A stretch of DNA of 54,443 bases from a virus (taxonomy: Duplodnaviria; Caudoviricetes), in the IMG/VR virus record IMGVR_UViG_3300021379_001249, positions 1 to 54,443 of that record, one strand, 5' to 3'. A program made the translations under genes and the position numbers. The stretch's first letter is position 1; every line of letters starts with the position of its first letter. Below are positions 1 to 54,443 of the stretch, in pieces. Below the pieces are notes generated by a model, which had not been told where the DNA came from, did no database searches, and was given only the letters and a program-made list of their open reading frames with translations.

Positions 1-314
1 TTTTTCCAGTGTCGCACACCACGTTTGTCACGAAGTGAACCAGAAACATGTTGATAAACATGCCACAACTCATGAAGAAGTGTTTGGCAGTACAATTCTT
101 CAGACAAAGTTGTTTCCATTTCAATCAAAAACTCACGGGGACGATGATCACAATCCATCACGGTGCAGAACCCTTGAGCACCTTCGCGCTTAAGTCCTCT
201 ATGAGCGACTGTGATGTCTAGGTGATGGTTAGGCATGTACTTTGCCTTAAACCACTCAATGATGCCTCTACAGCGTCTTTTAGACGCCTTTCCAGTAATG
301 TCAAGATAGAGCAT
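1..314 (-). CDS. Putative zinc metallopeptidase-like protein (HExxH), 3'-truncated by window edge
   Basis: Manual translation: MLYLDITGKASKRRCRGIIEWF...LYCQTLLHELWHVYQHVSG. Open to the window edge and absent from the ORF track. Confidence 0.6.
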   Translation of the reverse strand, partial: MLYLDITGKASKRRCRGIIEWFKAKYMPNHHLDITVAHRGLKREGAQGFCTVMDCDHRPREFLIEMETTLSEELYCQTLLHELWHVYQHVSGSLRDKRGVRHWK

Positions 315-399
315 TGATCGCAGCAGAAGTTACACGAGTTCCCCAGTTCATCAACCAGAAGAATGAAGCAATGAACACAAGTTTTTCAGTGGCAGTCAT
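301..399 (-). CDS. Small hydrophobic protein (32 aa)
   Basis: MTATEKLVFIASFFWLMNWGTRVTSAAINALS*. Strong SD GGAGGAG at 401-407; overlaps the start of the next gene. Confidence 0.55.
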   Translation of the reverse strand: MTATEKLVFIASFFWLMNWGTRVTSAAINALS

Positions 400-416
400 C
401 CTCCTCCGTGTGTATG

Positions 417-428
417 CACATATTATAA
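417..428 (-). promoter_or_regulatory. Putative early promoter -10 element (TATAAT)
   Basis: TTATAATATGTG on minus strand, identical to the 12-mer at 36549-36560. No canonical -35 at 17-nt spacing. Confidence 0.5.
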
Positions 429-456
429 AACCCGTCAAGCGTAAACCTGACGGGTG
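427..456 (-). terminator. Intrinsic terminator ending the fibre gene array
   Basis: Hairpin ACCCGTCA-N10-TGACGGGT followed by a short T run on the minus strand, ~25 nt after the stop of 481-2094. Confidence 0.6.
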
Positions 457-480
457 TGTGCCACTTATTCAACTGTCCAT

Positions 481-2094
481 TTATCCTTGAACAATAATTT
501 GTGTATCGGAGAGTGATGTTCCTGCTATCACAGAGGGGTTTCCTTTCGTTGTACTAATTCCTCCATCATTTTGAACGTAGTATGTTTTAGCAGTTGTCAA
601 CCCCGACTGTGCATCATCGACGGAACCTGCAATTTGAATTGTAGCTGTTTGTCCATCAGAGTAAGCACCATCTGAAAAACCTATGAAGTTTCCTGATGTA
701 AGGTTTGATTTTGTAAGAATACCTAGAGTAGATATTCCTTTTACCCCGGATTCTTTAAAGAAAATAGCTACCTTTCTAAAATATGGGAGATATGTTGCAT
801 TACATGCTACTGTATTTCCTTCATAAAATACAACAGGAGTGTCAAATGTGACAGAGGTGCCAGAGATAGTTCCGACGACAGCAGTGCCATAATTTGAATT
901 GCCATTATCTCTATAGACAGTTACGAATTTCCCAGCATTTTCTTCATAAGCAACACCAATTTCCTGAACAGCGGCACTCTCAAACACTGCTTCAGAACCA
1001 AATGTTATATCTGTTCCGCTAACAGTGCCAACAATACCCGTTCCATAATCGCTGTTAGCGTCATCTTCATATACTATCAATACTTTTTGGTTGGCAGTAT
1101 CATATGCGACACGTATGTATAATGTACTCGCACCATTAAATGTTGCCACAGTGCCATAACTCACTGATGTTCCACTAATAGTTGCTACAACTGCTTTGCC
1201 TTTATTACTATCGCCAGTATCTCTAAACACTATGACGTGTTTTTGAGCATTGATATCATACACAGAATCAATGTATTCGGTGTTGCTAGAATTAAAAGAC
1301 ACTGCAGAACCAAAGCTAATACTGTTGCCGCTGACAGTTCCTACTATACCTCTACCATCAGAAACTGAAGCATCTCTATAACATATAAGAACTTTTGATG
1401 CATTAGTATCATATGTTATAGACATACGCTCACCAGTATTATTGTTGGCATTAAAAAGAACTTTATCGCCAAAGAATATTGAATTCCCAACTACTTCACC
1501 AACTATGGCAGCGCCTTGATTGTTAGTTTCGTTGTCCTGAAATGCAATCACTACCTTATCATTACTAGTGTCATAAGTGACATCCATGTAATATGTGGTG
1601 TGATCGTTGAAAACAGTAGGACTTCCATAAGTTAGTGTATCGCCATCAACACTGACAACTACAGCTGTAGGTCTTTCAGTATTATCCTGATCATTGTATA
1701 CAAGAACTATTTTATTGCTATCGGGAATAAAAACAGCATGTGGTTGTTCAATTTGAGAAAGTTTTAAATTTGCGTTTTTTGTGTTTGTTGCTATGTCTAC
1801 AAAACTACCAAAAGTAATAGTGCTGAGAATAGATTCTGTTACAATACCTACTTTTCCGTTAGTCTTACCAATCACTGCTGCACCATCTGCGATGGCACCA
1901 GATGCTACTAACTGTAAAGTGCCACCACCCCCAGCAGTAGCCCAATCACTTCCACTATAAATTTTTAACGCATTATCACTAGTATTATAATAAGCATCTC
2001 CCGCGTTTGCAGATCCTGGATCAGATGTGCTTGCTGCTAAACCTATTCTGTCTGATCTTACTTCGCTATGCGATCCTACAAATAAAGGTGCCAT
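481..2094 (-). CDS. Beta-propeller adhesin/fibre tip, anchor family A (MAPxFVGS)
   Basis: N-term MAPLFVGSHSEVRSDRIG...GDAYYNT..L..Y.G..W; seven ~52-aa YD..N.KV.I.Y..GTVSG.SI.FG repeats; C-term NFIGFS..Y.DGQTAT..DDAQSGLT shared with 5 paralogues. Confidence 0.75.
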   Translation of the reverse strand: MAPLFVGSHSEVRSDRIGLAASTSDPGSANAGDAYYNTSDNALKIYSGSDWATAGGGGTLQLVASGAIADGAAVIGKTNGKVGIVTESILSTITFGSFVDIATNTKNANLKLSQIEQPHAVFIPDSNKIVLVYNDQDNTERPTAVVVSVDGDTLTYGSPTVFNDHTTYYMDVTYDTSNDKVVIAFQDNETNNQGAAIVGEVVGNSIFFGDKVLFNANNNTGERMSITYDTNASKVLICYRDASVSDGRGIVGTVSGNSISFGSAVSFNSSNTEYIDSVYDINAQKHVIVFRDTGDSNKGKAVVATISGTSVSYGTVATFNGASTLYIRVAYDTANQKVLIVYEDDANSDYGTGIVGTVSGTDITFGSEAVFESAAVQEIGVAYEENAGKFVTVYRDNGNSNYGTAVVGTISGTSVTFDTPVVFYEGNTVACNATYLPYFRKVAIFFKESGVKGISTLGILTKSNLTSGNFIGFSDGAYSDGQTATIQIAGSVDDAQSGLTTAKTYYVQNDGGISTTKGNPSVIAGTSLSDTQIIVQG

Positions 2095-2127
2095 CTATAT
2101 ACCTAACAGAATTTGTCTATATTTTCT

Positions 2128-2133
2128 TATTTA
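2128..2133 (-). promoter_or_regulatory. T4-type late promoter (TAAATA)
   Basis: Overlaps the TAA stop of 2131-3759; 33 nt upstream of 481-2094. Confidence 0.65.
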
Positions 2134-3759
2134 TTGTTTAATAAGTATTTCGGTGTCCGAAATTGCAGTTCCCGCGAATACTGATGGAACACCAACAGTG
2201 GTGCTTAGATTTCCATTATTTGTCACGTAAAGTGCTGTGCCTGTTGTCAAACCGGACTGAGCATCATCAACTGTGGAAACAATTTGTATTGTAGCAGTTT
2301 GTCCATCAGTATAGGCAGCATCAGAAAAACCAATAAAGTTTTCCGTTGTTAAATTTGTTGTGTGATAGGGAGTTGTAAACACATGTGCATTTCCAACATT
2401 AGTTTGTTGATTGGCATAAACCGCCACAGCTTTTTGAGCATCTGAATCATAAGCGATATCTGCGAACAATAATGGACTTGATGGATTATTAAGTCTATGA
2501 GTGCTTGCAACACTTATATCATTACCAGATACATCACAGACTGCTATATATGGTTTATTGCCATCAGAATTGGGGGAATACATGAACAAAATTTTATCTG
2601 CTTTTGTATCATATGTCATGGCGTGATATCCACCGTCTCCAGTATAAACTGTAGTTGGAGATGCAAAACTAATACTTCCTATTCCACTTGTAACATTAGA
2701 TACAACCACTCGACCTTCCTGATCTTCGTTAAAATATCCAAGAACAGCTTTTTCTGCATTTGAATCATATGCCATGGTGATGTAACTGGTTGATTTTTGA
2801 CTAAACATCACCTTATTAGTAATTGTCACATCGTCAGGGCCACCAGCTGATGCTTCATTGATAGTAACTACCCTACATACTCCATCACTATATCCACTCC
2901 CACCATCTGTATACGCAGCTAACATCTTGCGAACACCGGGGTGATACATGACTTTAATATTAGTGGCAGAACCATTAGGTTCTAATACAAATTCATCACC
3001 AAAAGCTGGAGTGCCACCATTATTGTATCCTACTATGCAACTTGCCCTATTAGAATGTTGTTTTGCTCTATATGCAATAAGAAATTTATCAACATTGGGA
3101 TCATAATCTACCGAAATATGATCAAGATCATCTGGTTCAAAAGTAGTGGTGCCGCTAAAAGTTATTGAACTTCCACTAACTGTTCCATATTGAGCTTGTC
3201 CATTTCCTGCACCTTGACTTTTATACGCAAAGATAATTACTCCTTCACTCGAATCATATGCTATATCTACAGAGGGAATTACAACATCAAAACTCATAGT
3301 AATGGGTGATCCAAAACTAATACTAGAACCACTAACAGTTCCTATTATAACTTTCCCCTTCCCTGAATCACCAGTGTCATAGTAAACTACGACAACTTTT
3401 TCATTAGACGCATCATAAACAGCTTTGTTATAATATGGTATTGCATTGTCATAAGTTACAGCTGCACTTGTATTCACACCAATAGTTGTGGTGCTAATAG
3501 CAGAAACTTTTCCGTCAGATTGAAGAATTACTGGTGCTCCGTTAGGCAATGATCCTGATGCGACTACACTTACTGTACCAGAACCTTGTATCGCACTCCA
3601 AGAACTACCATCATAAAACTTTAATTGATTGTCAGAACTATTATAATATCCATCACCCTCAGATGCTGTGCCTGGGTTTGATGTACTAGCGGCTAACCCA
3701 ACTCTATTAGATCTTACTCTAGTATCATCGCTATTTGATCCTACAAAAATGGGTGCCAT
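2131..3759 (-). CDS. Beta-propeller adhesin/fibre tip, anchor family A
   Basis: Same N- and C-terminal modules as 481-2094; more diverged propeller repeats. Confidence 0.75.
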   Translation of the reverse strand: MAPIFVGSNSDDTRVRSNRVGLAASTSNPGTASEGDGYYNSSDNQLKFYDGSSWSAIQGSGTVSVVASGSLPNGAPVILQSDGKVSAISTTTIGVNTSAAVTYDNAIPYYNKAVYDASNEKVVVVYYDTGDSGKGKVIIGTVSGSSISFGSPITMSFDVVIPSVDIAYDSSEGVIIFAYKSQGAGNGQAQYGTVSGSSITFSGTTTFEPDDLDHISVDYDPNVDKFLIAYRAKQHSNRASCIVGYNNGGTPAFGDEFVLEPNGSATNIKVMYHPGVRKMLAAYTDGGSGYSDGVCRVVTINEASAGGPDDVTITNKVMFSQKSTSYITMAYDSNAEKAVLGYFNEDQEGRVVVSNVTSGIGSISFASPTTVYTGDGGYHAMTYDTKADKILFMYSPNSDGNKPYIAVCDVSGNDISVASTHRLNNPSSPLLFADIAYDSDAQKAVAVYANQQTNVGNAHVFTTPYHTTNLTTENFIGFSDAAYTDGQTATIQIVSTVDDAQSGLTTGTALYVTNNGNLSTTVGVPSVFAGTAISDTEILIKQ

Positions 3760-3780
3760 GTCTAATAGTCCTTTTAGTGG

Positions 3781-3786
3781 TATTTA
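3781..3786 (-). promoter_or_regulatory. T4-type late promoter (TAAATA)
   Basis: Overlaps the stop of 3784-5415; upstream of 2131-3759. Confidence 0.65.
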
Positions 3787-5415
3787 TTTTTTAACGATAA
3801 TTTTAGTTGCTGAGATAGCAAGTCCACCAACAACGGATGGACTATCTGCTATCGTGGTTAATGTTCCAACTCTGTGAACAAAATGTCTGCTACCCACTGT
3901 TAGTCCACTTTGTGCATCGTCCACGGAACCTGCAATCTGCACTGTAGCAGTTTGTCCATCCGAATATGCAGCATCTGAAAAACCTAAGAAATTATCTGAG
4001 GTTAAATTACTAGTTGTTCTTGCACTTTGTATGGTATGTGCATACGCTCCTGTGTTAAACCCAATAACATTGACATTTAATTTTTCATCAGATACATATG
4101 TGCTAGATGGAAAATTTGGGTTAACTCCAAAAATTTGAGTTTGTATGCTTGAATCTAATGTTAAAGTGGTTCCATTAAAGGTGCCTTGTGTTACGGCTTG
4201 ATACCAATTTGGGTTAGAACCTTGTCTATATGTGAATAGATATTTTTTCTCTATGGGATCAAATGTTGCTTGCAAAAATGTGGGAGATCCAGATGGTTGT
4301 CCTGAAGATGGTTCCGCTAATGTAGTATATTGAATATAATCGTCACCAGCAGTAACGATTCCCACCCTATACTTTATTTTATCATTATTAACAAGTGGTA
4401 CAAAAATATTTCCAGATGGAGAATCATAGACTAATTGCACATATTCATAAGCTCCAGGTCCTAGTTGTTGAGTCCCCCATTGTAAGTTATCTCCTCTAAT
4501 AATTCCAATTGCCTGATAGTGCGTATAACCAGCGGTTTGATCTCTCCACATTCCAAGAACTCTACCATCAGATTCAATATATGTTGCACTTAACCCCGCA
4601 TCACTTGATAATGTATTTCCTGATGTTGAGGCTCGCACTGCACCCATACCTGTGACAACATCACCATCAACTTTAAGAACTTGTCCCCAAAAACCAGGAT
4701 TAGTGCTTGGTTGATTTGCATTAAACATTACAATGTTTTCTGTTTGTTTGTGATATATTAATTTTATAAAATTAATACCACTGGTTTGATGAACATATGT
4801 TCCCTCAGCACCAAGTTGAAATGTGTCATCTTTTATACTTGCGGTATATGCGTAAATACCACTTGATGAATGAAATGCAAATACAATATTTTTAGTGGGA
4901 GGGTGATATACGGCTGATGGTGCCGTATAAATGGCACTAGTTCTTATTTGTTGAGGAGTACCAAAAGTAATTCCAGTGCCAGTAATAGTTCCAACGACTC
5001 CATATGGACGATCACTGTTGTCAGTAGCTTGATAAACTACAAATAATTTCTTTTGACTTTCATCATATGCTACAGAATTGCCTGATATTTGTTCATTAAG
5101 TGGTCCAAGGTTTTTAGGTTCACCTGATGTTATGCCTATTCCAGTTGATGTTATACCAGATATTTTTCCATCTGTTGTGATGACAACAGTCTGTCCATTT
5201 GCAAGCGTTCCTGATGCAATTCCACTGAATGTACCACCACCAGCACCTACAGCACTCCAGGCACTTCCGTCATATGCTCTTAAACCACTATCAGAACTGT
5301 TGAAATATACATCACCTTCTGATGCACTTCCTGGGTTTGATGTACTTACTGCGAAACCAACTCTATTGGATCTAATCCTAGAGTCATCGCTATTTGAACC
5401 TACGAATATTGGCAT
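3784..5415 (-). CDS. Beta-propeller adhesin/fibre tip, anchor family A (most diverged core)
   Basis: MPIFVGSNSDDSRIRSNRVG anchor and the shared C-terminal module; GAGG SD 10 nt downstream of the 474-aa gene. Confidence 0.75.
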   Translation of the reverse strand: MPIFVGSNSDDSRIRSNRVGFAVSTSNPGSASEGDVYFNSSDSGLRAYDGSAWSAVGAGGGTFSGIASGTLANGQTVVITTDGKISGITSTGIGITSGEPKNLGPLNEQISGNSVAYDESQKKLFVVYQATDNSDRPYGVVGTITGTGITFGTPQQIRTSAIYTAPSAVYHPPTKNIVFAFHSSSGIYAYTASIKDDTFQLGAEGTYVHQTSGINFIKLIYHKQTENIVMFNANQPSTNPGFWGQVLKVDGDVVTGMGAVRASTSGNTLSSDAGLSATYIESDGRVLGMWRDQTAGYTHYQAIGIIRGDNLQWGTQQLGPGAYEYVQLVYDSPSGNIFVPLVNNDKIKYRVGIVTAGDDYIQYTTLAEPSSGQPSGSPTFLQATFDPIEKKYLFTYRQGSNPNWYQAVTQGTFNGTTLTLDSSIQTQIFGVNPNFPSSTYVSDEKLNVNVIGFNTGAYAHTIQSARTTSNLTSDNFLGFSDAAYSDGQTATVQIAGSVDDAQSGLTVGSRHFVHRVGTLTTIADSPSVVGGLAISATKIIVKK

Positions 5416-5425
5416 TTTTCTAACC

Positions 5426-6850
5426 TCAGTTTATTTCTTCTAAAACAAACTTAAACTTTTTACCTGTTCGCCTGTTTATCAAGTAGAGATCATTTTCTCC
5501 CTCTTGAATCGTATAAGAACCCCAAGTCCCATCAATATCATTGCCACCTCTTGCTTCATTACTTAAGTCTAAGTCAGAGGTGTAAAGGTTTGCCCAACGC
5601 TGTGCTGTTGCACCAAGATCTCTTGTGCCATTACCATCAGGAACTACATTACCACCAAATGTGGAAACACCTGCTGTAACAATAACGCCGGATCTTGCAG
5701 TAATAATTCCAATCGAATCAACATTAGTTACATCTTGATATGTAAGAGTTCCTGCAATAGACACATTACCACTAAAGGAACCAGATGCTGCTGTTACAGA
5801 ACCAACAGTAATGTTTGGAGTTCCAGTGAGCCCACCAGCAGTTCCTGAAGTATTACCGGTAACATCACCTGTTAAATCACCTACAAAGGTTGTTGCAGTA
5901 GCAACACCAGTGATAACAACACCACCAGGATTTGCTTGTGCCTTAACATTACCACCACTATCTTTCAGTGAAGTTGCATCAATACCTGTTAAGTTAGAAC
6001 CATCACCATGGAATCTTGTAGCAGATACTGCACTATCACTGATAGATATGGCAGCACCAACTTTGAAACCAGTTGCAGTTGCAATACCAGTAATTACTAC
6101 ACCACCAGGATTTGCCTGTGCCTTAACATTACCACCACTATCTTTCAATGCAGTGGCATCAATACCTGTTAAACTTGATCCATCACCCTCAAAAGAACTA
6201 GCAGTTACAATACCTGATACGTTTAAGTTGGTAAAGTTGCCCTGAGTAACTACGATAGATGCAACACTATACTTGACAGTTTCAATTAAATCATCTGCTT
6301 GTGCAGGAACAGTTAATACAATAGCTGTCCCACTAGTATCAGTAAAGTCATCAGATCCTAATCTAACACCATTTCTGAATACATCAATATATCCTGCCGT
6401 ATATCCACCAGTGATTGTGAATGATGTCTGTCCTTCAGTTGCAGTAAACTCTTGTTTTGATTGAACATTACCATTGTTTGCATAGTCAATAGCAACGGCA
6501 GTTCCTCTTACAACACCAAAGAAGTCTAACCCTGCATTAGGTGCAGTGGTAAATGTAATCGTAGAGGTAGAAACTGTATAATCAGTGTTTGGTTCTTGAA
6601 TGACACCACCCAAAGAAATCTGCAACATCGCAGCATTTCTTGGTTGATATGCAACACCACCAATGGTTAAATTAAATGTTGTAGTTGAGTTATCAAAACT
6701 AGAACTTATATCATCTAATTCTTTAATATTATTTGCTGCTGCAGGAGTAAAACTCTTCCAAACGACTCCCGTCCATTCATATGAAAATCCAGCATCAGTG
6801 TCAGTAAAAACGCTTCCAATACCGGGACTATTTGGAAATTGAATCGCCAC
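5426..6850 (-). CDS. Multi-module tail fibre/adaptor protein
   Basis: GTG start. MAIQFPNSP..Y.W.G..W N-term, LDDISS.F..GGVIQEP and F.ATEGQT.F modules, G/T/S-rich shaft repeats, C-term SNE..GND.DGTWG.YTIQEG..LYL.N...GKKFKF typical of cyanophage fibres. Confidence 0.75.
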   Translation of the reverse strand: MAIQFPNSPGIGSVFTDTDAGFSYEWTGVVWKSFTPAAANNIKELDDISSSFDNSTTTFNLTIGGVAYQPRNAAMLQISLGGVIQEPNTDYTVSTSTITFTTAPNAGLDFFGVVRGTAVAIDYANNGNVQSKQEFTATEGQTSFTITGGYTAGYIDVFRNGVRLGSDDFTDTSGTAIVLTVPAQADDLIETVKYSVASIVVTQGNFTNLNVSGIVTASSFEGDGSSLTGIDATALKDSGGNVKAQANPGGVVITGIATATGFKVGAAISISDSAVSATRFHGDGSNLTGIDATSLKDSGGNVKAQANPGGVVITGVATATTFVGDLTGDVTGNTSGTAGGLTGTPNITVGSVTAASGSFSGNVSIAGTLTYQDVTNVDSIGIITARSGVIVTAGVSTFGGNVVPDGNGTRDLGATAQRWANLYTSDLDLSNEARGGNDIDGTWGSYTIQEGENDLYLINRRTGKKFKFVLEEIN

Positions 6851-6875
6851 AGTGCTCTATACCACTACTTTTTCT

Positions 6876-6881
6876 TATTTA
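6876..6881 (-). promoter_or_regulatory. T4-type late promoter (TAAATA)
   Basis: Intergenic, upstream of 5426-6850. Confidence 0.65.
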
Positions 6882-6883
6882 TG

Positions 6884-9800
6884 TCAACGTGCATTGGCAC
6901 CCCCACCAAACAAGTCGATTGATGGCGCTTCTGCCCAAGCTGCGTAGACGTATTTCGTTGTTCCATCTGTATCGTTAGTTCCTGCATTAGTGCCTCTTAA
7001 CTTAAATCCATTTGACAATAAATCTTTTGCATTTCCGCTAAAATCATATTCTGCATTGTTAATACTTGGGTAAAGTTGAAGTGACACAGGATTAGATGGT
7101 TCCCTTACAGAGTCATGCAAAATCCAGTTTTGACTTTCAAGGCATTTGATAATTACTAGTGACGGACGAAAGCCTAACTCAATATAATTACCGTCGCTAT
7201 TTCCATTTCCGGTGTAGGTGCCAAATTTTTGTAGGCCAGGAACATCGTGCCAACAGTAGGCTATGTAATCTTCGTTTTCATTTGTTGAATAACTATGTGC
7301 TGTTTTGAATACTGTAGATGTTGGCCTTCCACTAAATCGCCCTGAGTCTGTACCACTACTTGTAAAAATTAAATATTGATTATCTCCAAGAGCAGAATGA
7401 TAAATGTCCCAATTATAAGTGTTATCTAAGTTTTTTGTTATAATAAAATCAGGTGCCTGTGAAAGCCCATGTGCCACTTCATGAGCACTAGTATCATTAG
7501 GTCCAGTATATTTTATGATACTAAATCCCTGTTTTGTTCCAACAGATGCACCAGCGATAGTGGTATCTCCAGCAGTCAATCCTGCCGCAGCAGCACTTGC
7601 AAAACCCTCATCATCAACATTAAAGGTGTTTTTGTTTCCACCAGCTCTCCAGAACCAACCAACTAAGGGTTCATTATTATCATTTTGACTAGTATCACTT
7701 GCACCACTTATTTGAATGCTTTTATTTTCAAGGAAACTAAAAGAAACAGTTCCCTCAGTTCCTGTACTATTTGAGACTAATCTTTTATTATTACCACGAA
7801 CAGTGTCATAAAGACTGTGCGAATAGGCTTGATTTCTAAACTTAATCCACGCAAAATCAGCATCAATAGGTGCCTGTATTACACGATTGTTAGTTCCATC
7901 ACCAGTCCAAGTAGCAATACCAACATACTGATCAGGGCGTGAAATCACAGTTTCTGGACGTGTATTAGCAGTATTCAGTGGTTGGAAACCATCTGGTGGT
8001 GGGAACTTAAAGGGTTTTTGTCCGAAGTTTATTTCTGCTTTGGCACCACCTCCCCTTAAAGAAATACCAACTGCCCATCTCTGAGATGTTGAAAGGGTTG
8101 AGCTAATATCGCCTTGATCAACTCCGTTGATAATAAATCCTAACTTACCAGTATCTGCATTATATCTAAGTCCTACCACATCTCCAGGAGTGCTCCAAGT
8201 AGTGCCATAAGAAGTAGAAGAGCTATTGTTATACCATTGTGCTTGTGCATCAACTATGACATATCCAGTTGATTGTGCTGCTAAGTCTTTTGTTGAGGCT
8301 AATGGATACCCATCTTCTGAATCATTTAATCCAAAAAGTCCAAATTGAATATCATTATCAGATGCACTCTGTCTACCTTTATGTGTTAACTCAACAAACC
8401 ATTTTCCAGATTCGATTACACCTGTGCAAAGTGTGGTATTCCAATTACTTCCACCGGTTACAAATGTATTTCCATCAGATAATGTGTTATTTCCTCTATT
8501 CAATAAGGGACTAAAAGTATTATATCCAGTTTCTTGTCCACGAACTGTGTTAATGTCAGTGTTGAATGGGTTGAAGTTGGTTGCTGCTGCATCTCCGTTT
8601 GCTGTGATAGTTCCAGGAGTTACGGCAGCAGCAGTCGCTGAACTATTTGACTGACAACACAGAAGTTTTGTGTTGGTTACATTTGTGAGTGGTGCTGCTG
8701 GTGGTGTGAAGTTTGATGTGTAAACTGCAGAACCATTTACAATTCTAACGTTAGAAATGAATCCATTGTAATCATATGTTCCTGTGTCCTCACCACCTAT
8801 TCTTACATTCTCAGTTGTATCATTTAATGACACATTTACATTACTTGTAGTGGATACCTGTGCAACACCATCTACATATAATGTCATCGTGCCACTATTT
8901 TTTACCGCTGCAAGATGAGACCATCTGTTTATGGGAAATGAGGCGGAAGAGGAAATACTATAAGCACTTGATCCATTATACCAATAAAATTGTTCTGTCC
9001 CGTCACTTCCTTGCCCAAACCAAAATGTTCTTGTAGAGTTTCCGCTTCCATATTTTGAAACATAAGTATCGACTGCATTTTCAAATTTATATCTAAAAAA
9101 TTCTATTGTAAAATCATTAGTTCCAAAAGTAAAATCAGAACTATCTGCAATTGATAAATCATCGTTAGTTCCATCAAAACTCACAGCACCATCAGCAATC
9201 TTGGCAAGTTTAGAACTACCACTCACACCTGATGGAGTGTCTGGGAGAATGTCTGGGGAGGTTGCGGGTACTACAAAGTCACTGGTGTATTTTGCTACTC
9301 CTTTGTAGATACGAACATCTTGAAGGTATCCATCTACCAAAAGACTGGTGCTATTATATCCACCACCTACTCTACAGTAACCCTCTGTTGATACTATATT
9401 TGCACTACTAGTATAATCTGATCCTTGCTGTACACCATTAGAAAAACACCTTATCGTACTTCCAGATCTAGTTATTGCTATATGATTCCATTTATCTTTT
9501 GCCCCTTCACTACCAAACGTATTTTCAAATACCCAACTACTATTATATTGATAATTGAACTTAATTCCTTCATCAAATCTTCTTATTACCCATCCACCTT
9601 TATTTGATCCAAGAAAAGCACTATTATTTGCTGTTCCGATTAATTCATTATTATTATCCAAAAAAGCCCAGAGTTCAATCGTAAAATCTCCTGTTCCAAA
9701 ATCAAAACAATTATCACTCTCAGTTACATCTAAATAGTCTCCAGTTCCATCAAATTCAAAACTACCCGAATAAAAATTGCTGCTTTCATTTGCAGCAGCA

Positions 9801-11452
9801 GCATCACCAGACGCTGAGACTGCTCTTGTAGAAGAAGTGCAAGCAATAGAAGCACTTACATCATCTTTAGAACCAACTAATGGAAGTGCAAGAACACAAT
9901 TTGATGCATATTGATCTGCTTTAGTATTATCAGTAGTCACACTGATAGCACCATTCATAGCACTGGCGTGTGCTGTGCAATAGTAGTATAAAGTATCTGG
10001 TGCATCATGAGGAACAGTAATCGTGATTACATTTGAAACAGAAGTATTTGTTCCAGTGGTATATGCGGTTGTGCTTGAATCTGGATTTGTTGATGAAAAT
10101 CTGAGGGGGTGACTAGCATGACTTGTATAATCAAATCTGTAGGTAGCACCTCTAATGAATTCTAATGATGGATTATCGCCTGATGTTATATCAAACTGAT
10201 ATACACTTCCGTTAGCAGTTGTTACGGTGTAAAATTTATTCTCTTTACTTCCAAATACACCAACTCCTGCTGTAGTTCCACCTTGAGTTGTATTCAGAAT
10301 AGGTCTTGCACCAGATACTTGTGGGTTATCAAGTGCTACTGAACCACCAAAGTTTACTGGTGTCCAGTCATTTCCATTTCCAATTCGATCCTCACCGATT
10401 GGTGCAGATCCATCAAACGGGAGGTAGAAAGAATTATCTGCTGCCGCATCAACAAGCATGTAACCATTTACTTTAATGTAAGTAATACCAGGTCTATTGC
10501 CAGATTGAGCAACCATTGTCATGGTGTTAAAACTGCCAACAGTACCTGTCCAAATTGAATTTGATCCACTATATGTTAGTGTTGTTCCGTCAATTGTAAC
10601 TGTGGTTTGTCCATCATTAAATCCTTTGTATTCAATTTCAAAAGGTCCCTGCCCAAAATTTGGCGAAAATGTTAATGTTCCTTGAAGTGTATCAAGAGCG
10701 ATACTTGTTGCTGCACTTCCATCAAATCCATTAGATTTTGGATTAGAATTGCGCCAAGGTCCATCTGATGGACTTAGTTGATTACTAAATGTTACACCAT
10801 AAAATCTTTTATCGTGTTTATATTTTTTAGGTTTCCAAGTGTTTGTGAGTGGATCAGTAAATCCAAAGTTTTCAGGTCCAAGTGCTGCTCCATCTATGAA
10901 ATAGACCTGTGACATCGCATCGTTCCATTCCCTATCATTATTATAGGGAGTAGATGTTCCAATTCTATGAACTATACTATTTTCATTATATGGAAGTTCA
11001 AAATTCTGAGTTGGATTTGAACTTGACGTGCTCCAAACAGTTATAAGTTCTCCATTTACATAAATTTTTGTTCTATCAACTGCTGCTGCTTCTGTAGTGT
11101 CACATGTCCAAACCACATGATACCAACCAGTATCTCTAAAAACTTGTGAGGTTACTTTAAAGTTTTCTGCTCCTCCAGCATACCTTAGTTTATCATTATC
11201 ATCAAAATCTAATGAAAGATAATTTGAGTTGGAAAGACCGCTTGATGGTCCTACCATGAAAAAAGATTTCTTTCTACCAAAATCTCCCTGTCTAACCCAA
11301 CTACTGTGAGTCCAGGTCCTTCTATTTCCGCCAGTAAAAGTTCTAATTAAGTGTTGGCTTTTAGATTGATCAAACTTTAAACTACCATCAATAACCTGAG
11401 CACCACTAGCAGCACTCTGTCCAATAATCGGTGCAGAAAAAACTCTTGCCAT
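6884..11452 (-). CDS. Large multidomain adhesin (LamG/ConA-like x3, cupredoxin-like, SPRY-like, C-terminal repeat domain)
   Basis: Three W.H......Y.NG/DG LamG-like motifs; HPLRF..YYYCTAH..M; GKWFVE..GDVVG..NGVDQG SPRY-like motif; FAWIK.R..H.LYD..RG C-terminal block. Confidence 0.75.
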   Translation of the reverse strand: MARVFSAPIIGQSAASGAQVIDGSLKFDQSKSQHLIRTFTGGNRRTWTHSSWVRQGDFGRKKSFFMVGPSSGLSNSNYLSLDFDDNDKLRYAGGAENFKVTSQVFRDTGWYHVVWTCDTTEAAAVDRTKIYVNGELITVWSTSSSNPTQNFELPYNENSIVHRIGTSTPYNNDREWNDAMSQVYFIDGAALGPENFGFTDPLTNTWKPKKYKHDKRFYGVTFSNQLSPSDGPWRNSNPKSNGFDGSAATSIALDTLQGTLTFSPNFGQGPFEIEYKGFNDGQTTVTIDGTTLTYSGSNSIWTGTVGSFNTMTMVAQSGNRPGITYIKVNGYMLVDAAADNSFYLPFDGSAPIGEDRIGNGNDWTPVNFGGSVALDNPQVSGARPILNTTQGGTTAGVGVFGSKENKFYTVTTANGSVYQFDITSGDNPSLEFIRGATYRFDYTSHASHPLRFSSTNPDSSTTAYTTGTNTSVSNVITITVPHDAPDTLYYYCTAHASAMNGAISVTTDNTKADQYASNCVLALPLVGSKDDVSASIACTSSTRAVSASGDAAAANESSNFYSGSFEFDGTGDYLDVTESDNCFDFGTGDFTIELWAFLDNNNELIGTANNSAFLGSNKGGWVIRRFDEGIKFNYQYNSSWVFENTFGSEGAKDKWNHIAITRSGSTIRCFSNGVQQGSDYTSSANIVSTEGYCRVGGGYNSTSLLVDGYLQDVRIYKGVAKYTSDFVVPATSPDILPDTPSGVSGSSKLAKIADGAVSFDGTNDDLSIADSSDFTFGTNDFTIEFFRYKFENAVDTYVSKYGSGNSTRTFWFGQGSDGTEQFYWYNGSSAYSISSSASFPINRWSHLAAVKNSGTMTLYVDGVAQVSTTSNVNVSLNDTTENVRIGGEDTGTYDYNGFISNVRIVNGSAVYTSNFTPPAAPLTNVTNTKLLCCQSNSSATAAAVTPGTITANGDAAATNFNPFNTDINTVRGQETGYNTFSPLLNRGNNTLSDGNTFVTGGSNWNTTLCTGVIESGKWFVELTHKGRQSASDNDIQFGLFGLNDSEDGYPLASTKDLAAQSTGYVIVDAQAQWYNNSSSTSYGTTWSTPGDVVGLRYNADTGKLGFIINGVDQGDISSTLSTSQRWAVGISLRGGGAKAEINFGQKPFKFPPPDGFQPLNTANTRPETVISRPDQYVGIATWTGDGTNNRVIQAPIDADFAWIKFRNQAYSHSLYDTVRGNNKRLVSNSTGTEGTVSFSFLENKSIQISGASDTSQNDNNEPLVGWFWRAGGNKNTFNVDDEGFASAAAAGLTAGDTTIAGASVGTKQGFSIIKYTGPNDTSAHEVAHGLSQAPDFIITKNLDNTYNWDIYHSALGDNQYLIFTSSGTDSGRFSGRPTSTVFKTAHSYSTNENEDYIAYCWHDVPGLQKFGTYTGNGNSDGNYIELGFRPSLVIIKCLESQNWILHDSVREPSNPVSLQLYPSINNAEYDFSGNAKDLLSNGFKLRGTNAGTNDTDGTTKYVYAAWAEAPSIDLFGGGANAR

Positions 11453-11465
11453 TTATCTATCCCCC

Positions 11466-12803
11466 TCAGCTAAAGTTAAGTGCTGCTGTTGTAAGAACTT
11501 GTGTTCCTGCTGCTCCTACTCGATGGACAGTAAATGATAATTGACTTATCGTCCCACTGGCAGTAGGTAATGATGGTTCTGAACCTGACGGGAATAGGAA
11601 GTATGTAGAGAACCCAACAGTTGCAATACCTGTGTTCACAATAGTGATGACATGAGTTGCATACTCTGTGCCACCTTTACAATCAATAGTTGCTAAACCA
11701 GATACATTTACTTTGTGAACATCTTTTGAAAGATCTAATGTGGCAATGGATTGATCAGTTGCGGTAATTGATTCGGTGCTAAGTCCAACTGATATTCCTG
11801 TTAAGTTGCTGCCATCACCTTCAAATGATGTGGCAGTTAATGCACCCGTTGATGAATTAAAGGTAAGATTGGTGCCAGTTTTTGCTTCAAGTCCTGTGCC
11901 GGTTGCATCAGTTGTAAAGAGAACATTACATGAAGTATCACTTGACTCATCTACAACATTAAAACCTGCTGCAATGTTTGATTGAGTAATAACAGAGTTA
12001 CCCATCAGTGAGTGATTAGTACACTGATAGTGAAGAACTGCTGGTGTTGTGTCACTTACTGTAATTTCAGTGTAAGCATTATCAAAGGTTACGCCTGTAG
12101 AGTATAATGTTGTCTTGTCTGCTTCAAGATAAAACTTGAGTGGATGACTACCAGTATTATCGTTAGTAAATCTATATGTTCTACCAGGAGTTAATGTAAT
12201 AACTGGTGCTTGTAAGTTATCAATAACATATCCATTACTGCTACCAGATCCATTGTATCTGTGCGTAGAGTCTTTAGTCGCTACTGTTACTGTGTAAGTA
12301 ACTGTTCCACCACCTGCTTGTCCGAGAGAACCATCATAAGTCAATCTATCCTCAAATGTACCAATACCCGTTACATCAACACCATTTGCAAGAACTTGAA
12401 TACCCTGTTGGGCAGTAATGATACCAACAGAATCAATATGCTCTACATCTTGATAAGTTAATGTACCACCAATGGTTACATTACCGCTAAAAGAACCAGA
12501 TGCTGCTGTTACAGAACCAACGGTGATGTTAGGAGTACCCGTAAGTCCTTGAGCATTTACAGCAAGAGTAGCATTGCTTGCTGTTCCAGTAAGATTACCA
12601 ACAACACCACCGGATGCAGTGGTAACACCAGTAATTTTAACGCCACTTAAAAATGTTGCTTCAGTTGCAGTCTGAATATTATCTGTGCTTGCAACACCCG
12701 TTAAACCTTCTCCACTTCCCACAAAAGAAGACGCGGTAATCACACCCGCTACATTTATATTGCCACTCAGTGGATTTAATAGTTGTACCTTCTTCTGTGA
12801 CAT
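11466..12803 (-). CDS. Tail fibre 'carrier' protein with cupredoxin-like insert
   Basis: Shaft repeats GTLTYQDV..IDSVGIITAQQG; HPLKF..LHYQCTNHSLMG; C-terminal FPSG.EP.L.TA..SF..NFS domain. Confidence 0.75.
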   Translation of the reverse strand: MSQKKVQLLNPLSGNINVAGVITASSFVGSGEGLTGVASTDNIQTATEATFLSGVKITGVTTASGGVVGNLTGTASNATLAVNAQGLTGTPNITVGSVTAASGSFSGNVTIGGTLTYQDVEHIDSVGIITAQQGIQVLANGVDVTGIGTFEDRLTYDGSLGQAGGGTVTYTVTVATKDSTHRYNGSGSSNGYVIDNLQAPVITLTPGRTYRFTNDNTGSHPLKFYLEADKTTLYSTGVTFDNAYTEITVSDTTPAVLHYQCTNHSLMGNSVITQSNIAAGFNVVDESSDTSCNVLFTTDATGTGLEAKTGTNLTFNSSTGALTATSFEGDGSNLTGISVGLSTESITATDQSIATLDLSKDVHKVNVSGLATIDCKGGTEYATHVITIVNTGIATVGFSTYFLFPSGSEPSLPTASGTISQLSFTVHRVGAAGTQVLTTAALNFS

Positions 12804-12823
12804 TATACCACTATTTTTTTAGT

Positions 12824-12829
12824 TATTTA
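12824..12829 (-). promoter_or_regulatory. T4-type late promoter (TAAATA)
   Basis: Intergenic, upstream of 11466-12803. Confidence 0.65.
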
Positions 12830-12831
12830 GG

Positions 12832-15255
12832 TTAGCGTGCAATGCCGCCATTCGCTTGGAATGGATTTTCAGCAAATGCGGCGTAGATGTAGGTGTTGCC
12901 GCTCAGATTAGGTACAGTGCCACCGCTTGATCTGATCTTGATGCCATTGCTTAAAAAATCGCACCTATCAGTAGTGCTATATTCAGCATTGTTGTTGTTA
13001 GGTTGCAAACCTGTAGTTACAACGTTATCAATATCTCTTGATGAGTCATAGATATTCCAAGGTTGGGTTGCGTCAGCGTTTTTCACGAAAAAGAAAGCCG
13101 GCCTGAATCCTAAATTCAAGAACGGACCATCAGCGTCATTATTCCCTTCATATGTGCCAAAGGCACTATACGATTCGATAGCCTTAAAGCAGAAGGCGAT
13201 GTGATCTCCAGTGTTTGGATCGTAGCTAAATACAGAACTGTTCACAGTCCCAAATGACGTTGTAGTTTCTACGGCGTTTGTTTGATTTAGGCGCATCTGT
13301 TTGCCAGTACCTAATGCACTATGGTAAACATACCAATCCTCTGATCCACCGCTAGCCCGCTTAATCCAAATCATATCGGGGGTATCGCCCAAGCCGTGCC
13401 CCAGAGTTTTAGTGCCTGTCGTCATACTTGGCGCTTGCACAATGGAAAACCCAGCTGTTGTGTTGGCTCTTACATTTGTAGTAAAATTGCCATTAGTGTT
13501 GCTGACCGTTGACGATCCAGCGTCCCAACACCAAGCACAAAATGTCCCGCTGCTTTGGTTTACGTCATCAGAATTGCCTAATGTAAATCCATCGCTGTCA
13601 AAACTTGTCACCATCCCCGTGCCAGTCCCTGGGACGCCAGATGAATTAGTAACAGCAAACTTATTTGCACCTCGTATAGTGTCAAAAATCAAGTTGTTTC
13701 TGGTTGTGTTTCTTTGCTTAATCCAAACAAGGTCTGGGCTGAAAGAAAATTCACTCCGCTCATGTGTTGAACCTGTGCCTGTATAGAGGTCTATGTCAAA
13801 ATAATCCGAACCATCGGCAATAGTAGGTGTAGGCAGTGAAGTTGTCGTAAGACACTTATGATTAGTTGGAGCTGAATGAGAAAATTCACGCTGCCCCCAG
13901 TTTGCAACAACCGTTTGTGCTGCGTTGTTAGCATTGTCTCCTACATAAGGAAAATATGTTCCGCTTGGTAGACTTGTCGTTGCATTGCCTTGTGAAACTC
14001 CATTCTTGTAAAACGCCAACGTACTATTGTCTAGATCCAACGCAACGCCAATAATATCTCCCGTCGTGTAACTATCTCCGTAAGAGGAATCAGCACTGCT
14101 CAACCACTTATTTCCATTGTAACTACTGTAGAAATATGCACCGGCACTGGTTGGACTTGCTGCATCAGGACTTAAAGATCCTAAGGCAACACCAATGGCT
14201 GCGTTTGTATTTCCATCAGCACTTGTGAGTTCAACTTCCCAGTAATATTTTCCACTAGACACACCAATACTTCCAAAAACACCGTCTTTGGGAGAACTTG
14301 TGGTAGCAGCCTGAAGATTGCCGTTTGACAGAGTTACATCGTTGCCTTTGTTAAGAGAATTGAAAACACAGTAGTTCCCGATAACTTCTCCACCGGCACC
14401 GGAGTCAGTGTTCTCAGTATCATTTGTTGGAAAGTCAAACAGAACATCATTACCTGAACCTGCTGCTTCACTAAAACCATTTGCTGTAAAGTTATTGCCA
14501 TTCCCACTAGTGTCGTTGCCAATTGTTCCATCATTTGCAAAATCTAAAAGGTGAAAACCGTTTGTTCCATATGATCCACTATAAGTCGATCTTTGCCATA
14601 CTCCGTTTGAGTCAGCAGCCCCGAATGATCCGGGGGTAAGTTGAGATCCATCAACAAAATGTACATCGGTTATGAGGCCATTCATCACATTTGTGCCAGA
14701 ATTATAACTGATGTAATGAACATGATTTGAATCATTCATGTTGGTGTTGATACTATCACCGGGGAAGTTAGTGCTTGTCTGAAGAGATTGTTCAACACCA
14801 TTTACGTAAATTCTAACCCTGTTATTACTAACACCTTGAGTGGTATCTACTGCACAAACAACATGATACCATGCACTAAAATCTCTAAATACAGCGTCTG
14901 TATAAACATAGAAGTTATCACCCCCATACTGATCAAGGCTAATCCTATAATCTTGTCCGCCACCTGTTCCACGAAATTTTAAAAGAGTGTAGTCACTACC
15001 ACCAGTCGATGCTCTAAACAAACTATCACGGCTGGTATCACCACATCTTTTTACCCAACCACTCCAAGTCCATGTCGTGCGATTAGTTGTGGAACTTGGA
15101 GTGCGATTTAGATAAGTTGAGGTGTCGGTAAAACGAAGTGAACGATTTCCTAAAGTAACACCAGAACTAAGAAGAGCCTGCTGAAAAGCACCACCTCCCA
15201 TTCCACCCATAGTGAGCATGGGTTTTTCTTTCTTGTGCCAATTATTATCTATCAT
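12832..15255 (-). CDS. Adhesin (LamG-like + SPRY-like + C-terminal repeat domain) with KKExP-GMGGG N-terminus
   Basis: Paralogous to the termini of 6884-11452; SGKYYWEV SPRY motif; PDLVWIK repeats; ends NGGIAR. Confidence 0.75.
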   Translation of the reverse strand: MIDNNWHKKEKPMLTMGGMGGGAFQQALLSSGVTLGNRSLRFTDTSTYLNRTPSSTTNRTTWTWSGWVKRCGDTSRDSLFRASTGGSDYTLLKFRGTGGGQDYRISLDQYGGDNFYVYTDAVFRDFSAWYHVVCAVDTTQGVSNNRVRIYVNGVEQSLQTSTNFPGDSINTNMNDSNHVHYISYNSGTNVMNGLITDVHFVDGSQLTPGSFGAADSNGVWQRSTYSGSYGTNGFHLLDFANDGTIGNDTSGNGNNFTANGFSEAAGSGNDVLFDFPTNDTENTDSGAGGEVIGNYCVFNSLNKGNDVTLSNGNLQAATTSSPKDGVFGSIGVSSGKYYWEVELTSADGNTNAAIGVALGSLSPDAASPTSAGAYFYSSYNGNKWLSSADSSYGDSYTTGDIIGVALDLDNSTLAFYKNGVSQGNATTSLPSGTYFPYVGDNANNAAQTVVANWGQREFSHSAPTNHKCLTTTSLPTPTIADGSDYFDIDLYTGTGSTHERSEFSFSPDLVWIKQRNTTRNNLIFDTIRGANKFAVTNSSGVPGTGTGMVTSFDSDGFTLGNSDDVNQSSGTFCAWCWDAGSSTVSNTNGNFTTNVRANTTAGFSIVQAPSMTTGTKTLGHGLGDTPDMIWIKRASGGSEDWYVYHSALGTGKQMRLNQTNAVETTTSFGTVNSSVFSYDPNTGDHIAFCFKAIESYSAFGTYEGNNDADGPFLNLGFRPAFFFVKNADATQPWNIYDSSRDIDNVVTTGLQPNNNNAEYSTTDRCDFLSNGIKIRSSGGTVPNLSGNTYIYAAFAENPFQANGGIAR

Positions 15256-15269
15256 TTTTTACCTCAATA

Positions 15270-16661
15270 TTAAGCGAAGTTTGCAACATTAGCAAGAACT
15301 GTATATGTAGCATCACCTGTTTTAATTATATTGTAAGTATAATAGTCATTTCCTGAACTACCACCTGCAGAAGGAGCACTACCACCATTCCATTTTTCAG
15401 TGACAGCAGATCCATCAATAGTTAGTTGAGCAGAATAACCTGCTGCTGCAGCAGTGGTGATTATGGTAACTGATATAGCATCACCAGTTGCCATTACAGA
15501 GTTTAATGTAGTTGACGAGTTAACTCTAATGTTAGGTGTTGCTGTTGTTGTCTCTGTTGTAGTAAACAGATGTGCCATTCCATCTTCAAGATCAATATTA
15601 GTATTATCGCTTAACTTACCAGCAGTAATATTGATTCTTTCAAGTAGTTCACCATTATTAAAGTGAATACCACCACCTGAGGTGATACGCATTTTTTCCG
15701 ACATCGCACTACCATTATGAGTTAAGAATGCAATATCACCTGTGCGACTTGAGTGACTTTTATTAATAAAGTCAATTTGACTTACAACAAGACCATTCGA
15801 GTTGTATCCTCCTATGTTAGAGAAATTATTATCGGTGGAATTAAGATTGGCAAGAGATAATGCTCCACCAGCATTAGCTGCCAAATTGGTGCTGCTACTG
15901 ACACCTGAAAGACTAACAAATCCGCTACTAAGTCTTGATCCTGCAGTGGTAAGAGCCGTAGTAGTCTTCGCAACTAAAACATTACCGCTTGCATCAAATC
16001 TGGCTACTTCGGATCCCAGTGATCCATTTGACACCGGGAAAAACTTTAGAGCACTAGAAGTAGCACCATCTGATCCAAAAAGTCTATAACCATACTCAGC
16101 ACCAGATGATCCACGAGTAATTTCAACCGAAGCATTTGCTGTTGCATTATTAACGCTTAATTCTGCGTTAGGATTTTCATTTCCGATACCAATCAAACCA
16201 GTAGAAGTTACACGAAGTCTCTCAGTGCCATTAGTGTTTATTGTAAAAGTGCCAGTAGAAGGGAATCTAATAGAAGTATCAGTATCACCAGTGTGCAGAA
16301 TAGAGTCTGCAATAGAAACGTTACTCTTGAATGTGCTTACTCCAGTAACATCAAGTCCATTTGCTAGGACTTGGATACCCTGCTGTGCAGTGATAATACC
16401 AACAGCATCAATATGACTTACATCTTGATAAGTTAATGTTCCGCCAACAGATACGTTACCACTAAAAGCACCAGATGCTGCTGTTACAGAACCAACTGTT
16501 ATGTTTGGAGTACCAGTAAGTCCAGAAGCATTTGTCGCTGTTCCAGTGACATCTCCTGTCAGATTACCAGAAAACGAAGATGCTGTAATAATACCAACAC
16601 TCAAATCTTCAGTTGTTGATAATGCGGTAGTAAAACCAGCTAAGTCTGATATTCTAGACAT
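15270..16661 (-). CDS. Tail fibre 'carrier' protein with conserved C-terminal domain
   Basis: ERLRVTS.G.IGIG fibre repeats; C-term TTATPNI..AAAAGY..IDG..W.GGSAP.AGG.SG.D.Y.Y.IIKT..YTVLA shared with 18119-18898 and 25502-28036. Confidence 0.75.
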   Translation of the reverse strand: MSRISDLAGFTTALSTTEDLSVGIITASSFSGNLTGDVTGTATNASGLTGTPNITVGSVTAASGAFSGNVSVGGTLTYQDVSHIDAVGIITAQQGIQVLANGLDVTGVSTFKSNVSIADSILHTGDTDTSIRFPSTGTFTINTNGTERLRVTSTGLIGIGNENPNAELSVNNATANASVEITRGSSGAEYGYRLFGSDGATSSALKFFPVSNGSLGSEVARFDASGNVLVAKTTTALTTAGSRLSSGFVSLSGVSSSTNLAANAGGALSLANLNSTDNNFSNIGGYNSNGLVVSQIDFINKSHSSRTGDIAFLTHNGSAMSEKMRITSGGGIHFNNGELLERINITAGKLSDNTNIDLEDGMAHLFTTTETTTATPNIRVNSSTTLNSVMATGDAISVTIITTAAAAGYSAQLTIDGSAVTEKWNGGSAPSAGGSSGNDYYTYNIIKTGDATYTVLANVANFA

Positions 16662-16678
16662 TCTATTGCCTTTCTAGT

Positions 16679-16700
16679 TATTTATCTGCTGGTTTATTTA
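16679..16700 (-). promoter_or_regulatory. Two tandem T4-type late promoters (TAAATA)
   Basis: At 16679-16684 and 16695-16700, upstream of 15270-16661. Confidence 0.6.
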
Positions 16701-16749
16701 TTGATACTAAGCAATGGCGAGGAATATATAAATGCCACTTCTTTAATTG

Positions 16750-18105
16750 TTAAATTTTGGTGACATCTTCTGTAAGAGTAGCCGCCGCATCAGTTAATGT
16801 TGAAGTTGATTCAGTAGGACTTCCTTTTGCACTTGAAGTTGATAAACTCGGAGTACCTCCAGTCAATGATCCTGCAGATTCAGTTAGAGTTGTAGCTTGA
16901 TATGTAAATGAACCATATGTTCCGGTTTTTGAACCATCACTAGGAAGTTTTGCAATAAAAATATCATCACTACCTTCACCATCCGAGGCAGTGTACCCAC
17001 TGACATACATGTTATCACCAACTACTTTAATACCCAGTCCATAATCTCCACCTGATCCTCCCAACGCTCGTTGAAACTGAAGTGTCCCTGAACTATTCCA
17101 TTTTGCAATGAAAATATCTCTACTTCCGGCACCAACACCACTTAAGTATCCACATACATAAACATTATCATCACTATCAGTCGTGATAGCATTTGGAACA
17201 TAACGGCTATATTGAGTTATTCTACGCTGCCACTGAATTGTTCCTGAACTATTATATTTTACTACTTCAGTATCTTCATAAACTCCATCATTGAACTGAA
17301 CTGCTACATAGACATTTCCTGAAGTGTCTACCGCAACTCCATGCCTGGCAGGTAAGTCACCAGTAGATGAAGAAAGAGATCTTTGCCATACTATATTTGT
17401 ACTACTATTAAGTTTTGCAAGCCAGAAATCAAAAGAAGACGATCCTCCATCATAATAACCAGCAATATATTGATCGGAACCATATACCGCTATTGAATTG
17501 CCATATGAATTACCGCCATTATCAAAACTCCTCTGTATTTGTATGGTGCCAGAACTATTTCGCTTATAAATTGCAATCGCGGCTAAGTTAGATGAATTAG
17601 CACGGACGCCTGCTGCATAGACATTATCAGAACTATCAATAGCTATTGAGTATAAGTAATCACTTAGTGTTGTACCATTTACTTTTTGCCACTGAAGAGT
17701 TCCAGAATTATTATATTTTACCATTAAGGTATCATTACTTCCAGGACCCTCTGATACGGTAAGTCCACATACGTAAACATCATCAGAACTGCCAATAACT
17801 ACGCCATAAAATTGATCTTGACTGGTTCCCCCCAATGTTCTTTGCCACTCCAAAGAACCAAGATTATCAAACTTTGCTATGTATGCACTTTTATCTCCAG
17901 GACCCGCTGAACTAGTTCTCCCTACAACAAATATATTTTCATTACTATCAATTGCTATGTCTTGTCCCCTTTCTTCACTGCTACCACCAAGAGTTGCAAT
18001 CCAATATTCAGAACCACCACCTACTAAACTACTTCCAACACCACCACCCATTCCAAGCAAATTGAGAAATGGTGATTCCTTTTTATAATGCTTAGTCAAA
18101 TTCAT
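16750..18105 (-). CDS. Beta-propeller adhesin (SBBP/NHL-like repeats) with KKExP-GMGGG N-terminus
   Basis: Repeats of IAIDS.DNVYV.G...D..IAKYNSSGT.QWQR. Confidence 0.75.
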   Translation of the reverse strand: MNLTKHYKKESPFLNLLGMGGGVGSSLVGGGSEYWIATLGGSSEERGQDIAIDSNENIFVVGRTSSAGPGDKSAYIAKFDNLGSLEWQRTLGGTSQDQFYGVVIGSSDDVYVCGLTVSEGPGSNDTLMVKYNNSGTLQWQKVNGTTLSDYLYSIAIDSSDNVYAAGVRANSSNLAAIAIYKRNSSGTIQIQRSFDNGGNSYGNSIAVYGSDQYIAGYYDGGSSSFDFWLAKLNSSTNIVWQRSLSSSTGDLPARHGVAVDTSGNVYVAVQFNDGVYEDTEVVKYNSSGTIQWQRRITQYSRYVPNAITTDSDDNVYVCGYLSGVGAGSRDIFIAKWNSSGTLQFQRALGGSGGDYGLGIKVVGDNMYVSGYTASDGEGSDDIFIAKLPSDGSKTGTYGSFTYQATTLTESAGSLTGGTPSLSTSSAKGSPTESTSTLTDAAATLTEDVTKI

Positions 18106-18118
18106 ATTTTATCTCCTA

Positions 18119-18898
18119 TCAAGCCAAGTTAGTAACATTAGCGAGAACTGTGTATGTAGAATCGGCAGTTTTGATTATACTGTAAGAGTATAAATCTTTT
18201 CCACTTGCTCCACCAGCAGTGGGAGCACTTCCTCCATTCCAAACGAGCTCACCACCATTTGTTCCCACAGTGACACCATCAATATGAACTGTCGCTGCAT
18301 AACCAGCAGCTGCGGCAGAAGTAATAATAGAAACAGAGAATGCTTCTCCTATTTTAACATCGGTATTGATACCTGTTCCTGACATAATATTAGGAGTTGC
18401 TGTTGTTGTCTCGGTTGTGGTGAACAAATGAGACATTCCATTATCAAGATTGATATTTGGAGCAGCACTTAATTTATTTGCAACAACATTCACTTGCTCT
18501 CTTAACAGTCCAGCAAAATCAACATTAGTTGCTTGCAAACCAGCAGAAGATGTTGTGACTGCGGCACCAGTAAGTTCGCCAGTAACATTACCAGTAACAT
18601 TACCAGTAATGTTGCCAGAGAATGATGTTGCAGTAACAACACCAGTGACACTTACACCAGTCTTAAACGTGGAGAAACCAGTGATATCAAGTCCATTAGC
18701 AAGCACTTGAACACCCTGTTGTGCTGTAATGATACCAATGGAATCAATATTATTAACATCTTGATATGTTAGTGTACCAGCAATACTAACATTGCCAGAA
18801 AAAGTTGCTGCAGTGCCTGTGACATTAAGTCCATCAGGAAAGTCAGGTGCTCCCGTACCCAGTCTATTAGAGTAATTATCCGCTCTTACCTTTGACAT
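18119..18898 (-). CDS. Short tail fibre 'carrier' (RAD-GTGAP N-terminus + conserved C-terminal domain)
   Basis: MSKVRADNYSNRLGTGAPDF; shaft module; C-terminal domain as in 15270-16661. Confidence 0.75.
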   Translation of the reverse strand: MSKVRADNYSNRLGTGAPDFPDGLNVTGTAATFSGNVSIAGTLTYQDVNNIDSIGIITAQQGVQVLANGLDITGFSTFKTGVSVTGVVTATSFSGNITGNVTGNVTGELTGAAVTTSSAGLQATNVDFAGLLREQVNVVANKLSAAPNINLDNGMSHLFTTTETTTATPNIMSGTGINTDVKIGEAFSVSIITSAAAAGYAATVHIDGVTVGTNGGELVWNGGSAPTAGGASGKDLYSYSIIKTADSTYTVLANVTNLA

Positions 18899-18931
18899 TT
18901 GGGTTCACTCTCCCCCAATAGATTTTTTTAT

Positions 18932-18939
18932 TATTTATA
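18932..18939 (-). promoter_or_regulatory. T4 late promoter, full consensus TATAAATA
   Basis: Upstream of 18119-18898. Confidence 0.75.
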
Positions 18940-18946
18940 ACTCAAC

Positions 18947-20743
18947 TTATGCCTTAATAGCAATCTCAGTTGCTGATAATGCAAGTCCTGCTTCTACTGA
19001 TGGTGTACCTGCTGTTGTGCTAAGTGTACCATCATTTTGTACATAATGCACTGAAGCAGTTGTTAAACCACTTTGAGCATCATCAACGGCACCTGCAATT
19101 TGTATCGTAGCAGTTTGTCCGTCAGTATATGCAGCATTAGAGAAACCTAAGAAGTTTGATGATGTGAGGTTTGTACTTTCATTTCGGAAAACAATAGATG
19201 TTCCATAGTTTGAATTACCTTCATCTCGATAACCAATAATAACTTTATTGATATTTGAAGCAAATGTTGCATCTATGTTATCAGTAGCAGCAGATTCAAA
19301 TATAAGAGAAGTATCAAAACTAATACTAGTACCAGATACAGTGCCTACAATCACTCTTCCATAATTATATCCTCCACCTGAGTTTCCACCATCCTTATAA
19401 GCAATAACTACTTTACCAGCATTAGAGTCATATACTGCTGCAGTTCTGAAAATGGCAGCAGAGTCAAATACAACAGGAGATCCAAAACTTATACTAGTAC
19501 CAGATACAGTGCCTACAATTGCTTTTCCTTTATCGCTGTCACCATTATCCGTAAAAACAATAACTACTTTTTCGTTACTGGAGTCATATGTTGCTGAAAT
19601 ATTTTCGCTTCTAGCACTTTCAAAAACTACAGCAGAACCAAAACTAATTGAAGTGCCACTAACAGTTCCTACGATAGCAGTTCCGTAGTGAGAATTACTG
19701 AGATGTCTCCATGCAATGACTACTTTATTATTGGTTGAATCAAATGTTATGTCAGGATTGCGACTATCGGAACCTTGAAATTGAGCAACACTACCAAAAC
19801 TAACATCAGTTCCACTAATAGTTCCTACTATAGCAGCCCCATAATTATTGTTGTCTCTGTACGCTAGAACAATTTTATTGTTGCTAGAATCAAATGTTCC
19901 AACAATATCAGATGCTTCTGAAACAAATTGTACTTCAGTACCAAAACTTATTGATGTACCACTTACAGTTCCTACACGCGCCTTTCCATATTGATTGCCA
20001 CCACCTTCTTGATACGCTATAAGAAATTTATTAGCATTAGAGTCAAAAGTTATTGAAGTATAATCCATCGCAGTAGTCTCAAAAACTACAGGAGTACCAA
20101 AACTTATTGATGTGCCACTTACGGTTCCTACAACTGCTTTTCCTTTATCGCTGTCACCACCATCCTTATAAACAATAACTACTTTTCCGTTACTGGTGTC
20201 AAATGCTGCGTCAATTCCTCTGTCTGTGACATTACCAGATTCAAATACAGTAGCAGATCCTAAAGATTGACTAGTGGTTGCAATACCAGTTACTGTACCA
20301 TCACTCTGAAGAATAACAGTTTGTCCATTCGCTAAAGTTCCTGATGCAATACCAGATACTGAAGGACTGACACCAGAAAGAGATGAACCATCACCACTAT
20401 AAGAAGTGGCAGTGATAACTCCAGTTACATCTAAACCACCACCATTGATGGTTGCAATACCTGCTACAGTTATTGGATTATTAAATGTTCCAACACCACT
20501 TACTGTAACACCGTTAGCAGATACTTGAATACCCTGTTGTGCTGTGATAATACCAACGGAGTCAACGTTGGTTACGTCTTTATATGTTAAATTACCATCA
20601 ATCGTTACGTTACCAGTGAATGATCCGTTGGCAGCAGTTATGTCACCAGTAAAGGTAACAGCAGCACCAGTCACACCACTCTTAAAGTTTGGTGTTCCTG
20701 ATCCAGAATAGTTAACGAGTGAGTCTGCTCTTAATCTAGACAT
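18947..20743 (-). CDS. Beta-propeller fibre, anchor family B (RAD-G.G.P)
   Basis: MSRLRADSLVNYSGSGTPNF; shaft; seven propeller repeats; shared C-terminal module. Confidence 0.75.
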   Translation of the reverse strand: MSRLRADSLVNYSGSGTPNFKSGVTGAAVTFTGDITAANGSFTGNVTIDGNLTYKDVTNVDSVGIITAQQGIQVSANGVTVSGVGTFNNPITVAGIATINGGGLDVTGVITATSYSGDGSSLSGVSPSVSGIASGTLANGQTVILQSDGTVTGIATTSQSLGSATVFESGNVTDRGIDAAFDTSNGKVVIVYKDGGDSDKGKAVVGTVSGTSISFGTPVVFETTAMDYTSITFDSNANKFLIAYQEGGGNQYGKARVGTVSGTSISFGTEVQFVSEASDIVGTFDSSNNKIVLAYRDNNNYGAAIVGTISGTDVSFGSVAQFQGSDSRNPDITFDSTNNKVVIAWRHLSNSHYGTAIVGTVSGTSISFGSAVVFESARSENISATYDSSNEKVVIVFTDNGDSDKGKAIVGTVSGTSISFGSPVVFDSAAIFRTAAVYDSNAGKVVIAYKDGGNSGGGYNYGRVIVGTVSGTSISFDTSLIFESAATDNIDATFASNINKVIIGYRDEGNSNYGTSIVFRNESTNLTSSNFLGFSNAAYTDGQTATIQIAGAVDDAQSGLTTASVHYVQNDGTLSTTAGTPSVEAGLALSATEIAIKA

Positions 20744-20774
20744 TTATGTTCACTCTCTATGGCAACTTTTTTTA

Positions 20775-20780
20775 TATTTA
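20775..20780 (-). promoter_or_regulatory. T4-type late promoter (TAAATA)
   Basis: Overlaps the stop of 20778-22553. Confidence 0.65.
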
Positions 20781-22553
20781 TCCTTTGACAATTATCTTGG
20801 TTGCAGAAACGGCAGTTCCAGCCTCTACTGATGGAGAACCAGCAGTTGTACTTAATGTTCCATCATTCTGTACATAATGTTTTCTTGCAGTTGTTAAACC
20901 AGACTGGGCATCATCAGTTGCACCAGTTATTTGTATTGTTGCAGTATCGCCATCAGAATATGCAGCATTAGAAAAACCTAAGAAGTTTGTTGATGTTAGG
21001 TTTGTTCCAACTGTTCTAAAAACAACTGCTTCTCCTCGGCCATCGTCATCATTTTTAAAGATAATAACCGTTCTATTATTGGTGGAGTCAAATGTTGCCG
21101 AATAATATTCAGTATTACCAGATTCAAATGTAACAGGATCATTAAAACTAATTGATGTGCCACTTACCGTTCCTACAATTACTTTTCCTTTGTTAGAATC
21201 ACCATGATCCTCATAAGCAATTACTACTTTATCTTCACTAGAATCAAATACTGCAGAAAGATATCTACTATCACTAGATTCAAATACTACAGCAGAACCA
21301 AAACTAATTGATGTGCCTGATACAGTTCCTACAACTGCTGTTCCATATTGAGAGTTACCAGAATCTCTGTAAGCAATAACTACTTTACCATTGGTGGAAT
21401 CAAATGTTGCCGAATTCCACGTAGTAGATGAAGAAGTATAGACAACAGCACTGCCAAAACTAATACTAGTACCAGATACAGTTCCTACAATTGCTGTTCC
21501 ACCATTTGAACCATGCTCATAAGCAATCACTACCTTACCATTAGAAGAGTCAAATGCTATGGAAATATCTGCAATACCCGCAGATTCAAATACAACAGGA
21601 CTACCAAAACTAATACTAGTTCCACTAACAGTTCCAACAAGTGCAGTTCCATGGCCAGAATTTGCAGCATCTCTGTAAGCGATTACCACCTTACCATTAG
21701 TAGAATCATACGCTATCACATTGTATTGGGTATTTGAACTTCCATCAATAACAACTGGAGTACCAAAACTAATTGAATCCCCACTTACAGTTCCAACGAC
21801 TGCTGTTCCTTTATTGCTATTACCTCCATCCCGATATGTAATTACTATTTTTCCATTAGCAGAATCAAATGTTGCTGCTGGGTAATCAATAGCAGCACCT
21901 TCAAACTCAACTCCAGAACCAACAGTAATTCCTATACCTGTTACAGTTGCAACAACTGCTGTTCCGTGGTAGTTAGCAGCAGGACCTCGATATGCAATCA
22001 CTACTTTATTATTTGTAGAATCAAAGGCGCTAGAAAAACGATAAACCGTAGAAGATTCAAAAATAGTGGTGACGCCAACTTGAGTATTTCCTACAACACC
22101 TGCCACAGTTCCATCACTTTGAATGATAACAGTCTGTCCATTCGTTAATGATCCCGACGCAATACCACTTAAAGTAGGAAGAACACCAGTAAGATTAGCA
22201 CCACTTCCTTTTAATGTTGTGGCAGTGATGACACCAGCAACATTCAAACCATTAGCATCAGCAGTTGTAACTCCAACAACTTCAATAGAGTTATTAAACG
22301 TACCAACACCAGTTACGGTAAGTCCGTTCGCCTCAACTTGAATACCCTGTTGTGCAGTGACGACACCAACAGCGTCAATATTTTCTACTTCTTGATATGA
22401 TACTGTACCACCAATAGTTAAATTGCCAGAAAATGTCGCGTTGACGCTGGATACCTGAGTAAATGTAGCACCAGTTGCAACTATTCCATTAGGAATGTTT
22501 GGTGCTCCTGTACCGTCTCTATTTACTATTGAGTTAGCTCTAAATCCAGACAT
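20778..22553 (-). CDS. Beta-propeller fibre, anchor family B
   Basis: MSGFRANSIVNRDGTGAPNI; tandem paralogue of its neighbours. Confidence 0.75.
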   Translation of the reverse strand: MSGFRANSIVNRDGTGAPNIPNGIVATGATFTQVSSVNATFSGNLTIGGTVSYQEVENIDAVGVVTAQQGIQVEANGLTVTGVGTFNNSIEVVGVTTADANGLNVAGVITATTLKGSGANLTGVLPTLSGIASGSLTNGQTVIIQSDGTVAGVVGNTQVGVTTIFESSTVYRFSSAFDSTNNKVVIAYRGPAANYHGTAVVATVTGIGITVGSGVEFEGAAIDYPAATFDSANGKIVITYRDGGNSNKGTAVVGTVSGDSISFGTPVVIDGSSNTQYNVIAYDSTNGKVVIAYRDAANSGHGTALVGTVSGTSISFGSPVVFESAGIADISIAFDSSNGKVVIAYEHGSNGGTAIVGTVSGTSISFGSAVVYTSSSTTWNSATFDSTNGKVVIAYRDSGNSQYGTAVVGTVSGTSISFGSAVVFESSDSRYLSAVFDSSEDKVVIAYEDHGDSNKGKVIVGTVSGTSISFNDPVTFESGNTEYYSATFDSTNNRTVIIFKNDDDGRGEAVVFRTVGTNLTSTNFLGFSNAAYSDGDTATIQITGATDDAQSGLTTARKHYVQNDGTLSTTAGSPSVEAGTAVSATKIIVKG

Positions 22554-22573
22554 CTGGGCACATTATTTTTAAG

Positions 22574-22579
22574 TATTTA
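22574..22579 (-). promoter_or_regulatory. T4-type late promoter (TAAATA)
   Basis: Overlaps the stop of 22577-24382. Confidence 0.65.
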
Positions 22580-24382
22580 TTGTTTGACGATTATTTCTGT
22601 GTCAGAAATTGCAGTTCCTGCCAACACAGAAGGACTTCCAGCAGTGGTGCTAAGTGTACCGTCAGTCTGTACATAATGCTTGGAACCTGTTGTTAAACCA
22701 GATTGTGCATCATCTAATGCGGTTATAATCTGAACAGTTGCTGTTTGTCCATTTGTATAAGCAGCATCAGAGAAACCAATGAAGTTTTCTGATGTTAGAT
22801 TTGTGCCTGTAGATGCGTTTTGGAACACAACTGCTGTTCCGTAATTAGAGTTTCCTTGATCCTTATATACGATCACCACTTCATTATTAGTTGAATCAAA
22901 TGTTGCTGAAAGGTAATCAGTCACAGCACTCTCAAAAACTACGGCAGTACCAAAACTAATACTAGTTCCACTTACGGTTCCAACAATTAATGTTCCATAA
23001 GTAGAGTTTCCGCCATCTCTATAAGCAATAACCACTTTACCAGCATTTGAATCATATGCCACTGCATTATAATCAGACATAGTAGCAGATTCAAATACAA
23101 CAGCAGTTCCAAAACTAATACTAGTTCCACTTACGGTTCCAACAATTGCTGTTCCATAACTAGAGTTTCCATCATCTTGATAAGCAATAACTACTTTTCC
23201 ATTAGCAGAGTCAAATGCTGCTGATATTCCACTACCAAGATTAGCAGATTCAAACACAACAGCAGAACCAAAACTAATACTAGTTCCACTTACTGTTCCA
23301 ACGATTGCTGTTCCATAAGCAGAGTTTCCATCATCCCTGTATGCAATAACAACTTTTCCATTAGTTGAGTCATACACTGGAGCAATATGTCTAGTAGCAG
23401 CAGATTCAAAAACTGTGGCACTGCCGAAACTAATACTAGTTCCACTCACAGTTCCTACAATTGCTGTTCCATAATCAGAGTTTCCATCATCCTTATAAGC
23501 AATAACCACTTTACCATTAGTAGAATCAAATGTTGTTGATACAAATTCAACTTGTGCGCTTCTAAAAGTCGCTACGGAACCAAAACTTATCGATGTACCA
23601 GATACAGTGCCAACCACTGCTTTTCCATAATTAGAGTTTCCACCATCCGAATATGCAATTACTACTTTACTATTAGTAGAATCAAATGTTGCTGAAATGT
23701 AAGTGGAATTAGCAGATTCAAATACAACAGGAGTGCCAAAAGTGATTGATGTCCCACTCACAGTGCCCACGACAGCAGTGCCATAATTACTGTTTCCAGC
23801 ATCTTTATAAGCAATTACTACTTTACTATTTGCAGAGTCAAACGTTGCTGAAGTCCACTGAGAGTTGGCAGATTCAAATACGGCGGGAGATCCAACAGAT
23901 TGAGAAATATCACTCGTAGACACACCTGCAACCTTTCCATCAGATGTTACAATGACAGTTTGTCCGTTAGATAAAGTTCCTGAGGCAACTAATGAAGTAG
24001 TGCGGTTAGTTCCTGTTAAAGCACTTCCATCACCAGTAAATGAAGTTGCAGTAACTACACCAGTGGCATGAAGTCCAGATTCATTAATGGTTGTAATACC
24101 AGCAACAGTTATTGGTGAATTAAAAGTGCTGATACCAGTTACATCAAATCCATTTGCAGAGACTTGAATACCCTGCCGAGCAGTTATAATACCTGTTGAG
24201 TTTATATTATCCGCGTCTTGATATGTTAATGTGCCATCAACTGATGCATTACCAGATAAACTAACATTACCACCACCTAAGTCACCAGAGAATGTTCCAG
24301 TGGTAGAAGTAGCACCATGAGTTAAGTCTGGTGCCGAAGTACCAGTTCTATCTGTTAGTGTATCAGCTCTTAGTCTAGACAC
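22577..24382 (-). CDS. Beta-propeller fibre, anchor family B (most homogeneous repeats)
   Basis: GTG start, MSRLRADTLTDRTGTSAPDL; seven ~52-aa near-identical repeats. Confidence 0.75.
   Translation of the reverse strand: MSRLRADTLTDRTGTSAPDLTHGATSTTGTFSGDLGGGNVSLSGNASVDGTLTYQDADNINSTGIITARQGIQVSANGFDVTGISTFNSPITVAGITTINESGLHATGVVTATSFTGDGSALTGTNRTTSLVASGTLSNGQTVIVTSDGKVAGVSTSDISQSVGSPAVFESANSQWTSATFDSANSKVVIAYKDAGNSNYGTAVVGTVSGTSITFGTPVVFESANSTYISATFDSTNSKVVIAYSDGGNSNYGKAVVGTVSGTSISFGSVATFRSAQVEFVSTTFDSTNGKVVIAYKDDGNSDYGTAIVGTVSGTSISFGSATVFESAATRHIAPVYDSTNGKVVIAYRDDGNSAYGTAIVGTVSGTSISFGSAVVFESANLGSGISAAFDSANGKVVIAYQDDGNSSYGTAIVGTVSGTSISFGTAVVFESATMSDYNAVAYDSNAGKVVIAYRDGGNSTYGTLIVGTVSGTSISFGTAVVFESAVTDYLSATFDSTNNEVVIVYKDQGNSNYGTAVVFQNASTGTNLTSENFIGFSDAAYTNGQTATVQIITALDDAQSGLTTGSKHYVQTDGTLSTTAGSPSVLAGTAISDTEIIVKQ
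22815..23885 (-). repeat. Tandem ~156-bp coding repeat (7 units)
   Basis: Recurrent aaaactaatactagttccact..ac.gttcc.acaattgctgttccataa..agagtttcc blocks; protein unit ATFDS.N.KVVIAY.D.GNS.YGTA.VGTVSGTSISFG..VVFES. Confidence 0.85.
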
Positions 24383-24403
24383 TTATTTCACTACATTTTT
24401 TAG

Positions 24404-24411
24404 TATTTATA
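24404..24411 (-). promoter_or_regulatory. T4 late promoter, full consensus TATAAATA
   Basis: Upstream of 22577-24382. Confidence 0.75.
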
Positions 24412-25488
24412 TTATGAACCCTCACTGATTGCGATGTAGATAAATGTTCCTCCAGCATTCCAATTACCATTGTTTGTATTATCAAAAGTAAAACCTGTTG
24501 ATGTAGGGTATAAACCGGTGTAGTTTTTAGTTTCTTCGTCGTCGTTGGTGTTGGGAAACAACACTTTATAACTTGAACTTGTCACTCCACGAGTAGTATC
24601 AACTAACCACCAAGGAGATTGTGCGCTGGATCTCTTAAATAGAATCCACTGAGGTTGAAATCCAAGATTTTCAGATATAGTTGTATTTGATCCCATAGTA
24701 AAACCACCGCACTTAATAATGGATTCGTTTCCACCAGTTCCAAACTCTTGTTCATCGTGAGCAAACAGGTAAGCAACATAGGTTCTATTAAGAACGTTGA
24801 TTGCAGCAGTATCTCCTCTAAAGTAAGTAGATGTTGGAGTAAAACTTGCCCAACGGGAAGATCCACTAACACCAGAATCAGTCTCAGACAATCTTAGTTC
24901 ACCTTGATTTCCAGTATATCGATGATATGAATACCAAGGATCACTACCGAAGTTACGTCCCTTCACCACGATAAACCCAGGAACACTACCAAGATTGTGG
25001 GGTATATTTCGGTTAGTTTGGCCATCGCCAGTATATGTTATTACATCAAAAAATTTAGGGCACTTGCGAAAAGTCCAAGAAACATAAGTGTCATTAACGT
25101 AATTATTAGTTTCACCACCCAATAAGAAACCGTCACTATTGAATTGTGTCAATCCTCCAGATGCTGTTCCCTCTTGAGCAGTTGCTTCGGTACGTAAATA
25201 TTTTGTTGTACCTCTTTCTGTATCGTAAAGAAAATGTTGATCATTACCCCCCGCAACACGTTTTTTCAACCAAACAAGTCCACCTTCACCTGATAAGTCA
25301 ATATCATTAGTTATCGTTTGTGTTTCTTCTTCACCGGAACCGTTATTGTTTCCTGTATATAATTTTGTCGAAAATACTTGATCTACAGTAATCCCAGAAG
25401 CAGCGGAAAATAATCTACTTGGAACACCACCACCCAGTCCAGTTAACCCTTGAATGGGTGCTTCTTTCTTTGAAAATTCATTTAACAT
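24412..25488 (-). CDS. Adhesin-like protein with KKExP-GLGGG N-terminus
   Basis: MLNEFSKKEAPIQGLTGLGGG; GLVWLKKR..H.LYDTERG / GFQPQWILFKR repeats, homologous to the C-termini of 6884-11452 and 12832-15255. Confidence 0.75.
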   Translation of the reverse strand: MLNEFSKKEAPIQGLTGLGGGVPSRLFSAASGITVDQVFSTKLYTGNNNGSGEEETQTITNDIDLSGEGGLVWLKKRVAGGNDQHFLYDTERGTTKYLRTEATAQEGTASGGLTQFNSDGFLLGGETNNYVNDTYVSWTFRKCPKFFDVITYTGDGQTNRNIPHNLGSVPGFIVVKGRNFGSDPWYSYHRYTGNQGELRLSETDSGVSGSSRWASFTPTSTYFRGDTAAINVLNRTYVAYLFAHDEQEFGTGGNESIIKCGGFTMGSNTTISENLGFQPQWILFKRSSAQSPWWLVDTTRGVTSSSYKVLFPNTNDDEETKNYTGLYPTSTGFTFDNTNNGNWNAGGTFIYIAISEGS

Positions 25489-25501
25489 ATCTTATCTCCT
25501 A

Positions 25502-28036
25502 TCAAGCAGCAGTTGTTGTAAGTGTAGCAATAACAGTATACGTAGAACTTGCAGTCTTCATAATGGTGTAAGCATAGATGTCTACACCACTTGCTCCACC
25601 AGCAGAAGGAGCACTTCCACCAGTCCAGTTCAACGTACCACCGTTTGTTCCTACTGTGTTTCCATCAATATGTACTGTTGCTGCATATCCAGCAGCTGCA
25701 GCAGTTGTGACAATTGTGACTGACATTGCATCACCAGTTGCCATGGCAGTATTAATGCCAGTGGTTGTCATAATATTAGGTGTTGCCGTAGTTGTCTCAG
25801 TGGTTGTGAAATGATGAATCATTCCATTGTCAAGGTTAATATTTTGATTATCACTTAACTTACCAGCAGTAATATTGACTCTCTCTATCAGTTCTGCATT
25901 ATTGAAGTGAACACCACCTGTTGAGGTAATACGAAGCCTTTCATTATCAGCAGTGTTAAACGCCATGGCATCATTGGCATGTTCATATTTAATGATGCCT
26001 CGATTAGGAGTCGCAGTTCCATCAGCAAAGAAAATATGTCCATTGTTGCCAGTTCCACTGACAATTGTCATGCCACCATTATTACCCGTATTTCCTAATA
26101 CAAGTTCATTACCGGCACTATTGTAACTACCGGGATTGTTAATATTAATACCAACTTTACCACTTGAATCTACACGAAGTCTCTCACTACCAGCAGTTTC
26201 TACTGTAAAGATATTAGCGGCAGGGAATCTTACAGCAGTGTCAGTATCTCCTGTATGAATAATTTTGTCGGCGATTGATACATCACTTCTTGCAGTGATG
26301 ATACCAATAGAATCAATATTGGTTACATCAGCATATGTTAAAGTTCCCCCAATAGTGACATTACCGCTAAAGGAACCAGTAGATGCTGTTACATTACCAT
26401 CAAATGATGTAGCAGTACAAACACCAGATACTGTTAAACCAGCAGTAAATTCAGGTGCTCCTGTTCCAGATGCATCAGCAAAGTTATCAGCACGAACTCT
26501 ACCACCAGACTTACCAAGTGCAGGTAATGTTTGAGTGGTTCCGATGCCAAGAATGTTAGGAACAAACTCATCACCATCAGCAACGATTAAGTCTGCGTCT
26601 CCACTAACTTCAATCTCTGCATATTGAGTGTAAGCAACAATAGCAGTGCTTGGAGGATCAATAGTAATTGTTGATGCGACACCGAGAACTTGATCAGTGT
26701 AGTAAATCTTATTAAGAGGACTTGTTTGAACAGAGCTTAATGCAGTTCCAAGTCCAGCAGGTAAGTTGGTAAGATTGCTACCATCACCTTCAAACGATGA
26801 TGCCGTAACAACACCAGTGAAGTTAGCGGTAGAACCAGTTAAGATACCAGTAACTACAATACCATTAGGGTTGGCTTGTGCCTTTACATTACCACCACTA
26901 TCTTTGATTGCTGTAGCATCAATACCTGTTAATGCACTACCATCACCGTGGAATCTAGTGGCAGATATTGCACCATCCGAAATAGAGATAGCAGTACCAA
27001 CTTTAAAACCAGTAGCAGTTGTAATACCAGAAACATTAACACCACTGGGATTAAATCTTGCTACTTCTGATCCATTTGAAGTTACAGCAGGATGTTCATC
27101 AGCAGGGAGATAAAAACCAGTGTTAGAATCACTACCAAATGAAATAGCAGGGACAGATGCAGTTCCTGTGCTGAACGCAACATTCGTCAGTGTTGTAATA
27201 ATACCAACGTTAAATGGTGCAGCGTCTACCCACTGTGCGCTGTTATCATCTTGATAGTAGATGAAGAGTCGTCCAATATCTGTATTATACCACAGGTTTC
27301 CGGCAGTAATAATACCAGTGAAAGCATCGCCAGGTGTAGAACCAACACCAATACTTGCACTACCACCACCTCCACCTTGGAAGTTGACTGTTACTATACC
27401 AACAGCAGCATTATACTGAGCGGTTGTGAATCCAGGGCCTTTGAATTCAAGGAAAGAAACACCGTATCCAACTACGCCACCAGTTGTTCCAACACCGATC
27501 TGTCCAGCACCAATAAACTGTGCTGCAGTGACAACACCACTAACAGTTGCACCACTACTAAAGTTGGGATAATTTGATAATGTAGTGATGTTTGCAGTGG
27601 TGATTGTTGCAGTACCACTTACATTTACATCTCCTGAAGAAATTGCATCTGTAAACGAGGTAATTCCAACAACGACTGGAATCGTTGCAATACCTGTGAG
27701 ATTCAGGTTTCTACCAGTAATCTCATCATATGAGAGATCAGCAAATGTGGTAAATCCAGTAACTGTAAGTTGATCAACACTTAAACCACCAAGTGTTGAG
27801 AACCCAGTTACATTTAAATTGCCAAGATTTACATCACCCGCTGCTACTTCCAGGTTTGCAATCGTAGCAACACCTGTAATATTAATATCCGTTGCTGCAA
27901 TTCCACCACGAACATCCAGAGTAGAGCGAGGCCCAGTGCTCGCAATACCTACCTTTTTACTACTGGCGTCCGCAACAATAAGATCAGAGTTAACCTCTAA
28001 GCCATTCTTTACGACAAAACTCTTATCTACTGCCAT
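25502..28036 (-). CDS. Long tail fibre/branching 'carrier' protein
   Basis: MAVDKSFVVKNGLEV N-term; GNLWYNTDIGRLFIYY.D..QWVD module; internal RVRADNF..GTGAPEF; ERLR repeats; conserved C-terminal domain. Confidence 0.75.
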   Translation of the reverse strand: MAVDKSFVVKNGLEVNSDLIVADASSKKVGIASTGPRSTLDVRGGIAATDINITGVATIANLEVAAGDVNLGNLNVTGFSTLGGLSVDQLTVTGFTTFADLSYDEITGRNLNLTGIATIPVVVGITSFTDAISSGDVNVSGTATITTANITTLSNYPNFSSGATVSGVVTAAQFIGAGQIGVGTTGGVVGYGVSFLEFKGPGFTTAQYNAAVGIVTVNFQGGGGGSASIGVGSTPGDAFTGIITAGNLWYNTDIGRLFIYYQDDNSAQWVDAAPFNVGIITTLTNVAFSTGTASVPAISFGSDSNTGFYLPADEHPAVTSNGSEVARFNPSGVNVSGITTATGFKVGTAISISDGAISATRFHGDGSALTGIDATAIKDSGGNVKAQANPNGIVVTGILTGSTANFTGVVTASSFEGDGSNLTNLPAGLGTALSSVQTSPLNKIYYTDQVLGVASTITIDPPSTAIVAYTQYAEIEVSGDADLIVADGDEFVPNILGIGTTQTLPALGKSGGRVRADNFADASGTGAPEFTAGLTVSGVCTATSFDGNVTASTGSFSGNVTIGGTLTYADVTNIDSIGIITARSDVSIADKIIHTGDTDTAVRFPAANIFTVETAGSERLRVDSSGKVGININNPGSYNSAGNELVLGNTGNNGGMTIVSGTGNNGHIFFADGTATPNRGIIKYEHANDAMAFNTADNERLRITSTGGVHFNNAELIERVNITAGKLSDNQNINLDNGMIHHFTTTETTTATPNIMTTTGINTAMATGDAMSVTIVTTAAAAGYAATVHIDGNTVGTNGGTLNWTGGSAPSAGGASGVDIYAYTIMKTASSTYTVIATLTTTAA

Positions 28037-28068
28037 TTGGGTTCACTATCCCCCGTTAGTTTTTTTAT

Positions 28069-28074
28069 TATTTA
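28069..28074 (-). promoter_or_regulatory. T4-type late promoter (TAAATA)
   Basis: Overlaps the stop of 28072-29754; upstream of 25502-28036. Confidence 0.65.
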
Positions 28075-29754
28075 TCCCTCAAACAATTCAAAAATTGCAA
28101 ACGCCCTAGTGCTTACGTTGCCATTAGGAGATTGATTTATAACAACTTCAACTTCACCATTACTATATCCACTTCCTCCTCCACCACCACTTCCATCGTT
28201 ACCAGCCGTGCCACCATAAGCTCCAGATCCACCGCCTGCCTGATTGGGAGTACCACCATTTCCACCGTTGTTACGATGTCCAATACCAGGTTTATAACCT
28301 CTCTGTATTATTGGTGTTTGAGACATTTCATTACCATTTACATCACGGAATCTTGATTGTCCTATATCTTCACAAGGAGAGAATCTAGCTTGGAAATAAT
28401 CTGATCCGATCGTACAACCTGATACCCTACCACCTGTATTTGCATCCCAGTTTACACCACCGTAAACATTACCGCCTGGGAAAAAACCAATGACAGGTAA
28501 ACCTCCATCACCATAAGGAATTCCTCCCACTCCACCATCTCCACCGCGATTGTTACGTCCGTTAAAACCAGCTATACCAATACCTCCACCATTACCCCCT
28601 CTACAGTTAGAATTAGCATTAGAACCTTTTCCACCACCTCCGCCGCCACCAAGGGCAACTAAAAGTGTTCCTTTTTTATAGAGATATGCGGCACCTCCTC
28701 CTCCATTAAGTCCTCCGGTTGGTTGACTTTGAGAACCTAACTTGAGAATATATTCAGTATTTCGCTCTAATGTGATATTGAATATGGATATTGCACCTTC
28801 TCCTCCAACAGCAACTTCATTTTTACCAGCCGCCGCTGCTAAAGTCATTTTAATTTTAGTGTCTTTTTCAGGGGTGTGGAATGAATAAACACTGGTAGGG
28901 TTAGATGGATCTACAGTAAGAGTAAGTGATCCATCTGCCAAGTTACTCGTACCATTTCCAAAGAAGTTACCACTACCATCATGATAGTACCATTCTATGA
29001 TTGATCTATTGGCAACCACTTGAAACCCTACGCTGTCAGAGTCCAGTGGAGAATTACCTGCAGTAGGATGACTGATTTTACATCTCATTCCAGTCAAACC
29101 AACTTCCAGATCTGAAATAGTAAGTGTGGGAGTGGTAGCACCACTTACAGTGTCACTATCAGTCAATACTTCATTTCCTCGAATCCACTGATAACTTAAG
29201 TCAGAATCATCAGACACTGATGCGACAACACTAAATGTAGCATCAACTCCTTGTCCCACGATTTGTTCAACAGGTTCTGTTGTAATACTGATAGTTGGAT
29301 TTACGTTAACCAATACATTAGATGTGTCAGTGTCCACCGGTTGATTAACACCATTTCCTGTTGATGCAGCAATGCCAGCAGTAATGGCACCACTTTCAGA
29401 TTGATATGCTGAACCGTTATAGACTGCTCTTAAAAATACCTTTTTACCATCATCAGTAGGACTGACTAAGTTACTCAACGTAAGTTCATTTGTCTGTGCT
29501 CCACTAATCCTATCAGTGGTATCTACGGCAGCAACACCATCAATATACCACTGATATCCTATTGTTCCAGTGTTTGTTACTCTTTCGCCAGGTATTGTTG
29601 GATTATGTTTGAACTCAGCGGTAGCAATACCGGTGAAGGTAACGCTACCACCATCATTAACTGTAGACGATTCTGGTTCAGAAGTGAACCTTAAAAAAGG
29701 CCCGTTTAGATCAGTTGTTGTTTGAGTTACGTTATAGAATCCTAATCCTATCAT
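28072..29754 (-). CDS. Ig-like (x2) + glycine-rich adhesin-like protein
   Basis: Two YQW..GA.T..LT.S Ig-like motifs; C-terminal GGGGGGG/GG.GG-rich domain; ATGA overlap with the upstream gene. Confidence 0.7.
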   Translation of the reverse strand: MIGLGFYNVTQTTTDLNGPFLRFTSEPESSTVNDGGSVTFTGIATAEFKHNPTIPGERVTNTGTIGYQWYIDGVAAVDTTDRISGAQTNELTLSNLVSPTDDGKKVFLRAVYNGSAYQSESGAITAGIAASTGNGVNQPVDTDTSNVLVNVNPTISITTEPVEQIVGQGVDATFSVVASVSDDSDLSYQWIRGNEVLTDSDTVSGATTPTLTISDLEVGLTGMRCKISHPTAGNSPLDSDSVGFQVVANRSIIEWYYHDGSGNFFGNGTSNLADGSLTLTVDPSNPTSVYSFHTPEKDTKIKMTLAAAAGKNEVAVGGEGAISIFNITLERNTEYILKLGSQSQPTGGLNGGGGAAYLYKKGTLLVALGGGGGGGKGSNANSNCRGGNGGGIGIAGFNGRNNRGGDGGVGGIPYGDGGLPVIGFFPGGNVYGGVNWDANTGGRVSGCTIGSDYFQARFSPCEDIGQSRFRDVNGNEMSQTPIIQRGYKPGIGHRNNGGNGGTPNQAGGGSGAYGGTAGNDGSGGGGGSGYSNGEVEVVINQSPNGNVSTRAFAIFELFEG

Positions 29755-32700
29755 GCGAAGTTCTGTCCTCCTACTACACCGAATAATGTTGTGCCGCCAT
29801 CAAAAGTTTTGAATGAATAAATGTCAGTCTTATCAGCGGTTGTTGTGACAATGGGTAAGACACCACCTGCGGGGAACTTGACATCAATATCTGTTCCTCC
29901 ACTGGTTTTAAAAGTTGCAATACCAACAGAGTGTCCTCCAGTGCTATCCTGAGTAATAAGAATCGAGAAGGCAGTAGCACCAGTTGGAGGATTCAGGAGT
30001 GTGAATTGCGATACATCAGCATCGACTGCTAAGGTGAAAGATTGTGCGACAGACAAGTCAATGTTTACATTACCACCAGAGATGTCAAGAACTTCAACAT
30101 ATTCAGAATAAGTCTTAAACTTAGCAGATCCTTCAATGTCTACTTTTGCTCTTGGAGTTCCAGTTCCAAAACCAGTTTGATTACTAGATGTAGAAAGTGC
30201 AGTGCCAACAACAATATTGGTAGCAGTAATAATACCAGTGCGTATCTCACCAGATGTACTATCTAGTTTGTGATTTGCAGTGGTGATAATTCCGCTAACA
30301 TTTACATTAACAACATCAAGTCTTGCATCGAAAATAGCGTTGTTTCTTACCTTCAGATCTGTTGTTCCGGTTCCAGTTGTTCCAACATCAAGTGGGAAGT
30401 GAGGAACAGAAGTTCCAACACCTACGCGAACAAGGTTGTTGGGGAAGATGCCAGTTCCAAGTCCAACCGCAGTGCTGCTAAACAAACTATCATTCTGAAG
30501 GTTTGTAATACCAGAACCATCACCGATAAATTGCGTAGCAGTTATTACGCCAGCGGAGTTTACATTACCAGAGAGATAAGAATCACCTTCTACTCTGAAT
30601 TGGAATGTATTTGCCGCTGTTCCAACACCTGCTCTACCAGATGTATCGACAGAGAACTCAGTGCCACCACTACCAACTTTGAGAACCTTATCGCCAGGTG
30701 TGGTTGTAGCAATACCAACGGTGTCAAAGATTCCAACGCTAAGAGTCTTCTCAAGACTTACATTTCCGAAACGATACCAATCGTTTTCGGTGGTATAAAT
30801 CCAACCAACATATCCACCTCTAGTTGGGTTTGCATTATATACGACATCACCAGGGTTGCCTGCCAGTGAAGGGGTAGCAATACCAACTGTATACTTTCTA
30901 GAAACTGTTGTATCACCTTGTAAGAACAAGGAATTAGACTCAACACCCTTACTTGAGGTAGAGGTAATCTTTTCGTTGAAGATTACAGGGCCATCAAACT
31001 CAGAAACAATGTTTCCGTCAGGGCCACCCTCAACTCTCAGAGAACGACTGATGGATGCTTCAAGAGGAGTAAGTACATCAAATCCGACGCTCACACCGCT
31101 GGTTGAGACATCCTCACCAGTTACAGTAGGAATAGGTGCATCAAAGACTTCTTCTTGTCCAGTTGCAGAACTTACCTTCTTATTACCAACATAGAAGTCA
31201 CCAGCATCATTCATACCAGTATAGACATTTACACCACCATCAAACTTGAGAGACTGTGAAAGAAGTGCTTCTCTAGTGGTGAGATCTCTATCCTGCTTCT
31301 CAGGAAGTGCAGTTGAATAATTACCAGGGCCGTAACCAACATATTCAAATGTATGTCCAGATGCACGAATGATTGAGTTTCTTCTGAATTCAATTGGACG
31401 AACTTTAACTCTCTTAATTACAGAGTTAATCGCATGTGTAGTTGCTCTTGTTCCAAGGACACCTCTGAATACTGAAACAGGGTTACCTGTTACAGTTGTC
31501 TTGACTCTAACAATCTCCTCATCAATCAGCAGATAATCACCGATGTTGATATCAGTATCAGTGACATCCAGAATGTCAATATCAGTTGTTGATGCAGTCA
31601 GAACCGCTGCAGAAATTGTGGTAGTGATACCAGCATAAGTGGTTTGCTGTCTACCACTTAAGTTCTCATTTTCAACAACAACATTACCACCAGCGGACGC
31701 ATAACCGTGAGGGAATACTCTGATGGTTCCAGATGGTGTAGGAGCAACAGTTCCGACACCTATACTGATTTCAAAAGAATTAAGTGCTTCAGTCTTCTTG
31801 ACGATGAAATCACCTCTATAAAGTGATTGTTCAGCACCACCAAGTTCAATCTTATTGTTAACTCTCAGTCCGTGATTTTGAGTTGTGGTAACGACACCAA
31901 CACCAGTTACTTTATTGTAGTTGAAAGCACTTACATTCAGTGCTCTACCAACAACCTGAACAGCGGCAGATGCAAGATCGGTGATTCCAATTCCAGATGC
32001 ACCACTTACAGTTGCAGCAGATGCAACTTGAACTTCCTTCGCAGAACCTGCGGTAACACCGGTAATTCTATACAGAGTGTTGTAAGGATGATTTGTTTCA
32101 GGTTTAGCGTTGATTAATTCTACGGTGTCGCCAGTGTTGTCGTGAATCTTGGTGACAGTGACAATACCAACAGAATATCCAGAAGTTGTTCCAACACCAA
32201 CAATCTGCAGAGAATCTCCTACACTGTATGCACTACCACCGTCCATAATCTTGGCGGCGACAATGTTACCAGAAGAATTAACTTCAATTCTAGCAGTAGC
32301 ATTTTGTCCCTGAGATGTTGCAGCACCAGCAGAGGTTAACTTAGCGTTATAGATGTAACCAGCACTTCCATTACCATAACCAGCACCACTATCAGCGATA
32401 CCGATATTTACAACACGATTGAGTCCGTGATCAATGGTTGAGAAGAACGTATGAGCAGTTCCAGCACCATTGGACTGAACTTCGGTGACACCAAAACCAA
32501 TGTTATAGTCAAATACCTGAGCATTAAGTGTTTCTTTGGTAACACTATTCTGCGGATCATTAACAACTGTCTCGCCAATTGGTGTAGGCAGTGCGAACGA
32601 TGCAGACTGTGTAGGATCACTCTTGGGATTATCTCTGTTTGTTTGAGGATACAGAGTTTGAATATTCTGAGAGAATCTTTCGGTAGAGAAAGGAGAAACA

Positions 32701-35633
32701 GTAGGACTGTTAGAATTATTGATAATCAGCAGATGATAGATACCATCTTGCTCTCCAGCAATGTATCTTTGAATTTGCTGTGAACGATATACCTGATAAG
32801 TTCCTTTCGTTCTAGTCTGAGCGAAAGTAGGCAGACTTGTAGTTCTTGAGGATGTATCGTTGGTGAACGCACCAGGGCCAGAAGTGCTTACAAGTGATAC
32901 GGTGAACTCTCTAGCACTAGTGATACCTGTAACATTGAATCTACCATTAAAACCAGAGTTAGCAGTTCCAACTGGATTGTTAGCACTAACGATATTATTA
33001 ATCTCAACTTGAGAACCAATCTTAAGATTGTGGGGAAGTTCAGTTAAGATATTTGCAACATTGCTGCTCCAGTTAGCTCCAGCGATGAATCTAAAGTCTC
33101 TCTGCTCATTGACATTACCGATGGTTACTGAAGTAGGACTGAAGTATGATGCTACTTCAGTATCAGTTGCTCCGGTTGCATTAGAGGAGTCCTGAATGAT
33201 ATATCCATCAACAGGAGGACGGGCAGAAGTAATACCAGAACCAGAAGGAATTACATAACGTGCTCTGTAAATCGTATCAATGACATTTCTGGTGTCAGGT
33301 TTACGATTGATGAATGTTCTTGGAGTGGCAGCACCAAGAGAGGTGGTTCCAAGTGAAACTAAGGTAGAATAAATGTCATTATCTGTTGATGCAGTGCCAA
33401 CAGTTACATACCACTGCGACTCAGTAGAGTCAAACTGAATGGGGTGTCCAATGTCGCCAGCAACTTTATCAGATACTCTACTTTGAACTCTTAAAATACC
33501 ACCTTTATTATTAATGGTAAGAGCATCACCATTAATCGAATCATTCAGAGTCTTGGCAATCTTAATCTGATCAGTTCCTACGCCAGATGTAATTGCAAAG
33601 TAGAGTTGATTCGATTCTAATCCATCAGGAAGGTGTGCGTTTTCTGCAACGACACGAATGCTTTCACCAGACAGTAAATTGTGAGGAGAGTCAAATGTAA
33701 TCGTATTTGAAGTGATGCTATTGATTCCAGATGTTCTACCAACTTTGTGAATCTTCTGGAAAGTATCCTGAGTTGTTGATAACTCAGTATCAGGCATCAC
33801 AATACGAGCAGAACGATTCGTAGGTGTACCGCTACTATCAGGAATCAGAACGTTCAGAGTGTCGTTCTCTTTTGCACCGAATCTATAACCTTCAATGACA
33901 CTATCAGGAGCGACATCTTGATTAGTTTGGTTATAAAGATAAAGTCTGCTAGTTGATGCAACACCAACTACAGTCTTTTCAACATCAATCGCATTGAACT
34001 CAATTGCGCCTTGTGTAGTTTCAAGTTCTTTAGGAGGAATGATGTGAGTAATGTATCCAACATCATCTCTATTGAATGATGTAGTTTTGAATCCCTTTGA
34101 AACAAGTGCTTTTGCACCAAAGTTGGAGTTAGAGTTGGTAACAGATAAGTCACCACCACTCTCAGTCACAAAGTGATTTGCATAACCAATAGCAAAACAC
34201 GAAACGATTTGAATTACAGAGTCGTTTGATGCCTTGATATGGAAGTTTTCATAATCTGGTTTGAAGACAGCAGAGCTATCCTCATTGATGTTTGCATTTC
34301 CGGCAAATGTTGAGTCCTTATATTCTCCGCTTGATGCATTATACTTAACGAATGCATTTTTATCTTTCTGAAGTCCAATACCCGTAAACTGGGCAACAAC
34401 CATGGACTTAAATCCAAGTGCTTTGCTTCCATCAGCGTGCATACCGCACATACCGAAGACGGAACGCAGAGAGATGTTAAAGATATAAGGAGACGCAGAA
34501 GTTACACTATCAGACTGCAGATCAACCTGAGATCCTGTTACAGTGGGTAATGCATCAGAAGGTGCATTAGATACACTATACTTAAACTGAGTGGTTCCCT
34601 CAGCACTCGTCTCTAATACATCACTAACAACAAATTGTCCGTTGTATGCTTCTGTACCTACATTAGAAATCTTGATTGGAGTATCAACGTCTAATCCAAA
34701 CAGGGCACTTTCAAGAGTGACAGTAATGTCAGTGGTGGCAGTTACACCATCACCTGCCTTGATACTGGTAATTCCGATCGCACCACTCTTGGGGCCAACG
34801 ATACGGAATTCATCAATCTTAGGTTGAATGTCAAGTCCCGAATCAGGATAATCAGGTTGAATCTCTCTACCAGAAGAAGGCCCATACGCTAAACCAACCT
34901 TCTCATAATACATGTCAAGATCAGTTCTTCCAGCATCAAAGTTGCTGATGAATGCATCGTTGATCTTTACGTCGTTCTTACCATCAGCGTACTCAAAACA
35001 AGTAAGTTTATGGTGAGAAAAATTAGGAACGAATGTATTAGTAGTATAATCTTTAAATACGATTCCATTAGGATCACCATCAAAAATAGAGAACTGCCAA
35101 GTGTAGCAAGTACCAGTTACTCTGAATAGAGCAGTTCTTTCAATATTCGCATTTTCAGGATCCGGAACATATTTCGGACGAATCTTAGTTTTACGAAGAT
35201 CTAAACCTACCAGAGATGTTCCTCTAGGTAAAATAACTCCACCATGAACACTGTTAAGCTTATATAAAGCGTTATTTTCTGTTGAGAGATCAAAATTAGT
35301 GGTTAGTGAAAAAGATGGAAAGTCTGAAGAAGTAAGTCCATTTCTCAGTCTAAAGTTACCGGATCCATCAGGAATCCATCCAGGACGGTTATCTACAACG
35401 TGCTCACCAGGATATAAAAGAATCGTAGTCTTACTAAATCTATCGTTATCTAATCCACTCTGATACGAAAATCTAGCTGCCTCAATGAGTGCCCTTTGAA
35501 TCGTTTTAAAAGGACGAGCAAGAGAATTACCCTGATTTTCGATAGAGTCTGTGGCGTCTAAATCGTTAGGATTAACGTAGAGAATGTTGCCACGCGCATT
35601 CTTTAAAAAATTATCTAGACGACTGAGAGGCAT
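29751..35633 (-). CDS. Very large virion structural/fibre protein (1960 aa)
   Basis: MPLSRLDNFLKN..LYV...PFKTIQRALIEAARFSY N-term typical of cyanomyovirus large structural proteins; VGIAT repeats; C-term IDLS..F..ITQD.TGG..FP.G..P..TT.A.K.DI.SF..DGG..G..GQNF. Confidence 0.8.
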   Translation of the reverse strand: MPLSRLDNFLKNARGNILYVNPNDLDATDSIENQGNSLARPFKTIQRALIEAARFSYQSGLDNDRFSKTTILLYPGEHVVDNRPGWIPDGSGNFRLRNGLTSSDFPSFSLTTNFDLSTENNALYKLNSVHGGVILPRGTSLVGLDLRKTKIRPKYVPDPENANIERTALFRVTGTCYTWQFSIFDGDPNGIVFKDYTTNTFVPNFSHHKLTCFEYADGKNDVKINDAFISNFDAGRTDLDMYYEKVGLAYGPSSGREIQPDYPDSGLDIQPKIDEFRIVGPKSGAIGITSIKAGDGVTATTDITVTLESALFGLDVDTPIKISNVGTEAYNGQFVVSDVLETSAEGTTQFKYSVSNAPSDALPTVTGSQVDLQSDSVTSASPYIFNISLRSVFGMCGMHADGSKALGFKSMVVAQFTGIGLQKDKNAFVKYNASSGEYKDSTFAGNANINEDSSAVFKPDYENFHIKASNDSVIQIVSCFAIGYANHFVTESGGDLSVTNSNSNFGAKALVSKGFKTTSFNRDDVGYITHIIPPKELETTQGAIEFNAIDVEKTVVGVASTSRLYLYNQTNQDVAPDSVIEGYRFGAKENDTLNVLIPDSSGTPTNRSARIVMPDTELSTTQDTFQKIHKVGRTSGINSITSNTITFDSPHNLLSGESIRVVAENAHLPDGLESNQLYFAITSGVGTDQIKIAKTLNDSINGDALTINNKGGILRVQSRVSDKVAGDIGHPIQFDSTESQWYVTVGTASTDNDIYSTLVSLGTTSLGAATPRTFINRKPDTRNVIDTIYRARYVIPSGSGITSARPPVDGYIIQDSSNATGATDTEVASYFSPTSVTIGNVNEQRDFRFIAGANWSSNVANILTELPHNLKIGSQVEINNIVSANNPVGTANSGFNGRFNVTGITSAREFTVSLVSTSGPGAFTNDTSSRTTSLPTFAQTRTKGTYQVYRSQQIQRYIAGEQDGIYHLLIINNSNSPTVSPFSTERFSQNIQTLYPQTNRDNPKSDPTQSASFALPTPIGETVVNDPQNSVTKETLNAQVFDYNIGFGVTEVQSNGAGTAHTFFSTIDHGLNRVVNIGIADSGAGYGNGSAGYIYNAKLTSAGAATSQGQNATARIEVNSSGNIVAAKIMDGGSAYSVGDSLQIVGVGTTSGYSVGIVTVTKIHDNTGDTVELINAKPETNHPYNTLYRITGVTAGSAKEVQVASAATVSGASGIGITDLASAAVQVVGRALNVSAFNYNKVTGVGVVTTTQNHGLRVNNKIELGGAEQSLYRGDFIVKKTEALNSFEISIGVGTVAPTPSGTIRVFPHGYASAGGNVVVENENLSGRQQTTYAGITTTISAAVLTASTTDIDILDVTDTDINIGDYLLIDEEIVRVKTTVTGNPVSVFRGVLGTRATTHAINSVIKRVKVRPIEFRRNSIIRASGHTFEYVGYGPGNYSTALPEKQDRDLTTREALLSQSLKFDGGVNVYTGMNDAGDFYVGNKKVSSATGQEEVFDAPIPTVTGEDVSTSGVSVGFDVLTPLEASISRSLRVEGGPDGNIVSEFDGPVIFNEKITSTSSKGVESNSLFLQGDTTVSRKYTVGIATPSLAGNPGDVVYNANPTRGGYVGWIYTTENDWYRFGNVSLEKTLSVGIFDTVGIATTTPGDKVLKVGSGGTEFSVDTSGRAGVGTAANTFQFRVEGDSYLSGNVNSAGVITATQFIGDGSGITNLQNDSLFSSTAVGLGTGIFPNNLVRVGVGTSVPHFPLDVGTTGTGTTDLKVRNNAIFDARLDVVNVNVSGIITTANHKLDSTSGEIRTGIITATNIVVGTALSTSSNQTGFGTGTPRAKVDIEGSAKFKTYSEYVEVLDISGGNVNIDLSVAQSFTLAVDADVSQFTLLNPPTGATAFSILITQDSTGGHSVGIATFKTSGGTDIDVKFPAGGVLPIVTTTADKTDIYSFKTFDGGTTLFGVVGGQNFA

Positions 35634-35662
35634 CTTACTAACGCACTATTTCTGTTGTTAGT

Positions 35663-35668
35663 TATTTA
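35663..35668 (-). promoter_or_regulatory. T4-type late promoter (TAAATA)
   Basis: Upstream of 29751-35633. Confidence 0.65.
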
Positions 35669-35683
35669 TCAGTTATATTATCA

Positions 35684-35755
35684 AGCCCCCGAACGGATTT
35701 GAACCGATGGCCTACGCTTTACAAAAGCGTTGCTCTACCGCTGAGCTACAGGGGC
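35684..35755 (-). tRNA. trnT: tRNA-Thr (UGU)
   Basis: GCCCCTG acceptor stem, TAGCTCAGCGGTAGAGC D-arm, anticodon arm ACGCT-TTTGTAA-AGCGT, GGTTCAAATCC T-arm; no encoded CCA. Confidence 0.93.
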
Positions 35756-35757
35756 AA

Positions 35758-35841
35758 TAGGAGTGGGGGGACTTGAACCCCCACGAAGTTACCTTCAACA
35801 GATTTTAAGTCTGGTGCGTCTACCGATTCCGCCACACTCCC
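35758..35841 (-). tRNA. trnL: tRNA-Leu (UAA)
   Basis: GGGAGTGTGGCGGAATCGGTAGACGC, anticodon loop CT-TAA-AA, long variable arm, GGTTCAAGTCC T-arm. Confidence 0.93.
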
Positions 35842-35847
35842 AAAAAA

Positions 35848-36102
35848 TTAGGGGTATTCTTTTTCTCCACCACCTAATGCCATTTCAAAAGAACCTTCAA
35901 GATCCTCTCCATCACCATAAACTTCAATTAGTCTATCCCAAATAGATGCATCAACTCCATCTATCCACATTCCCCAAGTACCAGTATCTTCAGGATCTGG
36001 ATCCCAAGTGCAAATGTCTGCTTCGGGATAATTAAATTGAATAAAATCAACTACTTCAAGTTGATCATTTTCCGTTTCAAGATATACCTTCAAATCATCC
36101 AT
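35848..36102 (-). CDS. Hypothetical acidic protein (84 aa)
   Basis: ORF in operon context; strongly D/E-rich. Confidence 0.65.
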   Translation of the reverse strand: MDDLKVYLETENDQLEVVDFIQFNYPEADICTWDPDPEDTGTWGMWIDGVDASIWDRLIEVYGDGEDLEGSFEMALGGGEKEYP

Positions 36103-36247
36103 TATATGTCGGTGGATGAAATGTACAATATTCGTTAAATGTAATCTTCATCTCCTTATTAGTCAGATTCGCATTTTTCGCTGCTTTCGGTAAGTTCCAT
36201 TTCGCAGCGAATAACATTTCCATAGACTGACGGGTTTCTGTTCTCAT
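36095..36247 (-). CDS. Small cyanophage hypothetical protein (50 aa; missed by ORF track)
   Basis: MRTETRQSMEMLFAAKWNLPKAAKNANLTNKEMKITFNEYCTFHPPTYNG*. Resembles a small gene I recall from cyanomyoviruses; overlaps the next start by 8 nt. Confidence 0.65.
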   Translation of the reverse strand: MRTETRQSMEMLFAAKWNLPKAAKNANLTNKEMKITFNEYCTFHPPTYNG

Positions 36248-36345
36248 ACTCGTAACACTTAAGAATTTCTTCGTAAAACCCTACAGGGTAAATTTTTGCC
36301 GGAATTTTTTTTGGCGCTTTTTTGGAATTAAAGCTCATTTTTCCC

Positions 36346-36528
36346 TCAGAGAGGACTTGAATACGCGATAGCATCTTCGGGTGCAGTATCACGAATGAAA
36401 GACAACACATTCATGAACTCATCCATTGTCGTGCAATCCACAACCCTCTCATCACCTTCGTTGGAGTAGAGATAAAAATTACGGGTAGAAGGATCGATGA
36501 CGACTCGGGTGAGAAACTCGTCTTGCAT
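36346..36528 (-). CDS. Small cyanophage hypothetical protein (60 aa)
   Basis: First ORF after a perfect sigma70 promoter; F.LYSNEG..R.V.C....EFMNVL motif. Confidence 0.7.
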   Translation of the reverse strand: MQDEFLTRVVIDPSTRNFYLYSNEGDERVVDCTTMDEFMNVLSFIRDTAPEDAIAYSSPL

Positions 36529-36553
36529 TAGGTGTTCCCTTGATTACCCACAT

Positions 36554-36582
36554 ATTATAAGGTAATCAGGAATCCTTGTCAA
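36554..36582 (-). promoter_or_regulatory. Sigma70-type early promoter
   Basis: TTGACA-N17-TATAAT perfect consensus. Confidence 0.85.
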
Positions 36583-36808
36583 GCAACTCACCGATGATTA
36601 TGTAGTAACAATCCACTGGCAACCCATTGGTATCCAGAGTGATCTCCCTCCCCTGACGACGCTTGACACGAAGATCTTGGTTCGCTCCAACCTGTGTCAA
36701 ATGAATTGTGATGGAGTCCATGTCAATATCCTCTTCCCATGATTCTGGGATAATAATTTCTTTTTTAGTTGTTCTGCCATGCAGAAATTCAAAGTTTGGT
36801 TCAATCAT
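36566..36808 (-). CDS. Small protein homologous to the C-terminal domain of 38302-39306
   Basis: HGR..KEIIIPESWEE.ID.DSITIHLT..G..QDL.V aligns with RGK..NHIIKLPEYWKGLVDYDTITVNLT.FG..DDLYV. Confidence 0.7.
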   Translation of the reverse strand: MIEPNFEFLHGRTTKKEIIIPESWEEDIDMDSITIHLTQVGANQDLRVKRRQGREITLDTNGLPVDCYYIIIGELLDKDS

Positions 36809-38298
36809 TTCATAACCTCCGTTATTGATGTTACACCTAGGACAACTTGCAAGGACTCAAGTTTGTCCGCCTCTTCATTAAGTGTGCCTAAAATTTTTCT
36901 GATTCCGTGTATACTTAGTTGCTTTTGCACGGACTGCACTCTCAATGCCTGAGAACTTTCAACTAAGATATTAGTTTTACCATCTTGTGCTTTCAATGCA
37001 GTTTCTTTAGTGCTTGAGATACCGAGAGTATTTGTAATACCATCATTAATAGCGGTTGAACAAGATGATAGCGATTCATACAAAGTAGCTGAGAATATAG
37101 TGCTTGAACTACTAACAATTCTTCTTTGTCCTTCACTTGCTCTAGCACCACCCGATAAAATTGGAGCGTGACTGAAACCAAGTTTATAAAATGCTTGTCC
37201 TGCACCAACCTCAGGTTCAGGTTCGCCTCCAGCGTCAAGTGGTAGTACTTTAAGATTTTGATCCCAACTTCTTGGATTACTCAGAGCTCCAGAGTTGTCT
37301 AAGTAAACTGAAACTCCAGTTCCAAGTGTAGCAGTTGAAGCAATACTGATTGTTTGAGGGGTAAATGGATCCGTATCAAATGGTATGTCAAACCTCTTTC
37401 TACCACCTGTCTGAAAACCTGCTGGATCTTCAAGAACTCTAAATGAGACAAACGTTCCGTCTGCCTCAGGAGCTGATGCTGCTGCTCCCGTAGGTGAAGC
37501 GATAGTCAAAATATTTACAACAACACCTGTGCTGCCAATGCCAGTTGAAGGAATAGATCGAATGTCTTGCGTGGTTGTTCCCACTCCAACTATTTTTGTG
37601 GTTTGAGAAATAACAGACGTTTTACCTGAACTTACGATCACCTGATTAGTTCCAAATGTAAGTCCCGATCCTACAGGTTGCATTACAGTAATAAAAGTTG
37701 AACCAATGCTGCAAGTTCCAATAAACTCACCCACTAATGTGTCACCGATATCTTTATCAAAAGGTTCTGAATATATTTTAAGTCCATATCTATTTCTTCT
37801 GTCTAAAGCAAAATACGGATCAGTTATTATATCAGCAGTATCATATTCTTCTTCAAAAAGATTTGAAAAAGTTTGGTTAATGGGATAAAAACTGACAATG
37901 CCTGTGGTGCCCACATAAGCAACAGTGCTACCTATACCTGAAGTTGAACGAAGATTTCGATCTGTGGGTTGATATCCAAGTCCGTTAAGTCTAGTACACT
38001 CAAGCGTATAATCATCAGGATCAGCACCACCACTTGCTTGAAAATCAACCACTCTCCAAAATAAATCGCTCACACAATCACTATCAATTGCATCTTCATA
38101 TGCACTGGCAACATCATCAAAAGATCGATTCACAACATTCAAGTCTTCAAGGACTTGTGTTTCTATTTTTATAATACCTGTATCGTATAATAACTTTTGA
38201 TCGTCAAGTTCAAGGATAGTAGTTTGAAGAGTTTCAATATTTTGAATCTTAAATTCAATATCCTCTTGTGCTTGTTTTTGTAAATTAGTTGAAAGCAT
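36805..38298 (-). CDS. Putative virion structural protein (coiled-coil termini, VGVGT-rich core)
   Basis: Long ORF in the baseplate operon; helical N- and C-terminal segments. Confidence 0.6.
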   Translation of the reverse strand: MLSTNLQKQAQEDIEFKIQNIETLQTTILELDDQKLLYDTGIIKIETQVLEDLNVVNRSFDDVASAYEDAIDSDCVSDLFWRVVDFQASGGADPDDYTLECTRLNGLGYQPTDRNLRSTSGIGSTVAYVGTTGIVSFYPINQTFSNLFEEEYDTADIITDPYFALDRRNRYGLKIYSEPFDKDIGDTLVGEFIGTCSIGSTFITVMQPVGSGLTFGTNQVIVSSGKTSVISQTTKIVGVGTTTQDIRSIPSTGIGSTGVVVNILTIASPTGAAASAPEADGTFVSFRVLEDPAGFQTGGRKRFDIPFDTDPFTPQTISIASTATLGTGVSVYLDNSGALSNPRSWDQNLKVLPLDAGGEPEPEVGAGQAFYKLGFSHAPILSGGARASEGQRRIVSSSSTIFSATLYESLSSCSTAINDGITNTLGISSTKETALKAQDGKTNILVESSQALRVQSVQKQLSIHGIRKILGTLNEEADKLESLQVVLGVTSITEVMK

Positions 38299-38301
38299 TT
38301 T

Positions 38302-39306
38302 TTATTCCCTCACATCATAATGAAATCCAGCGATAGAATATTCAGTGTTATCTCCTGGATAGTCTGCTGCTGACTCTCCATCATATTCTACCACAAGTGG
38401 TTGATCAGATAACCTGTCAACCCACACTTGGTAGAAACACTGAACATTAGTCAGATGATTTCCTGCAATTATAATTCTATCCTCCTGAATATCTTTTACG
38501 TACAAATCATCCTTTCTTCCAAATGGAGTTAAGTTTACTGTAATTGTATCATAATCAACTAAACCTTTCCAGTATTCTGGTAACTTGATGATATGATTAC
38601 CATCAAGTTTTCCCCTTATGTAAATAGCAGACTCTGGCCCTTCTACACAAATATGCCTGACTCTTTTGCCCTTTCTGGTGGGGTGAGCGAGATCAAAACC
38701 TTTTCTAGATGATAAAGTTTTTCCACTCTTTTTAGATAAAACATCTGCACCAGTGATTAAACTGGTTGATACTAAAGGCCCATTAACAACAGTGGGGCCT
38801 GCTAATGCTTTCGCTGACGCTCTGAACTCGGCACCTGCTTGTGCCTGTGCTCCAGTTTCAACCGTTGCGCCGGTATCAACCTGAACACCAAGTTTTTTCA
38901 TCAATGCGATGAACTTTGTTTCAAGTGGTGAGAAAGTTAATTTTGAAGTTAAGTTTGTTTCGATAACAATGGTGGTTGCCATTGTGATACCAACTGGGCC
39001 AAGGGGATCACCAAGAACAACATCAATGGGTGTTGATGCCGGAGGAGGAAGTCCTCTAATATGAAAAATAGAAGGTGCCTTTGCCGCCAAAGGGTTACTG
39101 ATGGGATCTGGCCTTGTAACCATCATCGCAGCAGTGTGAATAGGATGAAGTATAGGACTTCCAACCATCACACCACCATTAAAGAATCCTGTGCCAGGAA
39201 TGGCAGCAGCACCTGTCAGATAAGCAGCGCAAGGAATAGGTATTGATCCTTGAGGGGAAAAGTTTACCTGTAGTTGTTTACCGATATGTATGTCTGATAC
39301 TTCCAT
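38302..39306 (-). CDS. Baseplate spike/needle-associated protein with FD..HP..R.RH.C.EGPE C-terminal domain
   Basis: Downstream of the gp5-like gene; C-terminal motif typical of phage fibre/spike terminal domains. Confidence 0.55.
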   Translation of the reverse strand: MEVSDIHIGKQLQVNFSPQGSIPIPCAAYLTGAAAIPGTGFFNGGVMVGSPILHPIHTAAMMVTRPDPISNPLAAKAPSIFHIRGLPPPASTPIDVVLGDPLGPVGITMATTIVIETNLTSKLTFSPLETKFIALMKKLGVQVDTGATVETGAQAQAGAEFRASAKALAGPTVVNGPLVSTSLITGADVLSKKSGKTLSSRKGFDLAHPTRKGKRVRHICVEGPESAIYIRGKLDGNHIIKLPEYWKGLVDYDTITVNLTPFGRKDDLYVKDIQEDRIIIAGNHLTNVQCFYQVWVDRLSDQPLVVEYDGESAADYPGDNTEYSIAGFHYDVRE

Positions 39307-39924
39307 TTATAATAGACTCTGTAAAAGTTTTTTAAGTGTCTCAGCGTATTGAATTGGAGACATTGAACCCGATCCAGTGAATGAAGTAACGGGAGATACA
39401 TCAGGAGATTCACTTACTTTAAAAGTTCCTGCATCAACCTTAACACGTTGTCCAGAGTTGATGTTTACGTTTCTCTCTGCTGCCATTCCAATGGCATCCG
39501 CTGCAACTACTCTAACTTCACTAGATGCCATGTCTATTGTTGAATTAGAGTTAATATTAACAAACCCGGTAGTCGATCCATTGCCATTTGCAATAAGATC
39601 AATATCCTGTGCCATTATTCTCACTCTGCCTCTAGGTGCATATAATATTATGTCACCATTTTCAGCATATGTAATTGCAGAAACACCATCAACTGGTTTT
39701 TCACCACATCTAACATTATACACGGATGGCGCAGAAACGTTAATGGCACCATCAAGGTTACCACTCATCTGAAGTCCGATATATTGTGCTCTTTTAAAAG
39801 TTGAAGGAAAAATACGACGAATCATTACCGCCATCTTATTATTCCTTGCATCAGTGGTGTCAAGGACAAGTTCACCAGTGGTGTTGCCAAACCTATTATA
39901 ATCTGGACATTCTACTGCTGCCAT
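39307..39924 (-). CDS. Putative gp5 C-terminal-like beta-helix spike protein
   Basis: AENGDIIL.AP.GR.RI.A.DI...I.S...I repeats; translationally coupled to the gp5-like gene. Confidence 0.5.
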   Translation of the reverse strand: MAAVECPDYNRFGNTTGELVLDTTDARNNKMAVMIRRIFPSTFKRAQYIGLQMSGNLDGAINVSAPSVYNVRCGEKPVDGVSAITYAENGDIILYAPRGRVRIMAQDIDLIANGNGSTTGFVNINSNSTIDMASSEVRVVAADAIGMAAERNVNINSGQRVKVDAGTFKVSESPDVSPVTSFTGSGSMSPIQYAETLKKLLQSLL

Positions 39925-42900
39925 TATACCTTACCTACACAATCGATTACTTGTAGAGTTGGAGTTCCGAATGGAACAACGAATCCAGAGTCATTAGCAT
40001 TAACAAATCCTAATATTGGTTTCAAATCAGCATTAAATCCGGTTCTTGTATTTATTTTAATATCAGGAAGGACTGTGTATCCAATACCAGGGTTTGTAAT
40101 GTTGACACCTAATATCTTACCATCTTGAATGATCAAATCACCAACATTACTTGTGTCTCCGGGTTCATATCCAAATCCAGGGTTCGCAACAAATACACCG
40201 TCAAGAGTGCTGATGAAATCATCTCCAGAAGAACCGGGGCCAGGAGGACATCCTGGTGCTGTGACAGTAACACTGAACTCAGGTATTTTGCCCCAGTTAG
40301 GATCAAGCAGTTTCTCTCTCATCTTAGGGCCAACTCTCAAGAAGAACTTATTCTCCAAGAAAAATCTAATATCTTGCTCAGTAAATCCTTGATCAAATGC
40401 TCTTTGTGCATCAACATCAAAACCGAATTGATACCTTACTCCAGTCTCATAAACCTTTCCATAAGAATAATCAAACTGTGTCATATCTTTAATCATAGGA
40501 TTGGTGCCAGTTATGACACAACCTGGCAGCAAATCTTCAGTAAAGTTTTCATCAATAACTACTGGATTTTCACCAGGTAAAGTGATGGTGTCTCCATAAA
40601 ATAGGGTGATAGTTTGTCCCTCAGTGTGAGGAATATCCCAATCAAAGTTTGCTCTATGCACAGAGGTTTGACATCTATTTGCCCATACTCTTCCGCTTCC
40701 CCCTTTGTCACCAATTGGGAAACTATCATATCCATATCCAGGATCAAGCATAACCACATCAGACACCCCGTTTGATAGGGTGGTATCATCTTCCGCTCTT
40801 AGATTAATATTGAAACCTCTAACATAAGTTGCCTGCCTTCCAGGTTCTAGACTGTTTGTCATATCAAAAGCAACCTTAAATCTGGTGGCAGAAACAGATT
40901 GAGGATAGGTTGATGATAATGTAATTGATCTATCAGACGCTACAAGTCCACTTGCTCTAAGTCGTTTTGTTACACCAGTAACTTTTAAATCAGGATTGTC
41001 ACCGAAATCTCTTACATCAATGTAATACCCAATGCTACCGACAAGGTGTCCTTCTGTTCCAGTGCCATCATAGACAACTGTCTCTATAATCTCTTCGTCA
41101 GTAACAGTTATGCTAACGGGAGATGTAGGAGCATAAAAAGCAAATCCGTAAGCATTATGAGTTCTATCTAAAAAATATTCAGGTGATCCTTCGTTTATAT
41201 CACTTGTAAACAAGACATCATTGTTATTAGTCTTTGCGTAGAGCAATGTGGTTGGTATTTCTCCACCATCAATCTTAAACGGACGATTTCCAGTGGCAGG
41301 GAAAACGTAAGCGGTGTAACTACTTAATGGTTTTCCTGCATTGCTTCGATTCCCTTCCTCATCATCAATAAGGCGGATAGTTCCCGGTGGTTGAGGGCCA
41401 ACAAACACATTAGCTAATATACCTTCATTAGTATATCCTTCAGGAGGTGTGCTATTTAAACCAGTGAAATGATCTAAGGTGGTTGGATTATAATATCTGT
41501 ATAATGGAGTCGTGGTGAATGTTACTGAATTGACATTTCTAGTTGTTTCAGTGCGTGCTTCGATTTCATTATATCTTGTTACCGTAATGAAATCTGTGAG
41601 GGATGGATCAATGGTAATAGTTCCCTGAACATCAGTAATATCATATGTCTGTTCAGTAATGTCAGTGTCACCGTTCTCAATATCAGTGCCTCCATTGATA
41701 CCTCCTCCACCAACCTGATCAATGACAGTGATTCCTCTTGCACCCTTTCCCTTACCACAAGCATCCTCAAATTCTATTAGAGGGGGACTGGTGTATCCAC
41801 TACCAGGAGTGACTATTTGAACTCCAAGTATTTCACCAACTGCGTTGACAACAGCATTTCCTGAGGCACCTGTGCCACCACCACCCCAGAATTTGACGAT
41901 AGGAGGGCCACAATTTACAGCACCAGTGTTGCACGAACCGTCAATAACACTCTGCCATATCGTGCCCATATTGAGATCACTGAGGGGATTATAAGGTGAT
42001 CCGTCACTGTTAGAGAAATTGACTATCGAATCAACCTCATTTCCAAACTCATCAAATACACTTTCAAATGTTGTCGTTATATTTCCCACACCAGTCGAAA
42101 CATCTCTTACAAGTCCTTGTGCCTGAGTAAAGATGTTATTAAAATCTATGACTTCTTTGGGTGCAGATGATCCATTTAAGAAGTCCCATTTCTCAGTCTG
42201 AGGGCACTCGTTCTTAACAGGACATTTAAAGAAGTCTAATAGATCAATGACGAATTGAATTAATTCATTTGCAAAGTTAATACCTTTTCCAAGAAGTTCC
42301 GTAAAGGTTGAAAGAATTGAGTTGATCGATCCAACAATATTACCTAAAATATTTCCTACAATACCACCAAAAATATTCTGAACTAAACAATCTGCTGCAT
42401 TTAGAATCTTATTGATAATGGTTCTCAATATGTTTGCAACAATATCTTCCAGTCCAGAAAGGATTCTATAGAACAAACATGAGATAGCAGAGAGTGCTTT
42501 ATCACTTGCTTCATTGGCAAGGTATCTTGCACTGAGTGGTACATTACCTATTAAGTTATTGACAACTGTTGTTATCTTTCTCAGCACCCATTTTCTAACT
42601 TCCTGCATTAAAGCAGCAATAATTCTTGAGATGTCTCCTGCTGCATTGGCCAATGAAATATCAAATTCTTGATCACCAATACCGATACCACTAGCAATTT
42701 TAGCATTGTTTATGCTGTTTCGTGCATCTTTTCCAAACTGTTGAGCGGTGACAAGAAAACTATCATCTCCAGTGATACCTGTTTTAATTGCCTCCACTTC
42801 TCTAATTAATTTTTCAATAGCATCATTAACACCAGCAACATTTACCTTTTCGCAAGATGCGGGTTTAGGAAATTTGGGAAGTGGTGTATCATAATCAACA

Positions 42901-43418
42901 GTAGTATCAAAATAAGATACGTCCTGAGAATCATACAATTCACCAGAATTAAATCCATTTTTTAACTCATTGAGAAAAGTATGAGGAACTACCGAATCAG
43001 TAACAAACCCACTAAGTGCTTGTTCTCCTGTACTGTCATCAAATCCTCGAAGAAGATTGGAAATATAATTAGGAACTATTTTTTCAATAAAAAGAGTGCC
43101 ACTATCAGGATCTTTTGAAACGTAGACAAAATCGTTTGGTACATACCTTATTATACCAACCGTTTGTGCTCCCTTACCGCTAGAAGTTGCAACCGGATAA
43201 GCGACAGGGAGTTTATTTTCTGGTTTATCTGGAGGATCTTCTCCAAGAATACGAACTCTGTATCGAGCAGCAACAACGTCAGGTTTTACACTACCAAACT
43301 TTTCAGTATCATGTGTGTCTAATTGTGTAAAAGTACCAACAATCACAGCAATTTTTCTCTGGGTGTCAGCCCAGAGTTTTACTATCTTTTTAGAATCGTA
43401 TCTGCTCTCTAATCCCAT
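39924..43418 (-). CDS. Baseplate hub gp5-like protein (1164 aa)
   Basis: N-terminal RYRVRILG..P...LP.A OB-fold motif of gp5; helical middle; V..PG.GY..PP repeats; ends VIDCVGK. Confidence 0.65.
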   Translation of the reverse strand: MGLESRYDSKKIVKLWADTQRKIAVIVGTFTQLDTHDTEKFGSVKPDVVAARYRVRILGEDPPDKPENKLPVAYPVATSSGKGAQTVGIIRYVPNDFVYVSKDPDSGTLFIEKIVPNYISNLLRGFDDSTGEQALSGFVTDSVVPHTFLNELKNGFNSGELYDSQDVSYFDTTVDYDTPLPKFPKPASCEKVNVAGVNDAIEKLIREVEAIKTGITGDDSFLVTAQQFGKDARNSINNAKIASGIGIGDQEFDISLANAAGDISRIIAALMQEVRKWVLRKITTVVNNLIGNVPLSARYLANEASDKALSAISCLFYRILSGLEDIVANILRTIINKILNAADCLVQNIFGGIVGNILGNIVGSINSILSTFTELLGKGINFANELIQFVIDLLDFFKCPVKNECPQTEKWDFLNGSSAPKEVIDFNNIFTQAQGLVRDVSTGVGNITTTFESVFDEFGNEVDSIVNFSNSDGSPYNPLSDLNMGTIWQSVIDGSCNTGAVNCGPPIVKFWGGGGTGASGNAVVNAVGEILGVQIVTPGSGYTSPPLIEFEDACGKGKGARGITVIDQVGGGGINGGTDIENGDTDITEQTYDITDVQGTITIDPSLTDFITVTRYNEIEARTETTRNVNSVTFTTTPLYRYYNPTTLDHFTGLNSTPPEGYTNEGILANVFVGPQPPGTIRLIDDEEGNRSNAGKPLSSYTAYVFPATGNRPFKIDGGEIPTTLLYAKTNNNDVLFTSDINEGSPEYFLDRTHNAYGFAFYAPTSPVSITVTDEEIIETVVYDGTGTEGHLVGSIGYYIDVRDFGDNPDLKVTGVTKRLRASGLVASDRSITLSSTYPQSVSATRFKVAFDMTNSLEPGRQATYVRGFNINLRAEDDTTLSNGVSDVVMLDPGYGYDSFPIGDKGGSGRVWANRCQTSVHRANFDWDIPHTEGQTITLFYGDTITLPGENPVVIDENFTEDLLPGCVITGTNPMIKDMTQFDYSYGKVYETGVRYQFGFDVDAQRAFDQGFTEQDIRFFLENKFFLRVGPKMREKLLDPNWGKIPEFSVTVTAPGCPPGPGSSGDDFISTLDGVFVANPGFGYEPGDTSNVGDLIIQDGKILGVNITNPGIGYTVLPDIKINTRTGFNADLKPILGFVNANDSGFVVPFGTPTLQVIDCVGKV

Positions 43419-43421
43419 CTA

Positions 43422-43649
43422 TCAGTTGTCGTGTGTTTTACACTCAGGTGCGCCAGGCTCCATCTCACAAAAGAGTTCAAGTGCAGTGGGATCGTGGTGA
43501 TCACCTGCTTCAATTTCTTCCTTATGATTTTCAACGTAAACTTCAAGTTCGTGAAGTTCTTCTTCGATGTGGCGGCGTTGTTGTGGAGACGTTGTGGGAT
43601 TCTCAAGAATCTCCTTGTCCGTTTGGATGTGCTTTTCTACGCTTTCCAT
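43422..43649 (-). CDS. cp12: CP12 Calvin-cycle inhibitor (auxiliary metabolic gene)
   Basis: MESVEKHI..DKEIL.NP..SPQ.RRH.EEEL.EL and C-terminal DPT.LELFC...P.APEC cysteine pair. Confidence 0.9.
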   Translation of the reverse strand: MESVEKHIQTDKEILENPTTSPQQRRHIEEELHELEVYVENHKEEIEAGDHHDPTALELFCEMEPGAPECKTHDN

Positions 43650-44959
43650 TAGTTTTTAACTCCGTAAGAATCTCTGACTAGGTTAAGTCCGGTGAATGCC
43701 TGTGTAGGCGTACTGTAATGACACAAATCCGCTATCATATATATGCCACTATCTTTGGGGCTCCTTGACTGACTCTTCTTTTGTGAAGTTTCAGGAAACT
43801 TACAGAACACCAGATCTCCGGCATTTAATGATAGATCTGCATCAATCACTATATTAAGCGATGAACTGAACTTTTGCCTATAATTTTGTTTGGATTGTTG
43901 TGACGTGCTAACAATATCAAAACTACTACTATCTACATTACCATTATCACTTGATATTGCAGCTAAAGTTCCATCAGATAAAACCTTCTGTCCGTCATCT
44001 TTTATTTGATGTAGTTCATCAGTTATCTCTCCATCGTAATCTTTATTTACGATTGGTAAATTGATTCCAGCAATTACTCCATTTCCTTCTGATGGTGATG
44101 TTCTTGGAATAATTCTAAATCTTTCTTCTGATCCTAGGTTATCAAACAAATCTAGTTCAGTGTTATATGCTCCCTCTTCAAACTGTCTGAGCATATCATT
44201 AATAAGAACAAAACTAGATTTAAGAATCTTGCCATCGAAACCGGCGCTTACACGATTATCAGCAAATCCAGTCTCTTCAAATTTTTTGATAACTTTTCCA
44301 GTAGTATCAAACATCTTATCAAGAGATTTGAAATTAAAACCTCTTGATGTTTCCCAAAACAAATATCCTGCACTATTAATACCCTCAGGAACTGATACCT
44401 TCTGAACATCAAGACACATTTCAAAAGGATATCGATTATCTCCATTAAATTGAATCTCATTTTTTGATGATTCTGACGATAGAATCTTCTCAGTTCCTAA
44501 GTTTCTTAATGCTTGAGTAATCAAGACATCTGCTTTTCCGATATAACTATCAGTCATTCTATTTTTCACAAGAGTATTATCATATGCTTCTTTTGAAACC
44601 ACTCTGATTGAGCACGATGATTCTCTTACACCCTTACCTGCAAAGACAGTTTTACCAACTCGCAAATCATTATCACCAGACAGATCAATCTGATTACCAA
44701 ATTGATCTTCAAGTTTTAGTTTGAACGTTTCAGTACCTTGCAGTTTGATTGATTCTAAAACGCCTATAGTGCCCTTAGAACCATCTTTTGAATTGGTGGC
44801 AGTGCCAGTATCAATGATCGTCATATCAACTGTTATATAAGGACACAGCACACTCTCACGGTATTCAAGAACGGGAACACCTGCCCTGAGATCAACAGAG
44901 TCTTCGTTCTCGTTAGAGAATACCTCTAATACTTTGTGATTGAGAGACTTTCCTTGCAT
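43649..44959 (-). CDS. Baseplate hub protein (gp27-like tail protein)
   Basis: Y.ESV..P.IT...I.DTG N-term, GYLFWET..GFNFKSLD, L.AGD.V...SG.YMI..LCH..T.L.LVRDS C-term. Confidence 0.65.
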   Translation of the reverse strand: MQGKSLNHKVLEVFSNENEDSVDLRAGVPVLEYRESVLCPYITVDMTIIDTGTATNSKDGSKGTIGVLESIKLQGTETFKLKLEDQFGNQIDLSGDNDLRVGKTVFAGKGVRESSCSIRVVSKEAYDNTLVKNRMTDSYIGKADVLITQALRNLGTEKILSSESSKNEIQFNGDNRYPFEMCLDVQKVSVPEGINSAGYLFWETSRGFNFKSLDKMFDTTGKVIKKFEETGFADNRVSAGFDGKILKSSFVLINDMLRQFEEGAYNTELDLFDNLGSEERFRIIPRTSPSEGNGVIAGINLPIVNKDYDGEITDELHQIKDDGQKVLSDGTLAAISSDNGNVDSSSFDIVSTSQQSKQNYRQKFSSSLNIVIDADLSLNAGDLVFCKFPETSQKKSQSRSPKDSGIYMIADLCHYSTPTQAFTGLNLVRDSYGVKN

Positions 44960-46692
44960 TATGCTGCTGGTACTAGTACTTCTTTTTCTACTCGTTGAAG
45001 GGCAATAACAACTTCTCTAGTTTTTACAATACCCTGACTACCATATGTAGTCGGGCTGTTCAAACCATCAGACATATTTCTATTTACACTCGACACTATA
45101 GTCGGTTTTGATGTACTACTCTGATTACCTATTTCAGTTTCATTTTGCTGAGGTGCTTTTGGAGTGACAACGGGATCTTTTGGTTTTACTTTAGGAGGAG
45201 TTGTATCTTTAGATTTTAAGAATTGTTTTCTAATCAACGCCTCAGTGCCTGCACCTGCTCCAATGGATCCTGCAAGAACAGCAACACCCGCTACAGTTCC
45301 GACACCAGATACACCCAATGCACTACCAACCATCAAACCAGCAGAGGTTACCAACCATCCCAATCCATAAGCTGAAAGTTTGACAACTGCAGCATTTACA
45401 TCTCCATTAAGTAAATCCTGTTCTACTTCTTTAGCTAGACTGTATAAACTCAAAAGTCTAAGAGATCTTCCAAGAAATCTCCTTACACCCATGGGAACTT
45501 TATCAATCAATCCGATACCTGGTATTTTTGTAGATCCAATTCTCTTTAAAGCATCAGCAGAGTTACCCATCTTGCTTTGTAATGATTTTGCAAAATCACC
45601 TAAAGCAACTTTTCCCTTTTCAATTGAACCAAGAACTTGCCTTCCTCTTCCTAAAAACCTTTCATATAACGATAATTTTTTAGGTTCTGGTATGGTTGGT
45701 GTTGTGGGTTTTGATTCAATAGGAGAATAAGGCCCTCTAATTCTTTGAGATGGCGTTAAATCAACTGGATCAACTGGACTTGCTGTCCTGGCGATTTGCA
45801 GTTCGAGTCTTTGTTTTAAAATATTATTTGCCGCTGCTCGTACATCAGCAGGCATCTTTGCATCGTCTGCTATTTTTGCAATTTGAGGATAACTGTATTC
45901 CTTTGCAAGTGTTTTTTCAAGATTTGTTCTTAATGGGTTGAATTTTGGTATCTCACCTCTATCTGTAAAAATAGTTGATGGCCCTTTAGCACCCGCACCG
46001 GTTAAAGCTGGTGATTTACTAAAAGTCTTTCTCTTAACATTGACAGCAGGTTTAGCAGGTTGTCTTGTTAATGATTTTATCGGTGTCTTAGCAGGTGTCT
46101 TAGCAGGTGTCTTAGCAGGTGGCTGAGATCCAGCAGGGGACGTAGGCCCTGGTGGATCTTTAGGTGCGGTTAACTGTCCTAGTTTGCCTGCGAGTCCAAG
46201 AATGCCACGAATTATAATATTAAATTCAGAATCAAATTCCTTAAAAGGATTCATCCCTATGACAAAATCACCAATACCTACAAATATATTAAAAATATCT
46301 TTTCCTAAATTATAAACATCTTTTAGAAAAGGAACAACTTGTTCTTCAAAAAATTTCTTTGCGTTAATAGCAAACTCTTTTAACTTTTCAATTATTGTTT
46401 TAATTGCGATTGCAATTTTATCAATATTTTTTACAATTAATCCAAGCAATGTAAAGGCACCAAATCTTATTACTGTATCTAATATATCACCACCAGGTTT
46501 CATTTTATTTGTTAAACCACCAGCAGCACCCTTTAAATCACCTAAAAACTTTTTGGTTTCAATTCTATTCTCACGCTTTTCAATTTTTTCCGCAGTATCT
46601 TTTTTCTTTTTATCACTAAATCTTTTACTTCTTATGTCAAAATTTTTCTTGTAAGTATCAACAACCGTAGTGAACTCAGTAAGTTTAATCAT
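44959..46692 (-). CDS. Tape-measure-like/ejected virion protein
   Basis: Helical, K-rich, with hydrophobic G/A segments; N-terminal part paralogous to 46689-48497 (KRE.RIE..K...DTVIRF.AFTLLG.IVK). Confidence 0.5.
   Translation of the reverse strand: MIKLTEFTTVVDTYKKNFDIRSKRFSDKKKKDTAEKIEKRENRIETKKFLGDLKGAAGGLTNKMKPGGDILDTVIRFGAFTLLGLIVKNIDKIAIAIKTIIEKLKEFAINAKKFFEEQVVPFLKDVYNLGKDIFNIFVGIGDFVIGMNPFKEFDSEFNIIIRGILGLAGKLGQLTAPKDPPGPTSPAGSQPPAKTPAKTPAKTPIKSLTRQPAKPAVNVKRKTFSKSPALTGAGAKGPSTIFTDRGEIPKFNPLRTNLEKTLAKEYSYPQIAKIADDAKMPADVRAAANNILKQRLELQIARTASPVDPVDLTPSQRIRGPYSPIESKPTTPTIPEPKKLSLYERFLGRGRQVLGSIEKGKVALGDFAKSLQSKMGNSADALKRIGSTKIPGIGLIDKVPMGVRRFLGRSLRLLSLYSLAKEVEQDLLNGDVNAAVVKLSAYGLGWLVTSAGLMVGSALGVSGVGTVAGVAVLAGSIGAGAGTEALIRKQFLKSKDTTPPKVKPKDPVVTPKAPQQNETEIGNQSSTSKPTIVSSVNRNMSDGLNSPTTYGSQGIVKTREVVIALQRVEKEVLVPAA
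46082..46117 (-). repeat. 12-bp tandem repeat x3 (encodes PAKT)
   Basis: ggtgtcttagca repeated three times. Confidence 0.9.
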
Positions 46693-48497
46693 GATACTAA
46701 GTCCTCAATGCCAAGTGCTTTTCCAACCAAACCTCTCATTCTGACACCAGAGGAGATTTTGAAATTAGGAATTTCATTACCAACCTGAGTGCCTGGTTGC
46801 TGTGCTTTTTCCTGTATTGTGGGTAAAACAATAAAGCTTGTTTTAGTGGGTACGTTAGGTGTATCAATTCCAAGGAATTGTCGAATGGGTTTGAAAATAA
46901 AATCAAGATCAACTCCACTAAAGCGATCATCAACGGATTTTTTCTCTGCCGTAGGCTCAATTGCTGATGTAACAGGTGGAGCAACAGTTTTTTCAACGGG
47001 TTTTACATATGTTGGAATCGGATCTTTTCTTGCCGCCTCTACAATCGCTCTTTCAGGTGGTAATGCTTTATCACTTGGGCCTACCCAGGGATTGATACCA
47101 CGTTCTTTCATTAGTTGCAGTGCTAAAATATCTTGTGCTTTCTCATCAAATTTTGCAGAGAGAGGCACCTTTGCTCTATCAACTAATCCAGGTAAAGTAT
47201 TACCAATAATTTGATACTTTCCTACAGCGTGTAGTTTTCCTTGATCAGCCCATTGTCTCATTGAAAGAGAACCATCATCATATTGTAACTTAAGAATATC
47301 ACCAACTGTCAAAGAGGTTAAAGATTTTTTAGATGGATTAAATGGCGCATTTCTATAATCGCCAGCAAAAGTTGTTGATCCGTCAGGAAATGTATACTTA
47401 TTTCCGCGTCCTTCTTTGTCTCCATACTGATTGATTGCATTATAGTCACCCGATCCTTTTGATTCATACTTAGCAAGAACGTCTAACGCCTTTCTCTGCA
47501 TGTCACTCATAGGAACTATTCCACCACCGGAAAATCCAGGTACTAATCCATACTTTGGAATGTTTGTTCCACCACCTGCTTTATTCATCGCCATCATGGT
47601 GTCTGCGCCAAACATGCTGACAGCACCACGACTCATTACAAACTCACCTGGAGTTAACATAGCGGGAACTGTATCAGTTCCCATCGCAAATCCACCAGTA
47701 GCAAAAGGAATAATCATAGGGACACCTCCGGGGCCAACATCAGGTAAAGGAACACCTTGTCCAGGTAATAATTTAGTTCCAGGAACAGTTTCCAGTCCCT
47801 CTTCCTTCTCTTTCTCAGTGGCAAAATACTGTCCAAGAAATGGGAACCTTACTAATAATTTTCTAAAATCCTCAGCAAATTTTGCAATCTTTGGCCCTTG
47901 TTCTTTGAACCAATCAACAACAGGTATAAGTTTATCTCTTACCTCTCTTAATTTATCGGGGATACCTGAAATAAATTTCTGAGCGTCTTCTAGAAATTTT
48001 TTATTTTTAGGATCACCAAGAAAATCTGTGACAAACTTTACTATTTGTCCTAACAAAGTAAATGCTAAAAATCTTATAACAGTATCAAAAACATTCTGTA
48101 AACCTCCAATAGCTTTCTTAATACCACTTCCTGCATTTGAAAATATTTTTCCTACTTCAATTCTTTTTTCTCTTGTTTCACGCTTTACTTTAGCGTCTTT
48201 TTTTCTGTCGTAATCTTGTTCCTTCTTTTCTAATTCATTGTCTTTCTTAATGACATCAATCAGTTCATCAAGTTTTTCAATTAACTCTTTACTAGTGTCC
48301 TCATCTTTAGGAATGAGTTTATCCGGTTCAATCTTGACTACTACAGGACGCACACTAGGAAGTCCAGGTGCTTTAAATGACTGTCCTATTAAGGGATTTT
48401 TAAAAGTCTTTGTTTTAAAATTCTCAGCATTAATCTTCCCTCCTTTAGAGTCATCATCTTCTTCTCTGATTGACTTTAAAAGATCGTCTAGATTCAT
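46689..48497 (-). CDS. Tape-measure-like protein with lysozyme-like domain
   Basis: GTDTVPAMLTPGEFV motif common in tape-measure-like proteins; ES.G..Y.A.N...AVGKYQII..TL...F....QD lysozyme-like motif. Confidence 0.6.
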   Translation of the reverse strand: MNLDDLLKSIREEDDDSKGGKINAENFKTKTFKNPLIGQSFKAPGLPSVRPVVVKIEPDKLIPKDEDTSKELIEKLDELIDVIKKDNELEKKEQDYDRKKDAKVKRETREKRIEVGKIFSNAGSGIKKAIGGLQNVFDTVIRFLAFTLLGQIVKFVTDFLGDPKNKKFLEDAQKFISGIPDKLREVRDKLIPVVDWFKEQGPKIAKFAEDFRKLLVRFPFLGQYFATEKEKEEGLETVPGTKLLPGQGVPLPDVGPGGVPMIIPFATGGFAMGTDTVPAMLTPGEFVMSRGAVSMFGADTMMAMNKAGGGTNIPKYGLVPGFSGGGIVPMSDMQRKALDVLAKYESKGSGDYNAINQYGDKEGRGNKYTFPDGSTTFAGDYRNAPFNPSKKSLTSLTVGDILKLQYDDGSLSMRQWADQGKLHAVGKYQIIGNTLPGLVDRAKVPLSAKFDEKAQDILALQLMKERGINPWVGPSDKALPPERAIVEAARKDPIPTYVKPVEKTVAPPVTSAIEPTAEKKSVDDRFSGVDLDFIFKPIRQFLGIDTPNVPTKTSFIVLPTIQEKAQQPGTQVGNEIPNFKISSGVRMRGLVGKALGIEDLVS

Positions 48498-48664
48498 TAG
48501 CCCTGCTGCTGTTGCATCTTAAGTTTCTCTTCTTCCAAATGAGATCTTAGGAGTTCAACATAAACATCTCTCTCCCAAGGAATCATATTTTCAATCTCTG
48601 TTAATGAGTATTTATGGAACTGAATCAAAGAAAAATTTAACTTATAGTAACTCTCCAAATTCAT
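48497..48664 (-). CDS. gp51: Baseplate hub assembly catalyst gp51-like (55 aa; missed by ORF track)
   Basis: MNLESYYKLNFSLIQFHKYSLTEIENMIPWERDVYVELL; follows gp26. Confidence 0.85.
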   Translation of the reverse strand: MNLESYYKLNFSLIQFHKYSLTEIENMIPWERDVYVELLRSHLEEEKLKMQQQQG

Positions 48665-48675
48665 ATGGGAGAGTG

Positions 48676-49395
48676 CTACGCGAAAAAACTTGCCAGTCCC
48701 TCCAGAGTAACCTTACTCTTCTTCTTTGTTTTAGGATTAACCACCTGAACTTCATGAGACAGTTTAGGCATCGTGGAAAAGAAAGACTCAATCTCTTTAA
48801 ACTGAGCAGAGTTCATCTGCTCTAAAAATTCAGTGACTTCTTTCTTTGTAAAGTCATCAGTTGTCCACGCTTCGTCAGCAGAATATACCTTATCAATACA
48901 AGATGCGATCAATTCAAATGACTGATCAACTTGATTATCATTTGAGAATTCAAAGTTACTCTTCACAAACTGATCAAGTGATGGATACTTCATTTCCATC
49001 ATCAAGTTGTCATCTAATTTAATTTGATTAGAGTGATTCTTATCTCTAGTTACCTTGATATCATCAATACTAATCTGCACTTCAGCATAAGTCTCTCCGT
49101 CGTCAGGACAAAGAACACTCACCTCAATGTCTTCACCAACAGACTTACCACGAATATTGAGGAACAGATATTCAATGTCAAATGTAGGAAGTGTATCAAC
49201 TTTCACACCGCGAGTCTGAATACAATCCTTAAGGACTGCTTTGATAGCATTGGTGATTTCTTTTGAGTCGTCGCTCTCAAGTGCAAGAACTAATAACTTT
49301 TCTTCTTTAACAAGGAAAGGACGAAACTTGATTGTTTTTCCAGTCGAAGGCAACTCCAACTCATACGTTGGGGTTGAAATTTTTGGTAAAGGCAT
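48676..49395 (-). CDS. gp26: Baseplate hub subunit/assembly chaperone gp26
   Basis: MPLPKI..PTYEL.LPS.G....RPFLVKEEK.L..FDIEYLFL.IR.KSVGE..G..SFF. Confidence 0.92.
   Translation of the reverse strand: MPLPKISTPTYELELPSTGKTIKFRPFLVKEEKLLVLALESDDSKEITNAIKAVLKDCIQTRGVKVDTLPTFDIEYLFLNIRGKSVGEDIEVSVLCPDDGETYAEVQISIDDIKVTRDKNHSNQIKLDDNLMMEMKYPSLDQFVKSNFEFSNDNQVDQSFELIASCIDKVYSADEAWTTDDFTKKEVTEFLEQMNSAQFKEIESFFSTMPKLSHEVQVVNPKTKKKSKVTLEGLASFFA
48682..48688 (-). other. Putative -1 ribosomal frameshift slippery site T TTT TTC
   Basis: X XXY YYZ heptamer in the last codons of gp26; the -1 frame is open into gp51. Confidence 0.6.
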
Positions 49396-49415
49396 GATAT
49401 GTTATTCAGTATGAG

Positions 49416-49421
49416 TATTTA
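49416..49421 (-). promoter_or_regulatory. T4-type late promoter (TAAATA)
   Basis: Overlaps the stop of 49419-50045; upstream of gp26. Confidence 0.65.
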
Positions 49422-50045
49422 TCGCTCTCCGCTGATGATATAGCGTGAGAAATTAAAGTTTACAGTGCAAAGAAGTATTTGTGATGCGTCATAACTGACA
49501 GGCATCTGATTGATTGAAATAGGATATGCATTCACAAATTTATATTGCAAATCTCTTCCTTTATAATCTCTTTCAAATTTTCTTATAAAGATTTCACTCT
49601 TGTATTCATTAGGAAAGTTAACTCTATAATTATAGTTGTCTCTTTCAGCATCTCTTGATCCATCTTCATTTACAATAAATGATATCCAGTTCTCAAAAAA
49701 GTTAATTATATCATATTGTTCATCAACATAGAAACTGAATGAAGAAGTCGTGTCATATTGTCTTCTGTAAGCGTGCCTCTCAGTTACACCAGTGTGATCA
49801 TTATCAAGAGTATGAGTTGCTAAAGAACTTCCAGGAAGTGCTGCTTCTCTGCAAGAAAGAGTTACTTTTTCATCCATAGTATAATTATATCCACCACCAA
49901 TGTCAAATCTTCTTCTACTATTCATCCAAGAACGAACAGCAGAAGGTGGGTTAAAATGACATTCATATGTTGAAGTAAGAGAAGGCCTCAAGATGTTTGC
50001 CTTTAAATCAGCAACATTCCTTGCTCTTGGTTTTGGCGTTGCCAT
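49419..50045 (-). CDS. Tail tube/baseplate-tube initiator (gp54/gp19-like fold)
   Basis: L.C..A.LPG.S.AT..R.Y....FYVD..Y....FE.W...Y.F.NA.P.SI..M...Y....L..TV.F. Confidence 0.7.
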   Translation of the reverse strand: MATPKPRARNVADLKANILRPSLTSTYECHFNPPSAVRSWMNSRRRFDIGGGYNYTMDEKVTLSCREAALPGSSLATHTLDNDHTGVTERHAYRRQYDTTSSFSFYVDEQYDIINFFENWISFIVNEDGSRDAERDNYNYRVNFPNEYKSEIFIRKFERDYKGRDLQYKFVNAYPISINQMPVSYDASQILLCTVNFNFSRYIISGER

Positions 50046-50046
50046 C

Positions 50047-50052
50047 TAAATA
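50047..50052 (+). promoter_or_regulatory. T4-type late promoter (TAAATA)
   Basis: 22 nt upstream of gp4. Confidence 0.6.
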
Positions 50053-50074
50053 GTTTTTACCGTATATATTATGT

Positions 50075-50530
50075 ATGGGAGTTAGTAAGAAAAGTATTTA
50101 CCGTCCCTCCAATCCACAGAAGTACAAGGGTAATGTCAACAATATAATATGCCGTAGTAATTGGGAGAGAAGTTTCTGCGTATGGTGTGATAAGACTGAT
50201 GCTATTCTTGAGTGGGGAAGTGAAGAGTTTTTTATCCCATACATTTCACCAGTTGATAGAAGAGTTCATCGTTACTTTCCAGATTTTATCATCAAAGTAA
50301 GGGAAAGTAGTGGGGAAGTGAAGACTTATGTCATTGAAGTAAAACCTAAAAGAGAAACTGCTCCACCCACCGTTGGTAAAAAGCAACGTAAGACTTTGAT
50401 TAGAGAAAGCACAACCTATGCTGTGAATCAGGCAAAGTGGAAAGCAGCTCGTGAATGGTGTGCAGACAGAAGAATCGAATTCAAGATCATCACCGAAGAC
50501 GAATTAGGTATCAGAACTTATGGAAGATGA
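50075..50530 (+). CDS. gp4: Head completion nuclease gp4
   Basis: P.NP.KY.G....I..RS.WE..F..WCD..W.SEE..IPY.SP.D...HRYFPDF..EVKP..N.AKW.AA..F.I.TE. Confidence 0.92.
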   Translation: MGVSKKSIYRPSNPQKYKGNVNNIICRSNWERSFCVWCDKTDAILEWGSEEFFIPYISPVDRRVHRYFPDFIIKVRESSGEVKTYVIEVKPKRETAPPTVGKKQRKTLIRESTTYAVNQAKWKAAREWCADRRIEFKIITEDELGIRTYGR

Positions 50531-50903
50531 TTTTCAGTTTGAAGAACAAGTTGGTAATAATAGACTAGAGTTTGTCAAAGATTCAATCAGAGATTTGGGT
50601 GATCCTGAAGACATGATGGTTGAAATCATGAGCATATTAAATGAAACGGTTATTATTCCTGACGTAGGAGAAACGTACACCTTCATTTACAATGCAAAAA
50701 CTCCTGGTATTCAATACGATCAACACCCTATGGTTGGTGTGACTGATGTATTTCAATGGGGATTCAGAGGAGTTAATTTTCACTGGGATAAGATTAGAAA
50801 TTATACATGGCAAGAGGTGCCTGGACAATTACATCTTGTAAGACAAAGTGAAATTCAATCTCTTCTTGATATACCTTATGCATATTATCTCACCAACATC
50901 TAA
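50520..50903 (+). CDS. gp2-like DNA end protector-related protein (short)
   Basis: Y.F.Y.AKT....YD.HP.V....GF.G.NFHW motif. Confidence 0.55.
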   Translation: MEDDFQFEEQVGNNRLEFVKDSIRDLGDPEDMMVEIMSILNETVIIPDVGETYTFIYNAKTPGIQYDQHPMVGVTDVFQWGFRGVNFHWDKIRNYTWQEVPGQLHLVRQSEIQSLLDIPYAYYLTNI

Positions 50904-50909
50904 TAAATA
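50904..50909 (+). promoter_or_regulatory. T4-type late promoter (TAAATA)
   Basis: 20 nt upstream of the gp48-like gene. Confidence 0.65.
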
Positions 50910-50929
50910 GAAAAAAAGTTCTGACTATA

Positions 50930-52339
50930 ATGTCTGCACAAAAAGCAACTAGTGGGATTGTATTTAGAAATATAGATGGAGTTGATAGACTTTTTAGAAC
51001 TATCACTACTTATGAAAATAGTAAGATTACTAATACAAAAATACAGGAAGTGATAGGTAATGTAGATGATGAAAAGAGCAAAAGTTTATATAATACTCGA
51101 TTACTTGAGACACCAGATCTTGTGTCAGAAGATGATGATGGATTCTATTATACAACCGTAAGAGATGGAGGAACTGATACAATCTATGCCGATTTTGATT
51201 TAAGAAAATCCTTTGAAGAGCAAAACTCTACAGGCGTGGTTTCTCTTACAAATGATTTGAATGCTGCCTCTATCGATGCATTGACAGATCAATTTTCTGA
51301 AGATCAACAGGGAAGTAAAGATTCATTCTGGAGATCTCAACTTACTGGAAATGATAATATTGCTGTAAGTCCTGAACCCGAAACAACTGAAATAGCAACT
51401 AATTATGCAATTGACGAAATAAAGGTAGAGGGAAGAAGACGAAAAGAATATGAAAATCTTTTCTATCCAGAAGATATTACCACATCTAAACAAGATAGAA
51501 TTAGATTTACAATGTTCTATCAATCTGGATCTCGAATTGGTTTTGATTTAAACAGTTCAAATCCATTCGTCATTGGACAAAAAACAAGAACTAATATTGA
51601 AGGTTCTGTAACACTTCCGATTCAAGGTGGTATAGCAGATAGTAATCAAGTTGCATTCAACGGTTCAACACTTAATCCTGTACAGGGTGCTTTAGCAGCG
51701 GTGTCCTTAAATCCTCAGGCAGCAGTTCAAAATTTAATTAATGTACTAAAAGGTGATGCTGAGGATATACAAGCAGCTATTAGATCAGATGATGCACAAG
51801 CTACCATTGGCGCATTAAGATTATTTTTAGCACAATCAGCAGTGGGTGCTCAGGGACTTGTTCCAAGGACAACTGGTGCTATTCTCAATCCCAACTTAGA
51901 ATTAATACTTCAGGCACCACAACTTAGAAGTTTTAATTTTACTTTCACAATGTCTGCAAGAAGCAGAACTGAAGCAACACAGATTAAAAAGATAATTAGA
52001 TTTTTTAAACAAGGGATGTCAGTAAAGAGATCTGATACATCACTCTTTATCGTATCACCTAATATGTTTAGAATTAATTACTTGACTGGTGAAGGAAGAC
52101 AACATCCATCCTTAGGAAGGATAAAAAATTGTGCCTTAGCAGCAATAAATACAGAATATACCCCTGACGGAACATATATGACTTTTGATGATGCAGATAG
52201 AACAATGACATCATACAAAATCACTATGCAGTTCACAGAACTTGAACCAGTTACAGAGGACGATTACCTTGGATCAGGCCCGGTAAGAGAGGAAAATGAA
52301 TTTAGGCCTGTAGTTCCGCTAAATCAAATAGGTTTCTAA
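50930..52339 (+). CDS. gp48: Baseplate tail tube cap gp48
   Basis: G.I.NPN.EL....P.LR.F.F.F...RS..EA..I..IIRFFK..P..F.I.Y..C.L....YTPDG..F.ELE. Confidence 0.8.
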   Translation: MSAQKATSGIVFRNIDGVDRLFRTITTYENSKITNTKIQEVIGNVDDEKSKSLYNTRLLETPDLVSEDDDGFYYTTVRDGGTDTIYADFDLRKSFEEQNSTGVVSLTNDLNAASIDALTDQFSEDQQGSKDSFWRSQLTGNDNIAVSPEPETTEIATNYAIDEIKVEGRRRKEYENLFYPEDITTSKQDRIRFTMFYQSGSRIGFDLNSSNPFVIGQKTRTNIEGSVTLPIQGGIADSNQVAFNGSTLNPVQGALAAVSLNPQAAVQNLINVLKGDAEDIQAAIRSDDAQATIGALRLFLAQSAVGAQGLVPRTTGAILNPNLELILQAPQLRSFNFTFTMSARSRTEATQIKKIIRFFKQGMSVKRSDTSLFIVSPNMFRINYLTGEGRQHPSLGRIKNCALAAINTEYTPDGTYMTFDDADRTMTSYKITMQFTELEPVTEDDYLGSGPVREENEFRPVVPLNQIGF

Positions 52340-52340
52340 A

Positions 52341-53009
52341 ATGGCAAGTTACTTCAGACAAGTTCCAGACTTTGATTATGTCAACAGAGATTCTGATGGC
52401 AAAAATATTGGCGACTATCAGGTTGTAAAAAATCTTTTCAAGAGAGTTAAGATTCGCCCTGACATATTAGAAAACTTAGCATACTTTACTCAATACAGAA
52501 TCAGTGGAGATGATCGTCCAGATAATGTTGCCTTTGAAATCTATGGCGATGAGTCTTTTGATTGGTTGGTAATGCTTGCTAACAATATAATGAATATTCA
52601 GACAGAATGGCCTTTAAGTCAAGCAGCATTCAACGACTTTTTGATTAAAAAGTATGGTGACATTGAAAAGGCAAACAACATTCACCATTATGAAACTAGA
52701 CAAATGAAAAATGATAGTGGTGAAATTGTTGTACCCAAAGGATTAAATGTTCCTAAAAATTACAAAGTAGAATACTTTGATACGAGAAGAAATCAATATG
52801 TTGTCAGAACAAATGAAGTTGATGCAGTCACGAACTACACCTATGAAGTTCGTAAGGAAGAAGCAAAGAGAAATATTTACTTACTGAAAGCAGAATATGT
52901 TGAACTTGTTCTTGATGATGTAGAAAGATTGATGCCATATAAAAAAGGTTCCACTCAGTATGTGAGCAGAACCTTGAAGAAAGGGGAAGATATTAGATTG
53001 TTTAATTAA
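52341..53009 (+). CDS. gp53: Baseplate wedge subunit gp53
   Basis: YF..P..Y...KN.F.R....Y.I....RPD.VA...YG....W...L.NNI....WP..HHYET..YE...EE.KR.I..LK. Confidence 0.9.
   Translation: MASYFRQVPDFDYVNRDSDGKNIGDYQVVKNLFKRVKIRPDILENLAYFTQYRISGDDRPDNVAFEIYGDESFDWLVMLANNIMNIQTEWPLSQAAFNDFLIKKYGDIEKANNIHHYETRQMKNDSGEIVVPKGLNVPKNYKVEYFDTRRNQYVVRTNEVDAVTNYTYEVRKEEAKRNIYLLKAEYVELVLDDVERLMPYKKGSTQYVSRTLKKGEDIRLFN
52941..52975 (-). terminator. Intrinsic terminator for gp32 (inside the gp53 coding 3' end)
   Basis: Minus strand AAGGTTCTGCTCA-CATAC-TGAGTGGAACCTT then T run, 30 nt after the gp32 stop. Confidence 0.65.
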
Positions 53010-53950
53010 CTCTCTGCCAGTTTCTGGAAGTAAGAAAGTGCATCGTCTTCATCTTCATCCTTGGATGCAACTGGTGTAGATGCAGTGATGTCAGGAGAGT
53101 TGAAGTCAGGTTTAGAGCGTGACAGAGACTCTTGAATCTGACGCTCTGCAGTTTCTTTTGCTGCATAGTCATCATACTCAGTCTCTTCATCAGCAGGAGA
53201 GGGAGTGCGAGACTTCTGTCCCAGGACATACTTGAGACGACGCTCAAGATCTTCATAGGACTTGAACTGATCTTCAGCAGTCAGTCCAGCAAGAGAATAC
53301 TGCTTCTTCCAGATTGCTTCCATAGCATCATCATCACTCAGCAGAGGAGCGGGTGCTTCAAACTCAGACTTATCATAGTTCCAGTAACCGTCCTTCTTGA
53401 CGATCTTCAGTTTGAAGTTTGCACCTTGCCAGAAGTCAAAAGGATTGATAGGAGTTTCGTCTTCAAACTCAGGTTGCATTGCTTCCATGATCTTGTCAAA
53501 GATCTTCTTACCGAACTTGTAAAGGAAGACGCCACCTTCGTTGTGAGGATTAGTAGGATCTTTCACAACATAGACGTTTGCATAGTAAGACAGTTTGCGC
53601 TTCTGCTTACGGACAACATCTTTGTTAGATTCAATACCGCTGTTCCACAGTTCGCGGTTGTGCTCTGACACAGGATCTTTCTGTCCCAGTGTTGTCAGAG
53701 AGTTCTCGATGTACCAACCACCAGGGCCTTGGAAGGCGTGGGAATACATCTTTGCCCAGGGGAGATCTTCTCCTTCAGGGGCAGGGAGGAAACGGAGTAC
53801 AGCGAAACCGTTACCAACTTTATCGACTTCGGGTTTCCAAAGACGATCGTCGCCTCCGCTAGCGGTGTTGTTCATCTTCTCAACTTCCTTGACAAGTTTG
53901 GAAGTCAGAGAACCGATAGAGGATTGCTTTTTGAGATCAGAAAAGGACAT
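53006..53950 (-). CDS. gp32: Single-stranded DNA-binding protein gp32
   Basis: DDR.WK...DK.GNG.AV.RFLP..H.FQ..G.WYIEN..GKKIFDK..FD...GANFKLK..NYDKS.F; acidic tail. Confidence 0.96.
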   Translation of the reverse strand: MSFSDLKKQSSIGSLTSKLVKEVEKMNNTASGGDDRLWKPEVDKVGNGFAVLRFLPAPEGEDLPWAKMYSHAFQGPGGWYIENSLTTLGQKDPVSEHNRELWNSGIESNKDVVRKQKRKLSYYANVYVVKDPTNPHNEGGVFLYKFGKKIFDKIMEAMQPEFEDETPINPFDFWQGANFKLKIVKKDGYWNYDKSEFEAPAPLLSDDDAMEAIWKKQYSLAGLTAEDQFKSYEDLERRLKYVLGQKSRTPSPADEETEYDDYAAKETAERQIQESLSRSKPDFNSPDITASTPVASKDEDEDDALSYFQKLAES

Positions 53951-53991
53951 TGTTTTTGTATTAGTGAGATTTGGCTTTTGGGTACTTCGTT

Positions 53992-54020
53992 ATTCTACAC
54001 GTCGGAACCCTGGGTGTCAA
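53992..54020 (-). promoter_or_regulatory. Sigma70-type promoter for gp32
   Basis: TTGACA-N17-TAGAAT. Confidence 0.8.
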
Positions 54021-54339
54021 TCTGCTGCTTCATTGCATCAAGCATCTTTCCCATATTAGAGAAGATGACACTGATGTCAACGTCTTTCGGCAGTCCCATC
54101 ATTGTAGCAGATTCTACGATGCGGGATTTCATCATCTTGGCTTCGGGATCATCAGACAAACTCAGTCTCGTATAGAGAACCTTTTGTTTGTCCAGCAGTT
54201 TCTCTAGAAGCGCAACATGGAATTTCTTCTCCTCCTTATTCATGGAGGGAAACTTAAAAACATTACTATAAACTTCTTCCTGAAGTTCTTGGATTTCCGT
54301 CATTTCTGCACGGACAACTTCGGAATCAAAAAAACTCAT
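53995..54339 (-). CDS. Conserved cyanophage/cyanobacterial hypothetical protein (DUF1825-like)
   Basis: FFDSEVVR.E...Q....L..KQ...Y.RL.LSDDPEA motif. Confidence 0.7.
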   Translation of the reverse strand: MSFFDSEVVRAEMTEIQELQEEVYSNVFKFPSMNKEEKKFHVALLEKLLDKQKVLYTRLSLSDDPEAKMMKSRIVESATMMGLPKDVDISVIFSNMGKMLDAMKQQIDTQGSDV

Positions 54340-54443
54340 GCTTCTCCTAAAACTACTTCCTTTAGTATTTTTTTGTAACGAAATACATCAATATTTAGGA
54401 AAGGTGTATACTTTCTTATTTTAAAACTTACGAATGTCCACAC
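54336..54443 (-). CDS. gp59: Helicase loader gp59, C-terminal fragment
   Basis: VWTFVSFKIRKYTPFLNIDVFRYKKILKEVV*; W....K..KY.PFL motif and synteny with gp32. Confidence 0.7.
   Translation of the reverse strand: MWTFVSFKIRKYTPFLNIDVFRYKKILKEVVLGEA

What the first reader, a model, noticed from the sequence alone, without database searches (positions are those of the whole stretch)
6884..35633. Repeated 'carrier fibre + dedicated tip adhesin' cassettes with a matched socket/plug code
Seen: three fibres (25502-28036, 18119-18898, 15270-16661) end in the same ~130-aa domain (TTATPNI..AAAAGY..IDG..W.GGSAP.AGG.SG.D.Y.Y.I.KT..YTV.A). Each is followed 13-14 nt later by a gene starting with the same peptide, KKE(A/S/K)P..(G/L)..G(M/L)GGG. 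After that peptide the three bodies differ: a repeat domain alone, a beta-propeller, and LamG+SPRY+repeat domain. Two further fibres (29751-35633, 11466-12803) end in a more distantly similar FP.G..P..T..SF..NF domain and have their own coupled partners with different N-termini. Two junctions are nearly identical DNA (TGATAGGAGATAA[A/G]ATATG at 18103-18121 and 25486-25504). Known: T2/T6/S16 gp38 adhesins cap gp37 trimers through a conserved N-terminal anchor. Inference: a plug-and-socket system with five parallel cassettes, allowing interchangeable receptor-binding heads on one virion.
Basis: partly seen in the sequence, partly recalled or inferred. Interest (0 to 1): 0.88.

Follow-up and report, generated by a model that had tools for sequence, protein, structure and literature searches.

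The report
Phage fibre-tip domain with paired adhesins
A marine T4-like phage carries several tail-fibre genes that end in one conserved tip domain, each followed by a gene whose short conserved starting peptide is attached to a very different sugar- or surface-binding head, which looks like a widespread clip-on system for exchanging host-recognition heads, although the binding itself is not yet shown.

Summary
Three minus-strand fibre genes end in one ~140-aa domain (62-67% identical; phrog_5906, no Pfam). Each is followed 13-14 nt later by a gene starting with KKExP-5x-G(L/M)GGG and then an unrelated head.

The pairing holds in IMG/VR in both directions. Of 39 C-terminal domains, 36 are followed by the peptide. 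A blind DNA pattern for the peptide gave 54 N-terminal matches, and 53 had the domain directly upstream. The peptide sits on 71 heads that fall into 42 BLAST clusters. The domain was C-terminal in 104 of 104 locus hits and in all 150 best database representatives, so no fused form was seen.

Fibres A and E carry more distant versions of the same fold, each with its own conserved downstream N-terminus. No cross-type pair was found.

Best reading (about 0.6): a fibre-tip docking domain that holds separately encoded heads by their N-terminal peptide. This works like T2/T6 gp37-gp38 and like conserved-peptide docking in K1-5 and KP32 phages, but it is not homologous to them. Binding, presence in the virion and stoichiometry are inferred, and the one complex prediction gave no verdict. 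I rate it a new variant of a known kind.

The parts
29751..35633 (-). Fibre A: a 1960-aa tail-fibre protein of the kind at the head of host-recognition gene clusters in marine T4-like phages. The A-type tip domain is its last ~150 aa (29754-30203).
   Evidence: phrog_529 tail fibre, E = 0. Relatives of the tip were found at 64 IMG/VR loci. AlphaFold model pLDDT 86.4. The fold is shared with the B-type tip.
28072..29754 (-). Partner A: 560 aa, with an Ig-like domain and a glycine-rich C-terminal part. Its start overlaps the stop of fibre A (ATGA). Its N-terminus carries TTDLNGPFLRF (residues 13-23, about 29686-29718).
   Evidence: Ig_3 below the Pfam cut-off, and phrog_24848. The motif (L/T)(D/E)LNGP recurs in the downstream genes of A-type tips: 46 of 54 by regular expression, plus 7 visible variants.
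25502..28036 (-). Fibre B: 844 aa. The B-type tip domain ('socket') lies at 25508-25924.
   Evidence: Profile match E 1.8e-79. phrog_5906 over residues 686-841.
24412..25488 (-). Partner B: 358 aa. N-terminal docking peptide KKEAPIQGLTGLGGG plus linker (residues 1-27, 25408-25488), then DUF7483.
18119..18898 (-). Fibre C: 259 aa. The B-type tip domain lies at 18122-18550.
   Evidence: Profile match E 8e-77. AlphaFold model of the last 145 aa: pLDDT 91.7, beta-sandwich.
16750..18105 (-). Partner C: 451 aa. N-terminal docking peptide KKESPFLNLLGMGGG (residues 1-27, 18025-18105), then an SBBP beta-propeller.
15270..16661 (-). Fibre D: 463 aa. The B-type tip domain lies at 15273-15680.
   Evidence: Profile match E 2.7e-73. 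phrog_5906 E 2e-36.
12832..15255 (-). Partner D: 807 aa. N-terminal docking peptide KKEKPMLTMGGMGGG (residues 1-29, 15169-15255), then a first domain homologous to that of partner E, then SPRY and DUF7483.
11466..12803 (-). Fibre E: 445 aa. The E-type tip domain lies at 11469-11858.
   Evidence: Relatives found at 29 IMG/VR loci, 22 of them examined. hhalign to the A-type tip E 3.8e-6.
6884..11452 (-). Partner E: 1522 aa. A short N-terminal peptide (residues 1-14, 11411-11452), then Laminin_G_3 in three stretches, SPRY below the cut-off, and DUF7483.
   Evidence: Downstream genes of E-type tips start with MG(I/V)A(L/I)PQV.T.DRASGAQVIDGSLKFD.
25489..25501 (-). Intergenic junction B (13 nt) containing a GGAG ribosome-binding site. 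The equivalent junctions are C at 18106-18118 and D at 15256-15269.

Best explanation
The region is the host-recognition gene cluster of a marine T4-like myovirus. It uses split receptor-binding fibres.

The carrier. This is a fibre, presumably a trimer like other phage fibres, of very variable length. It ends in a ~135-aa beta-sandwich tip domain.

The head. The next gene is tightly packed behind the carrier gene and probably translationally coupled. It encodes the receptor-binding head. Its first ~25 residues are a docking peptide with consensus [HFWY]KKE[KS]P[LIFM]xxxxG[MLF]GGG[AV][TA]SL. In distant relatives this shrinks to M(S)P(L/F)(L/F)...GG. A Gly/Ser-rich linker follows, then a lectin-like, beta-propeller or glycine-rich domain.

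The joint. The peptide docks non-covalently on the tip domain, so one to three heads hang from each fibre tip. Both sides of the joint are conserved while the shaft and the head are not. Recombination can therefore exchange heads or shafts without breaking assembly.

Three standards. This genome holds three non-interchangeable joint standards (A, B/C/D and E) and five carrier-head pairs, which should give a virion with several specificities.

Shown: the sequence conservation, the two-way co-occurrence, the type-specific pairing, protein-level selection, the fold, the diversity of heads, and the constant C-terminal position of the domain.

Inferred: the binding itself, trimer state, stoichiometry, presence in the virion, and receptor binding by the heads.
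For: 1. In the window, the three tips are 62-67% identical and all three partners carry the peptide.

2. Forward test. A profile scan of IMG/VR gave 32 loci. In 30 of the 30 loci whose stop codon lies inside the locus, the next gene starts -1 to +16 nt later and carries the peptide. Over all sources held at that point, 36 of 39 complete C-terminal domains are followed by the loose motif.

3. Reverse test. A blind degenerate DNA pattern for KKExP-5x-G(L/M/F)GGG gave 56 matches in 53 stretches. Of these stretches, 46 lie on contigs not seen before. Of the matches, 54 lie at residues 4-9 of an ORF, and 53 of those 54 have the tip domain within 700 nt upstream. The one exception is the third peptide gene after a single tip fibre.

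4. There are 72 unique tip-peptide pairs. Their 71 heads fall into 42 BLAST clusters. Pfam finds DUF7483, SBBP, SPRY, RCC1 and Gly_rich_2 among them.

5. Type-specific pairing. B-type tips are followed by the B-type peptide in 79 of 84 pairs. A-type tips have their own motif in 46 of 54 by regular expression, plus 7 variants. E-type tips have theirs in 17 of 21, plus 4 variants. Cross-type pairs: 0.

6. Partners D and E share their first head domain (32% identity, E 6e-21), and the homology starts right after the differing peptides.

7. The invariant Pro and Gly positions use all synonymous codons, so selection acts on the protein and not on the DNA or RNA.

8. The domain family is large: 4272 representatives at E <= 0.001. 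In the 150 best it ends within 6 residues of the C-terminus in 149, and within 21 residues in the other. In the loci it is C-terminal in 104 of 104 hits. No fused carrier-head form was seen.

9. Cultured phages carry the pair: P-SSM7, S-CAM22, S-MbCM6, Syn30, roseophages CRP-3 and CRP-738, and a freshwater podovirus whose partner is annotated 'tail fiber adhesin gp38'.

10. The tip model is a confident beta-sandwich (pLDDT 91.7). Its only PDB matches with any phage logic are weak: a Pa223 capsid spike at E 3.6e-3, T4 gp9 at E 0.27 and T4 gp10 at E 0.30.
Against: No direct evidence of binding was obtained, and no solved structure of a relative was found by sequence.

Adjacent genes are inherited together, so co-occurrence and type matching could arise from linkage plus two independent functions.

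Exceptions exist. Tip-domain genes without a peptide gene behind them occur in P-SSM7, S-CAM22 and S-MbCM6, where the first of two tandem tip-domain genes is followed by the second, and in L045, where the next gene is a 95-aa ORF. L074 has one tip fibre with three peptide genes. CRP-3 has a 199-nt gap.

For types A and E, the conserved downstream N-terminus may be the first strand of a conserved head domain rather than a plug.

Similarity to the T4 gp9/gp10 docking domains is not significant. Pfam finds no family in the tip-bearing proteins.
Confidence: 0.6

Rival explanations
1. Linked modules without mutual binding. The tip domain is simply the terminal fold (or the receptor-binding knob) of the fibre. 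The N-terminal peptide docks the head somewhere else, for example on the baseplate, on another fibre segment or on a shared adaptor. The two stay adjacent because the conserved DNA on either side of the junction is where recombination exchanges modules.
For: Numbers of tip and peptide genes do not always match: one tip with three peptide genes in L074, and tandem tip genes with one peptide gene in cultured cyanophages. The fibres also share other conserved joints, such as GSFSGNVSIGGTLTYQDVTNIDSIGIITA in 8 genes, so conserved linkers are common in this array. The fold is widespread at the ends of many phage fibres.
Against: 53 of 54 blind peptide matches lie directly behind a tip domain, and no cross-type pair occurs. 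If the peptide docked on a common site elsewhere, peptide genes should also be found away from tip genes. In addition, the same head family would not need different peptides behind different tip types, as seen for partners D and E.
Confidence: 0.22
2. The downstream genes are fibre-assembly chaperones, in the manner of T4 gp38, lambda or Mu Tfa, or Pam3 gp25. They would bind the fibre's C-terminal part to fold and trimerise it and would not be adhesins on the virion.
For: A chaperone gene directly downstream of its fibre gene, and binding the distal fibre part at 3:3, is established for Pam3 gp24/gp25 (PMC9608196, abstract read). Gene order and tight spacing here fit this.
Against: The partners are 194 to 1522 aa. 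They carry lectin-like, SPRY, beta-propeller, RCC1, DUF7483 and glycine-rich domains, which are typical of receptor binding. They fall into 42 unrelated clusters while the fibre tip they would fold stays the same. No partner matched a chaperone family in Pfam or PHROGs.
Confidence: 0.08
3. Carrier and partner are made as one polypeptide by read-through, frameshifting or protein splicing, and the conserved junction is the recoding signal.
For: The junction DNA of B and C is 18 of 19 identical.
Against: B and C have two successive in-frame stops (TGA TAG) followed by a GGAG ribosome-binding site and ATG. Other loci have gaps of -4 to +17 nt in varying frames. The peptide starts with its own Met, and in distant relatives the motif begins at residue 2.
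Confidence: 0.02

Closest known systems
T2/T6/S16-type gp37-gp38 (distal long-tail-fibre protein capped by a separately encoded adhesin)
   Same: The adhesin gene lies directly downstream of the distal fibre gene. The adhesin has a conserved N-terminal attachment part and a variable receptor-binding part. C-terminal subtypes of the fibre are 'invariably associated' with one N-terminal subtype of the adhesin, which the authors read as lock-and-key (PMC3157838, passages read). Many partners here are glycine-rich (Gly_rich_2 in 5 of 10 tested; one hit to Pfam GP38 below the cut-off).
   Different: No sequence homology: no window partner hits Pfam GP38. The attachment element here is a ~25-aa peptide plus linker rather than a domain. 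The heads are of many unrelated folds, up to 1522 aa. Several pairs of three standards sit in one genome.
Anchor-branch receptor-binding complexes with conserved N-terminal peptides (K1-5/K1E/SP6 adaptor, KP32- and KP34-like Klebsiella phages, G7C gp66/gp63.1, CBA120 tailspikes)
   Same: A second receptor-binding protein is attached through a short conserved N-terminal peptide (7-11 aa or longer) to a beta-sandwich docking domain on a carrier protein. This allows several specificities on one virion (PMC6872550, passages read; PMC8825819, abstract from a search listing).
   Different: In those systems the docking domain is T4 gp10-like, sits near the N-terminus of the carrier close to the tail, and the heads are trimeric depolymerase spikes. 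Here the domain is always at the C-terminal end of a fibre. It resembles gp9/gp10 only weakly (E 0.27-0.30). The heads look like non-enzymatic binding modules.
T4 long tail fibre joints (gp34-gp35-gp36-gp37)
   Same: Consecutive genes whose products join end to end in gene order, C-terminus to N-terminus (PMC3157838, passage read; otherwise textbook knowledge).
   Different: No homology was detected. In T4 the chain is a single fibre, whereas here there are five parallel two-part units.
Pam3 gp24-gp25 fibre and chaperone
   Same: The downstream gene product binds the distal part of the fibre (PMC9608196, abstract read).
   Different: gp25 is a dedicated trimeric chaperone with a helical trimerisation domain. 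The partners here carry receptor-binding-type domains and a conserved short peptide.

Membership tests
phrog_5906 (phage protein family of unknown function; 'sericin 1 precursor-like protein' of cyanomyoviruses) | Profile match over the C-terminal ~130-140 aa | tested here: met
   Fibres B, C and D match at E 5.9e-27, 7.2e-20 and 2e-36. tblastn finds P-SSM7, S-CAM22, S-MbCM6, Syn30 and S-E7 genes, several of them annotated sericin-like.
T-even gp38 adhesin (Pfam PF05268 GP38) | Sequence match to the GP38 profile (glycine-rich motifs and hypervariable segments) | tested here: not met
   None of the five window partners hits GP38 at E <= 0.01. One of 10 IMG/VR partners tested scores 17.8 bits, below the cut-off of 25.
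T-even gp38 adhesin (Pfam PF05268 GP38) | Gene directly downstream of the distal fibre gene, with its N-terminal subtype matched to the fibre's C-terminal subtype | tested here: met
   Gaps of 13-14 nt in the window. Type-specific pairing with 0 cross-type pairs.
T-even gp38 adhesin (Pfam PF05268 GP38) | Protein sits at the fibre tip in the virion and binds the receptor | not testable with these tools
   This needs virion proteomics, cryo-EM or adsorption assays.
T4 gp10-like docking domain with conserved-peptide partners (anchor-branch systems) | Docking domain homologous to T4 gp10 domains 2/3 (or gp9) | tested here: inconclusive
   Foldseek of the tip model against the PDB gave T4 gp9 (1qex_A) at E 0.27, TM 0.37, and gp10 (2fl8_A) at E 0.30, TM 0.35. 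No match reached E <= 0.001. Pfam found no family in the tip-bearing proteins.
T4 gp10-like docking domain with conserved-peptide partners (anchor-branch systems) | Partner proteins carry a short conserved N-terminal peptide on otherwise unrelated bodies | tested here: met
   60 of 72 unique partners have the canonical P..G(L/M/F)GGG. The bodies fall into 42 clusters.
T4 gp10-like docking domain with conserved-peptide partners (anchor-branch systems) | Docking domain placed in the N-terminal part of the anchored carrier | tested here: not met
   The domain is C-terminal in 104 of 104 locus hits and in all 150 best representatives.
Tail fibre assembly chaperones (Tfa, T4 gp38, gp57A, Pam3 gp25) | Profile match of the downstream protein to a chaperone family | tested here: not met
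   No such family was found for any partner in Pfam or PHROGs. The only 'fiber protein assembly' hit (phrog_3304, E 8e-6) lies inside fibre B, not in a partner.
DUF7483 (Pfam PF24299) | Profile match above the gathering score | tested here: met
   Partner B scores 142 bits, partner D 323 bits and partner E 249 bits.

The most novel reading that the evidence does not exclude
The tip domain and peptide form a general clip-on standard of marine phages. Each trimeric fibre tip would offer three identical sites. Different monomeric heads, made from one or several downstream genes, would load onto them in mixed sets, so a single fibre could carry up to three specificities. One genome would run three non-interchangeable standards (A, B and E) side by side. 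The joint itself could be a new kind of contact in which the glycine run of the peptide (G-x-GGG) packs against the conserved glycine-rich loop of the tip (W-x-GGSAP-x-GG-x-SG-x-D).
Probability: 0.2. Interest if true: 0.82.

Novelty: new variant of a known kind. Interest (0 to 1): 0.64.

Why it matters
Host recognition in marine T4-like phages of cyanobacteria and SAR11 is poorly understood. Their hypervariable 'host recognition clusters' have been described mainly as lists of unannotated fibre genes (PMC7029224, passages read).

A joint that can be recognised from sequence would change that. The family has 4272 representatives. With it one could read which genes form one fibre, which part is carrier and which is head, and how many specificities a virion can carry. 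This would work directly from metagenomes.

It would also explain how heads of at least 42 unrelated kinds move between fibres. And it would give a natural scaffold for head-swap experiments in cultured cyanophages and roseophages.

In print I found nothing on this domain, motif or pairing. The searches were 'DUF7483' (0 papers), 'sericin' + 'cyanophage' + 'structural protein' (0 papers), and 'cyanophage' + 'tail fiber' + 'glycine-rich' + 'adhesin' (7 papers, none on this going by the titles and abstract openings in the listing). Supplements were closed, and most papers from subscription journals were not searched.

Tried and rejected
Complex prediction. I submitted three copies of the tip domain (alignment of 64 sequences) with the first 60 aa of the partner (alignment of 64 submitted; the tool used 63 rows). 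The result was 'no answer': score 0.03 against a mark of 0.32, and the controls were not run. This counts neither for nor against binding.

megablast of 17 kb of the region against GenBank phages found no match.

The first reverse-pattern scan had one N too many and found nothing. I checked it on the held loci and repeated it correctly.

Single-sequence hhalign of the A-type and E-type tips against the B-type profile was not significant (E 0.019 and 0.082). Alignments were needed.

Profile searches against PDB sequences gave only chance-level matches: profilin at E 0.0097 and a Bdellovibrio fibre protein at E 0.0016. Partner B had no match.

I considered a residue covariation test between tip and peptide and dropped it. 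With 72 linked pairs of shared ancestry it cannot separate co-adaptation from co-inheritance.

A private code distinguishing B, C and D from each other was not tested, and the evidence from other contigs leans against it.

I did not test whether the tip domain forms trimers.
Full report
**What the window is.**
The window is a 54,443-base IMG/VR virus record, estimated 29% complete. The genes beside the finding match T4-type tail and replication families in PHROGs: baseplate hub, hub with tail lysozyme, tail tube, tail-tube cap, wedge subunit and single-strand DNA-binding protein. It is therefore a fragment of a T4-like myovirus.

GC content is 35-42%. No GenBank phage is close at the DNA level.

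From 35633 down to 2131 every long ORF lies on the minus strand and looks like a fibre or a binding protein. The first of them, the 1960-aa protein, matches phrog_529 'tail fiber protein' at E = 0. A hypervariable 'host recognition cluster' of fibre genes downstream of a large structural gene has been described in cyanomyophages and pelagimyophages (PMC7029224, passages read).

- Fibres B (25502-28036), C (18119-18898) and D (15270-16661) end in one domain. Pairwise identity is 62-67%. It matches phrog_5906, a family without known function. Pfam has nothing for these proteins.
- The next genes start 13, 13 and 14 nt downstream. They begin with KKE(A/S/K)P-5x-G(L/M)GGG.
- Behind the peptide the bodies differ. 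Partner B is DUF7483. Partner C is an SBBP beta-propeller. Partner D has SPRY and DUF7483, preceded by a domain shared with partner E.
- The two near-identical junctions are confirmed, 18 of 19 bases identical. They consist of two stop codons, a GGAG ribosome-binding site and the start codon. The neighbouring codons differ at many third positions, so this is a conserved translation signal and not recent gene conversion.

**The pairing is general, in both directions.**

*Forward test.* A profile of the three tips scanned against IMG/VR returned 32 loci. In all 30 loci where the fibre's stop codon lies inside the locus, a gene starts -1 to +16 nt later and carries the peptide. The other two loci run off the end. 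With a local HMM and a loose regular expression over 784 ORFs from 36 sources, 36 of 39 complete C-terminal domains had the motif in the next gene. The six other regex hits were unrelated proline-rich or antisense ORFs. A strict form of the motif occurred 16 times at N-termini, always behind a tip, and never in 104,511 residues elsewhere.

*Reverse test.* A degenerate DNA pattern for the peptide alone, scanned blind over IMG/VR, gave 56 matches in 53 stretches. Of those stretches, 46 lie on contigs not seen in the forward scan. Two matches were chance hits. The other 54 lay at residues 4-9 of an ORF, and 53 of them had the tip domain within the 700 nt upstream. The single exception, in L074, is the third of three peptide-bearing genes that follow one tip fibre.

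*Pairs and heads.* In all I collected 72 unique tip-peptide pairs.
- Their 71 heads fall into 42 single-linkage BLAST clusters.
- Pfam on ten partners from different clusters found Gly_rich_2 in five and RCC1 repeats in one. One had a hit to the T-even GP38 adhesin profile below the cut-off, and three had nothing.
- The carriers in these loci range from 164 to 1248 aa. Among the database representatives they range from 126 to 1633 aa.

**Selection acts on the protein.**
In the 60 of 72 pairs with the canonical motif, the invariant Pro uses all four codons and the Gly positions use three or four codons each. The consensus is [HFWY]-K-K-E-[KS]-P-[LIFM]-x4-G-[MLF]-G-G-G-[AV]-[TA]-S-L, followed by a Gly/Ser-rich stretch.

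In more distant, cultured phages the peptide shrinks to a core that starts at the initiator Met:

| Phage | Start of the downstream gene |
|---|---|
| P-SSM7 | MSPIFSQFSSGGGG |
| S-CAM22 | MPLYSSFSAGGG |
| S-MbCM6 | MPFFSQLSGG |
| Syn30 | MPLLSSYGLSGG |
| Roseophage CRP-3 | MPFLASFGGGS |
| Roseophage CRP-738 | ..APMLGTLGGGS |
| Freshwater podovirus (partner annotated 'phage tail fiber adhesin gp38') | MPLLQRTGSMG |

The pair therefore crosses phage morphotypes and hosts.

**The tip domain.**
AlphaFold on the 64-sequence alignment gives a confident beta-sandwich (pLDDT 91.7, pTM 0.84).

No PDB chain matches at E <= 0.001. The best matches are a Pseudomonas phage Pa223 capsid spike (E 3.6e-3), T4 gp9 (E 0.27) and T4 gp10 (E 0.30). 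gp9 and gp10 are the proteins on which T4 hangs its fibres, which is suggestive, but these matches are too weak to count.

Among predicted viral structures, 121 match at E <= 0.001. They are led by a cyanophage 'sericin 1-like' protein and by many collagen-repeat and tail-fibre proteins.

A profile search of 1.84 billion cluster representatives finds 4272 proteins at E <= 0.001 and 3431 at E <= 1e-10. In the 150 best, the domain ends within 6 residues of the C-terminus in 149 and within 21 residues in one. In my loci it is C-terminal in 104 of 104 hits that reach the end of the model. I saw no carrier fused to a head. That fits a need for two separate chains, for instance a trimeric fibre and a monomeric head. 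The fit is an inference.

**Cassettes A and E.**
The tips of fibre A and fibre E are not alignable with the B-type tip by eye. Profile comparisons link them: B to A at E 1.3e-4 over 121 columns, A to E at E 3.8e-6, and B to E only at E 0.015. The A-type tip also folds as a beta-sandwich (pLDDT 86.4). Its 50 best viral matches share 22 entries with those of the B-type tip.

Each type has its own conserved downstream N-terminus. A-type tips are followed (-4 to +24 nt) by genes with ..T.LDLNGP.LSF... E-type tips are followed (9-14 nt) by genes with MG(I/V)A(L/I)PQV.T.DRASGAQVIDGSLKFD.

A three-by-three count over all unique pairs gives:

| Tip type | Own motif by regular expression | Other |
|---|---|---|
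| B | 79 of 84 | CRP-738 is a visible variant of the motif; four have no peptide gene |
| A | 46 of 54 | seven visible variants; one wrong ORF pick by my script |
| E | 17 of 21 | four variants |

No cross-type pair was found.

One caution applies. For A and E the conserved stretch may belong to the first domain of a conserved head. For E in particular, my regular expression marks the start of the head domain, and the peptide proper is only the ~10-14 residues before it.

The best internal evidence that the peptide, not the head, follows the tip type comes from partners D and E. Residues 30-225 of D align with residues 15-211 of E (32% identity, E 6e-21). The residues before that differ. D has the B-type peptide behind a B-type tip, and E has the E-type start behind an E-type tip.

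**How it most likely works.**
I commit to a docking model. The fibre's C-terminal beta-sandwich is the site where the N-terminal peptide of the separately made head binds. A flexible Gly/Ser linker then lets the head swing.

The tight gene spacing and the ribosome-binding site suggest coupled synthesis, which would favour loading next to the cognate fibre.

Recombination within the conserved joint explains the variety of shafts and heads.

Every step from 'binds' onwards is inferred. The one complex prediction I could run returned no verdict and is not used as evidence.

**Exceptions and rivals.**
Tip genes without a peptide gene exist. In P-SSM7, S-CAM22 and S-MbCM6 the first of two tandem tip-domain genes is followed by the second. 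One case in L045 is followed by a 95-aa ORF. L074 has three peptide genes behind one tip. These cases fit a generic docking standard within a type better than a private code for each cassette.

The main rival is that the two elements are merely linked and the peptide docks elsewhere. It is weakened by the 53 of 54 result and by the D/E comparison, but it is not excluded.

The chaperone rival, modelled on Pam3 gp24/gp25 (PMC9608196, abstract read), fits the gene order. It does not fit the size, domain content and diversity of the partners.

A recoding or fusion rival is contradicted by the double stops, the variable gaps and frames, and each partner's own start codon.

**Comparison with what is known.**
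Functionally this is the gp37-gp38 arrangement of T2/T6-type phages. For those, the matching of gp37 C-terminal and gp38 N-terminal subtypes was read as lock-and-key (PMC3157838). It is also like the conserved-peptide docking of second receptor-binding proteins on T4 gp10-like domains in K1-5, SP6, KP32-like phages and G7C (PMC6872550).

It is not a member of either family by the tests I could run:
- There is no GP38 profile match in the window partners.
- There is no significant gp10 similarity.
- The docking domain sits at the distal C-terminus instead of the proximal N-terminal part.

It is therefore a new variant of a known kind, defined by a new domain family and a new peptide motif, and it is widespread in marine phages.

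**Limits.**
- Many IMG/VR loci are related to each other. I counted unique sequence pairs, not independent evolutionary events.
- The search tools favour close relatives of the window.
- Supplements of papers were closed, and virion proteome tables that might list these proteins could not be seen.
- The earlier-findings store and the look-up of encoding contigs were closed.

Noticed in passing
window 18947-24382 (-) and 2131-5415 (-): There are three tandem paralogues (598, 591 and 601 aa) and two more (543 and 542 aa). They are built of repeats such as VVIAYRD.GNS.YGTA.VGTVSGTSISFG and share a C-terminal ~70 aa (NLTS.NF.GFS.AAY.DGQTATIQ...DDAQSGLT). PHROGs found nothing significant for the three tested (18947-20743, 3784-5415, 2131-3759), and Pfam found nothing significant for the two of those tested (18947-20743, 3784-5415). 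They look like self-contained fibres with their own head, sitting between the split cassettes.
   Followed up: partly
window, 8 fibre genes (for example 18659-18898, 20504-20743, 26219-26458, 5681-5920; all -): A second conserved joint, GSFSGNVSIGGTLTYQDVTNIDSIGIITA(Q/R)QG, occurs in eight fibre genes. It lies near the N-terminus in some and deep inside others. In fibre B, around residue 535, it is preceded by RVRADNFADASGTGAPEF. That stretch resembles the N-terminus of fibre C and of the three paralogues (MS.(L/V)RAD......GTGAP), so fibre B looks like a fusion of two fibre modules.
   Followed up: partly
L074:1-3885 (IMG/VR contig): One tip-domain fibre is followed by three genes with the docking peptide, one of them degenerate (MFERHIKESPVFTGSRFGIGKGG). 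A 212-aa ORF with no peptide motif is inserted between the second and third.
   Followed up: partly
L183:3794-4420 (S-MbCM6), L184:3973-4524 (Syn30), L182:5293-5393 (S-CAM22): A gene annotated 2OG-Fe(II) oxygenase lies directly behind the peptide-bearing gene in S-MbCM6 and Syn30, and about 1.5 kb behind it in S-CAM22. Whether it modifies the fibre proteins, for example the invariant proline, is unknown.
   Followed up: no
window 11466-12803 (-), about residues 165-275, and window 6884-11452 (-), about residues 400-505: Fibre E and partner E each contain a stretch with the pattern ..SHPL(K/R)F.. then ..Y(Y/Q)CT.H..M... From memory this resembles the ligand pattern of small blue-copper (cupredoxin) domains. 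Pfam gave no hit for it, so this is only a visual lead.
   Followed up: partly
window 5426-6850 (-): This 474-aa fibre carries the shared joint motif but has a different C-terminus (..DLSNEARGGNDIDGTWGSYTIQEGENDLYLINRRTGKKFKFVLEEIN). It matches several PHROG tail-fibre families. It is followed 10 nt later by the 543-aa paralogue, whose N-terminus MPIFVGSNSDD loosely recalls the minimal MP(L/F).. peptide.
   Followed up: no
L045:3210-4720 (IMG/VR contig): A tip-domain protein of 213 aa is followed by a 95-aa ORF without the peptide. Then comes a second tip-domain protein of 164 aa with a canonical peptide partner of more than 1064 aa. That partner holds two DUF7483-like repeats and a beta-propeller-like end.
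   Followed up: no
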